Assembly (NCBI GenBank): GCA_030429765.1
Contig: JAUIER010000008.1
Location: 83,403-147,402 of the forward strand
Length of the DNA stretch: 64,000 nucleotides
Source of the DNA: a bacterium
Lineage (GTDB): Bacteria > Omnitrophota > Gorgyraeia > Zapsychrales > Zapsychraceae
Direction of reading: 5' to 3'
A model generated the notes under the pieces. It ran no database searches, was not told the origin of the DNA, and worked only from the letters and a program-made list of their open reading frames with translations. How positions within the stretch are numbered: the first letter of the stretch is position 1; each line of letters begins with the position of its first letter. Below, one piece after another: positions 1 through 64,000 of the stretch. Made by a program: the position numbers and the translations under genes.

Positions 1-2
1 TT

Positions 3-1682
3 CCTACAAAAGCATGGGCACAGAAACATTTGGAACAGCATCGCCGGCGTGCTTATGGGAGCTTACATGAAATGTTTGGGTTGGAGAATAAGGATGCCAA
101 GCTGAAAATCCAGGAAATCGAGTATCTCATAGAGGAACTTAAGAATTCTGATCAAAAAATGGCACAAATGCAGCTATGCGTTCATGTGTACTCCAAAAAT
201 TTGGAGTTGGTAAAGAAACGTTCGAATCAGGTGATTCGGATTTTTACGGAGCTCAACGGAGCGGAGGCTCACAATGAAAGATGGGGGGCAACTTTGCCTG
301 TTTTTATCGGCAGCTTGCCTGGATGGACGAAAGAGTCATCACGACAGATAACCCTTAAGACCCGTCAGGTCGCGGACATTCTTCCTATGTTTTCACAGTT
401 TCACACAAAGGACCGAGGTGAATGTCTATTCTTCAACCGTTCGCAGGGGTTGGTCTGCCATGATTTATTCAGTGAAGACTTAGACGCGTATAACTCCATT
501 GTCATCGGCGCCTCTGGATCTGGTAAAAGTTTTGTCACTCAGCAAATCATCCAACAGTACAGCAAGAATGAAATCTGTGAAATCTACGTCGATGTCGGTG
601 GAAGCTACCACAGGCATGTCGAGCTTAAGGGCGGGAGCAATATCGCTATAGGCTTAAAGAGTAAATTCACGTTGAATTTATTTGATTTGCCGCAAGGTAA
701 CACTTTCAGTCAACTCGATGATGAATCCAAGGAGGAGATAATTAATCTTAAGACTAACACCATTGCCTTAATGATTGGCGGATTTGGGCAATTTGAGTTC
801 GGTCAGATTGTTGAAGACTATCTGGCGCACAGTATCCGTTATTTGTACCAGAATGTTGATTATCCGGAATTAAGTGACCTCAAAAATGCACTCAAGTATT
901 GTGCCAAGCACAACAAGGTGTGGACGGAAAGTCAGGATGTGATTATTGGACTTCTGGGGATCTGGTTCAAAGGTGGACAGTATGGATCCTTCACAGATGG
1001 TAAAAGTACGATCTCAATGGACAACAATGTGATTTGTTTTGACCTTAAGGGGCTGAATAACTTTAAAAAGTTACAGAAAGTTCTCTTTTCCGTAATTACC
1101 AATGTGATCTGGTCGAAAGTGATGGGAGATAAGGAAAAGCCGAAGGTTGTTGTGTTTGATGAGGCCTGGCAACTGCTGGCCAGTCCTGAAGGCGCGTCAT
1201 TCATATCCGAATGCTATAGGACGTCCCGCAAGTATAAGTTTGCGGTGATCTCTATCAGTCAGTCACTTGAGGAATTTCGGTCCGATAAAATGCTGGCGGG
1301 AGCGATTCTTGGAAATGCACATACACTGTATATCCTCAGGCAAAACAATGCCGATGCGGTAGAGAATATCGTTAAATTCTTCAAATTCAACTCGCAAGAA
1401 CGGCGTCTCATTGAAAGTCTTCGCATCGAGAAGGGCAGCTACAGCGAAGTATTCCTATCCCAACGAAAAGGAATGGGAAACGTCAGAGGGGTATTGCGAA
1501 TTTACCCGACACCGTTGGAATTGTGGCTGGCAACGACCAATCGCGATGATGTGAACTATTTCGAGAAGGTTAAAAAACAGTATCCCAAGGCGAGTTTACT
1601 CAAAATTCTTGAGAAATGTGCTCTTAAATATCCTAATGGTGTCAAAACCAGTAAGAACCGAAAAGGAGGTGATCCACAATGA
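3..1682 (+). CDS. VirB4/TrbE/CagE-family type IV secretion ATPase, C-terminal ~550 aa; N-terminus lies beyond the window edge
   Basis: The reading frame is open to the window start; the tool start at 30 is a TTG. Walker A GASGSGKSF and Walker B VVVFDEAWQLL are present. It is the first gene of a T4SS-like array. Confidence 0.7.
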   Translation, partial: PTKAWAQKHLEQHRRRAYGSLHEMFGLENKDAKLKIQEIEYLIEELKNSDQKMAQMQLCVHVYSKNLELVKKRSNQVIRIFTELNGAEAHNERWGATLPVFIGSLPGWTKESSRQITLKTRQVADILPMFSQFHTKDRGECLFFNRSQGLVCHDLFSEDLDAYNSIVIGASGSGKSFVTQQIIQQYSKNEICEIYVDVGGSYHRHVELKGGSNIAIGLKSKFTLNLFDLPQGNTFSQLDDESKEEIINLKTNTIALMIGGFGQFEFGQIVEDYLAHSIRYLYQNVDYPELSDLKNALKYCAKHNKVWTESQDVIIGLLGIWFKGGQYGSFTDGKSTISMDNNVICFDLKGLNNFKKLQKVLFSVITNVIWSKVMGDKEKPKVVVFDEAWQLLASPEGASFISECYRTSRKYKFAVISISQSLEEFRSDKMLAGAILGNAHTLYILRQNNADAVENIVKFFKFNSQERRLIESLRIEKGSYSEVFLSQRKGMGNVRGVLRIYPTPLELWLATTNRDDVNYFEKVKKQYPKASLLKILEKCALKYPNGVKTSKNRKGGDPQ

Positions 1683-2074
1683 AATACATTCTAGTTTTTT
1701 CTATCTTGTTGTTATCCGGCTGCACCACGACCCAGAAGTATGCGGCAACGGGAGCTATCGTGGGATCTACTGTAGGTGGGGCGATCGGCTATCAGTCAGG
1801 TGATTCTTCTCAAGGGGCTGCTATCGGAGCTCTGACAGGCGGATCAATCGGTGTTGTCTTGGGCGAACAGAAGAAGCAGAAACTCTCCGACTATGACAGA
1901 GGCTTTGAATCGGGATACAGGCAGGGGCAGGCCGATTTGGCCAAGACAATGTGGAATCAGAATACCGGAAAGTGCGCTAATACCGGGGAGACAGTTTTAC
2001 TTATAGACGGTATTCCCAATGGACGCGTACAAGGCGTGATTTATCAGGAGCCGTACCAGGAGGTGAATCCATGA
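1679..2074 (+). CDS. Small lipoprotein with glycine-zipper repeats, VirB7-like by position
   Basis: Lipobox LLSGC; GxxxG-rich segment (GAIVGSTVGGAIGY..GALTGGSIGVVLG); stop/start overlaps the flanking genes. Confidence 0.45.
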   Translation: MKYILVFSILLLSGCTTTQKYAATGAIVGSTVGGAIGYQSGDSSQGAAIGALTGGSIGVVLGEQKKQKLSDYDRGFESGYRQGQADLAKTMWNQNTGKCANTGETVLLIDGIPNGRVQGVIYQEPYQEVNP

Positions 2075-2754
2075 AAAGAATAATATTGGCTGTGGGGATT
2101 GTGATATGTATTTCATCACCTGGTTATGCGAGTGACGCGTGGGCCATTCTCAAGATGATTTCCACTCAATCCATTGAGCACAAACAACGCCTTGGTCAAC
2201 TGCGGCGGCAGGTCGAGTATCTGGAAAAGGCGGCCGAGGGTATTGATGGTGTTGAGTTTATTACGGATTTTAGGAATATGCTCGTTGAAGGGGAAAGTTA
2301 TCTCAATAAAATTGATGGATTTATTCGATCAAAAACAGAATCCTCTCAAGAATGGCAGAGTATCTTTGGCAACAATGATCCCTGGATACAGGATAGCAGT
2401 CCACTTCGCGAAAATATTCAGATTTCCGATCAAATCAATCAAGACAGCTATGCCATTGGAGACAGTTTTCAGGAACTTTATCAGAACAACACGGCAGAAA
2501 TTAATCAATTAATTAGTAATTCCCGCCATGTAAGCGAGAAGGGGGCCTTGAAGCAGATCAGCGAATCATTAGCGCATCTATTACAAATGCAGAATCATTT
2601 GATTTATTTGATGTCCCAGCAATTGAAGCAAAACAGTGTGGAGTTTTCCAATAAGAACAAACAACGAAAAGAGGCGGAAATCATCCTGGAGGAAGAGAAA
2701 AAAGGTGTTCGGGATTATATGAATCTCATCGACAAACATTCATTGGACATGTAG
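2071..2754 (+). CDS. Secreted alpha-helical protein, VirB5/TrbJ-like by size and position
   Basis: N-terminal signal peptide; 227 aa with coiled-coil character; sits between the VirB4-like and VirB6-like genes. Confidence 0.35.
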   Translation: MKRIILAVGIVICISSPGYASDAWAILKMISTQSIEHKQRLGQLRRQVEYLEKAAEGIDGVEFITDFRNMLVEGESYLNKIDGFIRSKTESSQEWQSIFGNNDPWIQDSSPLRENIQISDQINQDSYAIGDSFQELYQNNTAEINQLISNSRHVSEKGALKQISESLAHLLQMQNHLIYLMSQQLKQNSVEFSNKNKQRKEAEIILEEEKKGVRDYMNLIDKHSLDM

Positions 2755-2763
2755 GAGGCCGCA

Positions 2764-3873
2764 ATGGAGGTAATTCTAAATTTTGCCAAGCAGGATATTG
2801 AGCATGTAATTGGTCTAGGAAAAACATTGGCAGGCGGATTCCTGGTTTTGGCCTGTTTGCTAAATTACATCGCGACTGTCCAAGGTAAGGCGAATTGGCC
2901 GGCTTTGATGGTCAGTTTTGTGATGGCGATATTCATTCTACATAACTATGTCGGGATTATGGATACAACGGTGGAATTGATCGCCATTGTAAATCAAGAG
3001 GTCAATAAGAAGGATACTTATTTATCAAGTTATATCAAGATGGTCGATGATTTTCGCTCGGTCTATGAACAGAATCAGAAGGAAAAGTTCTCCATATTCG
3101 ATATCGGTTACAAACTTCTGCACAATTTGATTACCAATCTATCGTTTATGTTCTACGGAGCCGTGATCTACATCATGAAATTTGTTAGAGAACACCTACT
3201 CGGCATTATGTTTCGGCTGGGGCCGCTGGTCATACCGTTTATGGTCTTTAATAACACCAAGAAAGTACCCATTGGCTGGTACGCGAGTTTTGTGTCAGTT
3301 TGCCTGTGGCCCTTGGTATGGCAATTAGTCTTAACATATGCAGTAGAACAGGCAAGTCAGATTGACCTAAGCTTCAATAATATTGTGCACTTTGTAAATT
3401 TGAATTTTGTTGTCTGTATTCTGGTTGTCCTGACTCCAGTTCTCGTATCATCTTTGGTGGCCGGTGTGGGAATCGGCGCGGCCAGCTACATCACAAGCTT
3501 ATTTGCCATAAAACAGGCCAGTGAACTTACTCAAAGGACCGCCAAAACCTTTGCAGGCGGGATTGGCGGAGGAATTACAGGGGGAGTAGCTACTTATTCT
3601 CAAATCAAGAAAGAACTTCCGGGAGTCAGACCCGGGTTTTTCCCTGAAGATCGACTCAGGATGCTTCGTTCTGTGGCAACTGGTAGTTTAACGGGGGCTT
3701 TGGAAGGAGCAGGAATGAAATCTACAAGTCGGGATATACAGTTTCAGAGGGCAATTAAGGGTCTCAGGACACAAAAGGAGGAATTAAATGAGCCAAAACG
3801 CAAAAGTTCGGTGGCAGCTGGAAAAGAACAACCAGGTGTTGAGCCTCTTTGGATTGCTCAGCATTTGTATTAA
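2764..3873 (+). CDS. Polytopic membrane protein, VirB6/TrbL-like
   Basis: Multiple predicted TM helices; Gly-rich C-terminal tail (GGIGGGITGG); lies in the T4SS array. Confidence 0.4.
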   Translation: MEVILNFAKQDIEHVIGLGKTLAGGFLVLACLLNYIATVQGKANWPALMVSFVMAIFILHNYVGIMDTTVELIAIVNQEVNKKDTYLSSYIKMVDDFRSVYEQNQKEKFSIFDIGYKLLHNLITNLSFMFYGAVIYIMKFVREHLLGIMFRLGPLVIPFMVFNNTKKVPIGWYASFVSVCLWPLVWQLVLTYAVEQASQIDLSFNNIVHFVNLNFVVCILVVLTPVLVSSLVAGVGIGAASYITSLFAIKQASELTQRTAKTFAGGIGGGITGGVATYSQIKKELPGVRPGFFPEDRLRMLRSVATGSLTGALEGAGMKSTSRDIQFQRAIKGLRTQKEELNEPKRKSSVAAGKEQPGVEPLWIAQHLY

Positions 3874-4342
3874 TGTCATTCTGGTCGTAGTCGTATTACT
3901 AAATACACAAATGCCTAAAATTCAATACTCAGATGAAGTGCTCAAGGACTTTTCACTTAAGATTTCGAAGCAATGTTTAACTTTTAACTCGGTATCACTA
4001 GCAAGCCAGATCGATAGTGTTCAGCAGTATTTGGGAGTTGATGTGCTGAAGTCTTTGCTGGATGACTTTAAGAAGCATGAAGAACTTATCGCGGAGAATG
4101 AAATTCAGCAGGAATTCAAGGTAACGAATATATCAGTCGTCAGATCTGAAGAGCCTTACTTACTTGAAATTGCCGGTATTCGCAGGATTTCATCAGGGCA
4201 GATAGACAATGTTGATGAAAGTGCCGCTCTCACGTACACCCTGGAGGTTCAACGTGTAGAAATAACACGGAAGAATCCATATGGGCTTGAAGTGATCAAC
4301 ATTATTGAAAATCGGGATCAGCTAAGCGAGGTGGAATCATGA
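3788..4342 (+). CDS. Bitopic membrane protein, VirB8-like by topology and position
   Basis: Short N-terminal segment, then one TM helix (VLSLFGLLSICINVILVVVVLL), then a ~140-aa periplasmic domain. The start is uncertain because it overlaps the upstream gene. Confidence 0.3.
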   Translation: MSQNAKVRWQLEKNNQVLSLFGLLSICINVILVVVVLLNTQMPKIQYSDEVLKDFSLKISKQCLTFNSVSLASQIDSVQQYLGVDVLKSLLDDFKKHEELIAENEIQQEFKVTNISVVRSEEPYLLEIAGIRRISSGQIDNVDESAALTYTLEVQRVEITRKNPYGLEVINIIENRDQLSEVES

Positions 4343-5160
4343 GAAGAATCCTTTTTCTGCTGGTTCTAAGCATAGTTTATCCTGTATCAGTATTTCCATC
4401 GGAAGGAAGGTATGACTCAACGGCAGAGGTGCTGCTTGATGTTAAGCTCCAAGAGGATCAAATAACGAGGGTGTATATAAGGCCTTTGTTTGCCACCAAG
4501 TTGGAAATGCCTGATCAGATCATCCGTGCTATTCCCGGGGATCAAACAGAGTCTTTGATAAAAACCGTCATCACCAAAGACCGGATGGGGATCTACATTA
4601 TTCCCGTGGCGGAGACTGGGATTACCAATCTCTTGGTCGATACCAATAATTCAAAGTTCAATTATGAAATTATTATCGGGGATGAACGGTTACTTGATTA
4701 CCGCCTTGGCAGTGCGAAGGCGAGTAGTGAATCACGATCCCCAGAGGTTCTGTCTCAGGAGTACTTACTATCTCTGGTCAATAATTATGACGTACTAAAA
4801 AATACTAATGTCATCAGTGACGGGGTGGCAGAGACAAAAAATATGATGAGTATCATTCGACGAGATGGCATTGTCTTATATACTCATCGAATACTTTTAC
4901 ATAAGAAACCACACTACTTGTGTTTTGACTTGACGGTAGAGAATGCTACGGAGTTCTCACAAGCCATAGATTTAGACAGTATCCGTGTACATATAAAGGA
5001 TCATCAATTTAAACCAAGACATAGTGTTGTCTACAGTCGGGACTTATTGCCGAATAGTCAGACAAAACTGGTTCTTGTTTTAGAGCATAGCTTCATTTCA
5101 ATACACAACGATTTCTATTTCAGTATGACAATCGGAGGTAAGAATTATGTCTTTCAATAA
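4339..5160 (+). CDS. Secreted protein, VirB9/TrbG-like by position
   Basis: Signal peptide; 273 aa; sits between the VirB8-like and VirB10-like genes. Confidence 0.3.
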   Translation: MRRILFLLVLSIVYPVSVFPSEGRYDSTAEVLLDVKLQEDQITRVYIRPLFATKLEMPDQIIRAIPGDQTESLIKTVITKDRMGIYIIPVAETGITNLLVDTNNSKFNYEIIIGDERLLDYRLGSAKASSESRSPEVLSQEYLLSLVNNYDVLKNTNVISDGVAETKNMMSIIRRDGIVLYTHRILLHKKPHYLCFDLTVENATEFSQAIDLDSIRVHIKDHQFKPRHSVVYSRDLLPNSQTKLVLVLEHSFISIHNDFYFSMTIGGKNYVFQ

Positions 5161-6055
5161 TCTATTCATTCAAGAGATAAAGCCTTCTGGGAAGCGACGT
5201 CTGACTATGCTTTCGTGGTGTTTTATAGGAGTGACGATTGCCATTGTTGTGATGTCCATGAAATCGAAACCCCTTGAGAAAAAAGACAGTAAGAATCAGG
5301 TATATGTTAATGAACAAGAACTATTGAAAGTAGTTCAAAAAAAATTAGCCAAGGAGAATGAGGTGGTAAGTATCTTTATACCGCCCGAGGCAAGCGCCGA
5401 ATTCGCACCCATCCATCAGGAAGAAATCGTGCAGAAAGGCCCACCTATTTTGTACGAGTACACAGAGGATGTACCTGTGAAAGAGGTGCCCTTCGGCAGC
5501 ATGATTAGGTGCATTTTAGTCAGCCGAATAGTAACTAACAATTTTAGTAGTCCGGTCGTCGCACAAATTGAATCAGACTTTTATTTTAATGACCAACTGC
5601 TCTTACCAGCTGGAACACGAATATTCGGGGAGGCTCGTAAAGGGATTGAGGGCGAGCGAGTCCTGGTATCATTCGGGCGGATGGTATTTCAAAAGGATGG
5701 TCAGGAAGTGGTTTTTAGCGGACGGGGAGTCAATGAAGATCTGAGCGGAGGACTTCAGGCGGTCATCGTCAATAAAACCAATAAGAAGAAAATAGCCTTA
5801 CGTATTTTGAACTTTCTGGGGGGTACGCTAATAGGGTTACAGGAGAAGGTCACTAACTCTATTACAGGAATTGATCAGATTGGAACAAGTTCCCGAAACG
5901 CGGTTTTGGAAGGGGTTGGAACAGCTTTTCATGAGGAGGCCAAACGGATTGAGCAAGAAATTGACCGGCTTCAAGGGCAGGGAATTGTCCCTGAAGGGAC
6001 GCCGTTTTATATATTTCTAGATGAACGGCTTGGGTTAGGGGGTGATGATGTCTAG
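5147..6055 (+). CDS. VirB10/TrbI-like protein
   Basis: N-terminal TM helix; C-terminal segment RVLVSFGRMVFQKDGQEVVFSGRGVNEDLSGGLQAVIVN resembles the VirB10 C-terminal barrel motif. Confidence 0.45.
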   Translation: MSFNNLFIQEIKPSGKRRLTMLSWCFIGVTIAIVVMSMKSKPLEKKDSKNQVYVNEQELLKVVQKKLAKENEVVSIFIPPEASAEFAPIHQEEIVQKGPPILYEYTEDVPVKEVPFGSMIRCILVSRIVTNNFSSPVVAQIESDFYFNDQLLLPAGTRIFGEARKGIEGERVLVSFGRMVFQKDGQEVVFSGRGVNEDLSGGLQAVIVNKTNKKKIALRILNFLGGTLIGLQEKVTNSITGIDQIGTSSRNAVLEGVGTAFHEEAKRIEQEIDRLQGQGIVPEGTPFYIFLDERLGLGGDDV

Positions 6056-6293
6056 ATTACTTAAATTGGAGAGTTTTTATGTGAATTCTACAAAAATACT
6101 AATTCGAGTAATACTTGTATTTCTTGCATTTTTGGTGGTGACCGGGGTAACTAGTGAATCCATTTCTTTCTATGAACGTTTTCAAAAACGAGCATATATA
6201 CGGATGTTCAGGATGGAGAATCCTGGGTTCATTAGTTATCGATATCTAACAGAGGCGTCCTTTATTCAAATACCACAGGAAGAAACGGAGTAG
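6042..6293 (+). CDS. Small membrane protein, hypothetical
   Basis: 83-aa ORF with one hydrophobic helix, packed between the VirB10-like and T4CP genes. Confidence 0.25.
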   Translation: MMMSRLLKLESFYVNSTKILIRVILVFLAFLVVTGVTSESISFYERFQKRAYIRMFRMENPGFISYRYLTEASFIQIPQEETE

Positions 6294-6296
6294 ATT

Positions 6297-8018
6297 ATGA
6301 AGGATTCAGACCTATTCGTTGCATTTCTCGTAACATTCATAACATGGAAACTTTTGGCGGTATTTGATGGTCTGAAGTTGACATCCGTCACCATAACACT
6401 ATTAGTAGGTGTGCTTGTGCTAGGTGGAGTCGTCCTATTTACAATCGCCCATTATATCGAACGAGCCTTGGATAGGTTGAATATGTGGCGCAATGGGATA
6501 GTTCCAGATTCAAAGAAAATGCCTTTATCATATCCGTTTAAACCATTCTGTTTGATGGAGTACTTACAACGATATTACACCGAAGGACAGAACTCAATGA
6601 GTACGTTTATTGGTTTATCTGCCGAACACCCTAAACCTAGGGAAATAACTATTCCGGATGAACAGCGATGCCAGCATTGTCAGATTATTGGGATAACCGG
6701 CTCTGGTAAAAGCGAAAGTCTGTTTTATCCTTTGATCTATCAGGATGCTTTAAAAGGCCGGCCTGTGATTATTCTCGATGCCAAGGGTGAGCTTGAAGCC
6801 GCCAATCGGATCAATGCTCTTATGAAAAATATTGGTCGGGATAAGGATTTCTATTTGTTTTCATTAACCCATAAGGATATATCGTGCTCGTATAATCCCA
6901 TTTTCGCCGGAGACTGTGATCCTCAGATTATCATAGACGCATTCTTAAATAATTTTATCGAGGAACACACATTTTTCCGAGAAACTTCCAAGACGATCTT
7001 TGAAAATACCTACATGATTCTGTATTCATTGGGTAAGCCATTTACGGTTATGGATATCTACGCATACTTGATGGATGAGAAGTGCCGTTTGTATGTCAAT
7101 GATTTGATCGACAAGGACAATGAAACGGGCAGTAAATCTTTGATGCTTCTAAATACGCTATTGAATAATCTGACTCAGCAGTACAAAGGTTGGCAGCATG
7201 TCATTACAGGCTTTGGAAACTATTTGTTAAAACATAAAGATCCAATATTTAACGACGGGGAAGGTGATATTGTTTTATCGGACATTATCCGAAATCGAAA
7301 AATTGTGTATTTTCAATTAGCAACCAATGCCTACCCGCTTCAGGCAGTGAGTGTCGCCCGTATGGTTCAGGCAAATCTACGCTATTTATCTTCACTGATT
7401 CAGTCAGGTGTGTTGTCGAAGGATATTTTGGTAAATGTCATCATTGATGAGTATGGATCACTCGCTGAAGACTCTTTTACGGAGGTTCTTAATAAGGCTC
7501 GCAGTAGCGGGATGATGGTGACCATTGCCCATCATAGTATCAGTGATTTAGCCGCAGTTTCGGAATCCTTTATGAACAGAGTGGATGAAAGTACGCTTAA
7601 CAAAATCTATTTGAAACAATCTGATCCGAAGCTATGTGAGTCGATAGCCAAGAGTCTCGGAACACATACCAAGTGGGCACCTACTTATCGAAAAATTGGC
7701 GGCCGATTCGGTAACCAAATACATATCGGGGAGTCGTCCAATAGATTGGTGAATGAATTTAACTTTTCACCAGACAAGATCAAGAGTCTTCATAAGTATG
7801 GGCAAGGATACTTTGTTTACAAGGGAGATAATACACAGGAGTGCGTAAATTTTGGTCATTTTAGAGAATTACAAAAATCACCATACAAAAAGAAATCAAA
7901 ACCGGAAAAACAAGAGGGAATCAATTTATTCGAAAAATATTGTCAGACGATGTCCGAGGATGTTGAGGATCTAGCGGAACAGTCAGTTCCAAGTTCTGGG
8001 ATAAAATTCGACGATTAG
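6297..8018 (+). CDS. Type IV coupling protein (VirD4/TraG/TraD family ATPase)
   Basis: Two N-terminal TM helices; Walker A IIGITGSGKSE; Walker B-like NVIIDEYGSL; 573 aa. Confidence 0.7.
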   Translation: MKDSDLFVAFLVTFITWKLLAVFDGLKLTSVTITLLVGVLVLGGVVLFTIAHYIERALDRLNMWRNGIVPDSKKMPLSYPFKPFCLMEYLQRYYTEGQNSMSTFIGLSAEHPKPREITIPDEQRCQHCQIIGITGSGKSESLFYPLIYQDALKGRPVIILDAKGELEAANRINALMKNIGRDKDFYLFSLTHKDISCSYNPIFAGDCDPQIIIDAFLNNFIEEHTFFRETSKTIFENTYMILYSLGKPFTVMDIYAYLMDEKCRLYVNDLIDKDNETGSKSLMLLNTLLNNLTQQYKGWQHVITGFGNYLLKHKDPIFNDGEGDIVLSDIIRNRKIVYFQLATNAYPLQAVSVARMVQANLRYLSSLIQSGVLSKDILVNVIIDEYGSLAEDSFTEVLNKARSSGMMVTIAHHSISDLAAVSESFMNRVDESTLNKIYLKQSDPKLCESIAKSLGTHTKWAPTYRKIGGRFGNQIHIGESSNRLVNEFNFSPDKIKSLHKYGQGYFVYKGDNTQECVNFGHFRELQKSPYKKKSKPEKQEGINLFEKYCQTMSEDVEDLAEQSVPSSGIKFDD

Positions 8019-8019
8019 A

Positions 8020-9048
8020 GTGTCAGTTATGAAAAAGCCGGTTGTACCACAAAAAGAATACCAAAAATTAATCAGAAATATTGCTAATGTGCTGGCAGTA
8101 TCCAGACAACGGGCGGCCAAAGCGGTTAATGCCGAGCTATTGAAGGCCTATTGGCGGATTGGTAAATATGTCGTTGAATATGAACAGGATGGAAGTCGAA
8201 GGGCACAGTATGGTGAAAAGATGCTTAGAAGTTTGGCGAGAGACTTAACACGGGAGTGCGGTAAAGGGTTTAGTTACAGTAATTTAAAGAATATGAGACT
8301 TTTATATGTTCGATATCCAAAAAGCCAGACACTGTCTGGCCAATTGGGTTGGTCGCATTATGTGGATTTGCTATCTATATCTGATGCTTTGGAGAGAGGA
8401 TTTTATGAAAAGCAATGTATTGCTGAAAAATGGTCGGTTCGCGAACTTAAACGGCAAAAGGACAGTGCTCTTTTTCACCGTGTGGCAATCAGTAAATCCC
8501 CCAAAGAAGTGTTATGTCTGGCAAAACAAGGTCAAAAAGTAGATCGGGACAAGGATATTATCCGGGATCCATATATTCTGGAATTCTTGAAAGTTCCCGA
8601 GGATCACTCGTTAACGGAGAAATCTTTGGAGCAGAAAATCATTGATAATTTACAGTCCTTTTTGTTGGAGATGGGTAAAGGGTTTGCCTTTGTTGCTAGT
8701 CAGTATCGAATTACTTTAGGTAACAACCACTACTACGTAGATTTAGTATTCTATCATCGTATTTTGAAATGCTTTGTTCTTATTGATCTAAAAATTACTT
8801 CTGTAAAGCATCAGGATATTGGGCAGATGAATATGTATCTCAACTACTTTAAAAGGGAAGAAAATGTTGAGGGAGATAATGCGCCTATAGGAATTATCCT
8901 CTCAGCCGACAAGGATGATGTATTAGTAGAGTATGCCACAGGAGGCATTTCAAACAAGCTATTTGTGTCAAAGTATCGGTTGCATTTGCCTAATAAAAAA
9001 GTGCTTACAGAGAAATTAAGGCGGACTTTAGAGTTAAGTGACATATAA
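8020..9048 (+). CDS. DUF1016/YhcG-like PD-(D/E)XK nuclease-family protein
   Basis: N-terminal region and C-terminal YVDLVFYHRILKCFVLIDLK motif are typical of the DUF1016 family, which often rides on mobile elements. Confidence 0.55.
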   Translation: MSVMKKPVVPQKEYQKLIRNIANVLAVSRQRAAKAVNAELLKAYWRIGKYVVEYEQDGSRRAQYGEKMLRSLARDLTRECGKGFSYSNLKNMRLLYVRYPKSQTLSGQLGWSHYVDLLSISDALERGFYEKQCIAEKWSVRELKRQKDSALFHRVAISKSPKEVLCLAKQGQKVDRDKDIIRDPYILEFLKVPEDHSLTEKSLEQKIIDNLQSFLLEMGKGFAFVASQYRITLGNNHYYVDLVFYHRILKCFVLIDLKITSVKHQDIGQMNMYLNYFKREENVEGDNAPIGIILSADKDDVLVEYATGGISNKLFVSKYRLHLPNKKVLTEKLRRTLELSDI

Positions 9049-9079
9049 CTGAAAATTATCTTCTGAGGAGGTGATTGAT

Positions 9080-9256
9080 TTGAAAAGGCGATATTTGAAT
9101 GTAGTTGAGGTGTCGCAGTACCTGGGATTCAGCGACAAGACTATTCGTAAATGGATCAGGGAAGGGACAATACCATTTCGGAAAATAAATGGCGGTATAA
9201 GATTTGATATTGATGCGATTGAAAAATGGCTTGGAACGTGTTCTCACCGTCGGTAA
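9080..9256 (+). CDS. AlpA/MerR-like HTH excisionase (Xis)
   Basis: Small HTH protein (VSQYLGFSDKTIRKWIREGTIPFRK) directly upstream of the integrase. Start is taken as the TTG 5 nt after a GGAGGTGA Shine-Dalgarno; the tool start is 9071. Confidence 0.55.
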   Translation: MKRRYLNVVEVSQYLGFSDKTIRKWIREGTIPFRKINGGIRFDIDAIEKWLGTCSHRR

Positions 9257-9365
9257 TCTAAAATCAATTGAAAATCCTTTCAAAAGGTCTATACTACTTA
9301 TTAATGTCAATGTTTTGTAGTAGGCCATTTGCAAGAATGAAAGGAGGCAGGAGAGGAGTTCACAA

Positions 9366-10391
9366 ATGGCTACTGTGTTTAGACGAAATAAGAAGTGGGG
9401 TATTAGTTTTGTAGACCCTTCCGGAAAACGTGTTCGACGTATAGTATCTCCATACAAAGAAACAGCTGTAAAAGTTCTTAAAAAAATAGAAGTACAAATA
9501 GCCGAAGGTAAATATCTTGACATAGAGGAGAAAGAAAAGCTGAAGACTCCTCTTTTCTCACAATTTGCTGAAATTTACTTTGAGAATCATGTCAAGATTC
9601 ACAACCGCACTGTCAAAAAGCATCGGTACTTCTTAAATGGGCTTGTTGACTACTTTGGAAACAAAAGTTTAGATGATATCCGTCAAGCTGATATTCAGCA
9701 GTATATTGTTCATCGTAGTCAAAAAATAAAATCATCGTCGATTAATCGTGAATTGTCGTTGCTAAAATCGATCTTCAATCGAGCCAGCGAATGGAGTTAT
9801 TTTGCAGGAGAGAATCCAACAAAGAATATTAAGAAGTTTACTGAAAATAACTCTCGGTGCCGTTGGCTTACGGAAGAAGAGCAATCTAAGCTGTTGAATA
9901 ATTGTACCGGCACCTTAAGGTTGTTGGTTCTGATTGCTCTAAAATCGGGGATGCGTTGGGGAGAGATAGTTAATTTGAAGTGGAGACAAATGCCCAACAG
10001 CAATTACGTTGATTTAGAAAATGGCGTATTCTTTGTGCATGAGTCTCTATCCAAAAGTAAAAAATCTCGCTACGTCCCAATCGCGGAATCTGTTAAAAAG
10101 GCGTTAATGGAGCATCCAAACAAAAACAATTCTGGATACGTCTTTATCAGTTATCGAACGGGCAAGCGGTTAAAAAGTATGAGAGGTTCGTTTTACCGGG
10201 AACTCAAAAAAATTGGTGTTGACGACTTTACGTTTCATGATCTTCGTCATACTTTTGCATCACACCTAGTCAGAAAAGGAGTTGATTTATTTGTGGTGCA
10301 AAAATTGTTAGGGCATGCGTCCATAAATATGACACAACGTTATGCGCATCTTCAACCGGGGAGATTGAAGGAGGCAATTGATAAGTTATAG
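9366..10391 (+). CDS. Tyrosine site-specific recombinase/integrase
   Basis: C-terminal HDLRHTFAS...LLGHASINMTQRYAHL catalytic motifs (R..H..R..Y); good Shine-Dalgarno. Confidence 0.85.
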   Translation: MATVFRRNKKWGISFVDPSGKRVRRIVSPYKETAVKVLKKIEVQIAEGKYLDIEEKEKLKTPLFSQFAEIYFENHVKIHNRTVKKHRYFLNGLVDYFGNKSLDDIRQADIQQYIVHRSQKIKSSSINRELSLLKSIFNRASEWSYFAGENPTKNIKKFTENNSRCRWLTEEEQSKLLNNCTGTLRLLVLIALKSGMRWGEIVNLKWRQMPNSNYVDLENGVFFVHESLSKSKKSRYVPIAESVKKALMEHPNKNNSGYVFISYRTGKRLKSMRGSFYRELKKIGVDDFTFHDLRHTFASHLVRKGVDLFVVQKLLGHASINMTQRYAHLQPGRLKEAIDKL

Positions 10392-10528
10392 AAAGTTGTT
10401 GCCAACTACGTAGAAATACGTATAATACTATTTTTCCCAGTGGCACCGATTTGGCACTTTGAGAATATTTTGAAGTTTAATAAAAATTAGCATGTTATAA
10501 GTTGTTGTATTACAAGAGTTTGTACACT

Positions 10529-10617
10529 GGAGAGGTGCTAGAGCGGCCGAATAGAGCTGACTGCTAATGAGTTGACCTGCGCGAGCGGGTCCCAGGGTTC
10601 GAATCCCTGCCTCTCCG
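10529..10617 (+). tRNA. Type-II tRNA (89 nt, long variable arm), most likely tRNA-Ser(GCU)
   Basis: Acceptor stem GGAGAGG/CCTCTCC; T-arm CAGGGTTCGAATCCCTG; variable-arm stem GACC/GGTC; anticodon loop CTGCTAA gives anticodon GCT. The inferred anticodon stem GCTGA/TGAGT has one G-G mismatch, so the isotype is not certain. Confidence 0.7.
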
Positions 10618-10635
10618 TTCTTCTACGCTTCTTGA

Positions 10636-10792
10636 TTTGTTGGATGGAAGCTTCGAAGGAACAAGTTCTTATAACCATTTCATGAAGCACTTATTGGAAG
10701 CTTCGAAGGGACAAGTTTTTCTGATCCTTCCACAATGCGCTTGTTGAAAGCTTCGAAGAAATAGGTTTTTTTATCCTTCCAAAATCTTCAAT
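10636..10792. repeat. Three tandem ~52-bp direct repeats, each with a GGAAGCTTCGAAGG palindromic core
   Basis: Unit 1 ttggatGGAAGCTTCGAAGGaacaagtt..., unit 2 tattGGAAGCTTCGAAGGgacaagtt..., unit 3 tgttGAAAGCTTCGAAGaaatagg... They lie immediately 3' of the tRNA. Confidence 0.8.
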
Positions 10793-10802
10793 CCCATAAT
10801 CC

Positions 10803-11108
10803 CTACCTCGTTTTCTTCCCGCAAAATTTTTGATACAGAATCTGCATGATGTCTTTGACGGTTTGGTTATGGATGGAGTAGTAGAGGGTGCGGTGGTCCC
10901 GTCGGAAGGTCACGATATCTTCACTCTTTAACTTGGACAGGTGCTGGGACATGGACGTCTGAGCCATGCCGGTGGCCTCGATTAATTCACTGACACTTTT
11001 TTCTCCGTCCGCTAATTCACATAAAATCAAGAGGCGGTGTTGGCTGGCCAATCCTTTCAGGAAGCCGGCCGCCTGAGCTGCGTTTGGCCGCATATTTTCC
11101 ATAGACAT
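10803..11108 (-). CDS. ArsR/SmtB-family HTH transcriptional regulator
   Basis: LILCELADGEKSVSELIEATGMAQTSMSQHLSKL winged-HTH signature. Confidence 0.75.
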   Translation of the reverse strand: MSMENMRPNAAQAAGFLKGLASQHRLLILCELADGEKSVSELIEATGMAQTSMSQHLSKLKSEDIVTFRRDHRTLYYSIHNQTVKDIMQILYQKFCGKKTR

Positions 11109-11172
11109 TTTCCTTTCAAATATTAATAATTAATGATATCATAAAAATATAATATAATAAAGGAGAAAGACG
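11109..11172. promoter_or_regulatory. Divergent AT-rich promoter/operator region between arsR and the CMD gene
   Basis: aatattaataattaatgatatcat imperfect palindrome inside a 64-bp AT-rich spacer. Confidence 0.4.
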
Positions 11173-11514
11173 ATGACCAAAGATTATAAAACCATCACCA
11201 AGGATATTTCCGAGTATACCGCTGAATTGCGAAAGTCGGTGCCGGACGCGATGAACAGCTTTTACGCGCTCTCCAAGGCCGCCACGGCCGACGGCGCGCT
11301 GGATAAAAAGACCAAGGAGTTTATCGCCTTGGCCATTGGAGTGACGCAGCGTTGCGACGGATGTATCGGATTTCACGCCAAGGCGCTGAAGTCGCTGGGT
11401 GCCACCCGCGAGGAGATCGCTGAAGTCCTGGCCATGTGTGTATACATGGGTGGAGGGCCGGCCCTGATGTACGCGGCCGATACGCTGCGCGCCTACGATC
11501 AATTTTCCGAGTAA
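11173..11514 (+). CDS. Carboxymuconolactone decarboxylase (CMD)/AhpD-like family protein
   Basis: CxxC-containing motif RCDGCIGFHAKA and a 113-aa all-helical protein. Confidence 0.65.
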   Translation: MTKDYKTITKDISEYTAELRKSVPDAMNSFYALSKAATADGALDKKTKEFIALAIGVTQRCDGCIGFHAKALKSLGATREEIAEVLAMCVYMGGGPALMYAADTLRAYDQFSE

Positions 11515-11775
11515 CCCGCGGTCGGCCGACGGTTCGGCACTATCGTCGCGGGCCGGGATGAGTCCCCTGGACACGTTGATTTCTCGGTGTATGATCGCAT
11601 TCATAAAATCAATGCACCCAATTTATTATTTCGCCTTTACAAATGGATCGGAATATACGATAATCTCCACATAACGGCGCAAGTCCGAATGCTGATTATT
11701 TGTCCACCGGGAAACATCTCGGTCCGGGCAGCCAAGTCCCTTCGAATACAGCTCTCAAACCAGGAGGATTGATTT

Positions 11776-12651
11776 ATGAACGAAAGTGCGGGAAAACTCA
11801 AGGCAAGAAATTACTATGACCAGGAAGCCGAAGACTATATCAAGCAATACCGTGAAGGCTATGACCGGTATCCGCAGAATCTCATCCGCATTAAGTTTAT
11901 TATCGAACGCCTCAAAAAAATCAATGTGAAAACCGTTTTGGACGCGGGCTGCGGGACATGCGGTCCGATGATGCGTCTGATCAAGGAAGGTTTTGATGTG
12001 CGCGGTTTTGATTTTTCCGAAGACATGGTCAAGATGGGCCGTAAGGAACTCGAAGAGGCCGGGCACAGCGGCGATTTGATCCATTGGGCTGATTTGGAAG
12101 AAGGGACCGACCTGGGTGACAACCGCTTTGACGCCATGCTGGCGCTGGGTGTCTTTCCGCATATACTCGACGAGAAAAAGGCGCTGACCAATATGGGCAA
12201 GATGCTGAACCCGGGCGGATCGGTATTTATTGAGTTTCGCAATGATCTGTTTTCAGCATTCAGCATGAACAACTATTCCATCGATTTTTATCTGAACCGT
12301 TGTATCGATTTGGATGAAGTCCCTGAAGATTTAAGAAAAGACGTCACCGAGTTTTATACCAAACGGCTGCAGGTTGAACCGCCTGTCAAAGACGAAAGCG
12401 GTCAGCTCAGATATACAGACATCCTCGCCAAGTACAAGAATCCACTCACCATCGGCAAAGAACTATTCAAGCCATGTGATTTTGAGATCGAAGACATTCA
12501 CTTCTATCATTACCACGCCTTACCGCCGGCGTATGAAAAAACACACACCAAGATTTTCCGTGAATTAAGCATGAAAATGGAAAAAACCAACGATTGGCGT
12601 GGTTATCTGATGGCGTCCGCTTATGTTGTCGAAGCCAAAAAGCGCGGATAG
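11776..12651 (+). CDS. Class I SAM-dependent methyltransferase
   Basis: Motif I VLDAGCGTCGPMM; 291 aa. Confidence 0.65.
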   Translation: MNESAGKLKARNYYDQEAEDYIKQYREGYDRYPQNLIRIKFIIERLKKINVKTVLDAGCGTCGPMMRLIKEGFDVRGFDFSEDMVKMGRKELEEAGHSGDLIHWADLEEGTDLGDNRFDAMLALGVFPHILDEKKALTNMGKMLNPGGSVFIEFRNDLFSAFSMNNYSIDFYLNRCIDLDEVPEDLRKDVTEFYTKRLQVEPPVKDESGQLRYTDILAKYKNPLTIGKELFKPCDFEIEDIHFYHYHALPPAYEKTHTKIFRELSMKMEKTNDWRGYLMASAYVVEAKKRG

Positions 12652-12688
12652 GCCGGCCGGCGCTGCTGAAGCGAGCGCTGGGCAAGAG

Positions 12689-13945
12689 ATGTACGATTTT
12701 ATCAAGCGGCTGTTTCCGATCTGCCGGAGCCTGACGGGTGACGGTGTGCGCCAGACGCTCGATATTATCAAAGAGCACATTCCGATCCGGATCCACGAGG
12801 TGCCGACCGGTACCGCAGTGCTGGACTGGACGGTTCCCAAAGAGTGGAACATCCGCTCGGCGTATATTGAAGACGAACAGGGGCGGAGGATCGTCGATTT
12901 TGCCGACAACAATCTGCATGTGGTCGGCTATTCGGTCCCGGTGGACAAGACTGTCACGCTGGCCGAGCTGCAGGAGCATCTGTATTCACTGCCGGACCAG
13001 CCCGACGCCATTCCCTATATCACATCCTATTACAAAGAGCGTTGGGGGTTTTGCCTGACGCAGAGAGAACGCGATGCCCTCAAAGACGGTAACTACCGAG
13101 TGGTGATCGACAGCGATCTGTCCGACGGGTCCCTGACCTACGCTGAATTGATTGTCCCCGGCCAGACCCAGGAGGAGATTTTCCTGTCGACGTATGTTTG
13201 TCATCCGTCGATGGCCAATAATGAGCTGTCCGGACCAGCGGTGGCGACGTGGCTGGCGCGCTGGATCCTCGAGCAGCCGCGGCGTTACACTTACCGGGTG
13301 ATCTTTATTCCCGAGACCATCGGGGCGATAACTTATTTAAGCCGTCATCTGGAAACCATGCGACAGAAGGTGAAGGCCGGTTTCAACATTTCCTGTGTGG
13401 GAGACGATCGCGCGTATTCATATCTGCCGTCGCGTCCGGGCAACACATATGCCGATCGCGTCGCGTTGACCATTCTCGAATCGCGGCATCCGGATTTTAT
13501 CAAATATTCTTTTTTGGACCGCGGCAGCGACGAGCGGCAGTATAATGCGCCGGGTGTTGAGCTGCCGGTTTGCTGTATCATGCGCAGCAAGTACGGACAG
13601 TATCCGGAGTATCACACCTCACTCGACAATCTGGATCTGGTCAGTCCGGCCGGACTAGAGGGGGCTTATCAGGTCTTTAAAGATTGCCTGAGCCTGATCG
13701 AGGTCAATCACACCTACCGCATCAAATGTCTGGGCGAGCCGCAGTTGGGCAAGCGCGGGTTGTATCCCACTATCAGCACCAAATCGTCGTGGCGTGAGTC
13801 ACGCGACATGCTGAACTTTATCGCCTACGCCGACGGTCACAATGATCTGATCGATATCAGCCGTCACATCAATGTCCCGGTCTGGGATCTGTATCCGATT
13901 GTCCGTAAACTGGTCGACGCCGACCTGCTGGAACAGATTCAGTAG
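12689..13945 (+). CDS. Aminopeptidase-like domain protein (DUF4910/COG4310-like)
   Basis: Family-like N-terminus MYDFIKRLFPICRSLTGDG. The tool start at 12623 overlaps the upstream gene, so the ATG at 12689 is preferred. Confidence 0.5.
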   Translation: MYDFIKRLFPICRSLTGDGVRQTLDIIKEHIPIRIHEVPTGTAVLDWTVPKEWNIRSAYIEDEQGRRIVDFADNNLHVVGYSVPVDKTVTLAELQEHLYSLPDQPDAIPYITSYYKERWGFCLTQRERDALKDGNYRVVIDSDLSDGSLTYAELIVPGQTQEEIFLSTYVCHPSMANNELSGPAVATWLARWILEQPRRYTYRVIFIPETIGAITYLSRHLETMRQKVKAGFNISCVGDDRAYSYLPSRPGNTYADRVALTILESRHPDFIKYSFLDRGSDERQYNAPGVELPVCCIMRSKYGQYPEYHTSLDNLDLVSPAGLEGAYQVFKDCLSLIEVNHTYRIKCLGEPQLGKRGLYPTISTKSSWRESRDMLNFIAYADGHNDLIDISRHINVPVWDLYPIVRKLVDADLLEQIQ

Positions 13946-14105
13946 ACACATCCACCGGACGGATTATACGCTTGCACAATCAAGGGGAGCCGATATAATC
14001 GTAGAATAGTTCTCAACACAGAATCACACCGGATCACCGGATGAAAGGTTTTGCGGTGATCCTGCCGTTCAATCAAGCCTTAAACGGCGAGACATTCAAA
14101 CGTTT

Positions 14106-16226
14106 ATGCATTTTGTGTCCTCCAAAATATTCTCATTTGTTTCCTGCCTGATTATCATCACCCTGGGATTTGTCATTTATTCCAATTCTTTCAACAACGG
14201 GTTTCATTTCGATGATATGTTTTTTATCCTCAACAAGGCGCAGATCCGTGATCTGAGCGATCTGTCGGCGATCTGGAACGCGCATTCGCATCCGGCCCGG
14301 TTTATCGGGTTTTTATCATTCGCGCTGAATTATCATTTTCATCAATACAATGTCTTCGGGTATCACGTCGTTAACTGGCTGATCCATATCGCTAATGGCC
14401 TGATGGTCTGGTGGCTGGTTCATCTGCTGTTTCGAACCGACCGCCTCAAGTCGGACCCGTTGCGTATTTACGTGAGCTGGACATCGCTGCTGGCCGCGTT
14501 GATCTTTATCAGTCATCCGCTGCAGACCCAGGCGGTGACCTATATCACGCAGCGCTTCGCCTCGCTGGCCACTTTGTTTTACTTGCTGTCGGTGTGCACG
14601 TTTCTCAAGGCGCGATTGAGTTCGTCGCGCCTGTCGGGGGTGTGGTTCGCCCTGTGCGCGGTGTCGGCGCTCGCCGGAATGTTCACCAAGCAGATTGTAT
14701 TTACCCTGCCGTTGACGATCATTCTGATTGAGTTGATCTTTGTTAAGCCCAAGCAGATCAATTGGCGGTTGATCGGCATGGTCGCGCTGTTTTTATTGAT
14801 CGTGCCCGGGATATTTTCGTTTCGCGCGGATCAGTTTCTCAACATCAAGCACATGTCCGAGTCGCATGAGGGCGATCATTTGACGTCGGGCATTTATTTT
14901 CTGACACAATTGCGGGTTTTGATCACGTACTTGAGATTGCTCGTAGTACCCGTCGGGCAGAATCTTGATTATGATTATCCCGCGATCACGGATATCTTTG
15001 ACCCGCGGGTGTGGATCTGTTTTCTGGCGCTGAGCGCGCTATTTGTCGCGGGGCTGAGCAATCTGCGGCGCCGGCCGCTGATCGGGTTCGGGATCCTGTG
15101 GTTTTTTGTCACGATCAGCGTGGAGTCAACATTTATCACGATCAAGAACGTGATTTTTGAACACCGGCTGTATCTGCCGATGATCGGGGTGAGTTTGGTT
15201 GCGGTGTTTGGATTGCTCACAGCGGTCAAACGGATCCGGCCGGTGATCACGGTGTTCGCGGTGGTGATTGTGCTGTTTTCCGTGCTGACATATCAGCGCA
15301 ATTTTATTTGGCGCGACAGCATCACCCTGTGGACGGACGTCGTGCAGAAATCACCGAATAAGGCCCGGCCCTGGGTGAGCCTCGGTATCGCGTACATCCA
15401 GCAAGATAAATACGAAACGGCGTATGAGCATTTGACGCGCGCGCTCGAGATCAATCCCAAAGAATACAAGGCGCTGAATAATCTGGGTTTGATCTATGCC
15501 CGGCGCGGCGAGTTTAAAACGGCCGTGGATTATTACGATCAGGCGATCGCGGTCAATCCGCGCAGTCCGGTGACGCTCAACAATCGCGGCGACGCGTACC
15601 GGAATCTGGGCGAAGATCTCAAGGCCTTTGAAGATTTTAATCAGGCGGTCAGCCTCAATCCGTATTACGCCGAGGCCTTTGTGAATCGCGGGGTGTTTTA
15701 CGGACGGCGTGATCAGCGTCAGAACGCGCTGGAAGATTTCAATCAGGCCATCCGGCTGAATCCCACGCTGCCCGAGCCGTACAATAACCGCGGGATCGTG
15801 TACCAGCAGATGAACGAGCTCGACAAGGCCGAGCGGGACTTTGTGCGGGCGCTCAAGCTCAAGCCCGATTACGAAGAGGCCTTGTATAATCGCGGGAATG
15901 TGTACAAGGCGCGGGGTGAGTTCGACGCCGCGCTCACCGATTACCGTCAGGCATTAGTGCTTAAAAATAATTACTCCGAGGTGTATAATAACCGGGGTAT
16001 TATCCATGGAAGTCAGGGGAGAAATGATCTGGCGCTGGAGGATTTTAATCTGGCGATCCGGCATAATCCCGATTATTCGGCCGCGTACTTTAACCGGTCG
16101 CTGGTCCACATGAAGTCCGGGGCGTATCAGCAAGCCCTGGACGACACATTGAAGGCCCGGGCGCTGGGCAAGTCGGTCAATCCGATATATATCCAGCAAA
16201 TCCAAACATTAATTCAATCGCAATGA
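14106..16226 (+). CDS. Polytopic membrane protein with C-terminal TPR repeats (PMT/TMTC-like glycosyltransferase architecture)
   Basis: About 10 TM helices are followed by ~8 TPR units (repeated AxxYxNRG..Y....A..DFNQAI pattern). Confidence 0.6.
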   Translation: MHFVSSKIFSFVSCLIIITLGFVIYSNSFNNGFHFDDMFFILNKAQIRDLSDLSAIWNAHSHPARFIGFLSFALNYHFHQYNVFGYHVVNWLIHIANGLMVWWLVHLLFRTDRLKSDPLRIYVSWTSLLAALIFISHPLQTQAVTYITQRFASLATLFYLLSVCTFLKARLSSSRLSGVWFALCAVSALAGMFTKQIVFTLPLTIILIELIFVKPKQINWRLIGMVALFLLIVPGIFSFRADQFLNIKHMSESHEGDHLTSGIYFLTQLRVLITYLRLLVVPVGQNLDYDYPAITDIFDPRVWICFLALSALFVAGLSNLRRRPLIGFGILWFFVTISVESTFITIKNVIFEHRLYLPMIGVSLVAVFGLLTAVKRIRPVITVFAVVIVLFSVLTYQRNFIWRDSITLWTDVVQKSPNKARPWVSLGIAYIQQDKYETAYEHLTRALEINPKEYKALNNLGLIYARRGEFKTAVDYYDQAIAVNPRSPVTLNNRGDAYRNLGEDLKAFEDFNQAVSLNPYYAEAFVNRGVFYGRRDQRQNALEDFNQAIRLNPTLPEPYNNRGIVYQQMNELDKAERDFVRALKLKPDYEEALYNRGNVYKARGEFDAALTDYRQALVLKNNYSEVYNNRGIIHGSQGRNDLALEDFNLAIRHNPDYSAAYFNRSLVHMKSGAYQQALDDTLKARALGKSVNPIYIQQIQTLIQSQ

Positions 16227-16238
16227 AAGTGATCATTT

Positions 16239-18380
16239 ATGAGTGAAAAACATATTCAGAAAATTTCCACCGAGTTAAGCATTCCACTTCACAAAGTTCA
16301 GGCCACGACGGGATTGCTCGACGACGGCGCGACCGTGCCGTTTATTTCCCGCTATCGTAAGGAGGTCACGGGAAACCTGGACGAAGTCGCGATTACCGGC
16401 ATCCGCGACCGGCTCACTCAGTTGCGGGAGATCGACAAGCGCCGCGCCACCATCCTCGCCAGTATCAAGGAGCAGGGGAAACTCACCGACAAATTAAAAA
16501 AGAGCATCGAGGCCGCCGAGACACTCGCGGTGCTCGAAGATCTATATCTACCGTACAAACCCAAACGCCGGACCAAGGCGACCGTGGCCAAGGAAAAAGG
16601 ACTTGAGCCGCTGGCCAAGCTTATCTTTGAACAGCAGGGCATGTCGGCGCAGGAGCTGGAGGACGAGGCCAAGAAGTTCGTTGATAAAAAGAAGAAGGTC
16701 GAGGACACCGAGCAGGCCCTGGCCGGATCCCGGGATATTATTGCCGAGTGGATCAACGAGAATTCCAAGGCGCGGGCTGAGCTGCGTGAGGTCTATCAAG
16801 ACGAGGCCATCCTGTCATCGAAGGTGATTCGCGGTAAAGATGTGGAAGGGGTGAAGTTTCGCGACTATTTCAAATGGGAAGAGCGGGCCAGTGCGGCACC
16901 GTCTCACCGTATTCTGGCCGTCCGTCGCGGCGAGAAAGAAAAGATCCTGATGGTGCGGATGCACATTTCCGAAGACAAGGCCGTCGCGATTCTGGAGCGG
17001 ATGTTTGTGAAGGGCAAGGGGGCTGATTCGCGTCAGGTGATAATTGCCATTCCCGACAGTTTCAAAAGATTGCTGGCCCCGTCGCTGGAAACCGAATTGC
17101 GCCTCGAACTCAAGAAGCGCGCCGACGAAACCGCCATCGAGATCTTTGCCAACAATCTGCGTGAGCTGTTGATGGCCTCCCCGTTGGGTGAAAAGAATGT
17201 CATGGCCGTCGATCCGGGGTTGCGGACCGGATGCAAGATCGTTTGTCTGGATCAGCAAGGCAAGCTCTTGATCAATGAGACGATGTATCTGGTCGGCTCT
17301 GAAGATAAACGTGCGCAGGCCGAGGAGACCGTCCGTCGATTGTGTAAGGATTACAATATAGAGATTATCGCGGTCGGCAACGGTACGGCCAGCCGTGAAA
17401 CCCATCAGTTTATCAAGAAGATTGATTTGCCCGGCGACATTCCGGTGGTGATGGTCTCCGAAAGCGGCGCCTCGATCTACTCCGCGTCGGAGGTCGCGCG
17501 CGAGGAGTTTCCGGATTATGATGTCACGGTGCGCGGTGCGGTGTCGATCGGCCGCCGGCTGATGGATCCGTTGGCGGAACTGGTCAAGATCGATCCCAAA
17601 AACATCGGCGTCGGTCAATATCAGCATGACGTTGATCAAAAGCTGTTGCGTCAAAGTCTGGACGATGTGGTCATCAGTTGTGTGAACCAGGTCGGGGTCG
17701 AGATCAACACCGCGAGCAAGCAGTTATTGATGTATGTGTCCGGATTGGGTCCGACGAGGGCTCAGACGATTGTGGAGCATCGCAACGAACATGGTCCGTT
17801 CAAATCACGGGCCGAGTTTGATGATATCAAGGGATTGGGGGCCAAGGCCGTTGAGCAGGCGGCCGGGTTTTTACGCATCCGCGATGCCAAGAATCCGCTC
17901 GATACAAGCGCGGTGCACCCCGAGGCCTATCCCATCGTCGATCGGATGGCCCGCGATCTGGGCTGCAGCATCGAGGACTTGATGGCCGATGAAAACCTGC
18001 GCAAAAAGATCGATCTGCAGAAATACACCACCGACACCATCGGTCTGCCGACCTTAGTGGATATCAAGGAAGAGTTGGCCAAGCCTGGACGCGATCCGCG
18101 TGAACCGTTCCAGCTGTTTACATTCAAGGAAGGTGTCGAGACCATCGACGATCTGGAGCAGGGCATGAAGCTGACCGGGGTCGTCACCAACATCACGGCC
18201 TTTGGCGCGTTTGTGGATATCGGTGTTCACCATGACGGGTTGATCCACATCAGTGAGCTGTCGCATCGGTTTGTGAAGGATCCGCATCAGGTTGTGAAGG
18301 TGCATCAGAAGATCAATGTGGTGGTGTTGGATATCGATATGGAACGCAAGCGGATTGCGCTATCCGCCAAGCAGGCGTGA
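16239..18380 (+). CDS. tex: Transcription accessory protein Tex (YqgF/HhH/S1 domains)
   Basis: N-terminus ISTELSIPLHKVQATTGLLDDGATVPFISRYRKEVTG; C-terminal S1 domain. Confidence 0.85.
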   Translation: MSEKHIQKISTELSIPLHKVQATTGLLDDGATVPFISRYRKEVTGNLDEVAITGIRDRLTQLREIDKRRATILASIKEQGKLTDKLKKSIEAAETLAVLEDLYLPYKPKRRTKATVAKEKGLEPLAKLIFEQQGMSAQELEDEAKKFVDKKKKVEDTEQALAGSRDIIAEWINENSKARAELREVYQDEAILSSKVIRGKDVEGVKFRDYFKWEERASAAPSHRILAVRRGEKEKILMVRMHISEDKAVAILERMFVKGKGADSRQVIIAIPDSFKRLLAPSLETELRLELKKRADETAIEIFANNLRELLMASPLGEKNVMAVDPGLRTGCKIVCLDQQGKLLINETMYLVGSEDKRAQAEETVRRLCKDYNIEIIAVGNGTASRETHQFIKKIDLPGDIPVVMVSESGASIYSASEVAREEFPDYDVTVRGAVSIGRRLMDPLAELVKIDPKNIGVGQYQHDVDQKLLRQSLDDVVISCVNQVGVEINTASKQLLMYVSGLGPTRAQTIVEHRNEHGPFKSRAEFDDIKGLGAKAVEQAAGFLRIRDAKNPLDTSAVHPEAYPIVDRMARDLGCSIEDLMADENLRKKIDLQKYTTDTIGLPTLVDIKEELAKPGRDPREPFQLFTFKEGVETIDDLEQGMKLTGVVTNITAFGAFVDIGVHHDGLIHISELSHRFVKDPHQVVKVHQKINVVVLDIDMERKRIALSAKQA

Positions 18381-18734
18381 GACCTTGTCCAGCAGCTGAT
18401 CACGTTCAAACGGTTTGATCAGATAATCATCCGGACGGATCAGGCGGGGATTGCCGCCGGTCGGGCTTTTCATCGTGGCCTGGGCGGTGCACATCAGGAC
18501 GGCCACATGCTCGGTCGCCGGATCAGACTTGATGCGGTGGGTTAACACATCGCCGTTTTGACCGGGCAGCCGGTAGTCGGTGATGACCAGATGGACCGGG
18601 TTGGAGCCGAGCGTCACCAGCGCGTCTTCGGCGTTGGCCGCGCAGAGCACCTGAAAGCCGCGTTTGTTGAGCAGATTACTGGTCAGCTCGATGATCTCCC
18701 GTTCGTCATCGACAATTAAGATACTTTGGGTCAT
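18360..18734 (-). CDS. Single-domain response regulator receiver (CheY-like)
   Basis: ILIVDDE...D...K receiver motifs; 124 aa; convergent with tex. Confidence 0.65.
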   Translation of the reverse strand: MTQSILIVDDEREIIELTSNLLNKRGFQVLCAANAEDALVTLGSNPVHLVITDYRLPGQNGDVLTHRIKSDPATEHVAVLMCTAQATMKSPTGGNPRLIRPDDYLIKPFERDQLLDKVSRLLGG

Positions 18735-18904
18735 GCTGGTCTCCTGTCAGCTCAATTTATCAGCAAATTCCCGCGGGATCAACCGCAATCCGATCTAGTT
18801 TATATTGACAACCCATGTCAGGGAATGTAACATAAACCTCAGTCGCGCAGAATTTTGTCGTATTCTTCAAATTTTATCCACCCGATCAACCATCAGGTTT
18901 ATTT

Positions 18905-19885
18905 ATGCGAAAATTCGCCGCAGGTGTTTTGCTTTTATTGACGATATTCGGCAGCACGCCCGTGCTGTTGGCTCAAGATGACGCCGTACCGGCGGAGGTG
19001 CCGGCCGAGATCACCCTGGACAAGGTCCGCAACATCTTCACCGAAGATGTGTATCAGAAAAAGATCGTCCAGACCCTGTTTGTCATCGCCTCGAGCTATT
19101 TTCTGCTGTTTGTCCTGATCAAGTTCATCAACACGCGGGTCAAGGATATCAAGGCCCGTCACACCGTCCGCAAAAACAGTGTCTATATCATCACGTTTGT
19201 CGTTATCATCTCGGTTATTTTTATCTGGATCCAAAATCTCAATTATCTGACGATCTTTCTGGGCGTCGCCGGGGCGGGGCTCGCGCTGGCCCTGCAGGAG
19301 GTTATCCTGAGTATTGCCGGCTGGGTGCTGATCCTGGTGCGCCGGCCGTTTGAGATCGGCGAGCGCATCGAGATTAACGGCGTCAAGGGCGACATTATTG
19401 ATATACGGCTGTTCCAGACGTCGATGCTGGAGATCGGCAATTGGGTGGCGGCGGACCAGAGCACCGGCCGCATTGTGAATATCCCCAACAGTTTTGTGTT
19501 TAAGACGCAGAACTACAACTACAGCCGGGGATTTGAATTTATCTGGAATGAGATCCCGATCCTGCTGACATTTGAAAGCGACTGGAAGGTCGGACGGGAC
19601 ATCATGATCTCGCACGCGCGTAAATATGCCGAAGGGCTGGAGGACAATGTCCGGCGTAAGATCGACGCGATGCGCAACCGTTACATGATCTTTTACGGCA
19701 AACTCACACCGATTGTGTATGTCAATATCAAAGACAGCGGGGTGGAGTTGACGTTACGATACCTTACCGAGGCAAAGAAGCGGCGGTACACGCAGGATAT
19801 GTTATGCCAGGCGATACTCGACGAATTTGATAAGCACCCGAATGTCAATTTTGCTTATCCAACCTACAGAATTGTAAAGGAATAA
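18905..19885 (+). CDS. Mechanosensitive ion channel (MscS family)
   Basis: TM helices plus the GERIEINGVKGDIIDIRLFQT beta-domain motif. Confidence 0.7.
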   Translation: MRKFAAGVLLLLTIFGSTPVLLAQDDAVPAEVPAEITLDKVRNIFTEDVYQKKIVQTLFVIASSYFLLFVLIKFINTRVKDIKARHTVRKNSVYIITFVVIISVIFIWIQNLNYLTIFLGVAGAGLALALQEVILSIAGWVLILVRRPFEIGERIEINGVKGDIIDIRLFQTSMLEIGNWVAADQSTGRIVNIPNSFVFKTQNYNYSRGFEFIWNEIPILLTFESDWKVGRDIMISHARKYAEGLEDNVRRKIDAMRNRYMIFYGKLTPIVYVNIKDSGVELTLRYLTEAKKRRYTQDMLCQAILDEFDKHPNVNFAYPTYRIVKE

Positions 19886-19889
19886 GACC

Positions 19890-20792
19890 ATGAAAATTGC
19901 GGTATCGGGATCGACAGGGTTAATCGGAACAGCGCTGATCAAGAATCTGAAATCTCAGGGGCATGATATCGTACGCATCGCGCGGCCGGGCGGCAGCTAT
20001 CCGCCGGGCGAAGAGGTCATGCTGATGGACCATAAAACACGGTCCATCGACCAGAAAAAGCTCGACGAGTGTGATATTGTCATCCATTTGGCCGGGGCCG
20101 GCATCGCCGACAAGCGCTGGACGGATGATTACAAATCGGAAATCTTGCTCAGCCGGGTGGAGAGTACCAAATTTTTATCCGAGGCGCTGGCGGTCAGCAC
20201 CACTCCGCCCAAACTGTTTATCTGTGCCTCGGCGATTGGTTATTACGGGAATGCCGACGCGGACGTCACCTTTGACGAAAATTCATCGGCGGGCCGCGGA
20301 TTTTTGGCGGATGTCTGTCATCAATGGGAGGCCGCGACGCAAACAGCCTCGGAGCGGGGGATCCGTGTGGTGAACCTGCGCATCAGCGCGGTCTTAAGCC
20401 GTAAAGGCGGGGCGATTGCCAAGATGTGGATGCCGTTTATCATGGGTGTCGGCGGCAAGCTCGGCGACGGAAAACAAATGTTCAGTTGGATTGCGCTCGA
20501 CGAAATTCCGCGTATAATAGACTATATCATTGAAAACGAATTGCTCATGGGGCCGGTCAACGCGACGGCGCCAAATCCGGTATCCAATGCCGAATTCACC
20601 AAGGTCTTCGGATCGGTGATCAAACGTCCGACGATCTTTCCGGTGCCGGCCTTCGGGGCGCGGCTGCTGTTTGGTGAGATGGCTGACGCAATGCTGTTGA
20701 GCGGTTCACGGGTCGTTCCCAAGAAACTGCTCGATGCCGGTTACACATTCAAATACGGTGAACTTGGGCCGGCGCTCAAGGCCAGCCTTTAA
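19890..20792 (+). CDS. TIGR01777/YfcH-like NAD-dependent epimerase-family protein
   Basis: N-terminal Rossmann motif MKIAVSGSTGLIG plus a C-terminal DUF1731-like region. Confidence 0.6.
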   Translation: MKIAVSGSTGLIGTALIKNLKSQGHDIVRIARPGGSYPPGEEVMLMDHKTRSIDQKKLDECDIVIHLAGAGIADKRWTDDYKSEILLSRVESTKFLSEALAVSTTPPKLFICASAIGYYGNADADVTFDENSSAGRGFLADVCHQWEAATQTASERGIRVVNLRISAVLSRKGGAIAKMWMPFIMGVGGKLGDGKQMFSWIALDEIPRIIDYIIENELLMGPVNATAPNPVSNAEFTKVFGSVIKRPTIFPVPAFGARLLFGEMADAMLLSGSRVVPKKLLDAGYTFKYGELGPALKASL

Positions 20793-20804
20793 TTTTTTGC
20801 AGCG

Positions 20805-21104
20805 ATGATTCAGGAATTCACGGCGCATATACAACTATTAATCGTACGTCTGCACATTCCGGCCGCACAATCCTTAAAAGATAAGCGGATGGTTATCCGC
20901 AGTATCAAGGACCGGGCCCGCGCGAAGTTCAATGTCTCGCTGGCCGAACTTGATCATCAGAATAAATGGCAAGTCTCGACGCTGGGCTTTATCATGATCG
21001 GCAGTGATCACCGTCATGTTCAGTCCGCGCTGCAGAACCTGCTGACGTTCATCGGCCGCAATCCGGCGGTGGACATCTGTGAATCCGAAATACAGGAACT
21101 ATAA
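20805..21104 (+). CDS. DUF503-family protein
   Basis: 99-aa protein with the typical DUF503 pattern IQLLIVRLHIP..SLKDKR. Confidence 0.5.
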   Translation: MIQEFTAHIQLLIVRLHIPAAQSLKDKRMVIRSIKDRARAKFNVSLAELDHQNKWQVSTLGFIMIGSDHRHVQSALQNLLTFIGRNPAVDICESEIQEL

Positions 21105-21106
21105 AT

Positions 21107-22813
21107 ATGTCGTATCTGGTTTTAGCCCGTAAACACCGTCCGCAGACATTTAAAGATGTCATCGGTCAGGAACACATTACGGATATTCTGATTAAAAGTA
21201 TTGAGACCGACCGCATGGCGCACGCGTATCTGTTTTGCGGACCGCGCGGTGTGGGAAAGACGACCTGCGCGCGGATCGTGGCCATGTGCCTGAACTGCGA
21301 AGACGGGCCTAAAACGGTACCGCCGGCGGACAGCGATGTTTGCCGGGAGATCGCCGAGGGCCGCAGTTTTGATGTGCTCGAGATCGACGGGGCCTCCAAC
21401 CGCGGGATTGATGAGGTGCGGATGCTGCGCGAGAATGTCAAGTTTGCGCCGACCTCGGGCAAATTCAAGATCTATATCGTCGACGAGGTCCACATGCTCA
21501 CCACCGAGGCGTTTAACGCGTTGTTAAAGACGCTGGAAGAGCCGCCCGAACACGTCAAGTTTATCTTTGCCACGACCGAACCGAATAAAGTTCCCGCGAC
21601 GATTATCTCGCGGTGTCAGCGATACGATTTTAAACGCATTCCGGTACCGAAGATCATCGAAGGACTTAAGGAGGTCAGCCGCAAAGAGAAGTACACCATC
21701 GACGAGCAGGCGCTGTTTGCCATTGCCAAGGCGGCTCAGGGAGGGCTGCGTGACGCGTTGAGTATCCTGGACCAATTGAGTGCGTTGAGTGATAAAGGCA
21801 TCGGCGAGGCCGATGTGTATTCAATGCTCGGTCTTGTCGAAGTGGATTTACTGTTTGATCTGGTTGATCACATCGGTGACGGCGATTGCGCCAAGGCCTT
21901 GGAGACGCTCGACGCGGTGGTCAACAAAGGCAAGGACGTCAAGCAATTGATCAAGGAGCTCACCGAACACTACCGGCATCTGATGGTCATCAAGGTCGGC
22001 GGTAAGACGCTAGGCAAGTTGGTGGACTATCCGGTGGCCATCAAGGAGCTGTTGCTCAAACAAACCGACAAATTTGAACTATCCGATATCATTCAGTCGA
22101 TAGATACCTTGATCGCGGCCCAGGACGCCGCGCGCATCACCGAGAATATCCGCATGGCGCTTGAAGTGGCCATTGCGCGCTTATCGTATCGCGGACAGTT
22201 GCCGGCATCCGCCGCGAAGCCGAGTCCGGCCGCGGCCAGACCCACGCCGTCGCGTACGGCCAGTGCCGCCCCGGCGGCATCACCGGTCCTGAAAAATAAA
22301 CGCGGGGCCGTCGACAATGTCGGATCCCCCAAGCCGGCCGCTAAACCCGAACCCAAGCCGACAATGTCGGACCAGGTCGATGACGAACTGTCACGGCTCG
22401 ACGAGCCGGAAGAAAAACCGCCCGTGGTGGATATCGGTGAACCGTTGGCCGTCCAAGAAGAGGTTGAGCTGGACCTCGAGCATGTGCGAAAGGTATGGGA
22501 TTTGTTGACCTCGGCGGTAAGCAAGGAAAAGATGTCGATTGCCACATGTCTGCAGGAAGGGATGCCCACACGGCTTGACAGTAAATATCTCTATATCGGC
22601 TTTCCGCCGAAATGCAGTTTTCATCGGGACAGCGTCGATGATCAAAACAACCGCATGATGATCGAGCGGATCTTCAGCGAACAGTTAAAGCACAAGGTGT
22701 CGCTCAAGTTTGAGATGGTCGAAGAGGTCGAGGAGGCCCGGATGGACGACAATGTCCAGTCGACGCTCGACGCCTTTGGCGGCAAGGTGGTCAACCGCTG
22801 GCACAATGAATAA
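21107..22813 (+). CDS. dnaX: DNA polymerase III subunit gamma/tau
   Basis: LARKHRPQTFKDVIGQEH...LFCGPRGVGKTT AAA+ clamp-loader N-terminus. Confidence 0.9.
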   Translation: MSYLVLARKHRPQTFKDVIGQEHITDILIKSIETDRMAHAYLFCGPRGVGKTTCARIVAMCLNCEDGPKTVPPADSDVCREIAEGRSFDVLEIDGASNRGIDEVRMLRENVKFAPTSGKFKIYIVDEVHMLTTEAFNALLKTLEEPPEHVKFIFATTEPNKVPATIISRCQRYDFKRIPVPKIIEGLKEVSRKEKYTIDEQALFAIAKAAQGGLRDALSILDQLSALSDKGIGEADVYSMLGLVEVDLLFDLVDHIGDGDCAKALETLDAVVNKGKDVKQLIKELTEHYRHLMVIKVGGKTLGKLVDYPVAIKELLLKQTDKFELSDIIQSIDTLIAAQDAARITENIRMALEVAIARLSYRGQLPASAAKPSPAAARPTPSRTASAAPAASPVLKNKRGAVDNVGSPKPAAKPEPKPTMSDQVDDELSRLDEPEEKPPVVDIGEPLAVQEEVELDLEHVRKVWDLLTSAVSKEKMSIATCLQEGMPTRLDSKYLYIGFPPKCSFHRDSVDDQNNRMMIERIFSEQLKHKVSLKFEMVEEVEEARMDDNVQSTLDAFGGKVVNRWHNE

Positions 22814-22850
22814 ATCAGTCCTAACGATCTAACATCCACAAGGAAACAAC

Positions 22851-23450
22851 GTGAGCTATCCTCAACTTCTGGAAAATTTTATCAATCAGCTTTCCCGACT
22901 GCCCGGTGTCGGCCGGCGCAGCGCCGAGCGGATGGCGTTCTGGTTTCTGGACCAGGCCAATGAAGACGTCATGGGCTTCGCGCGTGACATGGCCCGGCTC
23001 AAGGAAGGGCTGATGTTCTGTGCGCGCTGCAATCATTTGAGCGACGGCGAGATCTGCACGATCTGTGAGGATGCCGACCGCGATCAAAAGACGGTCTGTG
23101 TGGTCGAAGATCCCAAAGACGTGATCGCGATTGAAAAATCCGGATCCTACCGCGGGATCTATCATGTGCTGTTGGGCTCCATCTCGCCGGGAGACGGCCG
23201 CGGTCCTGAACAATTAAAGATCCAGCAGCTGCTCGACCGGGTCCGGCAGGAAGAGGTCGTCGAAGTGGTGATTGCCACCGATCCGGACAGTGACGGCGAA
23301 ATGACCGCCATCTATCTCACCAAACAACTCAAACCCCTGGGGATCCGTGTCAGCCGTATCGGCGTCGGGTTACCCGTCGGTGGATCACTCGAATTCGCCG
23401 ATATGTCCACCCTCAGCATGTCGCTGAACGCGCGCCGCGTTATTGAATAA
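22851..23450 (+). CDS. recR: Recombination protein RecR
   Basis: HhH N-terminus; C4 zinc finger CARCNHLSDGEICTIC; Toprim domain. Confidence 0.9.
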   Translation: MSYPQLLENFINQLSRLPGVGRRSAERMAFWFLDQANEDVMGFARDMARLKEGLMFCARCNHLSDGEICTICEDADRDQKTVCVVEDPKDVIAIEKSGSYRGIYHVLLGSISPGDGRGPEQLKIQQLLDRVRQEEVVEVVIATDPDSDGEMTAIYLTKQLKPLGIRVSRIGVGLPVGGSLEFADMSTLSMSLNARRVIE

Positions 23451-23485
23451 CGGCGACTGATTCATATCAAAAATATTGAAAGAAG

Positions 23486-24037
23486 TTAACGGCCTGATCG
23501 CAATCGGCTTTGATTGCTGAGTGATCGGGCGCGGTTTTGATTCGAGAATCCTCGGGCCGTATCACGATTGGTTCGCCGCAGGCGATTATTGGAGGTTGAG
23601 CGTGTGACTTTATTGGGAGGGCGATTGCTGTTGGACAGGCGCTGCGCGTTGGGGCGGTTGCTGCCCGAGCTGCCGGAACTCACGGAATCCGATCCGGCGG
23701 ACGAGCGAATACGCGGTGTCCGTCGACGACGACGGGTTTCGTCGCCCGTCGATGATCCGGAACCATACTGATTCTGAATGGAATCAATGCGCTCTTCGAT
23801 CTGTCGATATTTAAACAGGATGTACTCGTGACGGTGATTGTCTTGGATGTATTTGAGCATGGAGGGATCGCTTTTGAGCTCGGTCCAGATTTTTTTCTGA
23901 CGTGTTTCGTCTTTGTCGTTGTAGGCCGCGACATAATCACGCACCAATTGACTGGCGCGTTCGTTGGTCTGGGCAGAGGCCTGTTCGGCCGGCCCGAGCA
24001 GCAGGATGACAACAACAATGGTCCAAAGCTTTGACAT
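23486..24037 (-). CDS. Secreted hypothetical protein with Ser/Arg/Asn-rich low-complexity tail
   Basis: Signal peptide; the C-terminal 80 aa are dominated by S, R and N. Confidence 0.4.
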   Translation of the reverse strand: MSKLWTIVVVILLLGPAEQASAQTNERASQLVRDYVAAYNDKDETRQKKIWTELKSDPSMLKYIQDNHRHEYILFKYRQIEERIDSIQNQYGSGSSTGDETRRRRRTPRIRSSAGSDSVSSGSSGSNRPNAQRLSNSNRPPNKVTRSTSNNRLRRTNRDTARGFSNQNRARSLSNQSRLRSGR

Positions 24038-24098
24038 AATCGGATTATAGCATGGCCGTCGGTGGCATTAACGGATTATTTGCAAAATTTCGTTCCGG

Positions 24099-24350
24099 TT
24101 ACGTGATGTGCGACGCCCCCCGAAAGACATTGGAGGGAAGGTTCTTCGGCGACGGGGTGACTTCAATCATTTTGATATTCTGCGTGTGCAGAAAGATCAG
24201 CCGTCCGTCGAGCTCAAAGCACAGTGTGTTGGTGTCGCCGATCTTGTGGATGTCATTGGCCACACTGATCGTGTCCTCGGTATTGGCGTTGAACTCAAAG
24301 CGCATGGTCGTTCCGTCATTAAAATAGACTTTACAGGTTTCGGTTGTCAT
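24099..24350 (-). CDS. Hypothetical small protein
   Basis: 83-aa ORF with a plausible start context; no recognisable motif. Confidence 0.3.
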   Translation of the reverse strand: MTTETCKVYFNDGTTMRFEFNANTEDTISVANDIHKIGDTNTLCFELDGRLIFLHTQNIKMIEVTPSPKNLPSNVFRGASHIT

Positions 24351-24575
24351 GATGCCCTCCTTTGGTCAATCATTAGCTCATACCTTTATTATAGATCAGT
24401 TTGAAACAGCCGCCTACCGAATTTTTGGTGAAGCGCGACGCGGTCGGTCCGCCCGGACACGTTGAGGGATGTGCTCCTAAGTTTATGACATCAGGGAGGT
24501 TGGAGCAAGGTGGCTGGAATTCAATGATCGGCTGGCGTATCTGAGATACGGGGAACGTTTAGTTGAATTTGATCA

Positions 24576-24603
24576 TTGACAATTCAATGAAATTCGCTAT
24601 AAT
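24576..24603 (+). promoter_or_regulatory. Sigma70 consensus promoter (TTGACA-N16-TATAAT) overlapped by a TTGAATT/AATTCAA inverted repeat
   Basis: Exact -35 and -10 hexamers; downstream hairpin CCCCCG-N12-CGGGGG at about 24635-24658. Confidence 0.55.
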
Positions 24604-24667
24604 TCCAATCATATTTGCGGTTCGAAACATCCCCCGAAACAACAGCGCCGGGGGCTGCTCTTTATAG

Positions 24668-24787
24668 ATTTAATCCCCGATCCCGCCAAAAATCGTGGCG
24701 GGCTCGCCCGCCTTAAGAGTATGGTGGGCTCATCCGCCTCAAAGTTATGACGGATGATTTGGGAAAAAACTTTAATCCCCGATAGCT
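24668..24787. repeat. ~120-bp direct repeat copy 1; contains CCGCC/GGCGG palindromes and ends with a 13-nt copy of the tRNA-Asn 5' end
   Basis: Near-identical to 25152-25273; internal palindromes CCGCCAaaaatcgTGGCGG and GGCGGGCtcGCCCGCC. Confidence 0.8.
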
Positions 24788-24880
24788 CCCCGCCAAAAAA
24801 TCGTGGCGGGCTCGCCCGCCTTCAGACTTTGGCGGGTTCAGCCGCCGGAATAATATAGCGGGTCCGCCAAGGTTTTTGGC
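24788..24880. repeat. Array of REP-like CCGCC/GGCGG hairpins (partial third repeat copy)
   Basis: ccgccaaaaaatcgtggcgggctcgcccgcc...ggcgggttcagccgcc...gcgggtccgccaaggtttttggcgg. Confidence 0.6.
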
Positions 24881-24898
24881 GGAACATCAAGGGGATAT

Positions 24899-25150
24899 AT
24901 GTTTTACGTATATGTGTTAAAAAGTAGACGGAATGGGAGGCATTATACAGGCTTCACGTCGAAAAATCCCGAGCAACGTCTTAAAGAACATAACTCGGGA
25001 TCCAATGCATACACAAAAGGAAATAGACCGTATCAATTGATTTATTGGGAACAGTACGCTGATAAATCGTTTGCATTGAAACGTGAGAAATTTCTAAAAT
25101 CTGGAGTCGGCCGAAGAGTACTAACTAGAAAACTCCAGTCTGATCTTTAA
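24899..25150 (+). CDS. YhbQ/UPF0213-like GIY-YIG nuclease-family small protein
   Basis: YVYVLKS..GRHYTGFT...R..EHN GIY-YIG motif; 83 aa. Confidence 0.7.
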   Translation: MFYVYVLKSRRNGRHYTGFTSKNPEQRLKEHNSGSNAYTKGNRPYQLIYWEQYADKSFALKREKFLKSGVGRRVLTRKLQSDL

Positions 25151-25151
25151 A

Positions 25152-25273
25152 ATTTAATCCCCGATCCCGCCAAAAAATCGTGGCGGGCTCGCCCGCCTTA
25201 AGAGTATGGTGGGCTCATCCGCCTCAAAGTTATGACGGATGATTTGGGAAAAAAATTTAATCCCCGATAGCTC
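25152..25273. repeat. ~120-bp direct repeat copy 2, running into the 5' end of tRNA-Asn
   Basis: About 98% identical to 24668-24787. Confidence 0.8.
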
Positions 25274-25336
25274 AGTTGGTAGAGCAGCTGGCTGTTAACC
25301 AGCTTGTCCGTGGTTCGAGTCCACGTCGGGGAGCCA
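25261..25336 (+). tRNA. tRNA-Asn(GUU) with encoded CCA
   Basis: TCCCCGATAGCTCAGTTGGTAGAGC...anticodon loop CTGTTAA...GGTTCGAGTCC...TCGGGGAGCCA. Confidence 0.9.
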
Positions 25337-25376
25337 TATAAAAAAAGGGTATTGCACTAGCAATACCCTTTTTTTA
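25337..25376. terminator. Bidirectional intrinsic terminator
   Basis: AAAAAAAGGGTATTGC-acta-GCAATACCCTTTTTTT perfect hairpin flanked by A and T runs. Confidence 0.7.
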
Positions 25377-25686
25377 TATGATTTCTGGCTAAAAATTGAA
25401 CAAAGACCGCAGGGCAGTGAGAGTTCACTAGTGTGTAACGCAGTTACACACGTCGGGGAGTGATTCGACGCGCCCCTCGTTTCACTCGGTGCTTGCTCAT
25501 CATTGTTGGTGAACATAGTATAGTGAGACGAGGGGCTTTTTTTCGAAGAATCCTGAGCGAACGATGGTGAGCGAGGCCGAAGGCCGAGTCGAGCCAGAGT
25601 GAGTCGAAGGATGCAGTGAATCCCGTCGCAATATTAATCATATCCCCCAGAAAAGTTGTATTCATGTTCCCCAAGATTATCAGTCT

Positions 25687-25941
25687 ATGTACTATCTTTA
25701 TATTCTCAGATGTCAGAGAGGAAAGCTGTACACGGGGATTACGTCAGATATCCAACGCAGATTCAAGGAACATCGTCGTAAAAAGGCACATTTCACGTCC
25801 TACAATTTGCCAGAAGAAGTAATTTATACGGAAACTTTTCCAGACAGAAAGCAAGCCGCTAAAAGAGAACGCCAACTCAAGCGCTGGACCCGCGCCAAGA
25901 AAATGGCGTTGATTGATCGGGGAATTGTGAGTATTATTTAA
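25687..25941 (+). CDS. Second YhbQ-like GIY-YIG nuclease-family small protein (paralog)
   Basis: YYLYILRCQRGKLYTGITSDIQRRFKEH motif; 84 aa. Confidence 0.7.
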   Translation: MYYLYILRCQRGKLYTGITSDIQRRFKEHRRKKAHFTSYNLPEEVIYTETFPDRKQAAKRERQLKRWTRAKKMALIDRGIVSII

Positions 25942-25943
25942 TT

Positions 25944-26606
25944 ATGAAGTTTTTAAGTACACTAAGAGTGTTAAGTATCACTGTTTTGGCTGTTTCTCTG
26001 TCCGGCTGTATTGCGCCGCGTTCAAAGTTCTACCTTCCATCTCAAAGTGAAGCTACGTATTTCGGGCGGGTTAATAAGGCTGTTATGCCATCCGATATTA
26101 GAAATAATGTTGAACAGTATAGTGGCGAAGAAGTTCATTGGGTCGGAATAATACGAGGCCACGAAATTATTGACAAGGACTCAACGAAGATAATTGAGAT
26201 TGAAATAGACCAAAAATACTATGACTATGTATTGGATTATAGTATCCAACGAGAAAAAATGTTTTTATCGCCAAAAGGAGAAGGTATCTTCTATCTAGAC
26301 TTATTTGTAGACGCAGGCATATCGGAGGATGAGCTAAAAAGAATAATAGATCAGCTTAGCATCAAAAATTTAATATTTGCATACGGAGTCGTTCAGGGAT
26401 TAAAGCAAGGAAAACCCGCTGTGAAGGCACTTTATTATGTGATACACGATGAATCAGTGTATGCCACGAATATATTTTCATATGAATATGCTAAAGACGA
26501 GAACGGCAAGGTTATTCTAGGTAGTTCTGGATTTCCTTCATTAACCAATCATGAGGTCTTTCAAACGCCTTTATTTGGAAGAAATCAATCCAAAATCGAT
26601 AAATAA
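25944..26606 (+). CDS. Hypothetical lipoprotein
   Basis: Lipobox LSGC; AT-rich composition. Confidence 0.5.
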   Translation: MKFLSTLRVLSITVLAVSLSGCIAPRSKFYLPSQSEATYFGRVNKAVMPSDIRNNVEQYSGEEVHWVGIIRGHEIIDKDSTKIIEIEIDQKYYDYVLDYSIQREKMFLSPKGEGIFYLDLFVDAGISEDELKRIIDQLSIKNLIFAYGVVQGLKQGKPAVKALYYVIHDESVYATNIFSYEYAKDENGKVILGSSGFPSLTNHEVFQTPLFGRNQSKIDK

Positions 26607-26821
26607 TTTGAAATTGTAATTTTATGCTCTATTTTGCATATCTAGTTATCAAGTTCGTCTACGGGAGCAAGCCGTAATAAAAAGATATTGCTAATGCAAT
26701 GCCCTTTTTGGGTGTGATCCTCTACTTCAAGCTATCTATCAGCAGCATTTATTTTCATCTCAACTGTTGCTAAGCTATATCTTGTTTCATATAGTTATAT
26801 AATAAAGCCAAATCGAGAGAC

Positions 26822-27436
26822 ATGTTGACGACAAAAAATCTATTCAAACTCATAGTTGTGTGTTGTTTCCTGAGCGGATGTTCGGCGGTATCCACGGCCG
26901 GGAACGCGGTTGGAACCGTCGGGCGCGTGGGGTGGACGGCGGCCAAGGTCACGGGCAAAGCGGCCTATCACACCGGCAATGTGGCCTACAAGACCGGTCA
27001 ATTCACCAGTAAGGCGGTCCGAAGTGCCGTCTACATGAAGCAAGGCAAACAGCTAATTCCACTGCGCAAACAGGGCGACAGTTTGTACGTGGATGTCAAG
27101 CTCAATGGCAAGGCCTCGGCGCGCTTGCTGCTGGATACCGGGGCATCGGTGACTCAAATCTCTCACCGGCTGGCCAAGAAGTTACGTATCAAGAAAAATC
27201 AGGGTGTTCCGCTGGAGGTGCGTATTGCCAACGGCCAAATGGTGCGCGGCCGAAAGGTGCGTCTCAAAGAGATCCGGGTGAGAAGTGTTCGCGTGACCGA
27301 CGTGACGGCGATTGTTTTAGATCAAGAGGTGGCCAGTGATACGGACGGATTGCTGGGGATGAGTTTTCTCAAGCACTTTTCGTTTGAGGTCGATGCCGAA
27401 AAAGGCGAACTGCTGTTGCAGCAAAAGGCGTTATAG
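26822..27436 (+). CDS. Retropepsin-like (clan AA) aspartic protease lipoprotein
   Basis: Lipobox LSGC; active-site LLLDTGAS motif. Confidence 0.65.
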   Translation: MLTTKNLFKLIVVCCFLSGCSAVSTAGNAVGTVGRVGWTAAKVTGKAAYHTGNVAYKTGQFTSKAVRSAVYMKQGKQLIPLRKQGDSLYVDVKLNGKASARLLLDTGASVTQISHRLAKKLRIKKNQGVPLEVRIANGQMVRGRKVRLKEIRVRSVRVTDVTAIVLDQEVASDTDGLLGMSFLKHFSFEVDAEKGELLLQQKAL

Positions 27437-27538
27437 TTGTTTGCGTCCGGAATTTCAGTTACAAATATAGAGGGTCATCAATCCTGTTCATACCAAGTGT
27501 GTAAAGTACGCTTTTAACAATTTAACTCAGCGAATCAA

Positions 27539-28075
27539 ATGAAAATCGGTACCTACAATCCAAATGACGCCTCAAACATCGAGCAGTTGTTCATTCAGGC
27601 GTTTTCTGACGCAGAGGGACCGTCGGAGGGTGAGATGATTGGACGGCTTGTCAGGAATTACCTGACCGGCACGGATGCGCCGGACTTTTATTGTTTTACG
27701 GCCGTGGATAGCGTCGAGGTCTTGGGATCAATCTTTTTTTCACGAATCACGTTTGAGTCAGACATCAACGCCTTTATTTTATCGCCCGTTGCTGTAAGGA
27801 CAGATGCGCAAAACCAGGGTATTGGTCAGCGATTGATACGATATGGTCTGGATGATCTATCGAAGCGGGGAGTGGAATTAGTCATTACCTATGGCGATCC
27901 GGTTTTTTATCGTAAGGTTGGTTTTGAGGTTGTCCCCGAAACGAAAATCCCGGCGCCTCTGAGTTTGACCTATCCCGACGGGTGGATGGCGCAGTCCTTA
28001 ACGGACAAGGAGATTCCCGTGATTACCGGAAATTCCGCATGTGTAGCGGCGTTGAACGATCCTGAGTATTGGTAA
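27539..28075 (+). CDS. GNAT-family N-acetyltransferase
   Basis: Acetyl-CoA-binding motif QNQGIGQRLI. Confidence 0.65.
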   Translation: MKIGTYNPNDASNIEQLFIQAFSDAEGPSEGEMIGRLVRNYLTGTDAPDFYCFTAVDSVEVLGSIFFSRITFESDINAFILSPVAVRTDAQNQGIGQRLIRYGLDDLSKRGVELVITYGDPVFYRKVGFEVVPETKIPAPLSLTYPDGWMAQSLTDKEIPVITGNSACVAALNDPEYW

Positions 28076-28100
28076 GTCGCATGGGCAAAAAACATCCCTA

Positions 28101-28140
28101 CCCCATAACCCCCCGGGGCTTTGGGACCAGGTCTTAAAAA
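28101..28140 (+). repeat. Dispersed intergenic repeat, copy A
   Basis: ccccataaCCCCCCGGGGCTTTGGGACCAGGTCTTAAAAA. Confidence 0.7.
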
Positions 28141-28250
28141 CAGGGCGTCGCCTCCCAAGTATCAGCCGTATTCTTGCCGTCGGTTTTACATCTGGACGTT
28201 TATCTCAGAATGTGGCATAATCATCGTACTAATTAACCCGAGGGTTTCGC

Positions 28251-28403
28251 ATGACTTCAATCCAGCTAAAGAAAGAACTTTCAAATATTAAAAAGGCCAG
28301 AGAGCGATTACTACGGGATCGCCGTAAAGCTCGAGCCTTCTTGCGTGCCATTGGTTTGATTGATAGCAACGGTAAGCCCGTAGCTCCCCTCAAACGTAAG
28401 TAA
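28251..28403 (+). CDS. Small basic protein (50 aa), translationally coupled to the downstream ART-like gene; candidate antitoxin or partner
   Basis: Absent from the ORF track. ATG at 28251 follows a GAGGG Shine-Dalgarno and a cataat -10. Its stop TAA overlaps the next start as TAATG. The protein is K/R-rich. Confidence 0.45.
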   Translation: MTSIQLKKELSNIKKARERLLRDRRKARAFLRAIGLIDSNGKPVAPLKRK

Positions 28404-28999
28404 TGCCTACCAACATACCTTCCTTCATTATCGGCTATCATGGGTGTGATCGAGAATTAGCTGAGAAAGTCATTGCTGGAGAAACACATTTAAGAGTTAG
28501 TAAGAATCGTTATGATTGGCTGGGCAATGGAATATATTTTTGGGAAAATAATCCTTACCGAGCTTTTCAATGGGCTAAGGATCATGTTGGCAAAACAAAT
28601 GCACGGATCAAGAATCCCTACGCAATTGGCGCGGTTATCAATCCGGGTAACTGTCTTGACCTAACGGAGGCCAAGTCGATTGAATTGATCAAACAGACCT
28701 ATTCGACAATATCCGCGATTGCCGATGTGGAAAATTTTGAGTTACCTCGGAACCAGGATGTGGATGGTAGCAGCGATTTCCTAGTCCGTAATCTGGATTG
28801 TTTTGTTATCAATGCTCTGCATGAAATCAGAGAGGAAACAGAAGATCCATTTGATACGGTCCGATCGCCTTTCTTTGAGGGAAATAGATTGTATGAGGGG
28901 TCGGGATTCCGTGAAAAATCCCATGTCCAAATCTGTGTGCGAAGTTCGGCCTCAATTCTGGGGTATTTCAGGATACTTCAGAAGGATGTATTTAAATAA
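28403..28999 (+). CDS. Candidate ADP-ribosyltransferase-fold protein (PARP/diphtheria-toxin-like)
   Basis: IIGYHGC aligns with the PARP WHGS motif; LGNGIYFWEN aligns with PARP FGKGIYFADM, the NAD-binding Tyr loop. The match is motif-level only. Confidence 0.4.
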   Translation: MPTNIPSFIIGYHGCDRELAEKVIAGETHLRVSKNRYDWLGNGIYFWENNPYRAFQWAKDHVGKTNARIKNPYAIGAVINPGNCLDLTEAKSIELIKQTYSTISAIADVENFELPRNQDVDGSSDFLVRNLDCFVINALHEIREETEDPFDTVRSPFFEGNRLYEGSGFREKSHVQICVRSSASILGYFRILQKDVFK

Positions 29000-29017
29000 A
29001 ACCTTGCCCCTTAATCT

Positions 29018-29045
29018 CCAGGGAATAGTGCCAGGTCTTAAAAAT
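29018..29045 (+). repeat. Dispersed intergenic repeat, copy B (degenerate: 3' half only)
   Basis: ccagggaatagtgCCAGGTCTTAAAAA. Confidence 0.45.
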
Positions 29046-29129
29046 AAAGGCGTGGATGCCTACTAAGCTAGGATAATTAAGCGATCTGATTCTACATCTT
29101 GCGGATAGCATAGAGAGGATTTATTTATA

Positions 29130-29927
29130 ATGAAATCAGCTTGGTTAACGGATATACATCTAAATTTTCTTAAAGACAGGCAAGTGAAGGGATTTCTAAA
29201 CGCGCTTGGAAAGGAGTCGGCGGATAATTATCTTATTTCTGGCGACATTGGAGAGGCTGACAGCGTAATTAAGTATTTAAAGCTGCTTGATTCAATCTTA
29301 GATAGACCCGTATATGTAGTTTTGGGTAATCATGATTTTTATAAGGGGTCAATAGAAGTCGTACGAAGCGAGTTGTCTGAGTATGTAAATCATTCCCGCA
29401 ATATTGTCTGGATGAACAAAATAGAGTTTATTGAGCTGACCGATAAGACGGCCTTGATTGGGCATGATTCATGGGCGGACGGTAGGATTGGAGATTTTTA
29501 TGGCAGTATGGTTGAATTAAATGATTTTCATCTAATCGACGAATTGAAATTGAAAGGCAAGGCGGCAAGGATTGAGGCCATGCAAAAATTGGCTGACGAG
29601 GCTGCAGATCACTTTAAACAAAATCTTCCAAAGATATTAAAGCGCTTTCAAAATGTTATTGTGCTTACTCACGTTCCACCTTTTAAAGAAGCGACATGGC
29701 ACGAAGGGAGTACGTCTGGTGATGATTGGCTGCCGTTTTTTTCAAGTCGGATTGTCGGAGATGTTTTGAAGCGTATCATGAATACGCATCCGGATCACAA
29801 CATGACTGTGCTTTGCGGACACACGCATAGTTCGGGTAAGTGTCAAATTTTGCCTAACCTAAAGGTTTTAACGGGAGGGGCAGAATATGGGATACCTGCC
29901 ATACAGCAAATTCTGAACATAACCTAG
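29130..29927 (+). CDS. Calcineurin-like metallophosphoesterase
   Basis: D..H, GD, GNHD and GHTH motifs (LISGDIG, VLGNHDF, CGHTH). Confidence 0.7.
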   Translation: MKSAWLTDIHLNFLKDRQVKGFLNALGKESADNYLISGDIGEADSVIKYLKLLDSILDRPVYVVLGNHDFYKGSIEVVRSELSEYVNHSRNIVWMNKIEFIELTDKTALIGHDSWADGRIGDFYGSMVELNDFHLIDELKLKGKAARIEAMQKLADEAADHFKQNLPKILKRFQNVIVLTHVPPFKEATWHEGSTSGDDWLPFFSSRIVGDVLKRIMNTHPDHNMTVLCGHTHSSGKCQILPNLKVLTGGAEYGIPAIQQILNIT

Positions 29928-29953
29928 AGCGTGCGGTAAGTCTAACCCGCCCC

Positions 29954-29990
29954 CCGGGGCTTTGGGCCCAGGGGTTAGTTGAAGATTGAT
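29954..29990 (+). repeat. Dispersed intergenic repeat, copy C (degenerate), followed by the AGGGCGCTGACCCCT hairpin
   Basis: cccgCCCCCCGGGGCTTTGGGCCCAGGGGTTAG. Confidence 0.5.
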
Positions 29991-30011
29991 TATAGGGCGC
30001 TGACCCCTATT

Positions 30012-33620
<3,609 letters not shown>

Positions 33621-33628
33621 TGGTAGTC

Positions 33629-33670
33629 TCGCAGCGCAATCCCTGGGGATTTGTAACCGAATCTTAAAAA
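33629..33670 (+). repeat. Dispersed intergenic repeat, copy E (degenerate)
   Basis: tcgcagCGCAATCCCTGGGGATTTGTAACCGAATCTTAAAAA. Confidence 0.5.
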
Positions 33671-33965
33671 GCAGGCCGACGCCCAACATAGTTCCTGTCT
33701 ACGCCCTATTCGGAAGTTCTATCATGTCTACCAATCGCTTTGGGGGGTGGGGGTGAGGCCTTTTTTATGGTAAGTAACCTAAAGGTCAAAGGTGAAGCCG
33801 GCGTCTCAGTTTAGATTTAAGTTATTGCTATATAATCATTTATGTATTACAAGTGTCGAATTGCAATCCTTATGATATTGAATAGTAACACTATGATAAC
33901 AAAGTGTATGATTTTGTATCTTTGTGCTAAAATACCCACAATATAATTCAAAAAAGGATTTCAAT

Positions 33966-34799
33966 ATGAGTTCATGGATATTTCAAGGAAACCCTGATAA
34001 ATTTGACGTTGATGAGTATCTCCGAAAAACCGATTATGTGTATTGGAGTGTAACATGGCCTGCGCATCAGAAACAAATGGCTATCGGGGATAAGGTATTT
34101 ATATGGCGGGCTAAAGGTAAAATGAAAGCAGTTTCGGGTTTGGTAGCTTTTGGAAGTATTGCTGAAGAATGTACTGGTAGGGATAAAGTAAAGAAGCCGA
34201 TGAAGATTTATGATTCTTTATGGAATTTAGGTCCGCAGGAAGAAGCGTCAGAAATCAAGGTTGGTGTGCAAATAACAGAAGTACGATTATCACCTGGAAA
34301 AGGTATGGTGACTTTGGATGAAATTTTATGTGACCCAGTTTTAAGTGATATGCAGATAGTCAAGGCTCGACAGGGGTCAAATTTTAGCCTTACTGAGGCT
34401 CAGTATCAAAGATTAGTTGAATTGTGGGGAAGTGTATCTGATGAGCAGATAGAATTTCAGCCAACAGGGTTATCAGTTTTAGAGGGAAAAATTTATTATC
34501 GTATTCATCGTACTAGAGAGCGTGATAGTAATATTGTTAAAAAGGCAAAAGCAGAATTTCTTAAGAAGCATGGATGTTATTTTTGTGAGATATGTAAGTT
34601 AAAGTTAGAAGAAAAATATGGGGATCTAGCTTCTGGTTTTATTGAAGCCCACCACATTAAACCTGTGAATAAAATGAAACTCGGAGATAAAACATCTGTT
34701 GATGATTTAATGATGTTGTGTCCAAATTGTCATAGAATATTACATCGAGGTGATCCAGAAGTTAATTTGGAAAAAATGAAAAATTTATTTAAAGATTAA
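33966..34799 (+). CDS. EVE (PUA-like) domain fused to HNH endonuclease; candidate modification-dependent restriction nuclease
   Basis: N-terminus WIFQGNPDKFDVDEYL...WSVTW...IGDKVFIW matches the EVE pattern. C-terminus CYFCEIC...HHIKP...CPNCH is a Cys4 HNH motif. Start moved to the ATG at 33966, which has a Shine-Dalgarno. Confidence 0.55.
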   Translation: MSSWIFQGNPDKFDVDEYLRKTDYVYWSVTWPAHQKQMAIGDKVFIWRAKGKMKAVSGLVAFGSIAEECTGRDKVKKPMKIYDSLWNLGPQEEASEIKVGVQITEVRLSPGKGMVTLDEILCDPVLSDMQIVKARQGSNFSLTEAQYQRLVELWGSVSDEQIEFQPTGLSVLEGKIYYRIHRTRERDSNIVKKAKAEFLKKHGCYFCEICKLKLEEKYGDLASGFIEAHHIKPVNKMKLGDKTSVDDLMMLCPNCHRILHRGDPEVNLEKMKNLFKD

Positions 34800-35203
34800 T
34801 GGATCATTTGTCTAAAACAAAAAGAAGTTGGAACATGTCCTTGATTAAATCAAAGGACACAAAGCCGGAAGTTATTGTACGGAGCATCGTCCATAGATTG
34901 GGATTTAGGTTTAGACTTCATAAATCTGGATTACCAGGCAGTCCAGATATAGTTCTTAAGAAATATAAAACAGTTATTTTTGTTCATGGATGTTTTTGGC
35001 ATCAGCATAAAGGCTGCAAAAGATCAAATATCCCAAAGACAAATCAGAAATATTGGATACCAAAGCTTGAAAGAAATTTAGAAAGAGATAGAATAAATAA
35101 AAGAGATTTGAAGAAAGATGGCTGGAAAGTTATTGTTTTATGGGAATGTCAGATGCGAGATCCTGAACGGCTGAAGTTGGATTTAATAAGTAAATTAATA
35201 TAG
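34799..35203 (+). CDS. vsr: Very-short-patch repair endonuclease Vsr
   Basis: DTKPE...GSPDIVL...FVHGCFWHQH Vsr signature; start overlaps the upstream stop as TAATG. Confidence 0.8.
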   Translation: MDHLSKTKRSWNMSLIKSKDTKPEVIVRSIVHRLGFRFRLHKSGLPGSPDIVLKKYKTVIFVHGCFWHQHKGCKRSNIPKTNQKYWIPKLERNLERDRINKRDLKKDGWKVIVLWECQMRDPERLKLDLISKLI

Positions 35204-35293
35204 AATTTGACATACCATACATATGTGTGGTATAAAGTTAATTGTCCCCCAGAAATCGATTCCCTTAACTAAAACTAAAGGAAAGGGGCAATT

Positions 35294-36328
35294 ATGGAAG
35301 ATCATTTTATGGCAAAATCAAACGGTTACACTGTTGGAAGTCTATTCGCAGGAATAGGAGGTGTATGTCAGGGCTTTAAGGATGCAGGCTATGATGTTAA
35401 ATGGGCCAATGAATTCGATAGTAACGCAAATGTGACTTATTCCGAAAACTTTACACATAAGTTAGATCCATCAGATATTCATGATTTAGATCCTTCTAAT
35501 TTTGAATCAGTAGATGTAATCACTTCTGGTTTTCCGTGTCAGGCTTTTTCTATCGCGGGTTATCAGCATGGATTTAAAGATGATAGAGGAAATTTATTCT
35601 TTGAGACTATGCGTTTCATAAATACTCTTAAGCCTAGAGCATTCTTATTAGAAAATGTAAAGAATTTGGTTTCTCATGATAAAGGTAGAACTTTTGAGAT
35701 TATTAAAGAAACGGTATTAGATAGCGGGTATTCTTTTGTTCCGAAAGTTTTAAATTCAATGGAATATGGAAATGTTCCGCAGACAAGAGAACGAATTTAT
35801 ATTGTTGGATTCCGAAATGAGTTCGACGATAACTCTGTTGATTTTCAATGGCCTAAAAAGATTAAGTTAGGTAAGTCAATTAGGGATGTTCTTGAAAGTT
35901 CTAAAGTAGATGATAAATATTACTACAAGAAAAGCTGTCATTTTTACAAGGAATTAAAAGCTGGAATGAAGTCACGAGATACCGTTTACCAGTGGAGAAG
36001 GGTCTATTTAAGAGAAAATAAAAGTAATGTCTGTCCAACTTTAACTGCAAACATGGGAACAGGTGGTCATAATGTTCCATTAATCTTAGATGATTATGGT
36101 ATTAGAAAATTAACTCCCAGAGAATGCGCTCGATTACAAGGGTTTAAGGAAAGTTATAAAATACCACATGAAAAGGTTTGTAATTCTCAACTGTATAAGC
36201 AGTTTGGAAATTCTGTAAGTGTTCCTGTGATTCGAAGAATAGCGAATCAAATACAGTCTCATTTAGATTTAAATGATGATGTCAAGAAGGTGGCTGTTGC
36301 AAAAGAGCTAGAGTTAGCAACGGTATAA
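35294..36328 (+). CDS. DNA cytosine-5 methyltransferase
   Basis: Motif I FAGIGG; motif IV GFPCQAFS; motif VI ENVKNL. Confidence 0.85.
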   Translation: MEDHFMAKSNGYTVGSLFAGIGGVCQGFKDAGYDVKWANEFDSNANVTYSENFTHKLDPSDIHDLDPSNFESVDVITSGFPCQAFSIAGYQHGFKDDRGNLFFETMRFINTLKPRAFLLENVKNLVSHDKGRTFEIIKETVLDSGYSFVPKVLNSMEYGNVPQTRERIYIVGFRNEFDDNSVDFQWPKKIKLGKSIRDVLESSKVDDKYYYKKSCHFYKELKAGMKSRDTVYQWRRVYLRENKSNVCPTLTANMGTGGHNVPLILDDYGIRKLTPRECARLQGFKESYKIPHEKVCNSQLYKQFGNSVSVPVIRRIANQIQSHLDLNDDVKKVAVAKELELATV

Positions 36329-36339
36329 TTTTATATTGA

Positions 36340-36378
36340 TTTAATTTAGGGCTGATACTTAACGGTGTCAGCCCTTTT
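36340..36378 (+). terminator. Intrinsic terminator after the methyltransferase gene
   Basis: GGGCTGAtacttaacggtgTCAGCCC followed by TTTTTA. Confidence 0.6.
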
Positions 36379-36418
36379 TATTTACCCTTTGTAATTAAGG
36401 TAATTATTGTTAATATAT

Positions 36419-37309
36419 ATGGAAGATAATGAAGGGCAAATATATATGACAATTGATAAGAATCAAGTTAAAAAGCTGAACAAAAAAGCTTCAAGTGTGC
36501 CAAAAGACTTTAAAGATGAGGTCACTAAGCAATTCAATATTGATATTGAGCAGGAAGCTATACAGATACAATTAGTTAAAGAGCTTGAAGATTATAATTA
36601 TGTGAAGAATAAAATTGTGAAAATAGCTGATAAATACGGCTATTACAAGGCTGATCTCCAAAAGTTTTATGACAATTATTTCTTCCGGCAAGTTTCTAAG
36701 AATATTAACTTTGACAGTGTTAATTCAGACATAATTAAAAATCTTGAGAAAGATTCTTCTATAAATTCAAATGAGTTATCATTTATTAAGTCAAAACTAA
36801 AAAATATCCTTAATAAGTCGCTATTTTTAGCGTCTATTGACGGGTTTTCAACAAATATATTGCATGTTGAATCAGGTGTAATGACCGCTAATGCTGGCGA
36901 TAGTGCTCAGTTTTTATTTTTAGGCAGAGCAATTTTAGCGGGATTTAATTGTTCTAACGTTGATGTTCGTTCTAGTAGATATGATGCAATTATTGATTTG
37001 GATGGTAAGCTATTAAAAATTCAAGTGAAAGGGATTTCTACTGGAGGAAGTATAAGTTTTAAAGATAGAGACAGAGGAGGTCAGGGGATAGATCATACTC
37101 ATCCAAGAAATGTTGGAAAAAGAATAACTAGTAAAGACTGTGATATTTTTGTAGCAGTAGATAAGCAAGTAGGTCTTTGTTATCTTGTGCCTATGGAAGA
37201 ATTTGCTGACCCATTATCCGATGATCAAGCGAAAAGTGTGAGCTTAAGTAAAGTGGAACAATACAAAGAAAATTGGGATATTATTAAGAAAGTTGCAGAT
37301 AGTATGTGA
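36419..37309 (+). CDS. Putative type II restriction endonuclease (PD-(D/E)XK-like), cognate to the adjacent C5-methyltransferase
   Basis: Position directly after the methyltransferase; YDAIIDLDGKLLKIQVKG resembles a D..D..(E/Q)xK core. The first ATG at 36419 is preferred over the tool's TTG at 36407. Confidence 0.4.
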   Translation: MEDNEGQIYMTIDKNQVKKLNKKASSVPKDFKDEVTKQFNIDIEQEAIQIQLVKELEDYNYVKNKIVKIADKYGYYKADLQKFYDNYFFRQVSKNINFDSVNSDIIKNLEKDSSINSNELSFIKSKLKNILNKSLFLASIDGFSTNILHVESGVMTANAGDSAQFLFLGRAILAGFNCSNVDVRSSRYDAIIDLDGKLLKIQVKGISTGGSISFKDRDRGGQGIDHTHPRNVGKRITSKDCDIFVAVDKQVGLCYLVPMEEFADPLSDDQAKSVSLSKVEQYKENWDIIKKVADSM

Positions 37310-37866
37310 TAACATATGTGTAACAAAACAAGCCTGATAACAAGCAAACAGCAGTAAATAACAGCAAGTCAAATCTTCCCTAAGTCCAACCAAGAGTTAA
37401 TATTAGTAAAAACAAGCAAATATCAGCAACGATCATAAACATTCTCATAACCTGAAGGTCTCAGTATACAGATTTACGTATTATTACCGCATGGTATTTT
37501 TAGAGCCATGGGATAGCGGCAAATACGATACCTGACCAGCCGACACCCAACCCCACCCGCCACAAAACCATCTTAAATCTAACCAATTGCACCCCCGCCA
37601 ACCACCGGTAAGTAGGGGATTTATTGTTTTACTGGCTGTTCCGGGGGGGGTGGAGACTTATTCTAACTTAAATCCTCGTTTCTGTTAATGGGGAGCAGTA
37701 TAAATTTGACTATGATCAACAAATTTGGAATGGATACATATACTGCGAAATTCCCCTCGATGTCCGCTTAAGTCCTACCGTGTCATATTGACAAAGCAGG
37801 CTGACCTTTTTAAGCTAATACAAGCTTAATATTTCTAGCCAGATAGCAACTTCAAAGGATGCAGTA

Positions 37867-38505
37867 ATGAAAAAAATTTTTGTAGTTTTAGTGCTTTGTT
37901 TAGTTCCCTCCATGGCTCAAGCCATTATAATTATGCCTGAGGTGAGTGGTACATTTAGGGATGGACCATTTGCGGCGAAAGATGGGGTGCCCGATCAAAC
38001 ATACAATGTTACCACGTCGATTTTTAATACACCTGTCGACGAGTACCGGGCAGTCATTGAATTTGATTTGCTGAATGTATCAGAAAACGTATTAGAAGGT
38101 TACATCCAGTTGAATCGGGATGCTACCTCGGGGCCGTATCCGTTTCAAATTGATGTTTTTACTTATGTAGGTGATGGCTTTCTTTCAAATGACGACTTCA
38201 GTGCGGGAGACAAATACACAACCTTTACGTATGCGGGTTTTGATAGTTCCGTTGTTGATGTGACGTCGGCAATCAATGCGGCATTGGATGATAACTATAA
38301 GTATTTGGGTTTTAATTTTAGGTACGTCGGGCAGTCAGATATCTCGGTTGAGGGTCCATTCATAAGTTACCGCGACAATTTGCTATTTATCAATGAACGA
38401 CCGCCGGAGCCGATATCATATCCTATCCCCGAACCCGCCAGTCTGATCCTTTTCGGCAGCGGAATGGCAGGAGCTTTTCTTCGACGTCGCAAATCATCCC
38501 ATTAA
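37867..38505 (+). CDS. PEP-CTERM-anchored secreted protein (exosortase substrate)
   Basis: Signal peptide; C-terminal PIPEPASLILFGSGMAGAFLRRRK sorting signal. Confidence 0.75.
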   Translation: MKKIFVVLVLCLVPSMAQAIIIMPEVSGTFRDGPFAAKDGVPDQTYNVTTSIFNTPVDEYRAVIEFDLLNVSENVLEGYIQLNRDATSGPYPFQIDVFTYVGDGFLSNDDFSAGDKYTTFTYAGFDSSVVDVTSAINAALDDNYKYLGFNFRYVGQSDISVEGPFISYRDNLLFINERPPEPISYPIPEPASLILFGSGMAGAFLRRRKSSH

Positions 38506-38566
38506 TAGATCCCATATTGTCAACGGCAGGTAAGATACACCCAAGGCCCTGGAACCCATCCAGGGC

Positions 38567-38610
38567 CTTTTTTGTACCCCCGCTCCGCAACCCCCCGGGG
38601 GTTTGGAACC
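38567..38610 (+). repeat. Dispersed intergenic repeat, copy F
   Basis: ccccCGCTCCGCAACCCCCCGGGGGTTTGGAACCAGGTCTTAAA. Confidence 0.75.
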
Positions 38611-38619
38611 AGGTCTTAA

Positions 38620-38645
38620 AGCTTTGTTTTAGGGCGCTGACCCCT
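38620..38645 (+). terminator. Intrinsic terminator hairpin (TAGGG-cgctgac-CCCTA + T tract); a second copy lies at 29992-30010
   Basis: ttAGGGCGCTGACCCCTATTTTTTAT. Confidence 0.5.
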
Positions 38646-38725
38646 ATTTTTTATGCTATGATGAGGGGGTTTTTTGATTTTTTTGAAACTTTTTGGACGG
38701 GATTTTCGTCTAATCCAGTGAATGC

Positions 38726-39289
38726 TTGAGTATGGAAAACATATCCAGAGACACAATTGAAGACGCGGCCCGGGGTGATCTCGCGGCATTTGAGGCCATC
38801 TACCGGGAATGTTCCGGCTATGTGTTCAATGTGGCCTGGCGGATTGTCAACAACCGGGCGGACGCCGAAGAGGTCGTACAGGAGGTATTTCTGGTGATTC
38901 ATCGAAAACTGAAACATTACCGTTTTGAATCCGCGTTTAAGACCTGGGTCTACCGCGTGGCCGCCAACAGCGCCGTCGACTATGTGCGCAAAAGCGCCCG
39001 CACCCGGCCCACGGATGAGTATCGGGCGATGGTGCAGGCCGCGCCGCCCGCCGGACCATCCGGCCAGCCGGCCGATGAACGCCGTATCATCGAAACCACC
39101 CGCCGCGTGTTTGAGCGTCTGCCGGCGGACCAGAAGACCTGTATGGTGCTCCGGCACATCGAAGGCCTGTCCTACAAGGAAATCGCCGACACCCTCGACA
39201 TCAATATCAATACCGTACGAACCCGCTTGAGACGGGCGAGGGAGACCCTGCTCGCGCTCCGGCATGAGGTGCTGCACCATGAACTGTGA
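38726..39289 (+). CDS. ECF-type RNA polymerase sigma factor (sigma-70 family)
   Basis: Region 2 EEVVQEVFLVIHRKL..FKTWVYRVAANSAVDY and a region 4 HTH. Confidence 0.8.
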   Translation: MSMENISRDTIEDAARGDLAAFEAIYRECSGYVFNVAWRIVNNRADAEEVVQEVFLVIHRKLKHYRFESAFKTWVYRVAANSAVDYVRKSARTRPTDEYRAMVQAAPPAGPSGQPADERRIIETTRRVFERLPADQKTCMVLRHIEGLSYKEIADTLDININTVRTRLRRARETLLALRHEVLHHEL

Positions 39290-39806
39290 TCAGATCAAAG
39301 AATTGTTGCTGACGGATTATCTGGATCAGAACCTGTCCGACGAACAGACTCAGGCCGTTGACCGGCATCTGAATGCGTGTCCGGCGTGTCGGGAATTCGC
39401 CGCGAGCGTTGAGACCTATGTGAGCGCACCGTTGGAGAGTCTGGAACGGGGTGCACCGTCCGAGGCGGTGTGGCAGAAGATCCGTACCGAGATCGAGTCT
39501 GAACAGGCCGTGGAGGCTGACGTCGAGACGGCGCCGTCCATGCTGGAGTCATGGAAGGCTTTATTGAAACGGATCCGGCCGGTCTATGCCGGATTGGCGT
39601 TGGTCGCGATCTTGACCTTGAGTATGGTCCGTTTGTACAACCCGTCCGTACCGGTTGCACCGGACGCGGGCATCAGTCCGGACGATCAGGCCCGGCAGAT
39701 TGAATTTATGACCTATTTGACGTCGGAAAACGGCGAGTTAGGCGAGTCGGACAGTGAAGACTATGCCGAAGGGATCGAAGAATATTTTCTGTTATCTATG
39801 AGATAA
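39264..39806 (+). CDS. Zinc-binding (ZAS-type) anti-sigma factor with a TM helix
   Basis: HLNACPACREF motif; overlaps the sigma-gene stop; central TM helix. Confidence 0.6.
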   Translation: MRCCTMNCDQIKELLLTDYLDQNLSDEQTQAVDRHLNACPACREFAASVETYVSAPLESLERGAPSEAVWQKIRTEIESEQAVEADVETAPSMLESWKALLKRIRPVYAGLALVAILTLSMVRLYNPSVPVAPDAGISPDDQARQIEFMTYLTSENGELGESDSEDYAEGIEEYFLLSMR

Positions 39807-39811
39807 GGAGA

Positions 39812-40270
39812 GTGGTGATGAAACCCCGAATGATTGTGATGTTAATCGTCAGCGTGATGTGGCTGGCGGCCCGGCCGAACGCGGTCATGGCCGGCGACCC
39901 GGCCGCGTTGTCCAAAAAACAGATGCGCCAGCAATGGGAGGCGAAAGTACAGGCCATTCACCGTCAGCTGGATCTGAGTCCCGCCCAGGAACAACAGCTC
40001 GAGGCCAACCGCCTCAAGTATCAGGATCAGAAGGAAGAATTGTACGGACAGATCTGCGACACGCGTTCGGAATTAAACGCGGAGTTTCGCAAGGCCGACT
40101 ACGACCGCGAACGGATGAACCAATTGCACGCCCGGATCGTCGAGCTCAAGGAGCTCAAGGAACAATTGCGCTTTGAAAGCCTGCTCGCCGTGCGGAAGAT
40201 CCTGAGCACCGAACAGTTCCAGGAGTTTATGCGCTTAAAGGAAGAACTCAAACCCCGGCATAAAAAATAA
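39812..40270 (+). CDS. Spy/CpxP-family (LTXXQ) periplasmic stress protein
   Basis: Signal peptide plus LSPAQ and LSTEQ motifs in a helical 152-aa protein. Confidence 0.55.
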   Translation: MVMKPRMIVMLIVSVMWLAARPNAVMAGDPAALSKKQMRQQWEAKVQAIHRQLDLSPAQEQQLEANRLKYQDQKEELYGQICDTRSELNAEFRKADYDRERMNQLHARIVELKELKEQLRFESLLAVRKILSTEQFQEFMRLKEELKPRHKK

Positions 40271-40312
40271 CGGCCGGTCCGGCCTCAATCAATTCCCAAA
40301 TAAAGACTTGAT

Positions 40313-43300
40313 ATGCTCAAAGCCCTGATAACTTATTTTGTCGATCGTCACCTCTTGACCAATATGATCTTTTTGGCGATCTTTATCGGCGGGATCGTCA
40401 GCTGGCAGAATATCAAAAAAGAAGAGCTGCCGGATGTGACCTTTGACCGGATCCGTATCTCCGCGGCCTACCCCGGCGCCACGGCCGAGGAGGTGGAGCA
40501 TTTTGTCACCAAGGAGATCGAGGAAGCGGTGGAAGGACTCGACGGCGTTTATCGGGTCACCAGTACAGCCAGTCAGGGCAGCACCAGTGTCACCGTCGAG
40601 CTGGAACAGGATTATCCCAAAAAGGACGAGGCCATCACCGAGATCCGTAACGCAGTGTCGGATGTGGACCTGCCTGCCGACATCCGCGATGATCCGTCGG
40701 TCCGGGTTTTTGAGACCTCCAAGAAGGCCATTCTCGACGTGGCCCTGATCTATACCGGGGCGCATCTGCTGGATACCGAACAGCGGCGGTTGCTGCAGCA
40801 ATATGCATTGTCATTGGAAAATCAGCTGGTGAGTCTCAAGGAAGTCAACAGCGTCAACAAATCGGGATATTTTCAGGAAGAGATTCAGATCAAGGTCGAT
40901 CCGGCCAAATTGATTCAGTACGACATTCCCTTCAGTCAGGTCAAGCGTGAGATCTCCAACAATCACGCCCGTCAGCCCGCCGGACATATCGAAATCAAGA
41001 ACGAACCCAAGGTCACCATCAACGCCCAGTTGGACACGCCCGAGAAGATCAATCGATTATATATCCAGGCCGGCTTTGAAGGCCAGGCCATTCCATTGTC
41101 CGACATTGCGGAGGTTGAGCGCGGTTTCAATAAAGGCAAAGAGATCATCAAGGTCAATGGTCATGAGAGCATCATGTTTAACGTGGTCAAGAACAGCTCG
41201 ACGGGGATCCTCGAGGCGCTCGAGGTGGTGACGCAACTGACCGAGGACTTCCGGCAGAGTCATCTCGGCGATGTGCCGATTGAGGTGGTGCTGCTGGATG
41301 ATGAGTCGATTGATGTGCGTAATCGCCTGTCGATCATCGCGCAGAACGGGGCGATGGGATTTGTGATGATCCTGCTGTCCTTGTTTTTGTTTCTCAATAA
41401 ACGCTCCGGTGTGTGGGTGGCACTGGGGATTCCGTTTACGATTTGCTTTACGCTGATCTGCGGGCACATGATGGGTTACACGGTCAACAATACCACGCTG
41501 GCCGCGATCATCATTGTGATGGGGATTGTCGTCGACGACGCGATCGTGGTCGCCGAGAACATCGGACGCATGCGCTCGCGCGGACGCAATGACCGTGACG
41601 CCGCGATCGAAGGCACCACCGAGGTATTTTTGCCGATCCTGGCCAGTATCGTGACCACGTGTATCGCGTTTATCCCGCTGTTTTATTTTCAGGGACGCTT
41701 CGGCGCGATCAATAAATACATTCCGCCGATTATCTTTCTGATGCTCGGCGCTAGTCTGTTTGAGTCGCTGTTGATCTTACCCGGGCACATGAGCTCCAAG
41801 GCGCCCAAGTTTTTGAGCCGGCGTAAAAAGGCCGGGGCCGTGACCAAGGCCCACTGGTTTGAACGCATCGAAAATATGTATGGCCGGGCCCTGGAAAAGA
41901 TCCTGCCGTTTAAGCTGATTGTGTTCGCGGGATTTATCGGTTTGTTGATCTTTTCCGGATGGGTCATGACCCAGAAGATGAAGTTTGTGATGTTCCCCAA
42001 TGAAGAAACCCGCGACATTGTGCTGTCGGGTAATGCCGATAAGACCGCCGACCGCATTGATACCGCCAATGTCACGCGCAAAATTGAAGATATCCTTAAA
42101 CCCTACATCGGTCAGGAGGTGGTGGGGTATCGCACCGAGATCGCGCGTAGCCGTCGGGGCGGGGAGGTCCAGGAAAACCGTTTTCGGATGATTATCGAGG
42201 TTGTGCCCAAGGAAAAACGCGAGCGCTCCGCCGACCAATTGATCGCGTTGTGGAAACCGCAGATCGAGGCCGTCGACGGATTGGCCAAGGTCATGTTTCA
42301 GAAGAGCCGTTGGGGACAGGACAGCGGCAGTCCGATTGCCATTCTGATTCAGGAAAACAATGATCAGCTGCGGGCACAGGCCGCCGCCCGACTATCCGAG
42401 ATGATGAGTAGTAATCCGCATCTGACCAATGTCGAGATCGAGGCGCCGATCCGCATCGCCGAACACAAGATTGATTTCAAACGCGACAAGGTCAAACGGC
42501 TCGACATCAACCCGACGGAGATCACCGCCACATTCCGTTCGGCGCTGGAGGGATCGGTGCTGTACGAGTATCCCAACGGTGACGAGGAAGTCGACGTTCG
42601 ATTGACGGTGAAGGACGATTCCAAACGGGACCTGAATACGATTCTGGATATCCCGGTGCAGAATCAGCGTAACTATCTGGTGCCGCTGCGCGATCTGGTG
42701 GATGTCACCGACACGCAGACGCCTAATTCGATTTCGCGACGTGACGGACGCCGGACCACGGAGGTCTACGCGGATATCAAGAAAGGGCTTAAGATAACAC
42801 CGCTTGAGATTGCCGAAGAGCTGGAGCGTTCGGTGTTCCCGCAGGTGCTGAAGGCCCAGCCGTCGACGACGCTGTCGTTTACCGGGGAGGTCTACGATAC
42901 CCGCGAGGCACAGGGCGGTTTTCGAACGGCGATCATCATGGTCGTGTGCCTGATCTTCGCGATCCTGTCGGTGCTGTATAATTCCGTAACCCGTCCGCTG
43001 ATCATTATGTTGTCGATTCCGTTCGGGATGGTTGGTGTAATTTTGGCGTTTTGGCTGCACGGAAAAATTCTGTTTGGATTCTTTGCCGCAATCGGCGCCT
43101 TGGGGCTGGCCGGCGTGGTGATCAATGATTCGATCATTATGCTTTCCAAGCTGGACAATGAATTCGACGCCACTCATCGCCATCAGATCAATCCGTGTAT
43201 CGCCCGCATCGCGCAGACGCGTTTGCGCGCGGTGATCCTGACCACGGTAACGACGGTCGTCGGGGTGTTGCCGACCGCGTATGGACTGGCCGGGTACGAT

Positions 43301-43462
43301 GCCATGCTTGCCGAGATGATGCTGGCGCTGGCGTGGGGGCTGGTGTTCGGGACGTTGATTACACTCTTATTAATTCCGTGCCTGTACAGTGTGGTGCAGG
43401 GCGTCCGGTTTAGAATCAAAAAACCAGAGGTGACACATGCACATGCCGTATCCAAAAGTTAA
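40313..43462 (+). CDS. RND-family efflux transporter permease (AcrB/CzcA superfamily)
   Basis: 1049 aa; 12-TM architecture with two large periplasmic loops; N-terminus MLKALITYFVDRHLLTNMIFLAIFIGG. Confidence 0.8.
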   Translation: MLKALITYFVDRHLLTNMIFLAIFIGGIVSWQNIKKEELPDVTFDRIRISAAYPGATAEEVEHFVTKEIEEAVEGLDGVYRVTSTASQGSTSVTVELEQDYPKKDEAITEIRNAVSDVDLPADIRDDPSVRVFETSKKAILDVALIYTGAHLLDTEQRRLLQQYALSLENQLVSLKEVNSVNKSGYFQEEIQIKVDPAKLIQYDIPFSQVKREISNNHARQPAGHIEIKNEPKVTINAQLDTPEKINRLYIQAGFEGQAIPLSDIAEVERGFNKGKEIIKVNGHESIMFNVVKNSSTGILEALEVVTQLTEDFRQSHLGDVPIEVVLLDDESIDVRNRLSIIAQNGAMGFVMILLSLFLFLNKRSGVWVALGIPFTICFTLICGHMMGYTVNNTTLAAIIIVMGIVVDDAIVVAENIGRMRSRGRNDRDAAIEGTTEVFLPILASIVTTCIAFIPLFYFQGRFGAINKYIPPIIFLMLGASLFESLLILPGHMSSKAPKFLSRRKKAGAVTKAHWFERIENMYGRALEKILPFKLIVFAGFIGLLIFSGWVMTQKMKFVMFPNEETRDIVLSGNADKTADRIDTANVTRKIEDILKPYIGQEVVGYRTEIARSRRGGEVQENRFRMIIEVVPKEKRERSADQLIALWKPQIEAVDGLAKVMFQKSRWGQDSGSPIAILIQENNDQLRAQAAARLSEMMSSNPHLTNVEIEAPIRIAEHKIDFKRDKVKRLDINPTEITATFRSALEGSVLYEYPNGDEEVDVRLTVKDDSKRDLNTILDIPVQNQRNYLVPLRDLVDVTDTQTPNSISRRDGRRTTEVYADIKKGLKITPLEIAEELERSVFPQVLKAQPSTTLSFTGEVYDTREAQGGFRTAIIMVVCLIFAILSVLYNSVTRPLIIMLSIPFGMVGVILAFWLHGKILFGFFAAIGALGLAGVVINDSIIMLSKLDNEFDATHRHQINPCIARIAQTRLRAVILTTVTTVVGVLPTAYGLAGYDAMLAEMMLALAWGLVFGTLITLLLIPCLYSVVQGVRFRIKKPEVTHAHAVSKS

Positions 43463-44882
43463 ACCGTTTGTCGGATTATTCAGTCTGATGCTTCTGACGG
43501 CCGCGGGAATGGTCTCAGGCGCTGACGCGCAATCGGCCGGACAATCGCTGAGTTTTGAGGCCTATATCCAGCGGGCCACCACGAGCGACGCGGAGTTTGA
43601 ACAGATCCTGATCGACGAGTTGACGTTGAAATATCAAAAAGACCTGCAGCTGCCGGCACGGGATCTGGTGTTGTCGGTCAAACAACAGCATGAGTTTTTC
43701 TTCAGTCAGGACCGGGAGTCGCCGGACACAACGGTTGGCTTAAGTAAACTGTTTCCGCTGACCGGTACCGAAATCGCCGCCGACTATCAGGTGGGAGCGG
43801 GCGTCTCCTCGGGAACAAAGTCATCCAGCGCGGCGTTTACGCTGGCACAACCGATTGCCGAGAACGCGTTCGGACGTTCCACGCGGCTGCTCGACAAGAT
43901 CGTCGATCTCGAAGTGGACGTGTCCCGTCATCAGATCGTCGAGGCCTATGAAGATTATCTCGCCCAGATCATCACGGCGTATTACACCTGGTATGAAGAT
44001 TACGAGAATCTGCTGATCGGACGGGCATCGTATCAGGAGAACGCCAAACTGCTGGATAATATGAAGGAACGCGAAAAACAAAAGATCGCCCTGCCGATTG
44101 ATGTGAATAAAGTTCGGCTGCAGGTGTTATCTCGTAAGGAACGTCTGATTGAACTCGAAGAGCAGTATCAAAATAGTCTGAATGTCATCAAGCGGGCCAT
44201 CCGCGCATCAACGGATGAGGTCTATATCCCGCAGCTTGGCGATCCGATGGGGGAGCTCAGCGGGGAATTTGAGGGCGACTTTCAGACTTTTACCGAGGTC
44301 AGCCGTACGTTCGGGATCCTGAACATGTTGGAACAGCGCAGTTCACTCAACGTGGCCCGTGAGGCCGACGATTTGCTGCCGTCCATCAAGTTGATCGCCG
44401 GTTACGAAGTCGCCGGCCGGGATTATGATATCGACCGGGAGGATAATTTTTTCTACGCTGGACTGTCGCTGGAATGGCCCTTGTCGGATCAAGTGGTCAG
44501 CGCAGAGTATCAGGTGTCTCAGATCGTTGACAACAAACAGCAATTGACCACCGTCAACACGTATCATCGGTTGTATACCCAGCTGGCCAATCTGTATCTG
44601 CAGATTGAGCGCGAGCAAAAACTGATGGCGATCGCCGATGAACGGATTGAACTGGCCCAGTCAATTTTGGAAGACGAACGCGAAAACTATTCGTTCGGTA
44701 AGGTCACGCTCAATGACTACATCCAGGCCTTCAACACGCTGGACACCAATCGCTTTAACAAAAATTTTCATGACGCGCAGTACAGACGGTTGCTGGTGGA
44801 GTGGCTGAGACTCACCGATCAGCTGGTCACCCGATCGCAACTGGAACCCCGTCTGGAAACCATGGAAGACGCCGTCGAATAG
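43437..44882 (+). CDS. TolC-like outer-membrane efflux factor (OMF)
   Basis: Signal peptide; 481 aa; internally duplicated coiled-coil/barrel pattern typical of OMFs. Confidence 0.6.
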   Translation: MHMPYPKVKPFVGLFSLMLLTAAGMVSGADAQSAGQSLSFEAYIQRATTSDAEFEQILIDELTLKYQKDLQLPARDLVLSVKQQHEFFFSQDRESPDTTVGLSKLFPLTGTEIAADYQVGAGVSSGTKSSSAAFTLAQPIAENAFGRSTRLLDKIVDLEVDVSRHQIVEAYEDYLAQIITAYYTWYEDYENLLIGRASYQENAKLLDNMKEREKQKIALPIDVNKVRLQVLSRKERLIELEEQYQNSLNVIKRAIRASTDEVYIPQLGDPMGELSGEFEGDFQTFTEVSRTFGILNMLEQRSSLNVAREADDLLPSIKLIAGYEVAGRDYDIDREDNFFYAGLSLEWPLSDQVVSAEYQVSQIVDNKQQLTTVNTYHRLYTQLANLYLQIEREQKLMAIADERIELAQSILEDERENYSFGKVTLNDYIQAFNTLDTNRFNKNFHDAQYRRLLVEWLRLTDQLVTRSQLEPRLETMEDAVE

Positions 44883-44933
44883 TCAAGACCGCGTCGTCAT
44901 TTAAGAACCGTTAAAACAAGAGAAGGAGGTCAC

Positions 44934-45506
44934 ATGAAGAAAGCATTATTAGCAAGTTTGATCATCGCCGGTATGGTGATGGCCAACACCACGACCGTAC
45001 AGGCCTGGTCGGGAAAAAAGGGCGGATGCATGAAGTGCGCGTCCAAGGCCGAGAAGTGTAAGATCAGCAAGCTCAAGAAGAAGGTCAAACCGTTGTGGAA
45101 AAACCAGGCCGAGCTTGGTATTACGGATGATCAATTGAAACAGATCAAGGAGATCAAACACGCGGCCATCAAAGAAATGATCCAGCTCAAGGCCGACAAG
45201 GACATCATTATGGTGGACTTGAAGTCAGCCATGAAATCCCCAAGCATCAATGTCGGGCAGGTCAATTCGATGATCGATGCCAAATACGCGACCAAGGTCA
45301 AGACGGCCAAGACATTCGTCAAGGCCCTCGCGGATATTCAGCAGGTGCTGACCGAAGAGCAACGCGTGAAATGGCTTGAGATGTGTAAGAAGTGCTGCTC
45401 GAGCGGAGACTGCGGCGGGAAGTGCGGTAAAGGCGGCGGTAATTACTGCCCGATCACCGGCAAACCGATGCACGGCAAAGGTTCAGCCAAAGGGTCGATG
45501 AAGTAA
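44934..45506 (+). CDS. Periplasmic LTXXQ-like protein with Cys-rich, likely metal-binding C-terminus
   Basis: Signal peptide; helical body; C-terminus CKKCCSSGDCGGKCGKGGGNYCPITGKPMHG. Confidence 0.45.
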   Translation: MKKALLASLIIAGMVMANTTTVQAWSGKKGGCMKCASKAEKCKISKLKKKVKPLWKNQAELGITDDQLKQIKEIKHAAIKEMIQLKADKDIIMVDLKSAMKSPSINVGQVNSMIDAKYATKVKTAKTFVKALADIQQVLTEEQRVKWLEMCKKCCSSGDCGGKCGKGGGNYCPITGKPMHGKGSAKGSMK

Positions 45507-45546
45507 TCATTTCCATTCAAGATGCCTGCCCGCGCGCCGGGCGGGC

Positions 45547-45590
45547 ATCGCCCTAACCCGCGTCGCCAGCCCCGGGGGCTTTGGGACCAG
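45547..45590 (+). repeat. Dispersed intergenic repeat, copy G
   Basis: cccgCGTCGCCAGCCCCGGGGGCTTTGGGACCAGGTCTTAAAAA. Confidence 0.75.
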
Positions 45591-45644
45591 GTCTTAAAAA
45601 GTAAAACTACCGACCGCCCGTCCTTCCTGATACAATGGTAGTTT

Positions 45645-46505
45645 ATGAAACGCCATCCTCTACAAATTTTGTTATGCGGCATCCTGTGTCTATGTTTGAC
45701 GTCCCAGGTGTGGGCGACGGACGCGTCACGGCTGGATCCCGGCGATGTGGTCTTTAAGATCGGCGTGTCGGGGATTCTCTTTGCCAAACGGGTGATTGTG
45801 GTACGGGTAGACCTGGCGCGTAATGAGGTCAAGGTGCGCGACGCCGAGACGGGAGACACGTACTGGACCAACGCGAAAAATCTCTATACCAAGACCGAGC
45901 GTAACCGGGATATCATGTGGCGGACGGTCAAAGGCGTCGATCAGGGATTCAAGAATATCGAGGCCGGCAAGCAGCGGCAGAATGCCACATACTCTGCTCC
46001 AAAAAAATATACCCCGCCCCGGACCAAGACCTACGCGGCCAACGCACGAGTCACGCCCGCCACTCGAGCGCCAAAGAAAACAACCGCCCCTACGTATCTC
46101 GGGCCCAAAAAAACAACCACACCGCCGCCGCAACGCACGTATACCTTCAAGACCGATCCCAAGCAGCGTCGCTTGATGATTCACAATCACTGTCATCGGC
46201 CCGTCGAGATGCTGTTTCATTTTAAGAACCGGGATAGCAAACTGCAGCTAGTCCTGCACAAACTCAAGGCCTACCAAAAGAAGTTTCTTGTCACGGAAAG
46301 CGGACAAACCGCCTATCCGCAGAATGGGTTGATATGGTATACCGCGGACACGCAGGATGGAACATATTCCTGGATGAATATCCCCGGCAAGGAATCTTAT
46401 TCACGTATTATGAACGGCAAAGCCCGGACCATGATCGACTACATCCCGTCCGCCAATGTGGACGGGGATTATCAGCTTATTCTCGAATGCCGTAATCTGA
46501 AGTAG
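45645..46505 (+). CDS. Secreted hypothetical protein with Pro/Thr/Lys-rich linker
   Basis: Signal peptide; central low-complexity segment PKKYTPPRTKTYAANARVTPATRAPKKTTAPTYLGPKKTTTPPP. Confidence 0.45.
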   Translation: MKRHPLQILLCGILCLCLTSQVWATDASRLDPGDVVFKIGVSGILFAKRVIVVRVDLARNEVKVRDAETGDTYWTNAKNLYTKTERNRDIMWRTVKGVDQGFKNIEAGKQRQNATYSAPKKYTPPRTKTYAANARVTPATRAPKKTTAPTYLGPKKTTTPPPQRTYTFKTDPKQRRLMIHNHCHRPVEMLFHFKNRDSKLQLVLHKLKAYQKKFLVTESGQTAYPQNGLIWYTADTQDGTYSWMNIPGKESYSRIMNGKARTMIDYIPSANVDGDYQLILECRNLK

Positions 46506-46551
46506 ACACCCGCTGCGCAACCCCCGGGGGCTTTGGAACCAGGTCTTAAAA
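46505..46551 (+). repeat. Dispersed intergenic repeat, copy H
   Basis: GACACCCGCTGCGCAACCCCCGGGGGCTTTGGAACCAGGTCTTAAAAA. Confidence 0.75.
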
Positions 46552-46622
46552 ATAGCTGGGCGATGTCCCCAAGTTTTAGTATGTCGAAAGTCATTCAGTC
46601 ACAAAAAGGTGGCATAAAAGAG

Positions 46623-47999
46623 ATGATCACCATCGCGTTACCGATGGTGATTTCGTATGCCTGTGAAACGGTCATGATCTTCACCGACCGGATGTTTCTA
46701 TCGCGTCTGGGGCCTGAACTCATGAACGCGTCGATGGCCGGAGGCGTGACGGCGTACATGATGATGACATTTATCCTCGGGTTGACCGGCTACACCACGG
46801 CCTTGGCCGCGCAATATCTGGGATCGCAACAGCACCACAATTCATCCCGGGTGGCCGCCCAGGCGATGATCATTGTCCTCGTCGGATATCCGCTGATTCT
46901 ATTGGCAAGACCATTTGCTTACTGGCTGTTCGCTAAAGCCGGCCTGGATTCCGAACAGCTCGCCCCGCAACTGATTTATTTCAATACCATCATTGTGTTT
47001 TGCTTTTTCTCGCTGTTCCGGCATACACTCAGCAGTTACTTCACGGCCATCGGACGGACGCGTATTGTGATGATCGCCTCGGTTGTGTCGATGATTGTCA
47101 ATGTGATGGCCAACTATATCTTGATCTTCGGGAAATTTGGAGCGCCGGCACTGGGAATCAAAGGGGCGGCGTACGGCACGATCCTGGGGGCGGCCTCAGG
47201 GCTCGTCCTGTTGCTCCGGGTTTATTTTGATCAAACAAACCGCGAACAATTTGCCGTCCTGAGCTCGTTTCGATTTGACTGGACCATCATGAAGAAGCTA
47301 TTGCGTTTCGGCTCGCCGCAGGGGATGGAGATGTTCCTGAATCTGCTGGCCTTTGATCTGATGATCCTGATCTTTCATTCGGCCGGACCTGTTCAGGCCA
47401 CCGCTGCCACCGTGGTGCTGAATTGGGATATGGTTACCTACGTTCCGCTGATGGGGCTTGAGATTGGCGTCACTAGTCTGGTGGGGCGGTACATGGGCGC
47501 CCGTGATATCCCGTCGGCGTTACGCTCGACGCGCTCAGCGCTCGGGATGGCTTATTGTTATTCGTCGATTATTCTGATTACATTTGCCTGTTTCACCCCG
47601 CAGCTGGTGGATATGTTTCACAGCACCAACGGCGGCACATTGTTTGAGGACGCGCGCCCGGCCGCCATATTCATGTTGCGTCTGGCCATTTTGTATATCT
47701 GGGTGGTGTCGATCTTTGTGGTGCTGATTGGATCACTGCGTGGCGCGGGCGACACTTTGTGGTGTATGTATTTTTCCGTCGTTCTGCACTGGATATCGCT
47801 TCCGATACTTTACGTGATGCTCAATATTTGCGACACAACCGTTCAGGCCGCCTGGGCCGCTATGATCGGGGTATTTCTGGTCGGATCGATATTTTTGATT
47901 GTGCGTTATCGACGAGGCAAGTGGCAGCTGATACAAGTGGTGGACGATTCAGTCAGTCAACTGCCCAGCGGCATCGATGAATTTCATGAGCGCGCCTGA
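46623..47999 (+). CDS. MATE-family multidrug/sodium efflux transporter
   Basis: 12 TM helices; N-terminus ITIALPMVISYACETVMIFTDRMFLSRLG. The tool start at 46533 runs through an intergenic repeat. The ATG at 46623 is preferred; 46581 is also possible. Confidence 0.7.
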   Translation: MITIALPMVISYACETVMIFTDRMFLSRLGPELMNASMAGGVTAYMMMTFILGLTGYTTALAAQYLGSQQHHNSSRVAAQAMIIVLVGYPLILLARPFAYWLFAKAGLDSEQLAPQLIYFNTIIVFCFFSLFRHTLSSYFTAIGRTRIVMIASVVSMIVNVMANYILIFGKFGAPALGIKGAAYGTILGAASGLVLLLRVYFDQTNREQFAVLSSFRFDWTIMKKLLRFGSPQGMEMFLNLLAFDLMILIFHSAGPVQATAATVVLNWDMVTYVPLMGLEIGVTSLVGRYMGARDIPSALRSTRSALGMAYCYSSIILITFACFTPQLVDMFHSTNGGTLFEDARPAAIFMLRLAILYIWVVSIFVVLIGSLRGAGDTLWCMYFSVVLHWISLPILYVMLNICDTTVQAAWAAMIGVFLVGSIFLIVRYRRGKWQLIQVVDDSVSQLPSGIDEFHERA

Positions 48000-48115
48000 G
48001 CGCATACAAGCGACGGTTGTCTGGAACACAAGATTCGATTAGAATACTGATAACTGACAACTGGCTTTGCTGCAGACCGATTCGTGATCTGAGCTGATTT
48101 CATTAAAAAGGAGAG

Positions 48116-48538
48116 ATGATGGGATTATTCGACGCATTTAAAACGCATCAAGTTGTTTTGGCGTTCATACTGGGAACGCAGGATGGCATCGGCGCGGACA
48201 CCGTGATCGATACCTCCGGTGATGAGCGCTGGAAACAGAAACTCCGGACCGAGACCCGCTGTCCGCAGGCCGAGGTGGTGCTCTTCAGGGAAGATCAATG
48301 GCGCATGCCGGCGGCCCGCACGCATGCCGATATCTATAATCAGCAAATTCTCACCGAGATCGTCGGCGGGATGGCGATCAAACTGGATGAATTAGGCGTG
48401 TCCGAGCCGGTGGTTCAGTCGGTGATCCGTGGCGACATTGAGAATCTGAGGCTGCCGTCTTCCGGCCGGGTGATCTTGTTTCAATTGATCAAGGCCCCGG
48501 GTAGTCAGCTCGGACAGTTGTTGAAGCATAAGCTCTGA
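48116..48538 (+). CDS. Hypothetical protein
   Basis: 140-aa ORF with Shine-Dalgarno GGAGAGATG; no recognisable motif. Confidence 0.4.
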   Translation: MMGLFDAFKTHQVVLAFILGTQDGIGADTVIDTSGDERWKQKLRTETRCPQAEVVLFREDQWRMPAARTHADIYNQQILTEIVGGMAIKLDELGVSEPVVQSVIRGDIENLRLPSSGRVILFQLIKAPGSQLGQLLKHKL

Positions 48539-48622
48539 GCGGGGCACCGCAAGTTGTTGAATTGGCATCAAGTGGTGAAGACATTATCAATCATCGAAAT
48601 CATATGAACAAAGGATAAAACA

Positions 48623-49708
48623 ATGGCCAAACGAATTGCAATATTAACCGGCGGTGGAGATTGTGCCGGACTTAACGCGGTGATCCGGGCGGTCACTAAA
48701 AAGGCCATCCTCGAATTCGGCTACGAAGTCTACGGATTCGAGGATGGATATGAAGGACTGATCAAAAATTCTTACCGTCGACTGGAGTTCAATGATGTCT
48801 CCGGGATCCTCACCCTGGGCGGCACTATTCTGGGAACGTCCAACAAGGCCAATCCGTTTAAATATGCCTTTAAAAAAGGGGATCAGGTCATTCATGAAGA
48901 CCGTTCACAGGATGTCCTGCACAATTATGAAGACTTAGATATTGATTGTCTGGTGTGCATCGGCGGGGATGGAACCCTGACGATCGCCAAAAAATTGGCC
49001 GATCTCGGGATGAATGTCGTCGGTGTTCCCAAGACAATTGATAATGATATTCGCGGGACAGATGTGACCTTCGGATTTGATTCGGCCGTTGAAATTGTCA
49101 CCGAAGGGATTGATCGCATACACAGTACGGCGCAATCGCATCACCGGGTGATGATCGTCGAGGTTATGGGGCGGACAGCCGGATGGATTGCGTTGCACGC
49201 CGGTGTGGCCGGCGGCGGCGACATACTGTTGATTCCGGAGATTCCCTATGATCTAAATCGGGTGGTTGAACGCGTGTTGCTGCGCAGTAAAAAGGGCAAA
49301 CGGTTTAGTATTATCGTCGTGGCCGAAGGCGCCAAGCCCAAGGACGGAGACGTCACCATCCAGCGGATTGTCAAGGACAGCGCGGAGCCGGTCCGGTTGG
49401 GCGGGATCAGTTTTGTCCTGGGCCAGCAGATTGAAGAGGCCACGCATCTGGAAACCCGCTCGGTGGTGATGGGTCACCTGCAGCGTGGAGGCGATCCGAC
49501 AGCGATTGACCGGGTGCTCGCCACACGATTGGGCACGCGGGTGGTCGATATGATTGAAAACAAGGAGTTCGGGCAGATGGTGGGCGTCCGCTGTCAGGGG
49601 CTCGTCAATGTCCCGTTAGACGAGGTCGCCAAAGGGGCCCGGCTGGTTTCCATCGACGATCCCTTAATCAAATCAGCCCGTTCAATCGGCGTGAGTTTTG
49701 GGGATTAA
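48623..49708 (+). CDS. 6-phosphofructokinase
   Basis: N-terminus RIAILTGGGDCAGLNAVIRAV; active-site region GGDGT...PKTIDND. Confidence 0.85.
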   Translation: MAKRIAILTGGGDCAGLNAVIRAVTKKAILEFGYEVYGFEDGYEGLIKNSYRRLEFNDVSGILTLGGTILGTSNKANPFKYAFKKGDQVIHEDRSQDVLHNYEDLDIDCLVCIGGDGTLTIAKKLADLGMNVVGVPKTIDNDIRGTDVTFGFDSAVEIVTEGIDRIHSTAQSHHRVMIVEVMGRTAGWIALHAGVAGGGDILLIPEIPYDLNRVVERVLLRSKKGKRFSIIVVAEGAKPKDGDVTIQRIVKDSAEPVRLGGISFVLGQQIEEATHLETRSVVMGHLQRGGDPTAIDRVLATRLGTRVVDMIENKEFGQMVGVRCQGLVNVPLDEVAKGARLVSIDDPLIKSARSIGVSFGD

Positions 49709-49748
49709 TCATCCGGCCGAATTTAGTGAGCCGGCGAAAGGAGTTGTT

Positions 49749-49937
49749 ATGAGCACATTTCTCGATGAGTTAAAAAGCAATTTAAATAAACGGATTCATT
49801 TTTCGCTGGACGATAATGATCCGCTCATGGACTTTAAATTGGTCGAGGTCGGCGACGATTATGTCAAGGTAGAGCACGGCCCCGTGCACCGCATCATCCC
49901 GATCAGCAAGATTACCTATATTCAGGAGCAGGAATAG
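49749..49937 (+). CDS. Hypothetical small protein
   Basis: 62-aa ORF after an AAGGAG Shine-Dalgarno; the tool start at 49698 overlaps the pfk stop. Confidence 0.35.
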   Translation: MSTFLDELKSNLNKRIHFSLDDNDPLMDFKLVEVGDDYVKVEHGPVHRIIPISKITYIQEQE

Positions 49938-50062
49938 CCCGGACGCGGATGTTTCAAACGTCCGGGAAGTGGGTGATCGGGGTTGATTCCAGAACAGCGC
50001 ATTGATTGTGGAGAAATAAATGCAACCAAAAAGTCACGCGCGTGACGAATTGGAGGGCAAGT

Positions 50063-50299
50063 ATGGAACAAGTCAATTGGGTATCGATCGGGTTCGGGAT
50101 AACTTTTTGGCTGTATGGATTGTTTACGCTTTTGATGCGCCAACGAAAGCCGTCAATATTTCGTAAGCTCGAACCCATGAAGAAACTGTGGGGTGAACAA
50201 TGGGGCGTCCGAATCCATTTTTTCGGTTACACCGTGATGCCGATTATTTTTGGTTCGGTCTTTGTTTGGGCAGGATTGAATGGGCAAAGTATTTTCTAA
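50063..50299 (+). CDS. Small two-TM membrane protein
   Basis: ATG at 50063 after GGAGGG; two hydrophobic helices. Confidence 0.35.
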   Translation: MEQVNWVSIGFGITFWLYGLFTLLMRQRKPSIFRKLEPMKKLWGEQWGVRIHFFGYTVMPIIFGSVFVWAGLNGQSIF

Positions 50300-50411
50300 T
50301 CAGCAGTATTTCCCCGTACTATTGCTGATTGTCAATATGTGAATGAATTGTTATGATGATCGGATACCTTAATTCGACTGACAGATTCCGCTCAATCATA
50401 AGGAGGTCTGT

Positions 50412-51467
50412 ATGAGCAATCAAATTACCGCCAAATATTTTTCCCAGGAAGATCTACTCAAGTCCGGTTGTCTGGATATGAATATGGCCGTTGCGGCCGC
50501 CGAGGACGCGCTGCTGGAATTCAAGAAGGGCGACGTGCTCTTTCCGCACAAGATCGTGCAGATCTTTAACCAGGACACGCAGGAGCGGATCAATTGTCTG
50601 CCGGCGACATTTTACCGCGACAAGATTTGCGGCATGAAATGGGTGTCCGTGTTTCCGCCCAATCCGGCGAAGTTCGGGGTGCAGAATCTGTCGGCGATGA
50701 TCATTCTGTCTGAAATCGAAAAGGGTTTTCCGATCGCGTTTATGGAAGGCACATTGTGTTCGAATATGCGCGTGGGCGCGATGGGGGCGATGGCGGCCAA
50801 ACATCTTTCTAAGGCCGACGCGGCGTCGATCGGGTTTATCGGTGCCGGCGAGCAGGCCAAGATGCATTTGATCGCGATGAAGACCGTGCGTCCGACCATT
50901 AAGGAATGCCGGGTCGCCGCCAAACTTCCCGAAGAAGAGGCGGCGTTTATTGATGAGATGAGCGCGATTTTTAAGGACATCACATTTAAAGCGGCCGATA
51001 CAAACCTGCAGGCCTCCGTTGACGGGGCAGATATCATCGTTACGGCCACCAGCGTTCAGGCGCCATTGCTCAAAGCCGATTGGGTCAAGCCCGGCGCGTT
51101 TTACAGTCATATCGGCGGGTGGGAGGACGAATACAAAGTCGCTGCTCAGTCGGACAAGATCGTCTGTGACGACTGGGACACGGTCAAGCACCGTACGCAA
51201 ACGCTCAGCCGGATGTACAAGGACGGTGAACTCAAGGACGAGGATATCTACGCCGATTTGATCGATATTGTCGATGGCAGCAAGAAGGGCCGCGAAAACG
51301 ATGACGAGCGGATTTACTTCAATGCCGTTGGATTGGCCTATGTCGATGTCGCGCTGGCAATTGCCATGTACCGGCGCGCCCACGAGGCCAATGCCGGCCA
51401 GGACCTGACCATCCAGGATTGCATGATCTTCCAGCACGAGCAGATCAAAGACTGGATCAGGATTTGA
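50412..51467 (+). CDS. Ornithine cyclodeaminase/mu-crystallin-family protein
   Basis: Rossmann motif IGFIGAGEQAKMHL; 351-aa length typical of the family. Confidence 0.7.
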   Translation: MSNQITAKYFSQEDLLKSGCLDMNMAVAAAEDALLEFKKGDVLFPHKIVQIFNQDTQERINCLPATFYRDKICGMKWVSVFPPNPAKFGVQNLSAMIILSEIEKGFPIAFMEGTLCSNMRVGAMGAMAAKHLSKADAASIGFIGAGEQAKMHLIAMKTVRPTIKECRVAAKLPEEEAAFIDEMSAIFKDITFKAADTNLQASVDGADIIVTATSVQAPLLKADWVKPGAFYSHIGGWEDEYKVAAQSDKIVCDDWDTVKHRTQTLSRMYKDGELKDEDIYADLIDIVDGSKKGRENDDERIYFNAVGLAYVDVALAIAMYRRAHEANAGQDLTIQDCMIFQHEQIKDWIRI

Positions 51468-51471
51468 AGGG

Positions 51472-51515
51472 TAGACCCGCTTCGCCACCCCCGGGGGATT
51501 TGGAACCAGGTCTGA
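51472..51515 (+). repeat. Dispersed intergenic repeat, copy I
   Basis: TAGACCCGCTTCGCCACCCCCGGGGGATTTGGAACCAGGTCTGAG. Confidence 0.75.
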
Positions 51516-51527
51516 GTCGCTAATGAT

Positions 51528-51555
51528 TTGACATATACGCAGAGCCATGTATAAT
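51528..51555 (+). promoter_or_regulatory. Sigma70 consensus promoter TTGACA-N16-TATAAT
   Basis: ttgacatatacgcagagccatgtataat; exact hexamers. Confidence 0.6.
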
Positions 51556-51561
51556 TAAAGA

Positions 51562-51648
51562 AGAAAAAAGCGCGGAAGCTTTTTTCGCGGGTTAAGGTGC
51601 CCAGCAAAATATATACGCATATATTTTGTTGGGCATTTTTTTTTGCTT
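51562..51648 (+). ncRNA. Candidate ~85-nt small RNA or attenuator-type leader: two hairpins, the second a strong intrinsic terminator
   Basis: Hairpin 1: AAAAAAGC-gcggaa-GCTTTTTT. Hairpin 2: CCCAGCAAAATATAT-acgc-ATATATTTTGTTGGG followed by ATTTTTTTTT. It lies directly downstream of the consensus promoter and ~40 nt upstream of the ATP-grasp start. Confidence 0.4.
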
Positions 51649-51690
51649 AGGGATTTTTGACGGCTGCATTCGGGGGTGCCATTCACAACG

Positions 51691-53148
51691 ATGCTGAAAC
51701 TGCTTCATAGTTACAAGACAGAGAGTTTTTACGACGAGATGTTTACGTCAGACGGCGACGTCCGTCCGGCCTACCGGTTTTTTCTGGATCAGCTGGAAGG
51801 ATTCTCGCTGGATGAACTCAAGGCCAAACAATGCTCGGCCGATAAATCCTACATATCGATGGGGATTACATTTAATGTGTATCACGACGGAGCGGGGGTC
51901 GAACGCACGCTGCCGTTTGATCTGTTTCCGCGCATCATTCCGAGTGACGAATGGGATGTCATTAATCGTGGTCTGATTCAGCGCGTCATCGCCATTGACC
52001 GCTTTATCGATGACATCTACGGCAAACAGCAAATCCTCAAGGACAAGATCGTCCCCGAAGAGATCGTCAAGACATCATCCGGTTATCTGCCGGCGTGTGA
52101 GGGGCTTAAGCCGCCGCAGCAGCGCTGGGCGCATGTGAGCGGGATCGACCTGATCAAGCACGGCGACGGACAAATCTATGTGCTCGAAGACAATTGCCGG
52201 GTACCGTCGGGCGTATCGTATGTGCTGGAAAACCGCGAGATCATGAAGCGGGCCTTTCCGTTTATCTTTCAGCAGATCAAGGTGCGGCCGATCAGCGATT
52301 ATCCCTTAAAATTACGCGAGAGTCTGGAGTTTCTGTCGGAACGGGACAACCCGACGGTGGTGGTGCTGACGCCGGGTATTTACAATTCAGCCTATTTTGA
52401 ACATTCGTTTTTGGCCCAGCAGATGGGGGCTGAGTTGGTTGAGGGTAAAGACTTGATGATCGAGAACGGCTATTGTTACATGCGCACCACTAAAGGATTG
52501 CAGCAGGTCGACGTGATCTACCGTCGATTGGATGATACGTTCATGGACCCTCAGGTATTCCGATCTGAGTCGGTGTTGGGTGTGGCCGGTTTGTTTGAGG
52601 CGTACCGGCGGGGCAACGTGGCCATTGCCAACGCCCCGGGCACCGGTGTGGCCGATGACAAGGTGATTTACGCCTACATGCCGGATATCATCCAGTACTA
52701 CACCGGCGAATCAGCCATCCTCCCGAATGTCCCGACCTATTTGTGTGCCCGTCCCGAAGATCTTCAGTATGTGGCTGAACACATCGATAAGTTGTGTGTG
52801 AAAGCAGCCGATCAGTCCGGCGGGTACGGTATGTTGATCGGGACCAAGTCCACCCGTAAAGAGCAGCGTGATTTTGTCGAGAAGATCAAGAACAATCCGC
52901 GCGGTTACATCGCCCAGCCGGTGATGCAGCTGTCCCGTGTGCCGACATTGATCGGCCGGCAATTGGAAGGACGTCACGTTGATTTGCGACCATACATACT
53001 ATACGGCGAGTCACCGTCGGTGATTCCCGGCGGGTTGAGCCGGGTGGCGCTTAAGAAAGGATCATTGGTGGTCAACTCATCCCAGGGCGGAGGGTCCAAA
53101 GACACCTGGGTGCTGGACACCGCCGAAAGTGAGGTCGACTATGCTTAG
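51691..53148 (+). CDS. Circularly permuted type-2 ATP-grasp protein (copy 1)
   Basis: Paralog of 56811-58310 (shared ...FYDEMF..., ...TPGIYNSAYFEHSFLAQQMG...SQGGGSKDTWVL). ATG 51691 is preferred over the tool's GTG at 51676. Confidence 0.7.
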   Translation: MLKLLHSYKTESFYDEMFTSDGDVRPAYRFFLDQLEGFSLDELKAKQCSADKSYISMGITFNVYHDGAGVERTLPFDLFPRIIPSDEWDVINRGLIQRVIAIDRFIDDIYGKQQILKDKIVPEEIVKTSSGYLPACEGLKPPQQRWAHVSGIDLIKHGDGQIYVLEDNCRVPSGVSYVLENREIMKRAFPFIFQQIKVRPISDYPLKLRESLEFLSERDNPTVVVLTPGIYNSAYFEHSFLAQQMGAELVEGKDLMIENGYCYMRTTKGLQQVDVIYRRLDDTFMDPQVFRSESVLGVAGLFEAYRRGNVAIANAPGTGVADDKVIYAYMPDIIQYYTGESAILPNVPTYLCARPEDLQYVAEHIDKLCVKAADQSGGYGMLIGTKSTRKEQRDFVEKIKNNPRGYIAQPVMQLSRVPTLIGRQLEGRHVDLRPYILYGESPSVIPGGLSRVALKKGSLVVNSSQGGGSKDTWVLDTAESEVDYA

Positions 53149-54106
53149 CCGTGTCGCTGATGCCATTTACTGGATGAGCCGATACATCGAACGGGCCGAG
53201 AACTACGCCCGCTTTGTCGACGTGAATTTTTTTCTGAATATGGATCTGCCTAAAACATTCGCGACGCAGTGGCAGCCGCTCATCGGAATCACCGGTGATG
53301 AACTGCTGTTTGAGTCCATCTATGGCGAGGTCTATTCTCAGGACAATGTGGTCGAGTTTCTGACATTCAATAAAGATAATCCGAGTTCGATTCTCAGCTG
53401 TCTGATTCGCGCGCGCGAGAACGCCCGCAGTATCCGTGAAATTATTTCGAGTGACATGTGGCGGCAGATCAATGAGATGTACTGGAATGTGAAGGATACA
53501 AATCTCACCAACAATCAGGATATCTCGGAGTTTTTTACGTTTATTAAACATGGGTCCCATTTGTTTCAGGGGATCATGGACTCGACGCTGATCCATAACG
53601 AGGCCTATCACTTTGCCAATTGCGGACGTTATATCGAACGGGCGGACAAGATTTCCCGTATTCTTGATATGAAATATTATTATCTGCTGCCGAGCCTGCA
53701 GGACGTGGGGACGCCGCTCGATTATCTGGAGTGGTCGGCGCTGCTGAAATCAGCCAGCGCGTACGAAGTCTATCGGAAAAAGTACGGACGACTGTATTTC
53801 AAAGATATTATCCAGTTTTTGATATTCGACCGGGAATTCCCGCGGGCGATTTATTTTTGTCTGCTGGATATTGATAAGTCGCTGCACACAATTTCCGATA
53901 CACGACTGGATACCTTTCAGAACCAGGCCGAGAAGGAAATGGGAAGGTTGATCTCACAGCTCACGTTTAATGACGTCGAGGATGTGATCCGGTTCGGCGT
54001 GCATGAATATTTAGATGATTTTCAGACCAAGTTGAATCACTTGGGGACGGCCATCACACAAACGTTTTTCGGGCAGGCCCGTATAAATCCAAAGGAGCAT
54101 GTATGA
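53129..54106 (+). CDS. Alpha-E domain protein (copy 1)
   Basis: MLSRVADAIYWMSRYIERAEN.. N-terminus; paralog of 58304-59257; classic partner of the CP-ATP-grasp. Confidence 0.7.
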   Translation: MRSTMLSRVADAIYWMSRYIERAENYARFVDVNFFLNMDLPKTFATQWQPLIGITGDELLFESIYGEVYSQDNVVEFLTFNKDNPSSILSCLIRARENARSIREIISSDMWRQINEMYWNVKDTNLTNNQDISEFFTFIKHGSHLFQGIMDSTLIHNEAYHFANCGRYIERADKISRILDMKYYYLLPSLQDVGTPLDYLEWSALLKSASAYEVYRKKYGRLYFKDIIQFLIFDREFPRAIYFCLLDIDKSLHTISDTRLDTFQNQAEKEMGRLISQLTFNDVEDVIRFGVHEYLDDFQTKLNHLGTAITQTFFGQARINPKEHV

Positions 54107-54846
54107 CGTATTGTTTGGGCATTAAGGTCAAAGAGGGGCTTATCGGTTTGGCGGACACTCGGATCACATCCGGTAACCAGACGATTACAGCCAAGAAGGT
54201 AATTATCGAACAGAAGCGGGGCAGGCACGCGGTATTCCTGATGACGTCGGGGCTGCGGGCGTTAAGAGACAAGGCCATGACATATTTCAATGAGATTATC
54301 GAGGAGTCGGGCGTTGATTATCGCAAGCTGTACAAACTGGTTAATGCCTTCGGTGCGCAGATCCGGCGGGTCAGTCAGGAGGATCGTGAGGCGTTGCGTC
54401 AATCCAATTACATGTTTGATATTCACGCGCTGATTGCCGGGCAGCTCGAAGACGACAAGGAGCATAAGCTTTACATGATCTTTCCAGAGGGTAATTGGGT
54501 GGAGGTCGGTGAGGCGAATCCCTACTTTATCATCGGCAATACCAGTCATGGCAAACCGATCCTCGACCGGGTGCTGCGCAATGATTCCACCCTGGACTTC
54601 GCGCTCAAGGTGAGTTTTCTGTCCTTCAATGCCACGCAGGTGAGTTCCAATGATGTGGACTATCCGGTGGACGTGATCCTTTATCGCAAGGATAGTTTTT
54701 ATATGGTCGATCAGCGACTGACCCAGGAGCAGATGAATCAGTACAGCAGCTGGTGGCAAAAGCGTCTGGGGACCGCCATTGAAGAGTTTCCCAGCGATTG
54801 GGCGGAGGAATTAGTCAAGAAATACCAAGTCTCTCAGGAGCAATAG
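54103..54846 (+). CDS. Anbu (ancestral beta-subunit) proteasome-like Ntn-hydrolase peptidase
   Basis: MTYCLGIKVKEGLIGLADTRITSG: catalytic Thr directly after Met. Sits in an operon with the ATP-grasp/alpha-E pair. Confidence 0.65.
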   Translation: MTYCLGIKVKEGLIGLADTRITSGNQTITAKKVIIEQKRGRHAVFLMTSGLRALRDKAMTYFNEIIEESGVDYRKLYKLVNAFGAQIRRVSQEDREALRQSNYMFDIHALIAGQLEDDKEHKLYMIFPEGNWVEVGEANPYFIIGNTSHGKPILDRVLRNDSTLDFALKVSFLSFNATQVSSNDVDYPVDVILYRKDSFYMVDQRLTQEQMNQYSSWWQKRLGTAIEEFPSDWAEELVKKYQVSQEQ

Positions 54847-54882
54847 TGATAAGCTATATGTACCAAAGGGGGCACGCGAGAA

Positions 54883-55302
54883 TTGAACAACCGGAATATA
54901 ATCCAAATAGTGAGTGGTGTCACTTTAAGTGGATTATTGATAGGCGTGCTTCCGGTTAGTCTTTGGTATTTCACAGAGTTTGATGAATGGCTGATAAATT
55001 TATTCGGTAAATCTCCTGAGTATTCAAGGCTTCATCTCGTGATGGCAAGGAAGGCTTTGATAGCGGTTATGATCGCCGTAAGTTTTCTGATTTGCTATAA
55101 GCTTCGGAATATTAAACGGTATCTTGCCATCAGTTTACTTGCCTCAATTATTCCAGGAACAATTTTGATCCACAAATTCTGCATACATCCTTTGACAATT
55201 AGCGGAAGGTTACGTGTACCGTCTGATTATGTTCCAGAAAATATCGACAACTTTTACACGCCGGTAGAATCATTGGATTTGTCTGGTGGGGGATCAAAGT
55301 AG
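54883..55302 (+). CDS. Hypothetical membrane protein
   Basis: Three hydrophobic helices; no motif. Confidence 0.35.
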   Translation: MNNRNIIQIVSGVTLSGLLIGVLPVSLWYFTEFDEWLINLFGKSPEYSRLHLVMARKALIAVMIAVSFLICYKLRNIKRYLAISLLASIIPGTILIHKFCIHPLTISGRLRVPSDYVPENIDNFYTPVESLDLSGGGSK

Positions 55303-55311
55303 ATATATAAA

Positions 55312-55788
55312 ATGGAAAAATTTAAGCGAGTTTCAAGCTTTGTAGGTATAGCGGTTGTGCTGTTGCCGGTACAAGCCCACGCCTGTCCCGGGTGCATGAT
55401 TATCCCGTCGAGTTCGCGGTTTAATCTGCTGGGATGGCTGTTTTGGCTGTCGTTGATCTACTGGGGAATTATGCTTATTAGCACGGCGGTGCGACAGGGT
55501 CAAAGAGGCCTGTCCCCGGAAGGGGACTGTCCCCTTTGGGGGACAAAGCTTGTTGTTGGTTGCGTGCTTTTGGCGCCATTCACCATGATGATGTCGGTGA
55601 TCGCCCTGCCGATCTTTACCTGTGTGCTGCAGGCCGTTCGGATCATCGTCAACCGGTCAAACTATACAAATCCCAGTTGGGCCGTCCGTTTGATCACGGC
55701 GTTTCAGTGGGTTGTCCTTGTCACCTTTGTGGTGATCTATATTGTCAAACCCGGCGGCGCGTTGCTGCCGTTGACCATAGGACATTAG
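55312..55788 (+). CDS. Hypothetical membrane protein
   Basis: Four hydrophobic helices; CPGC near the N-terminus. Confidence 0.35.
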   Translation: MEKFKRVSSFVGIAVVLLPVQAHACPGCMIIPSSSRFNLLGWLFWLSLIYWGIMLISTAVRQGQRGLSPEGDCPLWGTKLVVGCVLLAPFTMMMSVIALPIFTCVLQAVRIIVNRSNYTNPSWAVRLITAFQWVVLVTFVVIYIVKPGGALLPLTIGH

Positions 55789-55819
55789 TCGGCGCGTCGT
55801 GAATAGACAATTCGGTAAA

Positions 55820-56638
55820 TCAATACCGCGCATGGCCGCTCCAGTCCACCAGCCGATGCCGGAGACGGTTGATCCTGATGTTTAAATAAATTAACAAGGC
55901 CATGGAGAGGGGAAGGATGATGCCGGCCGTTTTTGTCAGCGTTCGCATAACCGGGCGATGTGTCTTGAGAACCTTGAGATCGGTCAGAAAGATGGTCTCG
56001 CAGTCGTCATCGGTCCGTGCAAAACTCGAACGGCGGATCAGTTGGCCTTTGTAGTAGTAGGACGACAGGAATCCCGACAGCCGGATCAGATCACCGGCGC
56101 GGATGTCGCGTAATTTTTGTTTGAGCGCGCGGTCATTGGTCAAAATATGATTGTGGCCGATGTGATCGGTCCGAAAATTGGCGTGAACGCGCGGCGCCAC
56201 CTCGTTATTTTTGGCCTTGGCGAAACACGTATATGCGCCTTGATTGAAGGTCATGTCTTGATAAATCCCCGTCGAGACATTGTGTCCCCAAATCAGACAC
56301 AGATCATTTACGTTAAGGGTGTCGCGAAAGCGCAGCCAGGGGAACAGCGCGGAGAGTACCGTTTTGTTGTTGGATGACACCACCATCCCGACCTGTTCAT
56401 AGAGAAAATGCGTCTGGAACATGAATTCTTTTTTACCGGCCACGACGGCGTACAGTTGCGGTTCGACCGGGATCTGCGCGGGCAGGTAGTTGACCTCATT
56501 CATCGCCGGAGATACAGGCGGAAGCTTGTTGATGTGCGGCTGAAGGCCCAGGCCGATCACCAGCGATCCGATCAGACATCCCACGCAGAGGCGGCGATAG
56601 CGTTTGAGGGTTTCAAATTGTTGTTTGACCGTGTCCAT
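55820..56638 (-). CDS. Hypothetical protein
   Basis: Long minus-strand ORF, unique in not being antisense to a recognised gene. Internal start MDTVKQQ is preferred over 56656 because the extension overlaps an intergenic repeat. Confidence 0.35.
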   Translation of the reverse strand: MDTVKQQFETLKRYRRLCVGCLIGSLVIGLGLQPHINKLPPVSPAMNEVNYLPAQIPVEPQLYAVVAGKKEFMFQTHFLYEQVGMVVSSNNKTVLSALFPWLRFRDTLNVNDLCLIWGHNVSTGIYQDMTFNQGAYTCFAKAKNNEVAPRVHANFRTDHIGHNHILTNDRALKQKLRDIRAGDLIRLSGFLSSYYYKGQLIRRSSFARTDDDCETIFLTDLKVLKTHRPVMRTLTKTAGIILPLSMALLIYLNIRINRLRHRLVDWSGHARY

Positions 56639-56643
56639 CACAT

Positions 56644-56686
56644 ACCCGTTGCACAACCCCCCGGGGATTTGGAACCAGGTCTTAAA
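56644..56686 (+). repeat. Dispersed intergenic repeat, copy J
   Basis: ACCCGTTGCACAACCCCCCGGGGATTTGGAACCAGGTCTTAAAC. Confidence 0.7.
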
Positions 56687-56810
56687 CCCGGTAGGTTGCT
56701 GAATTTTATTTATTTGTATTATTTTAAGCTGATTACGATATAATCAAAAGGTCGTAACAAGCACCCTTTAACTATAGGCGTTGCGTAAGCGCGCGTAAAG
56801 CAGACTTTCC

Positions 56811-58310
56811 GTGTTTTTAAACGATTACTCTCTCGACAATTTTTTCGATGAAATGGTGGATGATCAAGGTCAGGTCCGGTCCTGGTATCAGCAGTTTTAT
56901 GCCAAGATCAGTGATCTCGATCCCATCGAGCTACTCAGCCGTCAACAGGCCGCCGAACGGGCGTTCATGCTCATGGGGGTCACCTTCAATGTCTACAAAG
57001 AAGGGGCCGGTATTGAGAAGATCTTTCCATTTGATATCATCCCGCGCATTATCAACCATGAAGAATGGGCGGTCATCGACAAAGGCCTGCAGCAGCGCAT
57101 CCGCGCGCTGAATCTCTTCATTCACGACATTTACAACGATCAGAAGATTATCAAGGACAAGGTCGTCCCGCGGGAAATTATTGAGACCAGTCCGGGGTAT
57201 CTCAAGGAATGTATCGGCATCAAGCCGCCGCGCAATATCTGGTGTCATATTACCGGGACGGATTTGATCAAGCACAGCGACGGTCAGTACTATGTGTTGG
57301 AGGATAATTTACGAGTCCCGTCGGGGGTGTCGTATGTGTTGGGCAACCGCGATATCATGAAACGGACATTTCCCGAGGTCTTTGAATCACTCGGTGTGCG
57401 GCCCATTCATGACTATCCGCTGCAGCTATTGGAGATGCTGCAGTATCTGTATCGAAAGGAAAATCTGGTGGTTGCCGTTCTGACACCGGGCATCTACAAT
57501 TCTGCGTACTTTGAGCATTCATTTCTGGCCCAGCAGATGGGCGTTCAGCTCGTCGAGGGACGTGATCTGGTGGTCAAGGGTGGGTATGTTTATATGCGCA
57601 CCACCAAGGGTTTTGAGAAGGTGGACGTGATCTACCGGCGGATCGACAGTGAGTTTATTGACCCGCGAAAGTTCAGAGAAGATTCCGTACTGGGTGTCCC
57701 CGGGATCTTTGATGTGTGGAAACGCAAGCATGTCGCGCTGGCCAACGCGCTGGGAACCGGCGTGGCCGATGACAAGGTTGTTTACGTCTACGTGCCGCAG
57801 ATCATCAAGTATTATCTCGACGAGGACCCAATCGTGCAGAATGTCCCGACCTATCTGTGCTGGGAGCGGGACCAACGCGAACATGTGCTGGCTAACATCG
57901 CGACGATGGTGGTCAAGGAGGCCAACCAGTCAGGCGGTTATGGAATGCTCGTCGGCCCGGCATCCACGCGTGAGGAGCAGGACAAATTTAAGGAATTGAT
58001 CAAGGCCAATCCGCGCGAGTATATCGCGCAGCCCACCATGGCCCTATCGCGCGTTCCCACGATTGTGGGGGATCATCTGGAAGGACGTCACGTCGATCTT
58101 CGTCCGTACATCCTGTACGGGGAAGAGATCAAGGTGATGCCCGGCGGACTGACACGGGTGGCGTTAAAGAAGGGCTCACTCGTGGTCAATTCATCGCAGG
58201 GCGGCGGCAGCAAGGACACGTGGGTGTTGAACCATCCCAACCAAATGTCCGAGGATTATTCATCGGGTGAAAGTCAGTCTCAATCACAGAAACAGGCGGA
58301 GTCATGTTAA
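56811..58310 (+). CDS. Circularly permuted type-2 ATP-grasp protein (copy 2)
   Basis: See copy 1; about 60% identity by eye. Confidence 0.7.
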   Translation: MFLNDYSLDNFFDEMVDDQGQVRSWYQQFYAKISDLDPIELLSRQQAAERAFMLMGVTFNVYKEGAGIEKIFPFDIIPRIINHEEWAVIDKGLQQRIRALNLFIHDIYNDQKIIKDKVVPREIIETSPGYLKECIGIKPPRNIWCHITGTDLIKHSDGQYYVLEDNLRVPSGVSYVLGNRDIMKRTFPEVFESLGVRPIHDYPLQLLEMLQYLYRKENLVVAVLTPGIYNSAYFEHSFLAQQMGVQLVEGRDLVVKGGYVYMRTTKGFEKVDVIYRRIDSEFIDPRKFREDSVLGVPGIFDVWKRKHVALANALGTGVADDKVVYVYVPQIIKYYLDEDPIVQNVPTYLCWERDQREHVLANIATMVVKEANQSGGYGMLVGPASTREEQDKFKELIKANPREYIAQPTMALSRVPTIVGDHLEGRHVDLRPYILYGEEIKVMPGGLTRVALKKGSLVVNSSQGGGSKDTWVLNHPNQMSEDYSSGESQSQSQKQAESC

Positions 58311-59257
58311 GTCGCGTCGCCAATTCGATTTACTGGATCAATCGCTATATTGAGCGGGCGGAAAACTATGCCCGTTTTGTTGATGTCAATCACCGTTTGA
58401 CGATGGACCTGCCGCCGGGTTTTCAGGAACAGTGGCGGCCTCTTGTCGAGACAACGGGTGATCATGAGATGTTTGAAAAGAAGTATGGCGAAGATTATTC
58501 TAAAGCCAATGTGGTGGACTTTCTGGTCTTTGATCGGGACAATCCCAATTCAATCTATTCGTGTTTGGCATCGGCCCGAGAGAACGCGCGCACGGTGCGT
58601 GAGATCATCTCGAGTGAGATGTGGCTGCAAATCAATTCATTGTACCTGCAGGTCAAGCAGGGGATTTCCGACGAGAGCTGGGACGAAAGCAATTTGACGG
58701 AGATGATGCAGGCCATCAAGATTGGCGGACACACCTTCAGCGGAATCATGGACGCCACGTATTCGCATGGGGAAGGCTGGCATTTCGGCACCATGGGCCG
58801 ACACTTCGAGCGGGCCGATAAAACAGCGCGCATTCTCGATATGAAATACTATTACTTGCTGCCCCGAGTCCAGGATGTCAATACACCGCTGGATCTGCTG
58901 CAGTGGTCGGCCTTGTTAAGGTCGGCGAGCGCGTACGAAATGTATCGTAAACAGCATGGCAATTTAAACGTGAAGAAGATTATCACCTTTCTGGCCCTTG
59001 ACCGTAATTTTCCGCGCTCGATGCATCATTGTCTGATCGAGGCCGAGCAGTCTTTGCATGAAATTACCGGAACGTCTATTTCATCATTTTCCACGCGGGC
59101 GGAAAAGGAGATTGGTTTGATGCGATCGGAGATGGATTACACGGACATTACGGATATCTTGAATCAGGGGCTTCATGAATATCTGGATGATTTTCAGACC
59201 AAGCACAATAGCGTCGGACAGGTGATTTTTGAGACTTTCTTCGCGATTCGCGACTAG
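58304..59257 (+). CDS. Alpha-E domain protein (copy 2)
   Basis: MLSRVANSIYWINRYIERAENYARFVDVN.. Confidence 0.7.
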   Translation: MLSRVANSIYWINRYIERAENYARFVDVNHRLTMDLPPGFQEQWRPLVETTGDHEMFEKKYGEDYSKANVVDFLVFDRDNPNSIYSCLASARENARTVREIISSEMWLQINSLYLQVKQGISDESWDESNLTEMMQAIKIGGHTFSGIMDATYSHGEGWHFGTMGRHFERADKTARILDMKYYYLLPRVQDVNTPLDLLQWSALLRSASAYEMYRKQHGNLNVKKIITFLALDRNFPRSMHHCLIEAEQSLHEITGTSISSFSTRAEKEIGLMRSEMDYTDITDILNQGLHEYLDDFQTKHNSVGQVIFETFFAIRD

Positions 59258-59349
59258 CATCAATTTGTGTTTGCCGGGGGGCGGGCACGTAAACTCTTTA
59301 GAGGTTTTCCCATTGATCCAATTATTCAGTTTTTACGACATATCACTGA

Positions 59350-62300
59350 TTGCACTCTAACATGTCCATCCACGTATCTCTTCATCATAAAACCACATAT
59401 AAGTACGAACGGCCGATTCAGTTGGGGCCGCAGATTATCCGTTTGAAACCGGCGCCGCATTCGCGTACGCCGGTATTGAGCTATTCGCTGAAGGTGTTTC
59501 CCGACGATCATTTCATTAATTGGCAGCAGGACCCGCAGGGCAATTATCTGGCGCGGCTGGTGTTTCCCAATAAGACGGATCTGTTTGACGTTGAGGTGTC
59601 CTTAACGGCTGACATGACGACGATCAATCCGTTTGATTTTTTCCTGCAGGAAAGCGCCGAGCAGTTTCCGTTTAAGTACGAGAAGTGGTTGTCCCATGAG
59701 CTCAAGCCGTTTCTGCACAAGCTCCCCGCCGAGCCGGCGTTTCAGCAGTTCCTTAAGAATATTTCCCGCAAACGCCAACCGACCAATGACTTTTTAGTGT
59801 ATCTCAATCAGATGCTTCAGCAGGAGATCAGTTATTTGATCCGACTGGAGCCCGGGGTGCAGACACCGGAAGAGACACTGACCAAGAAGTCCGGATCCTG
59901 CCGGGATTCGGCGTGGCTCTTGGTGCAACTGTTGCGGCATCTGGGATTGGCCGCTCGGTTTGTATCCGGCTACTTGATCCAGCTCAAGGCCGATGTCAAA
60001 TCGCTGGATGGTCCGTCGGGAACCGAGGAGGATTTTACCGACCTGCACGCCTGGGCGGAGGTCTATCTGCCCGGGGCCGGATGGGTGGGGCTGGATCCGA
60101 CATCAGGACTACTGACCGGTGAAGGGCATATCCCTTTGGTGGCCACGCCGGAACCGTCGTCGGCGGCACCGATTTCCGGGATGCTGGAGGCCTGCGAGAC
60201 CGACTTCAAACATGTCATGACAGTCACCCGGTTCCATGAGGATCCGCGTGTCACCAAACCCTATACTGATGATCAGTGGCAGCGCATTATGAAAATCGGT
60301 CATCAGGTCGATAAGGGGTTGGCCAAGGAGAAGGTCCACTTGACGATGGGCGGTGAGCCGACATTTGTTTCGATCGACGATATGGAAAGCGCGCAATGGA
60401 ACACGGCCGCGCTGGGCGAACACAAACGCCGGTTGTCCGGTGATTTGTTTCAGCGGTTGAAGCAACGCTGGACCACGGGCGCGTTGATCTATTCGGGGCA
60501 GGGCAAGTGGTATCCGGGCGAGCAATTGCCGCGCTGGGTGCTGGGGTGTTATTGGCGAAAAGACGGTAAGCCGTTGTGGAAGGATGAGGCCTTGTTCGCG
60601 GATGAGTCCCTAGGGTATTCCTTTGGACCGACGGATGCCGAAAATTTTGTGCGAACGCTGGCCAAGCGTTTAAAACTTGATCCGGACTTTGTGGTCCCGG
60701 GCTTCGAAGACTCGGCTTATTTTCTGTGGAAGGAACAGCGGCTGGCGGCGAATGTCGACGCGCTGGAGTCCAAGGTCAAAGATCCATTGGAACGTCGACG
60801 GCTCGCCAGGGTTTTTCAAAAAGATTTAGGTGAAGTTATCGGGTACGCACTGCCGATCGCCCGTGAAGGATTGGGGGCTTCTGAGCGTTGGACCAGCTGC
60901 GCCTGGACATTCAAATCCAAAAATATGTACTTGATTCCGGGCGACTCACCGATGGGCCTACGCATGCCGCTGGATTCGCTGCCGTGGTCGAGCCCCGACG
61001 ATGAACAGAAGATTTATGATCCCGATCCACTTAGACCCGTCGATGGTCCGTTGCCGGATGACGAGGACGGGGGCGATTCATCGTTGTTGTCCAAAAAAAA
61101 TCGTCCCAAAGTGAGGAAGGGGCAATCTGCCAAAGGGATTTTACATACCGCGCTGTGTGTGCAGGTTCGCGACGGACGCATGTATGTATTTTTGCCGCCG
61201 CTTGAAAGTTTTGACGATTACGCGCTGTTACTCAACCGGATCGAATCCACGGCCAAGGCGCTACAGATTCCGGTTGTGATCGAGGGGTACCCGCCGCCCT
61301 ATGACAGTCGAGTGGATTGTTTTAAGCTCACGCCGGATCCCGGCGTCATCGAGGTGAACGTTGCGCCCGTAAGCAGTTTTGATGAATTAACGAATCAGGT
61401 GAACTCGTTGTACGAGGAGGCCCGGTTGGCGCGGTTGGGCACAGAAAAGTTTATGCTCGACGGCCGGCATTCGGGAACAGGTGGTGGAAATCACATTGTA
61501 CTCGGCGGCCGTACCCCGGCCGAGAGTCCGTTCTTACGACGCCCCGATTTGCTGGCGAGTTTTGTGGCCTACTGGAATAATCATCCGTCGCTATCATATT
61601 TATTTTCGGGGTTGTTCATGGGGCCCACCAGCCAGGCGCCACGGGTGGACGAAGGACGTCGCGACAGTGTCTATGAACTGGAGATCGCGATCCGTCAGAT
61701 GAACCGGGAAATCGAAAAGTTCGGTCAGTGCCCGCCGTGGATGGTCGACCGGCTGTTTCGGCATCTGCTCATCGACGGGACGGGCAACACCCACCGCGCG
61801 GAGTTTTGTATCGACAAGCTCTTCTCGCCGGACTCGGCGACCGGACGCTTGGGGTTGGTGGAATTCAGGGGATTTGAAATGCCGCCGCATCCACGGATGA
61901 GTCTGCTGCAGCAATTCTTGATCCGGACGATGGTGCTGAAGTTCTGGAAGAATCCCTATAATGAACGATTGGTCCGCTGGGGTACCACGCTACATGACCG
62001 GTTTTTGCTGCCGCATTTTGTGCACGAAGACTTTGAAGATGTGCTGAGCGATATGAACAGTGACGGTTTTGATTTTGACATGGCCGACTTCGCGCCTCAT
62101 TTTGAGTTCCGTTTTCCGATCATTGGTCAAGTCAGCTACAACGATATCGGATTACAAATTCGAACGGCGATTGAACCCTGGTATGTGTTGGGTGAAGAAC
62201 CGGCCTCAGGCGCTACGGCGCGCTACGTCGATTCATCGGTGGAACGCCTGCAGCTCAAGGTCAGCGGCATGACGGACCCGCGTTTCATCGTATGCTGCAA

Positions 62301-62655
62301 CGGACATCCGGTCCCGCTGCATCCGACGGGCGCACAGGGAGAATTTGTGGCCGGTATCCGTTACCGCGCCTGGCAGCCGCCCAGCTGTCTGCATCCGACA
62401 ATCACCGTTCACTCTCCATTGACGATTGAGATCATTGACACCTGGAACCGATTGTCGATCGGCGGATGTGTGTATCATGTGGCGCATCCAGGCGGTCGAA
62501 ATTATGAGACGTTCCCGGTCAACGCACTGGAAGCCGAATCCCGACGGGCCGCCCGGTTTTTCAAGACTGGACACACCCCTGGACGCATGGATCACATCCC
62601 CGAACCCGTGACGAATCCTGATTATCCTTTGACCCTTGATTTGCGTCGGGTTTGA
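59350..62655 (+). CDS. Large transglutaminase-like family protein (~1100 aa; N-terminal TGase core, DUF2126-like remainder)
   Basis: Cys-protease core KKSGSCRDSAWLLVQLLRHLGLAARFVSGY; genomic association with the ATP-grasp/alpha-E genes. Confidence 0.65.
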   Translation: MHSNMSIHVSLHHKTTYKYERPIQLGPQIIRLKPAPHSRTPVLSYSLKVFPDDHFINWQQDPQGNYLARLVFPNKTDLFDVEVSLTADMTTINPFDFFLQESAEQFPFKYEKWLSHELKPFLHKLPAEPAFQQFLKNISRKRQPTNDFLVYLNQMLQQEISYLIRLEPGVQTPEETLTKKSGSCRDSAWLLVQLLRHLGLAARFVSGYLIQLKADVKSLDGPSGTEEDFTDLHAWAEVYLPGAGWVGLDPTSGLLTGEGHIPLVATPEPSSAAPISGMLEACETDFKHVMTVTRFHEDPRVTKPYTDDQWQRIMKIGHQVDKGLAKEKVHLTMGGEPTFVSIDDMESAQWNTAALGEHKRRLSGDLFQRLKQRWTTGALIYSGQGKWYPGEQLPRWVLGCYWRKDGKPLWKDEALFADESLGYSFGPTDAENFVRTLAKRLKLDPDFVVPGFEDSAYFLWKEQRLAANVDALESKVKDPLERRRLARVFQKDLGEVIGYALPIAREGLGASERWTSCAWTFKSKNMYLIPGDSPMGLRMPLDSLPWSSPDDEQKIYDPDPLRPVDGPLPDDEDGGDSSLLSKKNRPKVRKGQSAKGILHTALCVQVRDGRMYVFLPPLESFDDYALLLNRIESTAKALQIPVVIEGYPPPYDSRVDCFKLTPDPGVIEVNVAPVSSFDELTNQVNSLYEEARLARLGTEKFMLDGRHSGTGGGNHIVLGGRTPAESPFLRRPDLLASFVAYWNNHPSLSYLFSGLFMGPTSQAPRVDEGRRDSVYELEIAIRQMNREIEKFGQCPPWMVDRLFRHLLIDGTGNTHRAEFCIDKLFSPDSATGRLGLVEFRGFEMPPHPRMSLLQQFLIRTMVLKFWKNPYNERLVRWGTTLHDRFLLPHFVHEDFEDVLSDMNSDGFDFDMADFAPHFEFRFPIIGQVSYNDIGLQIRTAIEPWYVLGEEPASGATARYVDSSVERLQLKVSGMTDPRFIVCCNGHPVPLHPTGAQGEFVAGIRYRAWQPPSCLHPTITVHSPLTIEIIDTWNRLSIGGCVYHVAHPGGRNYETFPVNALEAESRRAARFFKTGHTPGRMDHIPEPVTNPDYPLTLDLRRV

Positions 62656-62848
62656 GGGTTTATCGGGGGGGCGCAAAATTGCGTTTGACTTGTTGACGGG
62701 CCGGATCCAGATGCTATAACTAAAATATTTCACACGATAGTTCGACGATTTTTTGGACGATTTGAAACACGGCAACTCAACCATCTGATGCCGGGATGTT
62801 TGTTTGGGGGAAGAGATGTATTTCGGGCATAGAAAAAGCAGGTAGGTC

Positions 62849-64000
62849 AATGGCAAGAAATCGGGTCACAGGATATCAATTCGGAACACTGCAGGGTGTG
62901 TTCATCCCTAGCATACTCACCATCCTGGGTGTTGTGATGTACCTGCGCTTTGGATGGGTGTTGGGAAACGTGGGATTGATCCAGACACTGTTGATTGTGA
63001 CTTTGGCGTCCTCGATTACATTTTTGACCGCGCTGTCCATCTCGCAATTGGCGACAAATATGAAGATCGGTGGAGGCGGCGCGTACTATATAATATCCCG
63101 TTCGCTGGGGGTTGAGGCAGGCGCCGCTATTGGGGTGCCGCTGTTTTTCGCGCAGGCGTTGGGTATCTCGTTTTATGTCGCCGGTTTTTCCGAATCGGCG
63201 GCCGATTTGTTTCCGGCGCTGTCGCAGCCGGTGATCGGTGTGATCACACTGCTTGTTCTGACCATGCTGGCCGTGGTATCGGCCGATCTGGCCTTAAAGC
63301 TGCAGTATTTTATTTTCGCGCTGATCGTATTTTCACTGATTTCCTTTTTCAGCGGCAACTACTCCGCGACCGCGACGACGGTGCCTGATCTGGTAGAGCC
63401 GATGAAATTGTCGTTCTGGCCGGTTTTTGCCGTATTCTTCCCGGCGGTGACGGGGATCGAGGCCGGATTGTCGATGTCGGGCGATCTCAAGGCCCCGGAC
63501 AAGTCGCTGCCGAACGGAACGTTGGCCGCCGTCGGGATCAGTTATCTGATTTATCTGATGATCCCCATCTTTATGCATCATTTACAAGTGCCGGATTACA
63601 CGCTGCTGACCAATTCACTGGTGATGCGGGATGTGGCCCGGTGGGGTAAGTTTATTCTATTCGGCGTGTGGAGCGCGGCTTTATCCAGCGCCCTGGGCGC
63701 GCTGTTGGGCGCGCCGCGCACCCTGCAGGCCCTGGCCAAGGACGGGGTGGTTCCCAAATGGGTCGGACGTGGATACGGCAAGAGCAATGATCCTCGTTAC
63801 GCGACGGGCATCTCATTTTTGATCGCGCTGACCGGCATCCTGCTGGGAGATCTGAACCTGATCGCGCCGATCCTGTCGATGTTCTTCTTAACGTCGTATG
63901 GATTGATCAATTTTTCATCCGCGTTTAACGGCATCCTCAACAATCCGTCGTGGCGTCCGAAATTCTCGGTGCACTGGATCTTTTCGCTGGCCGGTACGGT
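62849..64000 (+). CDS. APC/SLC12-like cation-chloride or amino-acid permease; N-terminal part only, continues past the window end
   Basis: ATG 62849, then an open frame to the window end (so absent from the ORF track); TM-rich translation FGTLQGVFIPSILTILGVVMYLRFGWVLGNVG. Confidence 0.6.

Follow-up and report, generated by a model that had tools for sequence, protein, structure and literature searches.

A tRNA gene that is flanked by repeated pieces of itself and by two small nuclease genes raises the question of whether such a locus was remodelled once or belongs to a recurrent kind of genetic element. The tRNA-Asn locus considered here lies in a 64-kb window, i.e., the whole stretch of DNA that was analysed (64,000 nucleotides). 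The first-pass annotation of this window had described direct repeats, hairpin arrays, a consensus promoter, duplicated tRNA ends, and two small GIY-YIG genes around tRNA-Asn; every detail of it that was checked was confirmed. In this report, the anatomy of the locus is set out, compared with related loci (designated by L numbers), and used to weigh explanations for its origin.

Anatomy of the tRNA-Asn locus

The features of the locus are listed below with window coordinates, strand, and the evidence for each.

24563-24587, no strand: inverted repeat TTGAATT/AATTCAA (read directly from the sequence)
24576-24603, + strand: candidate tRNA-Asn promoter (12/12 consensus match)
24655-24788, + strand: repeat copy 1, a displaced 5' part of tRNA-Asn (repeat search, sequence comparison)
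24789-24883, + strand: hairpin array after tRNA position 12/13, left module of the GIY-YIG1 cassette (77-82% identity)
24899-25150, + strand: GIY-YIG1, 83 aa, catalytic domain only (Pfam PF01541, E = 4.6e-17)
25140-25273, + strand: repeat copy 2 (repeat search, sequence comparison)
25261-25336, + strand: tRNA-Asn(GTT), intact, with encoded CCA (ARAGORN; Rfam RF00005, 68.8 bits)
25335-25380, no strand: perfect 21-bp hairpin with A and T runs on its flanks, predicted bidirectional terminator (inverted-repeat search; comparison with L006)
25431-25460, + strand: hairpin GTGTGTAAC-GCA-GTTACACAC and a copy of tRNA positions 62-73 (CACGTCGGGGAG, 25449-25460) (sequence, repeat search)
25461-25615, + strand: leader of the GIY-YIG2 type (alignment with L006, L098, and L101; fold z-score -3.8)
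25687-25941, + strand: GIY-YIG2, 84 aa (Pfam PF01541, E = 1.2e-18)

The direct repeat that had been annotated at about 120 bp and about 98% identity was recovered. Its core copies, 24669-24788 and 25153-25273, agree at 119 of 121 positions (98.3%) with one 1-nt indel; at full extent, the repeat spans 24655-24788 and 25140-25273, and the leftmost 14 nt are more diverged. Each copy closes with the start of tRNA-Asn, as had been stated (TCCCCGATAGCTC, tRNA positions 1-13), and copy 2 continues into the intact tRNA. Overlooked earlier was the sequence TTTAATCCCCGAT (tRNA positions -5 to 8), which occurs four times, at 24669, 24771, 25153, and 25256; hence, each hairpin block of about 89 nt is bracketed by a 13-nt direct repeat. 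The 120-bp unit stands as a repeat and is refined to a gene-less hairpin module at tRNA position 8/9, bracketed by the 13-nt repeats.

Repeat copy 1 consists of leader positions -19 to -6, tRNA positions -5 to 8 (24669-24681), a gene-less block (24682-24770), and tRNA positions -5 to 13 (24771-24788). Its gene-less block is made up of three hairpins (24682-24702, 24707-24728, and 24730-24757) and a tail. Repeat copy 2 begins with the end of the ORF, which is duplicated leader; tRNA positions -5 to 8 (25153-25165) come next, and after the gene-less block (25166-25255) the copy closes with the leader and the initial 13 nt of the intact tRNA. The claimed partial third copy was found at 24789-24861 (77-82% identical to both full copies). 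It falls in an array at 24789-24883 with clear CCGCC/GGCGG hairpins at 24789-24810, 24815-24836, and 24863-24883 and a weak fourth hairpin, of about 4 bp, at approximately 24842-24861. This array is a paralogue of the gene-less block, and its long-loop type of hairpin is also present in L032, L034, L059, and L076.

The promoter called at 24576-24603 scores 12/12 against the consensus (TTGACA, a 16-nt spacer, TATAAT). It would drive the whole array, including the hairpin blocks, GIY-YIG1, and the tRNA. Comparable promoters are located just upstream of tRNA-Asn in L005 and of a tRNA fragment in L006, L024, L047, and L051. The two arms of the inverted repeat noted at this promoter, TTGAATT (24563-24569) and AATTCAA (24581-24587), flank and overlap the -35 box; the element could be an operator.

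On the other side of the gene, the reported repeat of the tRNA 3' end was verified: CACGTCGGGGAG at 25322-25333 recurs exactly at 25449-25460. The chance that this specific 12-mer recurs within 500 nt is about 3e-5. The hairpin described there (GTGTGTAAC-GCA-GTTACACAC, 25431-25451) overlaps the displaced copy. A 115-nt segment (25334-25448), which includes the 21-bp hairpin, lies between the tRNA and the displaced 3' fragment. L006 lacks this segment, and a leader of the GIY-YIG2 type lies there directly 3' of tRNA-Asn.

Two Logan contigs (SRR24442552) are 99.97-100% identical to positions 21482-24717 and 25225-27786 of the window. Because these independent contigs match the window, the arrangement is not an assembly artefact. 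Both contigs end inside repeats and are uninformative on alternative alleles.

The two GIY-YIG proteins

The description of two small, YhbQ-like, paralogous GIY-YIG genes was borne out. Both products carry a PF01541 domain (62.5 and 67.6 bits; cut-off, 22.6) and share 42% identity, and GIY-YIG2 starts 350 nt past the tRNA. GIY-YIG1 is preceded by a Shine-Dalgarno-like AGGGGA (24890-24895), and its last codons and stop lie inside the duplicated tRNA leader. Across 35 sequences, the catalytic-motif residues Y16, G18, R27, H31, E63, and K67 are invariant, and Y5 is nearly so. The best matches in a PDB profile search were 1ZG2 (BH0048, E = 5e-9), 1YWL (EF2693, E = 6e-9), and the SLX1 homologue 7WME (E = 2e-3). 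By sequence, both proteins fit the minimal branch of the Slx1/UPF0213 (YhbQ-like) group, in which the catalytic domain stands alone. An NCBIfam search gave no equivalog for the GIY-YIG proteins, PADLOC gave no significant match, and exact-sequence look-ups of GIY-YIG1, GIY-YIG2, and the 83-aa neighbour returned no record.

The proteins stop just past the catalytic core, and their variable C-termini are read-through into the leader or tRNA; many homologous ORFs run into the tRNA, which yields C-termini such as ...CSSVG. The DNA-binding extension of characterised GIY-YIG homing enzymes is not present in the 80-aa protein. The GC content is 0.38 for GIY-YIG1, compared with 0.56-0.58 for dnaX and recR, and 0.38-0.42 for the cassette, compared with 0.56-0.58 for the flanking genes. 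Judging from dN/dS values of 0.09-0.24, with synonymous sites mostly saturated, the proteins are under strong purifying selection.

The GIY-YIG2 cassette and its leader

The leader at 25461-25615 is composed of TGATTCGAC..., a long hairpin (25472-25536) with a T run, and then ...TCCTGAGCGA...GAGTCGAAGGA. It aligns with L006 and with the leaders of the GIY-YIG2 homologues L098 and L101, all of which begin with GGGGAG followed by yryTTCGAC; homologues at 55-66% identity to GIY-YIG2 bear the same leader. In L098 and L101, genes of the GIY-YIG2 type with the tRNA-Asn tag are located away from tRNAs; a more distant homologue, found between kdpC and kdpD (L099), lacks the tag. The 3' side of tRNA-Asn is best read as a second cassette type, which would comprise the tRNA 3' end tag, the conserved TTCGAC...CTGAGCGA...GAGTCGAAGGA leader, and GIY-YIG2. 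Both of the tRNA end fragments annotated earlier are present, with their assignment refined: the GIY-YIG1 block sits at position 12/13, and the 3' fragment is part of the second cassette type with its own leader.

Recurrence of the arrangement at other tRNA genes

Eighty metagenomic loci were picked solely by protein similarity to GIY-YIG1. A same-strand tRNA starts just downstream of the gene in 65 of the 80 loci, within 60 nt in 54 of them and up to 415 nt away. Eleven isotypes are represented among the 65 loci (Val 19, Asn 14, Lys 12, Ile 5, Phe 3, Ala 3, Arg 2, Thr 2, Gln 2, Asp 1, and His 1). Of the 15 loci with no downstream tRNA, six have less than 120 nt of contig left and five have a tRNA directly upstream; a directly adjacent tRNA is thus present in 70 of the 80 loci.

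An exact copy of at least 10 nt of the 5' region of the downstream tRNA was located 6-130 nt upstream of the ATG in 49 of 61 testable loci, compared with about one expected by calculation. In most loci, the copy of the tRNA 5' part lies 40-70 nt upstream of the ATG and is split by a GC hairpin unit of 15 nt, which is mostly present as a tandem pair. The break falls at a canonical tRNA position (8/9, 12/13, 17/18, 28/29, or 36/37), and the insertion position p clusters at 8-9, 12-13, 17-18, 28, and 34-37. The usual order is tRNA[..p], hairpin module, tRNA[p+1..p+5-28], ORF, and intact tRNA; mirror forms have the tRNA, the ORF, and then [a..p], module, and [p+1..76]. Forms without a gene, tandem arrays, and one doubled cassette are also present among the loci. 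Distant members in a Lutibacter genome assembly and in Melioribacter sp. Ez-97 retain the tRNA adjacency and the palindrome-interrupted tRNA copy.

Judged by its architecture, the tRNA-Asn locus is one instance of a widespread arrangement found in several bacterial phyla. The earlier view of the locus is refined here to a recurrent family rather than a one-off event. A full-text literature search found no paper describing the arrangement of nuclease, palindrome, and tRNA fragment, and the cassette family is apparently undescribed.

Among 60 nearest-neighbour proteins, 27 lie beside a tRNA of another isotype. No pair of cassettes that were near-identical (>90%) yet located at different tRNAs was seen among the loci; because the best cross-isotype identity is only 74%, recent jumps are not demonstrated. 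Only one relative of the GIY-YIG proteins was found in 2.9 million viral contigs. The upstream tRNA copies are 100% identical to their own tRNA, though tRNAs differ between lineages and synonymous sites are mostly saturated. L033 and L060 (94% aa identity) differ by one module and tRNA[9-17], in both pseudo-copies.

Palindromic modules

The palindromic module is a 15-nt hairpin unit, usually doubled, with longer-loop variants at the window locus. The hairpin core GGCGGGCTCGCCCGCC has 10 matches at ≤3 mismatches in the 64-kb window, compared with 0.62 expected, and nine of the 10 lie in 24697-25223. In 273 kb around the 80 homologues, 86 of 104 double hairpins are located ≤120 nt upstream or ≤500 nt downstream of a GIY-YIG gene. 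The idea that the repeated unit is a genome-wide REP sequence unlinked to GIY-YIG genes, which had been named as a finding that would speak against the first-pass annotation, failed on these two counts. A 24-mer of the hairpin core had no match in 596 Gb of reference genomes, a collection from which the source genome is absent.

In 53 distinct 30-mers, 622 of 636 stem pairs are Watson-Crick pairs, four are G·T, five are A·C, and five are other. The first loop reads RRA and the second TYN; hence, the 30-mer modules have dyad symmetry. An argument for RNA hairpins taken from a loose scan (12 G·T against 4 A·C) was dropped in view of the family-specific counts. Selection of the palindromes at the DNA level appears to be the best reading. 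Palindrome type and protein clade did not co-vary for the long-loop type (0.569 within and 0.568 between, p = 0.77). A palindrome-clade link between L006 and Lutibacter is anecdotal. Rfam searches of the window and 10 related loci (E ≤ 0.1-1) gave tRNA and chance-level matches and no family on either leader. An unrelated fluoride riboswitch and a sub-threshold cspA-like match were seen elsewhere in L006 and L051.

The orthologous site in relatives

The dnaX-recR-tRNA-Asn site has three states: it is empty in L005, occupied at position 21 by a different palindrome in L006, and occupied twice in the window (at 8 and 12/13). An identical arrangement in relatives would have counted against the first-pass annotation; the three sites differ. 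Past recR, synteny is not conserved in the nine relatives; in the four closest of them, no tRNA lies within 8 kb. The proposal that a tRNA hotspot underwent repeated insertions or duplications, with the involvement of small and possibly selfish GIY-YIG genes, is supported by the differing site occupancy and by the linkage of the modules to GIY-YIG genes; mobility and nuclease action are what we infer from these patterns.

Discussion

We lean, without great confidence, towards the reading that these loci carry compact, selfish cassettes with an Slx1/UPF0213-type nuclease; the cassettes would be expressed from a tRNA promoter, and their partial tRNA duplication would keep the tRNA intact. This reading builds on the observed anatomy, recurrence, selection on protein and palindromes, and differing occupancy at the orthologous site, to which it adds a presumed transcription from the tRNA promoter, nuclease activity, substrate, and mobility route. 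A cassette comprises a partial copy of the resident tRNA, a GC-rich palindromic module placed precisely at a canonical tRNA position in that copy, and a GIY-YIG nuclease of about 80 aa that abuts the intact tRNA. The 5' side of tRNA-Asn would then record two nested events. In the first event, a gene-less hairpin module would have entered at 8/9, bracketed by TTTAATCCCCGAT, and it is present in both repeat copies. In the second event, a hairpin module and GIY-YIG1 would have entered at 12/13, with duplication of tRNA[-19..13].

The cassette lies between the intact tRNA and its strong native promoter; the nuclease may therefore be expressed as the 5' part of the pre-tRNA transcript, from which RNase P would free the tRNA. 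The partial duplication would preserve the whole essential tRNA gene. The palindromes may be DNA-level cis sites for the nuclease. Breaks at the palindromes, about 10 nt to the side of them, or in tRNA alleles that lack the cassette would be repaired through copying, in a homing-like gene conversion that would spread the cassette, hold the tRNA copies identical, and yield tandem and gene-less derivatives. Counting against this scheme, an intact tRNA copy in the same genome should be cut too if the tRNA gene is the target. The missing DNA-binding extension and the independence of long-loop palindrome type from protein clade also count against it. Moreover, a module that is useful to the host, or addictive, would account just as well for the strong purifying selection and the apparent age of the insertions. 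Classic target-site duplication, Campbell-type small-circle integration, and plain homing were each considered and fit only part of the anatomy, because none accounts for the location of the palindrome within the left duplicate and for the 5-28 nt of tRNA that separate it from the ORF.

An RNA-level module is possible but doubtful. In such a module, the GIY-YIG protein would act on the tRNA or pre-tRNA, the co-transcribed leader would serve as a decoy, a type III-style antitoxin, or an autoregulator, and addiction would account for persistence. The gene adjoins the tRNA that would be acted on, the leader is probably transcribed from the tRNA promoter, the tRNA fragment matches the resident tRNA across long divergence, the hairpins are under selection, and units of hairpin and fragment multiply in tandem as repeat-RNA antitoxins do. 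COG4123 includes a tRNA m6A37 enzyme, and tRNA positions 18 and 37 adjoin two insertion hot spots. Slx1-like domains have been reported in fusions with TrmH (Gm18) and in association with COG4123 methyltransferases (PMC1564403), and such fused or operonic links to tRNA methyltransferases hint at an RNA-level role. However, the 636 stem pairs have no G·U excess (4 G·T against 5 A·C), their dyad symmetry is that of DNA palindromes, the position-12 class and the window keep no complete tRNA arm, and both the differing occupancy at the orthologous site and the low GC content point to DNA mobility. To our knowledge, all characterised GIY-YIG enzymes are DNases. Type III (ToxIN-like) toxin-antitoxin systems have tandem RNA repeats followed by a terminator and an endoribonuclease toxin; in the cassettes, hairpin repeats do precede the nuclease gene, with no terminator in between, with stems that lack wobble pairs, and with another protein family. 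It is quite improbable that the leader of tRNA fragment and hairpin is a functional RNA partner of the minimal nuclease, either a decoy or antidote that mimics tRNA, or a targeting RNA that might use its tRNA-derived segment to direct the enzyme to cassette-free tRNA genes. The perfect, lineage-specific identity of fragment and resident tRNA would be required of such a partner, and the lack of wobble pairs and the varying fragment lengths (8-36 nt) disfavour it; if real, it would belong to the smallest known nuclease system with a cognate tRNA-derived RNA.

The remaining explanations deny the cassette as a mobile unit or assign the locus to another kind of element. It is unlikely that a resident Slx1-like nuclease merely cuts extruded palindromes and that the fragments and arrays are scars of local break repair. 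This would fit the junctions 5-28 nt from the palindromes on either side, the tandem arrays and module-to-module deletions, and the fact that Slx1 is the nearest characterised relative, and it resembles the SegB-driven segmental amplification of tRNA loci reported for phage T4 (PMC13096335); however, it leaves unexplained the arrival of gene and palindrome at 11 tRNA isotypes in several phyla and the orthologous-site differences among relatives. We consider very unlikely a degraded integrase-type island at tRNA-Asn, of which the stretch of low GC content (about 24850-26800) and the repeated 12 nt of the tRNA 3' end would be remains and the GIY-YIG genes cargo. Recombinase or integrase genes do lie just downstream of the tRNA in L005 and L090, but no recombinase is present among the ORFs in 22.5-28 kb of the window. 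The 12-nt repeats bound only 115 nt, and it is with the distal one that the conserved GIY-YIG2 leader starts; this 3' tag and leader travel with GIY-YIG2 homologues in unrelated contexts. Integrases that target tRNA 3' ends do not give rise to duplications of the 5' end or to precise insertions of palindromes. A generic REP/BIME-like cluster or an assembly artefact that lies next to a tRNA by chance is scarcely credible. The GC-rich tandem palindromes, which resemble terminators on the minus strand, would suit it, but it is contradicted by the lack of other copies in the 64-kb window and of any 24-mer match in the reference genomes, by the tight linkage of module and GIY-YIG gene in 80 independent loci, and by the agreement of the Logan contigs with the window.

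The loci give a concrete biological context to the minimal Slx1/UPF0213 (YhbQ-like) nucleases, a subfamily of at least 7,000 sequence clusters with two solved structures and no function found in the literature. If the cassettes are selfish, they would represent a new mode of occupation of an essential gene by selfish DNA, in about 0.3 kb, with a borrowed tRNA promoter and a partial duplication that keeps the tRNA alive; 15-nt palindromes at canonical tRNA positions would take the place of an intron, intein, or integrase. For annotation, such loci in genomes of CPR, Omnitrophota, Bacteroidota, and Ignavibacteriota yield tRNA fragments, ORFs that run into tRNAs, N-terminal extensions that are spurious, and breaks of the assembly at tRNA loci. 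A nuclease that recognised small DNA hairpins or tRNA-gene structure would be a possible minimal reagent.

Comparison with known systems

The cassette proteins share their domain with UPF0213/YhbQ-type proteins and eukaryotic Slx1, including the minimal size of about 80-100 aa and the conserved Tyr, Tyr, Arg, His, and Glu. Nesting in tRNA genes, palindromic modules, and tRNA duplications are not mentioned for prokaryotic UPF0213/YhbQ members in searchable papers. Slx1 needs Slx4 and carries a RING domain, unlike the cassette proteins.

Short GC-rich palindromes are tied to a dedicated small nuclease gene in REP-RAYT systems as well. REPs are scattered throughout the genome and RAYT belongs to the HUH enzymes, whereas the palindromes of the cassettes are confined to tRNA-derived sequence at the GIY-YIG gene, are not dispersed, and have no HUH transposase. 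Rickettsia palindromic elements insert precisely in genes without target duplication. IS200/IS605 elements with TnpB are compact, have subterminal hairpins, and cause no target duplication, and their nuclease is thought to promote re-copying; the cassette has neither an HUH transposase nor an RNA-guided nuclease, and its tRNA-gene target is duplicated by design.

SegB of phage T4, encoded in a tRNA gene cluster, is likewise a selfish GIY-YIG gene among tRNA genes. It is inherited through break-induced copying and promotes segmental amplification of tRNA loci (PMC2330249; PMC13096335). As expected of a SegB-like system, the nuclease gene lies beside a conserved target and occupancy differs at orthologous sites, but the DNA-binding domain that confers a long recognition site is absent. 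Seg enzymes exceed 200 aa, have DNA-binding domains, and are phage-borne, whereas the cassette proteins are about 80 aa, chromosomal, and always accompanied by palindromes and a partial tRNA duplicate. Integrase-type islands and prophages in tRNA genes also target a tRNA, keep the gene intact, and leave a fragment as a direct repeat (PMC9897764). Such islands measure 5 to more than 100 kb, encode a recombinase of the tyrosine or serine type, and in most cases duplicate the 3' end, whereas the cassette measures about 0.3 kb, has no recombinase, and usually duplicates the 5' part, interrupted by a palindrome.

Organization of the tRNA-Asn locus

The locus consists of the following elements.

24576-24603, promoter with a 12/12 consensus match
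24655-24788 and 25140-25273, direct repeat pair (repeat finder)
24789-24883, diverged hairpin block 3, between the displaced 13-nt tRNA fragment and GIY-YIG1
24899-25150, GIY-YIG1 (83 aa)
25261-25336, plus strand, intact tRNA-Asn(GTT) (ARAGORN, Rfam)
25449-25460, 12-nt repeat of the tRNA-Asn 3' end, adjoining a 9-bp hairpin
25687-25941, GIY-YIG2 (84 aa)

The repeat copies share 119 of 121 core positions, and the 14 nt at their left edge reach just ~79% identity. Each copy terminates with tRNA positions 1-13, and copy 2 continues into the tRNA-Asn gene. GIY-YIG1 and GIY-YIG2 encode clear GIY-YIG domains with a mutual identity of 42%. The first-pass annotation had described this ~120-nt repeat, a partial third copy made of palindromes, the two GIY-YIG genes, the duplicated tRNA 3' end inside a hairpin and the perfect promoter, and all of these were recovered. 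It had not recorded that TTTAATCCCCGAT, positions -5 to 8 of tRNA-Asn, occurs four times; a 13-nt direct repeat therefore brackets each ~89-nt hairpin block. The sequence is real, since two Logan contigs (run SRR24442552) match the window at 99.97-100%; both end within the repeats.

On the minus strand (24697-24712, 24805-24820, and 25182-25197), the junction of hairpins 1 and 2 reads GGCGGGCGAGCCCGCC and then ACGATTTTTT. The arrangement resembles an intrinsic terminator, which would stop antisense transcription into the tRNA locus.

The orthologous site in relatives

Relatives were located via RecR-based loci, the closest having 76% RecR identity; these loci place the organism in Candidatus Omnitrophota. 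A tRNA-Asn gene downstream of dnaX-recR is kept in three lineages, with three states. In locus L005, the promoter is followed by tRNA-Asn without a cassette (a partial tRNA copy, a GC palindromic hairpin module and a ~80-aa GIY-YIG gene abutting the intact tRNA). In locus L006, the order is promoter, tRNA positions -8 to 21, palindrome CCTGCCTGCCGGCAGGCAGG, tRNA positions 22 to 26, and a GIY-YIG ORF that reads on into the intact tRNA, the duplication being visible as a 28-nt direct repeat. In the window, the insertions are at tRNA positions 8/9 and 12/13, and the hairpin type differs from that of L006. One tRNA gene is thus empty or filled in two different ways. This comparison of orthologous tRNA-Asn regions supports the earlier reading of insertion or duplication at a tRNA hotspot involving small GIY-YIG genes.

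Other features were seen at these loci. L006 carries an 18-nt tandem-repeat array, partly N-masked, between recR and the tRNA-Asn promoter (8626-8960), and, upstream of a gene for a membrane transporter, an unrelated fluoride riboswitch (10611-10672) whose 48.6 bits exceed the gathering score. In L005, where tRNA-Asn is free of a cassette, a gene for a 538-aa large serine recombinase (8723-10339, minus strand) directly adjoins the tRNA 3' end, suggesting that a conventional element has integrated at this tRNA in the L005 lineage. A tyrosine-integrase-like gene lies downstream of tRNA-Arg in a Lutibacter locus (L090, 2045-2770).

Recurrence of the cassette beside other tRNA genes

GIY-YIG1 was aligned with its closest homologs; metagenome contigs were searched by protein patterns only. 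At least 600 candidate stretches were listed, 481 of which encode relatives. The best 80 of these 481, with identities of 53-64%, were examined; the set includes about ten near-duplicates. A same-strand tRNA begins after the gene in 65 of the 80 loci, representing 11 isotypes, and lies within 60 nt of the protein match in 54. Among the other 15, the contig ends in 6 and a tRNA lies immediately upstream in 5. Of the 61 loci that could be tested, 49 carry an exact copy (≥10 nt) of the 5' region of the same tRNA at a distance of 6-130 nt ahead of the ATG.

The junction order is fixed: native promoter, tRNA up to position p preceded by a few leader bases, GC hairpin module, 5-28 nt of onward tRNA, ORF, and intact tRNA. 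The stretch after the module often provides the ribosome-binding site. The values of p are 8-9, 12-13, 17-18, 28 or 34-37, and insertion is clean, the tRNA running from p to p+1 without target duplication. Mirror-image loci also occur (intact tRNA, ORF, then tRNA positions a to p, module, and p+1 to 76). L022 and L064 are gene-less arrays of partial tRNA copies with a module in each and a period of ~100 nt; the cassette is doubled in L057, and L088 is a tRNA-ORF-tRNA*-ORF' repeat.

More distant members include a Lutibacter genome assembly with a 20-nt palindrome identical to that of L006, Melioribacter sp. Ez-97 with a palindrome-interrupted tRNA-Cys pseudo-copy, intact tRNA-Cys and ORF, and another lineage with tRNA-Gly, ORF, and a degenerate tRNA copy with hairpin insertions. 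At E ≤ 1e-10, no fewer than 7,132 protein clusters matched in a profile search, with named sources including Omnitrophota, several CPR groups, Margulisiibacteriota, Bacteroidota, and Ignavibacteriota. A single relative was found in 2.9 million viral contigs.

Gene callers often over-extend the GIY-YIG ORFs, at the N-terminus via the hairpin or leader and at the C-terminus into the tRNA (alignment A2; proteins P0007, P0064, and P0048), giving ends such as ...CSSVG or ...LSSAGRASGC. This annotation artefact is systematic, and further family members could be sought by it.

The hairpin module

The common module is 30 nt long and comprises two 15-nt hairpins, TCMGCC-RRA-GGCKGA then TCMGCC-TYN-GGCKGA, whose loops form mutually reverse-complement classes. 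Other modules are 15-nt multiples (60 and 90 nt) or 21+21-nt long-loop forms, the latter found in the window, L032, L034, L059, and L076. In 53 distinct 30-mers, 622 of 636 stem pairs are Watson-Crick, 4 are G·T, and 5 are A·C. The hairpins are selected, as compensatory A-T and C-G changes within each stem show.

A total of 273 kb contained 104 double hairpins, 61 of them no more than 120 nt upstream of the ATG and 25 no more than 500 nt downstream. Within the 64-kb window, the hairpin family is confined to the tRNA-Asn locus. A genome-wide REP cluster without association to GIY-YIG genes, the counter-explanation named at first pass, fails on this clustering and on the single locus.

Two further sites were noted. 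At 55512-55544, in-frame within an ORF (55312-55788), a double hairpin GTCCCC-GGAA-GGGGAC, T, GTCCCC-TTTG-GGGGAC has the same construction as the tRNA-locus modules, its first loop being rich in purines and its second in pyrimidines. Nowhere else in the window outside the tRNA locus do perfect GC hairpins lie side by side, and shuffled sequences gave 0 such arrays; a palindrome may have inserted here into a coding gene. In L079 (1587-1998, minus strand), double-hairpin matches overlap opposite-strand tandem tRNA-Met genes upstream of a GIY-YIG/tRNA-Val cassette; they may be modules or mere tRNA arms.

Selection and turnover

For protein pairs 75-94% identical, non-synonymous divergence was 0.02-0.19, synonymous sites were mostly saturated, and dN/dS was 0.09-0.24 where measurable. 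The module is almost constant across the same protein divergence. The upstream tRNA copy matches its own intact tRNA at every position (36/36, 17/17, 12/12, and 8/8); the tRNAs themselves vary by lineage (Lys, 40-45 of 46 positions). The post-module stretch at times mismatches its own tRNA yet fits that of another lineage. Read together, these sequence patterns imply that gene conversion is ongoing or that cassettes have re-inserted repeatedly. With proteins 94% identical, L033 and L060 differ by exactly one module plus tRNA positions 9-17, and this difference is the same in the pseudo-copies on either side of the ORF.

The protein tree tracks tRNA isotype only in part. The nearest neighbor is at another isotype in 27 of 60 cases; therefore, retargeting has happened. 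No recent jump between isotypes was documented in these 60 comparisons, in which cross-isotype identity reached at most 74%.

GIY-YIG2 and the likely history of the locus

GIY-YIG2 has few homologs. A conserved ~150-nt leader is common to three loci, L006, L098, and L101 (alignment A4); it starts with GGGGAG, the tag from the tRNA-Asn 3' end, continues as yryTTCGAC...CTCGCTCAG, and ends in ...TCCTGAGCGA...GAGTCGAAGGA 10-70 nt before the ATG. In L006, the leader is joined directly to the real tRNA-Asn 3' end, with no gene after it; in the window, a 115-nt segment with CCA and a terminator parts the two. GIY-YIG2 and its leader make up a second type of cassette, which is linked to the 3' side of tRNA-Asn. 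In L098 and L101, the leader precedes the gene with no tRNA (within 2.5 kb on each side and 0.6 kb upstream, respectively). A more distant GIY-YIG2-like gene lies between kdpC and kdpD in L099 (1201-1587), with a short TTCGAC...CTGAGCGGAGTCGAAGGA leader. The family can evidently occupy intergenic sites unrelated to tRNAs.

A predicted 220-aa lipoprotein gene (25944-26606; GC 0.37) starts 2 nt past the GIY-YIG2 stop and has no Pfam match. It is probably foreign DNA, travelling with the cassette or inserted beside it. The GC content of the cassette genes and this gene is 0.37-0.42, versus 0.56-0.58 for dnaX and recR.

The ancestral order would have been promoter, leader, tRNA-Asn, and a TTCGAC-type trailer. 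A hairpin and GIY-YIG1 cassette may have come to lie at 12/13, with tRNA positions -19 to 13 duplicated; the GIY-YIG1 ORF terminates in the duplicated leader. A gene-less module is present at 8/9, between repeats of positions -5 to 8, in both repeat copies. The 98% identical core beside an older flank of ~79% suggests that one copy recently converted the other. GIY-YIG2 and its leader would have been gained or retained on the 3' side, where a small insertion may have renewed the tRNA 3' end.

Proposed mechanism and comparison with known systems

We lean slightly toward a selfish cassette acting at the DNA level. It would be expressed within the pre-tRNA from the tRNA promoter, and the partial duplication would preserve the tRNA. 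The palindromes would be cis sites of the nuclease, whose breaks, repaired by copying, could spread and homogenize the unit and yield gene-less derivatives as well as arrays. The junctions are found 5-28 nt from the modules on either side, distances that fit a nuclease cutting roughly one helical turn away from the palindrome it binds. The weak points of this model are that the 80-aa enzyme has no DNA-binding domain, that the model gives no account of how the intact tRNA copy escapes cutting, and that no standard scheme predicts the exact part order.

The main rival, an RNA-level decoy or antidote system, seems unlikely to us. It draws on the strict identity of the tRNA fragment with its own tRNA and on published links of Slx1-like domains with tRNA methyltransferases (PMC1564403). 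The module has almost no wobble pairs and shows dyad symmetry, and both features point to its acting as DNA (double-stranded palindromes, or hairpins/cruciforms), not as RNA. Something more unusual at the RNA level has a small chance.

No description of the cassette arrangement was found in the searchable literature, whose coverage is incomplete, and the window locus opens onto a broad family. Protein sequence places the nucleases in the Slx1/UPF0213 branch. In behavior the cassettes resemble T4 SegB, a free-standing homing endonuclease gene in a tRNA cluster (PMC2330249, PMC13096335), but their proteins lack the DNA-binding extension of such enzymes. Like integrase islands, they preserve the tRNA by duplication (PMC9897764), but they carry no recombinase. 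They resemble REP-RAYT pairs, yet are not dispersed.

Follow-up and report, generated by a model that had tools for sequence, protein, structure and literature searches.

What is the repeat of about 45 nt that recurs between the genes of this contig from an uncultured bacterium, and how did it come to lie where it does? We scanned the whole window (the 64-kb stretch of DNA analysed here) on both strands, with filters off, using a covariance model built from eight copies, and found eight strong matches and two weak fragments, all on the plus strand, all intergenic and all confined to 28–57 kb (Table 1). The family is confirmed as real. The sequence CCCCGGGG occurs eight times in the window against 0.8 expected, each time within a repeat copy, and the repeat core and 3′ half are far more frequent there than expected by chance. 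A first-pass annotation had counted at least ten copies, of which eight stand and two (29018 and 29954) are only fragments. We keep its start positions as copy names, although 38567 and 45547 begin 6–10 nt too early, 29954 falls in mid-copy and 29018 marks just a 3′ fragment. Its observation that every copy lies on the same strand holds: the covariance model found no genuine minus-strand copy in the window, and the minus-strand matches, none above 15 bits, are plus-strand copies echoed through their palindromic sequence, plus one 12-nt coincidence.

Table 1. Repeat copies and adjoining features in the window (bits, covariance-model score)
Feature	Position	Strand	Bits	Setting and state
c28101	28093–28141	+	59.7	3′ two-thirds intact (AACCCCCCGGGGCTTTGGGACCAGGTCTTAAAAA), 5′ third diverged or truncated; starts 18 nt past stop of GNAT gene (27539–28075; Pfam GNAT)
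Mini-hairpin GGGCGTCGCCTCCC	28143–28156	+		4 nt past tail of c28101
c29018, fragment	28999–29045	+	16.7 (E 0.037)	Exact 12-mer match; clear relation limited to 3′ end, exact 14-mer CCAGGTCTTAAAAA at 29031–29044, preceded by G (consensus A); after stop of 198-aa ORF (28403–28999)
c29954, degenerate	29938–29977 (by eye); 29947–29964 (model)	+	13	GTCTAACCCGCCCCCCGGGGCTTTGGGCCCAGGGGTTAG; internal deletion of ~8 nt, diverged 3′ end; 89% over 28 nt in repeat search; convergent gap between metallophosphoesterase gene (29130–29927, +) and IDH gene (−)
Monomeric IDH gene	30012–32240	−		5′ end adjoins c32344
IDH promoter −35 box TTGAGA	32344–32339	−		Left side of c32344; conserved in L004
c32344	32343–32391	+	73.2	Best copy; divergent gap
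Predicted promoter of 378-aa gene	32415–32442			Right side of c32344
c33629	33624–33671	+	54.3	Starts 4 nt past stop of 378-aa gene; left border of 35%-GC restriction-modification islet (GC profile, Pfam)
PEP-CTERM gene terminator	38543–38569 + T6			Strong, canonical, 11-bp stem; c38567 directly 3′
c38567	38575–38623	+	66	Precedes next feature
Small hairpin TAGGGCGCTGACCCCTA, then T6	38630–38646	+		Hairpin-plus-T terminator
Coincidental 12-nt match	38936–38947	−		Inside ECF sigma gene
c45547	45553–45601	+	64.2	Core GCCCCGGGGGC; starts 47 nt past stop of LTXXQ gene, last of RND-efflux gene cluster (Pfam)
c46505	46505–46553	+	71.4	Abuts TAG stop of 286-aa gene
c51472	51472–51518	+	62.3	Starts 5 nt past stop of ornithine-cyclodeaminase-family gene (Pfam); palindrome full, TTAAAA tail replaced by GGTCTGAGT
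272-aa gene	55820–56638	−		Coding-potential scores; ortholog in L015
c56644	56641–56689	+	65.9	Divergent gap; abuts ATG (56638) of 272-aa gene
Other copy-adjacent GGSCG-N2-6-CCC motifs	29995, 33674, 38632, 46558

The unit is (G)ACCCGCTTCGCCA-CCCCCCGGGGG-TTTGGAACCAGGTCTTAAAA, a 41-nt imperfect palindrome with an A-rich tail, and its core, CCCCCGGGGG, is itself a palindrome. The AGACC…GGTCT ends ascribed earlier to the better copies are exact in c32344 and c51472 but in no other copy; c46505 has AGACAC. Six full copies share 76–91% pairwise identity, and c33629, the most diverged full-length copy, is 60–74% identical to the others. Conservation is higher in the 3′ half than in the 5′ half (Fisher p = 0.01), and two fragments have lost the 5′ end and kept the 3′ end, a pattern consistent with a protein that recognises the 3′ half. 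The same imbalance could fit a host protein-binding function equally well. The 5′ flank of the copies is often TA(G/A), and no target-site duplication is visible at them.

Eight of the ten copies lie 0–70 nt past the stop codon of a plus-strand gene and share its orientation, in broad agreement with the 5–60 nt first described for most; the other two (c32344 and c56644) sit in divergent gaps beside the 5′ ends of minus-strand genes. Of the intergenic gaps that measure 40 nt or more, 10 of 19 hold a copy within 28–57 kb and 0 of 13 do so in the rest of the window (p about 0.0014, one-sided Fisher test), and the covariance model found no copy in the integrated conjugative element (1–10.4 kb). 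All ten copies, including the two in divergent gaps and the one in a convergent gap, point the same way as the G-rich, presumably leading, strand. This one-strand orientation is the sole unusual trait of a family otherwise ordinary in kind, and it is uninterpretable within the window because gene direction and replication direction are confounded there (58 of 64 genes on the plus strand, six on the minus strand, GC skew positive throughout).

The position of the copies could suggest an element transcribed in 3′ untranslated regions, where it would hold up mRNA decay, offer a site to an RNase or assist the small hairpin terminators behind it, as REPs elsewhere are thought to act (PMC3733652). 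A search with the pattern GGSCG-N2-6-CCC gave 14 plus-strand matches, and the sole intergenic ones are five mini-hairpins each 4–22 nt past a copy; two have a T-run, so those elements would lie between stop codon and terminator. The TAGGGCGCTGACCCCTA hairpin has its 17-mer again at 29993–30009 and a 15/17 relative at 13434 in a sister species (L004), and is probably a separate, older terminator-type repeat that the 45-nt element adjoins. As a defining role, however, the 3′-UTR stabiliser or RNase element proposed in the first-pass annotation is not supported. Folding of the plus (mRNA-sense) strand does not surpass that of shuffled sequence (z −1.7 to +2.1; seven of eight copies at +0.4, +0.1, +2.1, +1.7, +1.0, +0.75 and +0.7), and the antisense strand folds better. 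The palindrome allows 15–18 pairs, and 77–79% of cells pair, but most copies, as RNA or DNA, are no more stable than shuffles and the hairpin is thermodynamically weak. Covariation in the stem is weak, and variation in the 5′ arm is not matched by compensatory substitutions in the 3′ arm. Because copies occur in divergent promoter regions, with c56644 in the 5′ region of a minus-strand gene, and one stands behind a strong canonical terminator, an RNA function cannot define the family; c32344, between two divergent −35 boxes, and c38567, behind that terminator, are places where an RNA role is implausible. We consider the 3′-UTR reading unlikely. The repeat was correctly said not to be a canonical terminator: it lacks a U-tract and its mRNA-sense fold is at shuffle level, and an intrinsic terminator is rejected. 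It is most likely no known RNA either, and it matches no Rfam family. Sigma-54 and ECF promoter readings, made from the sequence, are rejected on spacing.

Comparison with relatives points to recent expansion. The copies have no match in 57 kb of relatives' DNA, which includes about 30 kb of the sister species, with an IDH gene 86% identical. Nor was there a true match in 185,579 GTDB species genomes, JGI metagenome contigs, IMG/VR or PLSDB: the few GTDB and JGI pattern matches lack the CCCC arm, and PLSDB gave short partial matches only (E 0.3). A sequence identical to c45547 is present in Logan contig L003, and L016 and L017 both start inside c56644, at 56659; two independent Logan assemblies broken inside one copy are typical of multi-copy repeats. 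The 286-aa gene has an ortholog in the relative L014 that stops at the same TAG (…AAATAG); a canonical terminator comes next, in the place taken by c46505 in the window. Homology with the sister species upstream of IDH ends exactly at the 5′ edge of c32344 (32344). Both junctions look insertion-like, and no clean empty site was found among the relatives, since synteny with them breaks at the junctions.

We tentatively favour the view that the repeat is a lineage-specific, REP-like, non-autonomous small dispersed element, copied in trans by an enzyme encoded elsewhere. Of the three roles first proposed (3′-UTR element, protein-binding site and miniature mobile element), the last is the best supported, by its lineage restriction, the 76–91% identity among copies, the element-free ortholog and the stop of homology in L004. 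The repeat has multiplied recently in this genome, and its copies sit almost anywhere that an insertion is harmless; the expansion is restricted to this lineage. The enzyme would be single-strand-specific, with a RAYT/IS200-IS605-type HUH Y1 transposase as one candidate and, as another, some recombinase whose recognition site is the conserved 3′ half GGGGN-TTTGGAACCAGGTCTTAAA. Insertion into one strand would fix the orientation, and, as the 5′ flank is often TA(G/A), insertion beside the stop codons of co-oriented genes would explain both position and co-orientation. Effects on transcripts, as 3′-UTR or 5′-UTR hairpins, would be secondary and particular to each copy. The search for a RAYT (TnpA-REP) suggested earlier yielded none encoded in the 64-kb window, and Pfam found no Y1/HUH or any other transposase gene there.

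Three further explanations have to be weighed. The repeat may be double-stranded DNA to which a protein of the host binds, for example a regulator, a recombinase or a nucleoid-associated protein, and could be a polar, strand-oriented chromosomal signal tied to replication direction. Conservation of the 3′-half sequence (TTTGGAACCAGGTCTTAAA) is stronger than that of any structure, the core is palindromic, the copies cluster regionally and all follow the G-rich strand, and c32344 directly abuts a −35 box. Against this, the flanking genes have no common functional theme, degenerate and truncated copies are tolerated, the orientation is confounded with gene direction, and sigma-54 or ECF promoter readings fail; moreover, the element is absent at the same genes in the sister species, where an essential architectural site would have been expected to persist. 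A protein-binding role, the second of the original proposals, is possible but unlikely. Local segmental duplication of copies along with their neighbour genes, without mobility, would account for the regional clustering and for the paralogous CP_ATPgrasp/Alpha-E operons (51676–54106 and 56811–59257), each of which has a copy in front of it, at a spacing of about 5170 nt. Yet these two copies are not closest kin (82% identical, versus 91% for c51472 and c32344), the paralogous coding DNA is only 66–77% identical, below the elements, the element-to-operon spacers have no obvious similarity by eye, and the remaining eight copies flank unrelated genes; we regard duplication as very unlikely.

Least probable of all is that the copies are attC-like sites at which the gene cassettes of an array (a CALIN or degenerate integron) recombine, and that they delimit single-gene islets. 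The GNAT, 198-aa and metallophosphoesterase genes are consecutive with a copy after each, at spacings of 917 and 936 nt in a stretch of 44–46% GC, and GTCTAAC…GTTAGTT in c29954 resembles R″/R′ boxes. However, the consensus ends are AAGAC…GTCTT rather than AAC…GTT, the unit of 41–45 nt is shorter than attC sites, other copies are separated by 2.4–7 kb and border the minus-strand IDH gene and housekeeping operons of several genes (RND efflux, PFK, ATP-grasp), and the only tyrosine recombinase in the window is that of the conjugative element, at tRNA-Ser, 18 kb away. With R boxes, size, spacing and integrase all failing, attC identity is largely refuted. What the repeat does share with integron attC/CALIN arrays is its oriented arrangement, each copy after a single small gene in 27.5–30 kb, and a bottom strand that folds better than the top.

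Some repeat families double as terminators, among them the Neisseria DUS pairs and mycobacterial TRIT. Like these, our repeat is conserved, lies just past stop codons and is co-oriented with genes; unlike them, it has no U-tract, a weak hairpin and no Rfam match, canonical terminators coexist beside its copies, and some copies are in untranscribed positions.

We compared the family with the REP (GTAG-tagged) repeats mobilised by RAYT (TnpA-REP), for example E. coli REP/BIME, Pseudomonas REP and Stenotrophomonas SMAG (PMC3733652, PMC2817692, PMC8266576). It was rightly said to differ from typical REP/BIME behaviour: there are no inverted partners (BIME/REPIN) among the ten copies, all of which lie on one strand, there is no RAYT gene in the 64 kb examined, divergent gaps are not avoided (both of the two in the region are occupied), and the stem is long but weak, with at least five mismatches and shuffle-level stability. 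The GTAG tag, needed by RAYTs, is degenerate, being exact in three of nine copies and partly paired. Nevertheless, like RAYT-mobilised REPs the repeat is short (20–45 nt), GC-rich and palindromic, strictly extragenic, multi-copy and species-specific in sequence, with G·T pairing on one strand, and single units predominate, as in some published REP families. Published REPs closely follow the 3′ end of the ORF before them, their distance to the next ORF varies, and the TAG at a REP edge can act as a stop codon (PMC3733652). Our copies are placed in the same way, and their edge TAG may likewise coincide with a stop codon; in c46505 the TAG of the tag is the stop codon of the 286-aa gene itself. 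IS200/IS605-derived palindrome-associated elements, which transpose as single strands on the lagging-strand template (PMC6006769), carry separate left and right subterminal hairpins in place of our single palindrome, and the window holds no TnpA gene or full-length IS. Like those elements, however, the repeat is strand-specific and oriented with the G-rich, presumably leading, strand, shows no target-site duplication and has a biased 5′ flank, TA[G/A], that resembles their target/guide tetranucleotide (PMC6006769).

The repeat family is a real feature of the window. Its core, CCCCCCGGGGG with one mismatch allowed, matches 13 times where 1.3 matches are expected, the exact string CCCCGGGG, expected 0.8 times in 64 kb, occurs 8 times and always within a repeat copy, and the 20-nt 3′ half, with up to three mismatches, matches 6 times against 0 expected, in every case on the plus strand. 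We built a covariance model (CM) from eight aligned copies and ran it without filters over both strands of the entire window. All ten sites named in the first-pass annotation, whose description of the feature was good overall, were found again with small coordinate shifts (Table), although the entry at 29018 proved to be a fragment and that at 29954 a copy with a deletion. Just as that annotation had seen no copy in reverse orientation, we found none on the minus strand of the 64-kb window, where the CM score never exceeds 15 bits. The minus-strand matches are the palindromic echo of the plus-strand copies, plus one 12-nt coincidence within an ECF sigma gene. In that gene the codons for F-K-T-W-V-Y (38936–38952, minus strand; TTTAAGACCTGGGTC) share 14 of 15 positions with the conserved 3′ half of the repeat taken in reverse complement, a likeness that is probably fortuitous (CM E = 0.23).

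Coordinates of the repeat copies and of other features (window positions unless a contig is named)
Feature	Coordinates	Remarks
Strong CM copies, plus strand	28093, 32343, 33624, 38575, 45553, 46505, 51472, 56641	eight copies, 54–73 bits
Weak CM fragments, plus strand	28999–29045; 29947–29964	two fragments
17-mer hairpin TAGGGCGCTGACCCCTA + T-run	29993–30009; 38630–38646	86% identity over 35 nt including flanks
15/17 relative of the 17-mer, TAGAGCGCTGGCCTCTA	L004 13434–13450	contig of sister species
End of integrative conjugative element	1–10618	low GC (38–45%); TrbL, TrbI, TraG-type T4SS, YhcG/DUF1016 nuclease, HTH gene, tyrosine integrase (9366–10391)
tRNA-Ser(GCT)	10528–10618	adjoins conjugative element; followed by three 50-nt tandem repeats (10645–10776)
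Region with ~134-nt repeat (89% identical)	24655–25941	duplicate of region just upstream of tRNA-Asn (25261–25336)
GIY-YIG ORFs	24899–25150; 25687–25941	first is small and bracketed by the ~134-nt repeat
Defence or restriction-modification islet	33924–37309	35% GC; EVE-HNH protein, Vsr very-short-patch endonuclease, C5 cytosine methyltransferase, PD-(D/E)XK nuclease
Sigma-70 promoter and hairpin	51528–51645	TTGACA-16-TATAAT, 12/12 matches to consensus; ~40 nt further on, 20-bp-stem hairpin + T7 (51594–51639), just upstream of ATP-grasp gene at 51676
Tandem paralogous operons	51676–54106; 56811–59257	circularly permuted ATP-grasp + Alpha-E gene in each

The repeat unit reads (G)ACCCGCTTCGCCA-CCCCCCGGGGG-TTTGGAACCAGGTCT, followed by TAAA(A) in eight of the ten copies, and is a 41-nt imperfect palindrome with 73% self-complementarity. 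A structure of 15–18 pairs leaves 77–79% of cells paired, and covariation is marginal on both strands in an alignment of eight sequences only. Folded as plus-strand RNA, eight copies gave z scores against shuffles of −1.7, +0.4, +0.1, +2.1, +1.7, +1.0, +0.75, and +0.7; the minus strand folds somewhat better as RNA (−3.4 to +0.55) because C·A mismatches turn into G·U pairs. With DNA parameters, only the minus strand of c32344, a copy upstream of the monomeric IDH gene, stands out (z = −2.8, and −3.4 as RNA). For most copies the folding energy of either strand is no better than that of shuffles, and the hairpin is thermodynamically not special. Conservation of sequence exceeds conservation of structure, and the 3′ half is the better conserved, with 17 of 192 cells departing from the consensus as against 29 of 158 in the 5′ half (p = 0.01). 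Both 5′-truncated copies (28101 and 29018) retain the 3′ end.

Genes were placed from ORF lists, Pfam, and coding-potential scores, giving 58 on the plus strand and 6 on the minus strand, and the GC skew is positive over the whole window. Counting intergenic gaps of 40 nt or more, we found copies in 10 of the 19 gaps between 28 and 57 kb, never more than one per gap, and in 0 of 13 elsewhere in the window; the copy-free stretches take in the integrated conjugative element at 1–10.4 kb. The gaps that hold copies are co-directional in seven cases, convergent in one, and divergent in two. The first-pass annotation had most copies beginning 5–60 nt after a plus-strand stop codon; this holds, over a range of 0–70 nt, for the eight copies in co-directional and convergent gaps but not for the two in divergent gaps. 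Copy c32344 is flanked on one side by the −35 box of the IDH promoter on the minus strand (TTGAGA-17-TATACT, kept in L004, a sister-species contig) and on the other by the promoter predicted at 32415–32442 for the downstream plus-strand gene, and is probably untranscribed. A minus-strand gene backed by codon statistics and by a 57%-identical ortholog in a relative's contig has its start codon directly next to c56644, and c38567, behind the PEP-CTERM gene, directly follows a terminator with an 11-bp stem and T6.

Several other features share this stretch. The region by tRNA-Asn, in which a GC hairpin CCCGCCAAAAAATCGTGGCGGG occurs three times, looks like a homing-endonuclease-type insertion. The left border of the low-GC islet is c33629, the most diverged copy. 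The perfect sigma-70 promoter and the hairpin beyond it are a candidate small RNA or attenuator leader. The two ATP-grasp operons are 66–77% identical in DNA, lie ~5.17 kb apart, and have a repeat copy ahead of each; behind one comes a proteasome-type subunit gene, behind the other a transglutaminase/DUF2126 gene.

Mini-hairpins of the form GGSCG-N2-6-CCC stand 4–22 nt beyond five of the copies, and these five are the only intergenic ones among 14 plus-strand pattern matches according to the gap table. Two of the five are the identical 17-mer with its T-run, which looks like a separate, older terminator-like repeat family since a relative is present in the sister species. On the minus strand, the A-rich repeat tail becomes a T-run behind the mini-hairpins at 28143, 33674, and 46558, as in TGGGCGTCGGCCTG-CTTTTTAAGA. 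A terminator scan made antisense terminator-like calls on this combination of mini-hairpin and tail at 33685–33672 and 46572–46556, and the combination may insulate against antisense read-in.

The exact pattern GGGGNTTTGGRACCAGGTCT gave a handful of chance matches, all lacking the C-run (the CCCC arm), in 185,579 GTDB species genomes and JGI metagenome contigs, and none in IMG/VR. Two such matches, in an uncultured Clostridium MAG (L002 3975–3994) and an ENA contig (L007 806–825), have in common GGGGATTTGGGACCAGGTCTTAAATCCCC, a probably unrelated hairpin with a loop like the 3′ half of the repeat. A blastn search with one copy against PLSDB plasmids returned short partial matches only (E 0.3), and the peptides of the element's five open frames, queried together to catch ORF calls running into other copies, gave no match. 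Exact-protein matches were Logan contigs of at most 10 kb only, 100% identical, which added 629 nt; two Logan contigs begin within c56644. Logan contigs of SRR24442552, a biofloc aquaculture metagenome (PMC10582022) whose MAG paper includes no Omnitrophota, and of ERR3428548 are 100% identical to the window and come from the same organism.

The nearest named IDH relatives are Omnitrophota MAGs at 81–82% identity. Through IDH and the 286-aa protein we gathered 57 kb of relatives' sequence, ~30 kb of it from the sister species (IDH 86% identical), and this contains no copy of the repeat. In the relative's contig L014 the ortholog of the 286-aa gene has the same TAG end and next, in the position that c46505 takes in the window, a canonical terminator; upstream of IDH the nucleotide homology between L004 and the window ends exactly at the 5′ edge of c32344. 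Synteny is broken at both junctions, so that no clean empty site can be defined. A stretch upstream of IDH in L004 (TTTGGAAGCCCAGATC) that could be taken for an inverted, decayed remnant of the 3′ half was rejected, as equal matches arise 3–11 times per 15 kb by chance. A different, unrelated intergenic repeat, AAAGGGACAGTCCCCGTTTAGGGACAGG..., occupies at least three gaps by small toxin-antitoxin-like genes in another relative's contig (L005, GCA_029261065.1, 5180–6190).

Intrinsic terminators have a stable GC-rich hairpin on the transcribed strand with a U-tract immediately after it. As the first-pass annotation had noted, the repeat is not a canonical one: TTAAAA follows it in place of a U-tract, the scan called none of the ten copies, and the sense-strand hairpin is weak. 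Integron attC sites, of ~55–140 nt, carry R″ RYYYAAC and R′ GTTRRRY boxes; each promoterless cassette, 0.5–1.5 kb long, has one such site, and IntI lies nearby. The repeat is not of this type: its ends are AAGAC...GTCTT and its unit measures 41–45 nt, only three of nine spacings are ~1 kb while most span 2.4–7 kb across multi-gene housekeeping operons, and an integron integrase is absent from the window. MITEs have terminal inverted repeats and a target-site duplication and usually measure 100–400 bp. The repeat does not match them: its 45-nt unit shows no duplication in its flanks, and the AGACC/GGTCT inverted end pair of the first-pass annotation, a 5–6-bp pair, is confined to two or three copies. 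Apart from tRNA, the window has no Rfam 15 match at gathering score, and no copy in 28–57 kb has one with E ≤ 5. Nor is the repeat an att-site remnant of the nearby tRNA-Asn, to whose 3′ end it has no similarity. Sequence reading also rejects a sigma-54 promoter (the GC at −12 is missing), an ECF promoter (GGAAC ... CGTC, at a variable spacing of 18 to 25 nt), and a sigma-70 −35 box (a −10 box at constant spacing is lacking). Segmental duplication of the two ATP-grasp operons was rejected as the source of the copies, since their elements are not nearest relatives. The element contains CCCGGG and CCWGG sites, but these give no signal of a link to the C5-methylase/Vsr islet, because CCCGGG is not depleted elsewhere in the window (24 found, 13 expected).

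We lean, at somewhat less than even confidence, toward a non-autonomous element that spreads in trans with strand-specific insertion and is recognized mainly through its conserved 3′ half. Such an element would be copied by machinery acting in trans, and its 5′ flank prefers TA(G/A), which would place copies beside the stop codons of co-oriented genes. Of the three roles offered in the first-pass annotation, the mobile element is thus the one we prefer, and the other two are live rivals compatible with it. A transcribed 3′-UTR role, which the eight copies behind stop codons favour and the probably untranscribed c32344 disfavours, seems unlikely to us. We are likewise doubtful that the repeat is a double-stranded protein-binding site or a polar chromosomal signal; the excess of sequence over structural conservation and the uniform orientation speak for this reading.

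Ten of ten copies on one strand has p ~0.002 under random orientation, but plus-strand genes, positive GC skew, and copies share one direction in the window, which confounds the causes. That orientation is not simply tied to the upstream gene is hinted at by the two copies in divergent gaps and the one in the convergent gap, three cases being too few to decide. That the strict orientation is intrinsic, and not a by-product of gene direction, we consider improbable. It would mean either a stop-codon-seeking single-strand DNA element, inserted beside TA(G/A) into one replication strand only by a putative enzyme, or a polar, replication-oriented chromosomal signal, and half of the copies would be coupled to a mini-hairpin module reading antisense as a hairpin then a U-tract. 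If true, a little-studied uncultured lineage would have yielded a new type of oriented REP. In kind the repeat is ordinary, a new, species-specific small palindromic intergenic repeat, and only its uniform orientation and regional clustering are unusual. Its practical value is that it marks operon ends and rearrangement junctions in the MAG; short-read assemblies break at it, and it could be used as a strain marker. It would be of biological interest only if copies genome-wide are oriented by replichore rather than by upstream gene: it would then offer a clean natural case of a REP-type element spreading strand-specifically outside Proteobacteria and point to the responsible enzyme, and is otherwise just another lineage-specific small palindromic repeat.

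Among the closest known systems are the REPs. These are extragenic elements with a short GC-rich stem-loop (6–13 bp stem) that can fold as single-stranded DNA or RNA; they occur in many copies, mainly in co-directional or convergent gaps near the 3′ end of the upstream ORF, frequently as inverted pairs or clusters (BIME, REPIN), and the genome holds a RAYT (Y1 HUH transposase) gene, which when REP-flanked forms a REPtron. In GTAG-superfamily REPs an unpaired GTAG or close variant marks one palindrome end in >90% of units (PMC3733652), and RAYTs normally require this tag (PMC8266576). In contrast, GTAG is exact in only three of nine copies of the repeat (46505, 51472, and 33629), the remaining copies having GTAC, CAAG, CTAA, CATA, or CCTA. 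The TAG of c46505 is the gene's own stop codon, present also in the ortholog that lacks the element, and the AG of the tag position pairs with the 3′ CT in the predicted fold. Pfam found no Y1_Tnp among ~50 selected ORFs, a scan that took in all ORFs of more than ~80 aa outside the conjugative-element genes at 1–8 kb, for which precomputed Pfam hits were used, and there is no RAYT gene within the 64-kb window. Inverted partners are likewise absent throughout the 64 kb, in keeping with the earlier remark that the family differs from typical REP/BIME behaviour. Given the degenerate GTAG, the missing inverted partners, the weak stem, and no RAYT gene in the window, the repeat is REP-like and not a demonstrated REP/RAYT system. 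Singleton-dominated REP families do exist (PMC3733652), so the lack of inverted pairs is not strictly disqualifying. Its placement is that of a REP, intergenic in 10 of 10 copies and mostly close behind a stop codon, and in the literature, lineage-restricted, recently amplified palindromes of ~45 nt that are strictly intergenic and lie near ORF 3′ ends go by the name of REP-type elements (PMC3733652).

Follow-up and report, generated by a model that had tools for sequence, protein, structure and literature searches.

How a nuclease of a kind that reads modified bases can reside beside a cytosine methyltransferase is the question raised by a 3.7-kb island in the 64,000-nucleotide window (the whole stretch of DNA that was analysed). 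The arrangement is uncommon and possibly self-conflicting. The island harbors four genes, all on the plus strand and all with intact reading frames:

33770..37460, no strand: AT-rich, putatively foreign block (the island), delimited by 100-nt GC and GC3
33966..34799, + strand: gene 1, EVE-HNH nuclease, 277 aa, putative type IV modification-dependent endonuclease (Pfam, PADLOC, AF2/Foldseek), with EVE at ~nt 33972-34421, a helical linker, and HNH/Cys4 at ~nt 34584-34748
34799..35203, + strand: gene 2, Vsr very-short-patch T:G mismatch endonuclease, 134 aa (PF03852, TIGR00632)
35294..36328, + strand: gene 3, C5-cytosine DNA methyltransferase, 344 aa (PF00145, TIGR00675, PADLOC)
36419/36446..37309, + strand: gene 4, putative type II restriction endonuclease, 296 aa or 287 aa (PF11645), with an N-terminal helical domain and a C-terminal PD-(D/E)XK_5 domain

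The left edge of the island, at ~33770, is marked by a fall of the 100-nt GC from 0.48 to 0.28-0.36, and the right edge, at ~37460, by a rise from 0.31 to 0.45-0.54. Sliding GC is 0.30-0.39 across ~33.75-37.5 kb, versus 0.51-0.61 in the flanks. The GC3 values of the EVE-HNH, vsr, methyltransferase, and gene 4 reading frames are 0.26, 0.30, 0.25, and 0.24, respectively, against 0.66-0.71 for the flanking core genes (icd, sigma factor, RND pump). The four contiguous plus-strand genes in an AT-richer block, as described earlier by a sequence-only reading, are thus found both in the reading frames and in composition. Composition and the taxonomy of relatives suggest that the four-gene cassette was acquired horizontally; the argument is built on these two lines because no empty site was found. 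Neither a mobility gene nor a tRNA target was found in support of transfer.

The translation of the third gene shows the motifs FAGIGG, GFPCQAFS, and LENVKN, and its profile matches (PF00145, 2e-88; TIGR00675, 2e-95; PADLOC MTase_II, 3e-117) agree with its earlier assignment, from FAGIGG, PCQ, and ENV, as a C5-methyltransferase. Its closest solved structure is that of M.HhaI (3e-58), a GCGC methyltransferase with which it has in common the catalytic motifs and the target-recognition layout (R-x-Y ... T-L-[ST]-A ... GG). Within the target-recognition region the two enzymes have different residues, so that GCGC cannot be assumed for the island enzyme. A target-recognition core, YQWRRxYxRxNKSxxxPTLTANxGxGGHNV, is common to the island enzyme and the methyltransferases linked with gene 4 homologues.

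The fourth gene more likely starts at ATG 36446 (287 aa) than at ATG 36419 (296 aa), judging from the better candidate ribosome-binding site of the former. Its product matches PF11645 (PD-(D/E)XK_5, 1.4e-9) and, at the sequence level, the homing endonuclease I-Ssp6803I (PDB 2ost, 1.8e-3). The AF2 model (pLDDT 80) aligns with 2ost in Foldseek with a target-normalised TM of 0.71 and an rmsd of 3.0 Å, and the D..D..QxK core (YDAIID...IQVKG), which had been proposed for a ~297-aa fourth protein, is invariant in 25 homologues. In all, 772 homologues were found. The fold and the D...QxK core of the C-terminal domain are thus common to gene 4 and I-Ssp6803I. The latter being intron-encoded, gene 4 might be a homing or selfish nuclease, or a non-partner, leaving the methyltransferase as half of an orphan Dcm-Vsr pair. 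A weak match to the PADLOC homing-endonuclease model (2e-3), the NCBI name of the family ("group I intron-associated PD-(D/E)XK endonuclease"), and the terminator separating gene 4 from the methyltransferase gene point the same way. However, no intron was found around gene 4 (Rfam at its E-value threshold yields only a sub-threshold hairpin), and the protein possesses a conserved helical N-terminal domain of 140 aa in addition to the nuclease domain. Furthermore, a co-varying C5 methyltransferase adjoins its relatives nearly everywhere, with reading frames that often overlap, making the homing reading extremely improbable.

This linkage is observed in 72 of 80 metagenomic loci, where relatives of gene 4 lie next to, or share nucleotides with, the gene of a C5 methyltransferase that has 46-63% identity with the island enzyme, and in all three genome contexts (3/3), where a gene 4 homologue and a C5 methyltransferase occur together. 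Methyltransferase and gene 4 nuclease thus constitute a conserved restriction-modification pair of type II and gene 4, being consistently linked to the methyltransferase, behaves as a restriction enzyme, in line with the cognate role proposed for it earlier. Among these loci, gene order varies and the flanking genes are unrelated ones of housekeeping type, a pattern that marks a mobile restriction-modification unit of two genes. Some related loci carry extra nuclease-like genes beside the methyltransferase (a Bsp6I-like gene, or a 213-233-aa family), so that the role of gene 4 as sole cognate nuclease is not watertight for every locus.

The second gene encodes a canonical Vsr, as had been stated: both PF03852 (3.7e-31) and TIGR00632 (7e-44) match above their cut-offs, and residues 5-129 align with E. 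coli Vsr (1cw0, 6e-31) with the PD, GCFWH, and WEC motifs conserved. Vsr is present in 15 of the 80 gene 4-family loci, with other genes upstream of it there, and is thus repeatedly recruited by the nuclease-methylase family. The claim that methylase, nuclease, and Vsr form a standard layout is therefore sustained by these counts. E. coli Dcm-Vsr and other methylase-Vsr(-nuclease) m5C systems likewise place a C5 methyltransferase beside an intact Vsr. In the island, by contrast, vsr lies upstream of the methyltransferase gene, with a promoter-like site between the two, and the gene to which it is coupled is of type IV.

The start of this type IV gene was corrected to ATG 33966 (277 aa), in agreement with the database protein P0001. 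Pfam detects an EVE domain (1.8e-10, 41 bits for a cut-off of 23) and an HNH domain (3.3e-9), and the protein matches PADLOC mREase_IV (3e-5). The CxxC...CxxC and HH..N..H signatures are invariant in 20 homologues (C207, C210, H229, H230, C252, N254, C255, H256, and H260). In Foldseek, the AF2 model (pLDDT 83) has as top matches the EVE proteins 2ar1 and THYN1 (5j3e), and VcaM4I (6yex) matches over the full length (E 8e-7). The proposed fusion of an EVE/PUA-like N-terminus to a Cys4 HNH is thereby borne out by profiles, predicted fold, and retained Cys4/His-Asn-His residues. The closest solved relative of the HNH domain is the 5mC-dependent EcoKMcrA (PDB 6ghc; profile E 3.8e-12, residues 183-270), and a homing-type HNH was rejected on this basis. 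Hence, on the three points that could have refuted the sequence-only reading, the N-terminal domain is EVE, the HNH is not of homing type, and the fourth gene has a nuclease fold.

VcaM4I likewise displays an N-terminal EVE domain, a helical linker, and a C-terminal beta-beta-alpha-Me HNH. It differs in that gene 1 is only ~14% identical to it in the structural alignment, with an HNH closer to that of EcoKMcrA, the sensor of which is the McrA N-terminal domain instead of EVE. Since, in addition, neither phmmer nor profile searches yield a sequence-level match between VcaM4I and gene 1, the 5hmC preference transfers weakly to the latter. Alternatively, the EVE domain may read a non-cytosine base (6mA, 5hmdU, or hypermodified) or modified RNA, with no interplay with the m5C system. 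Besides the distance of the gene 1 clade from VcaM4I, this possibility draws on the PUA-like/HNH enzyme ScoA3V, stimulated by 6mA, on TspA15I and CmeDI of the TspA15I group, which also act on 5hmdU, and on the many RNA-related contexts of EVE domains reported by Bell et al. (PMC7641849). m6A-binding YTH domains are also among the fold matches, but with E-values three to four orders of magnitude worse than those of the canonical EVE proteins and VcaM4I, which are the best ones. As the HNH partner is, moreover, closest to 5mC-dependent McrA, a non-cytosine substrate is considered unlikely.

The linkage of the EVE-HNH gene to its neighbors is not conserved. It is absent from all gene 4-family loci (0/80), and among 23 full-length EVE-HNH loci Vsr is found near none (0/23) and a C5 methyltransferase near only two, on the opposite strand. 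EVE-HNH relatives otherwise stand alone, as expected for type IV enzymes, and the literature describes a DNA-methyltransferase neighbor as rare, with a share below 6% among PUA-nuclease ORFs (PMC6765204). The EVE-HNH gene is thus the unusual element of the locus, as first proposed. Other type IV-like nucleases do occur beside the methylase/nuclease family, namely Mrr (locus L161) and HNH proteins with a different sensor (L148 and L152), in keeping with the usual clustering of defence genes as mosaics.

Transcription signals, in part putative, lie around the four genes:

33780-33965: region named as the EVE-HNH promoter region
33885..33912, + strand: promoter-like site upstream of the EVE-HNH gene, GTAACA-16-TATGAT (consensus scan, 9/12 positions)
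35207..35236, + strand: putative near-consensus promoter, TTGACA-18-TATAAA, read from the sequence
36348..36384, + strand: intrinsic terminator between the methyltransferase and nuclease genes (stem, T-run, folding)

Promoter-like sites in the region show no excess over shuffled sequence, and the 33885..33912 site is weak evidence. The spacer of the 35207..35236 candidate contains an 18-bp palindrome (ACCATACAT/ATGTGTGGT, 35214-35231); the consensus scan misses this site, the -10 hexamer of which ends in A. The terminator announced after the methyltransferase gene is present and strong, with a 12-bp stem (36348-36375, six G-C pairs) followed by the T-run TTTTTATTT, with a folding energy of -21.5 kcal/mol (z = -4.3; 0/200 shuffles as stable). 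Three units would result: EVE-HNH-vsr, translationally coupled; the methyltransferase gene with its own promoter; and, after the terminator, the nuclease gene.

The stop codon of the EVE-HNH gene overlaps the vsr start by 1 nt (TAATG). Unrelated modules would be expected to be less tightly joined, and this counts against two independent arms. EVE-HNH and Vsr might instead form a functional pair tied to the methylase, and the island would then be no mosaic but a new system of three or four components. In it, for example, a reader of the methylase's mark could guide or license nicking and repair, or punish methylation that is lost or spreads, and the TAATG coupling would reflect this role. The uniform GC3 of the four genes and the position of the unrelated Mrr directly upstream of vsr in L161 agree with such a pair. 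However, the pairing recurs in neither family of loci, the upstream genes are different ones in the 15 relatives with Vsr, and both proteins belong to families acting alone, which renders it highly improbable.

On balance, the island is probably a low-GC defence cassette of four genes that was acquired horizontally and has two independent arms, one of type II and one of type IV. It is read as a mosaic, found in one genome, in which each part is of a known kind and the combination is rare. In the type II arm, the C5 methyltransferase would mark the host copies of a short target, the gene 4 nuclease would cleave unmethylated copies in incoming DNA, and Vsr would nick T:G mismatches arising from deaminated methylated cytosines, thereby lowering the mutational cost of the methylase. 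In the other arm, of the solitary type, the EVE domain would bind a flipped-out modified base, close to which the McrA-like HNH would cleave. Phages that evade the first arm because 5hmC or another modified base takes the place of cytosine in their DNA would be caught in this way. The arms may coexist because the few 5mC sites written by the resident methylase presumably fail to activate the EVE-HNH protein, whether it prefers 5hmC or another base, needs dense modification, or depends on sequence context. The EVE-HNH enzymes that have been characterised favor 5hmC and are weak on 5mC, and only "mild conflicts" are expected between them and C5 methyltransferases (PMC6765204).

This weak activity on 5mC also speaks against a true conflict, in which EVE-HNH recognises the resident 5mC and is kept harmless by regulation (promoter methylation or very low expression). 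In favor of such a conflict, THYN1, a top fold match, has been crystallised with 5mC DNA, and the modification-dependent SRA-HNH and DUF3427 enzymes are toxic in Dcm+ cells. A precedent comes from Pectobacterium, where M.PcaRCI, through a single promoter site, keeps silent pcaRCIIR, a type IV gene for a 5mC-dependent HNH nuclease (PMC8989522). A regulated conflict is nevertheless quite unlikely here: both genes have equal GC3 and arrived together as a single cassette, and neither invaded a genome holding the other. PcaRCI and PcaRCII of P. carotovorum likewise combine m5C restriction-modification with a modified-DNA HNH nuclease in one genome, but occupy separate loci acquired at different times, with the conflict resolved by promoter methylation (PMC8989522), whereas the island is a single 3.7-kb cassette.

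The AT-rich block of the window carries four intact genes, arranged head to tail on the plus strand. Their products are members of known families, and their combination is uncommon and does not constitute a conserved new system. The cassette is best read as two complementary arms, a type II restriction-modification arm (methyltransferase and nuclease, with Vsr) and a type IV EVE-HNH arm. Its features are:

33966-34799, plus strand: gene 1, EVE-HNH nuclease of 277 aa (start at ATG 33966, an upstream GTG being rejected)
34799-35203, plus strand: gene 2, Vsr, complete (TIGR00632, 148.9 bits, cut-off 97.85)
35207-35236, upstream of the methyltransferase: near-consensus TTGACA-18-TATAAA, read as promoter-like
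35294-36328, plus strand: gene 3, C5-cytosine methyltransferase (PF00145, 2e-88; TIGR00675, 2e-95)
after gene 3: intrinsic terminator, 12-bp stem (-21.5 kcal/mol, z = -4.3)
36419, more likely 36446, to 37309, plus strand: gene 4, PD-(D/E)XK_5 nuclease (PF11645, 1.4e-9)

Sliding GC falls to 0.28-0.39 between ~33770 and 37460, against 0.48-0.60 outside. The GC3 values of genes 1 to 4 (0.26, 0.30, 0.25, and 0.24) are likewise far from those of icd and of the ECF-sigma and RND-pump genes nearby (0.66-0.71). All four genes, with both junctions to the flanking genes, recur in a Logan contig from an independent assembly (L001, 6262 bp), so the block shows no obvious sign of being an assembly chimera. 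As to the host, a DnaX fragment with 90% identity or more to that of the window carries the label Candidatus Omnitrophota, the one indication obtained. The sequence-only reading had described an AT-richer block of four contiguous plus-strand genes, namely an EVE domain fused to a Cys4 HNH, a canonical Vsr, a C5-methyltransferase with FAGIGG, PCQ, and ENV motifs and, beyond an intrinsic terminator, a PD-(D/E)XK-like protein in the position of a cognate nuclease. The composition, the intact ORFs, the terminator, and the profile and fold matches detailed below confirm this observation and each gene assignment, and support its interpretation overall as far as computation goes.

The predicted structure of gene 4 (pLDDT 80) falls into a helical N-terminal domain (~140 aa) and a nuclease domain at the C-terminus, the top structural match of the latter being I-Ssp6803I (2ost; target-normalised TM 0.71). 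Its family counts at least 772 proteins, mostly from Campylobacterota, and is unusually well conserved (~56% mean identity), with D189, D193, Q202, and K204 invariant. A homing endonuclease of the I-Ssp6803I type would fit the PD-(D/E)XK_5 fold, but no intron model matches 33300-38000, and the gene stands free beside a methyltransferase, in the window and in its relatives. Three genome contexts, one each from Arcobacter, Helicobacter, and a metagenome bin, all show the gene 4 homologue overlapping a C5 methyltransferase gene at the end of the latter, and their housekeeping flanks are unrelated to one another. At 72 of 80 metagenomic loci with gene 4 relatives, a methyltransferase 46-63% identical to that of the window adjoins the nuclease, most of the remaining eight loci being truncated contigs. 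Gene orders in the 80 loci include methylase-then-nuclease, nuclease-then-methylase, and opposite-strand arrangements, and the linked methyltransferases have in common a nearly invariant recognition core, YQWRRxYxRxNKSxxxPTLTANxGxGGHNV. The conserved linkage, the shared core, and the lack of an intron argue against a homing endonuclease and for a mobile type II restriction-modification pair, of which both enzymes would be predicted to share one short motif, with cleavage blocked once it is methylated. The public name of the family, "group I intron-associated PD-(D/E)XK endonuclease" (database proteins P0036, P0084, and P0110, among others), is thus probably a misannotation of restriction enzymes. 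In the loci seen, its members never lie inside an intron, and they behave as restriction partners of a C5 methyltransferase family, almost always adjoining a co-varying methyltransferase.

Additional nuclease-like genes occur at some of the related loci. In six of them (L132, L150, L153, L161, L165, and L166), nuclease and methyltransferase are separated by a protein of 137-180 aa that matches RE_Bsp6I weakly (about 1e-4, under the cut-off). A 213-233-aa family devoid of Pfam match and bearing a D...xK-like motif recurs in L126, L127, L131, L136, L139, L146, and L164, as well as in a gut group (L150, L153, L155, L157, L158, L160, and L165). At loci with such extra genes, the partner of the methyltransferase may be the gene 4-type nuclease or one of the additional candidates.

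The FAGIGG, GFPCQAFS, ENVKN, and QxRxR-type motifs of gene 3 align with those of M.HhaI, its closest solved enzyme. The target-recognition loops of the two differ, however, and a target motif read off this relationship was rejected. Word avoidance was compared between ~0.5 Mb of loci with homologous methylase-nuclease pairs and 0.83 Mb of control loci. GGCC is strongly depleted in the pair loci (0.38), yet likewise in low-GC controls (0.53). GCNGC (0.69 versus 0.99) and CCWGG (0.46 versus 0.82) are scarcer than in the controls and provide weak, non-specific leads. GATC, CATG, ACGT, and GCGC are also depleted in the pair loci, as expected since Campylobacterota carry many restriction-modification systems. 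No word avoidance was seen in the window itself. A possible GCNGC target is also hinted at by the weak Bsp6I-like neighbour of the six loci named above. Concerning expression, the spacer of the promoter-like sequence upstream of gene 3 is an 18-bp near-perfect palindrome, operator-like in look, and no small controller (C) protein was found in the intergenic regions of the islet. The only Rfam match, to the L20 leader, is sub-threshold and falls on the terminator hairpin.

The Vsr protein aligns to E. coli Vsr (1cw0) from residue 5, with conserved PD, GCFWH, and WEC segments and its catalytic and intercalating residues in place. Vsr homologues, 38-45% identical, are found upstream at 15 of the 80 loci of the gene 4 family, so that recruitment of Vsr is recurrent in this methylase/nuclease family. 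Together with the 72 linked methyltransferases, this count bears out the earlier view of methyltransferase, nuclease, and Vsr as a standard layout. The methyltransferase starts 91 bp downstream of vsr. On the other side, the vsr ATG and the gene 1 TAA overlap by one base (TAATG), which suggests co-transcription and translational coupling of EVE-HNH and vsr.

Gene 1 harbors an N-terminal EVE domain of the PUA superfamily (PF01878, 1.8e-10, 41.4 bits versus a cut-off of 23) and a C-terminal HNH domain with a beta-beta-alpha-Me fold (PF01844, 3.3e-9), and a PADLOC type IV model matches the HNH portion. In an alignment with 20 homologues of 39-51% identity, C207, C210, H229, H230, C252, N254, C255, H256, and H260 are invariant, and the catalytic/zinc-binding set of two CxxC pairs and H-H...N...H is thus found in 20/20 homologues. 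In the EVE domain, W4, Q7, G8, N9, Y26, W47, and R48 are invariant among the same homologues and W27 is conserved; the reference pocket is that of VcaM4I, with the hydrophobic, base-flipping residues P24/W82/Y130 and the wedge residue Q128. The profile of this alignment retrieves canonical EVE proteins and also EcoKMcrA, a 5mC-dependent enzyme, through its HNH domain (3.8e-12). VcaM4I was found from gene 1 neither by phmmer nor by this profile. The AlphaFold model (pLDDT 83) matches the folds of the EVE proteins 2ar1, THYN1, and 2eve, and its match to VcaM4I is full-length, with ~14% identity. Since the sequence searches are negative, this kinship is visible in the fold only. Taken together, the profiles and the model show that gene 1 has the EVE-linker-HNH layout familiar from type IV enzymes and belongs to a separate clade. 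With 366 clusters at 50% identity (E <= 1e-30), this clade is by no means small. The EVE-HNH enzymes characterised to date, namely TspA15I, VcaM4I, and CmeDI, are all three distant from it in sequence, and no characterised member was found within it.

A solitary habit is typical of EVE-HNH type IV enzymes, although not strictly defining. Gene 1 departs from it, being followed 495 bp further on by a C5 methyltransferase of the same orientation. None of the 80 gene 4-family loci carries an EVE-HNH. Conversely, among 23 full-length EVE-HNH loci from GTDB species representatives, none has a Vsr within 6 kb and 21 are devoid of a C5 methyltransferase within this distance, the other two having one on the opposite strand, 1.7-2.2 kb off. 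The two closest relatives of gene 1 looked at in detail are stand-alone genes. A published survey likewise reports a DNA methyltransferase within 3 kb of less than 6% of PUA-nuclease ORFs (PMC6765204), and this was the only paper found on EVE, Vsr, methyltransferase, and HNH together. Judged by these counts, and in agreement with the survey, the juxtaposition in the window is a one-off, and the co-resident EVE-HNH had rightly been singled out as the unusual element.

Other type IV-like genes are nevertheless found against the same methylase/nuclease family. In L161, a human-gut metagenome contig, positions 1711-5835 carry five same-strand genes encoding an Mrr, a Vsr, a PD-(D/E)XK_5 nuclease, a Bsp6I-like protein, and a C5 methyltransferase. 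The Mrr (Mrr_N and Mrr_cat, type IV) is a second, independent type IV nuclease immediately 5' of vsr in this family. L148 (4112-5804) and L152 each have a protein of 227 aa immediately 5' of the gene 4 homologue; its N-terminal domain is different and unassigned, and its HNH domain is 47% identical to that of the window. No C5 methyltransferase is present there within 5 kb, the neighbours being AIPR, DUF4420, and Z1 genes. Such occurrences are read here as the mosaic clustering common among defence genes, and a small probability of a functional link is retained. The cassette could form an integrated unit of m5C writer, modified-cytosine reader-nuclease, and T:G repair nickase, with a functional coupling of EVE-HNH and vsr. 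EVE-HNH might then disregard the methylation that the cassette itself writes, or be licensed by it, and attack other patterns of cytosine modification, so that a single epigenetic identity would be imposed on the cell. The tight coupling of EVE-HNH and vsr beside a methylase speaks for this organisation, of which the L161 layout would be a second instance; it is very improbable.

In the preferred two-arm reading, the type II arm would cut unmethylated foreign DNA, Vsr would lower the load of 5mC-to-T mutations arising from the methylase, and the EVE-HNH arm would cut DNA with modified bases. Characterised EVE-HNH enzymes favour 5hmC (and glucosyl-5hmC or 5hmdU) over 5mC, and the authors of that study foresee just a mild conflict with C5 methyltransferases (PMC6765204), which makes the coexistence of the two activities plausible. 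The gene 1 clade is too distant for the 5hmC preference to be transferred to it with confidence, and a non-cytosine substrate, while unlikely, is the least improbable of the alternatives. A managed conflict between the arms, as in PcaRCI/PcaRCII of Pectobacterium (PMC8989522), is slightly less likely again. Cytosine methylases and nucleases that depend on DNA modification naturally oppose each other and are rarely encoded by adjacent genes. Their presence in one compact cassette offers a small, clonable natural test of how an m5C writer is tolerated beside a modified-DNA reader-nuclease.

Several short sequences bracket the block:

33668-33680 and 37793-37805: 13-nt direct repeat AAAGCAGGC[C/T]GAC, 12/13 identical, flanking the block
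33769-33776 and 37607-37614: 8-nt repeat GGTAAGTA, 3 copies in 64 kb for 0.72 expected
33811-33821 and 37572-37584: 11-nt inverted repeat TTAGATTTAAG
33742-33758 and 37545-37655: G-rich and C-rich runs near the block ends

The three repeat candidates were chosen post hoc and are all within chance range; they may be insertion scars or chance occurrences. No integrase, transposase, or tRNA was found at the island, and no island-free relative, the genome of the window being absent from the GTDB species representatives. With regard to a plasmid or phage origin, gene 4 has no tblastn match in 72,556 plasmids, and gene 1 gives only partial HNH matches in phages. To the left, the flanking gene at 32484-33620, 378 aa long as an ORF and 324 aa in the NCBI version, matches nothing in Pfam or NCBIfam and retrieves only itself among 5.8 billion proteins, and is thus an orphan. 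To the right, the 37867-39806 stretch begins with a PEP-CTERM sorting-signal protein of GC 0.43, between the values of island and core, followed by an ECF sigma-factor-like gene (38726-39289) and an overlapping ORF (39264-39806). Elsewhere in the window, GC is lowered a second time, to 0.36-0.43, in a stretch (25261-29927) that begins just past a tRNA-Asn (25261-25336). Two of its five plus-strand ORFs are devoid of Pfam match; the other three encode a retroviral-type aspartyl protease domain, a GNAT acetyltransferase, and a metallophosphoesterase. This stretch may be a further acquired segment.
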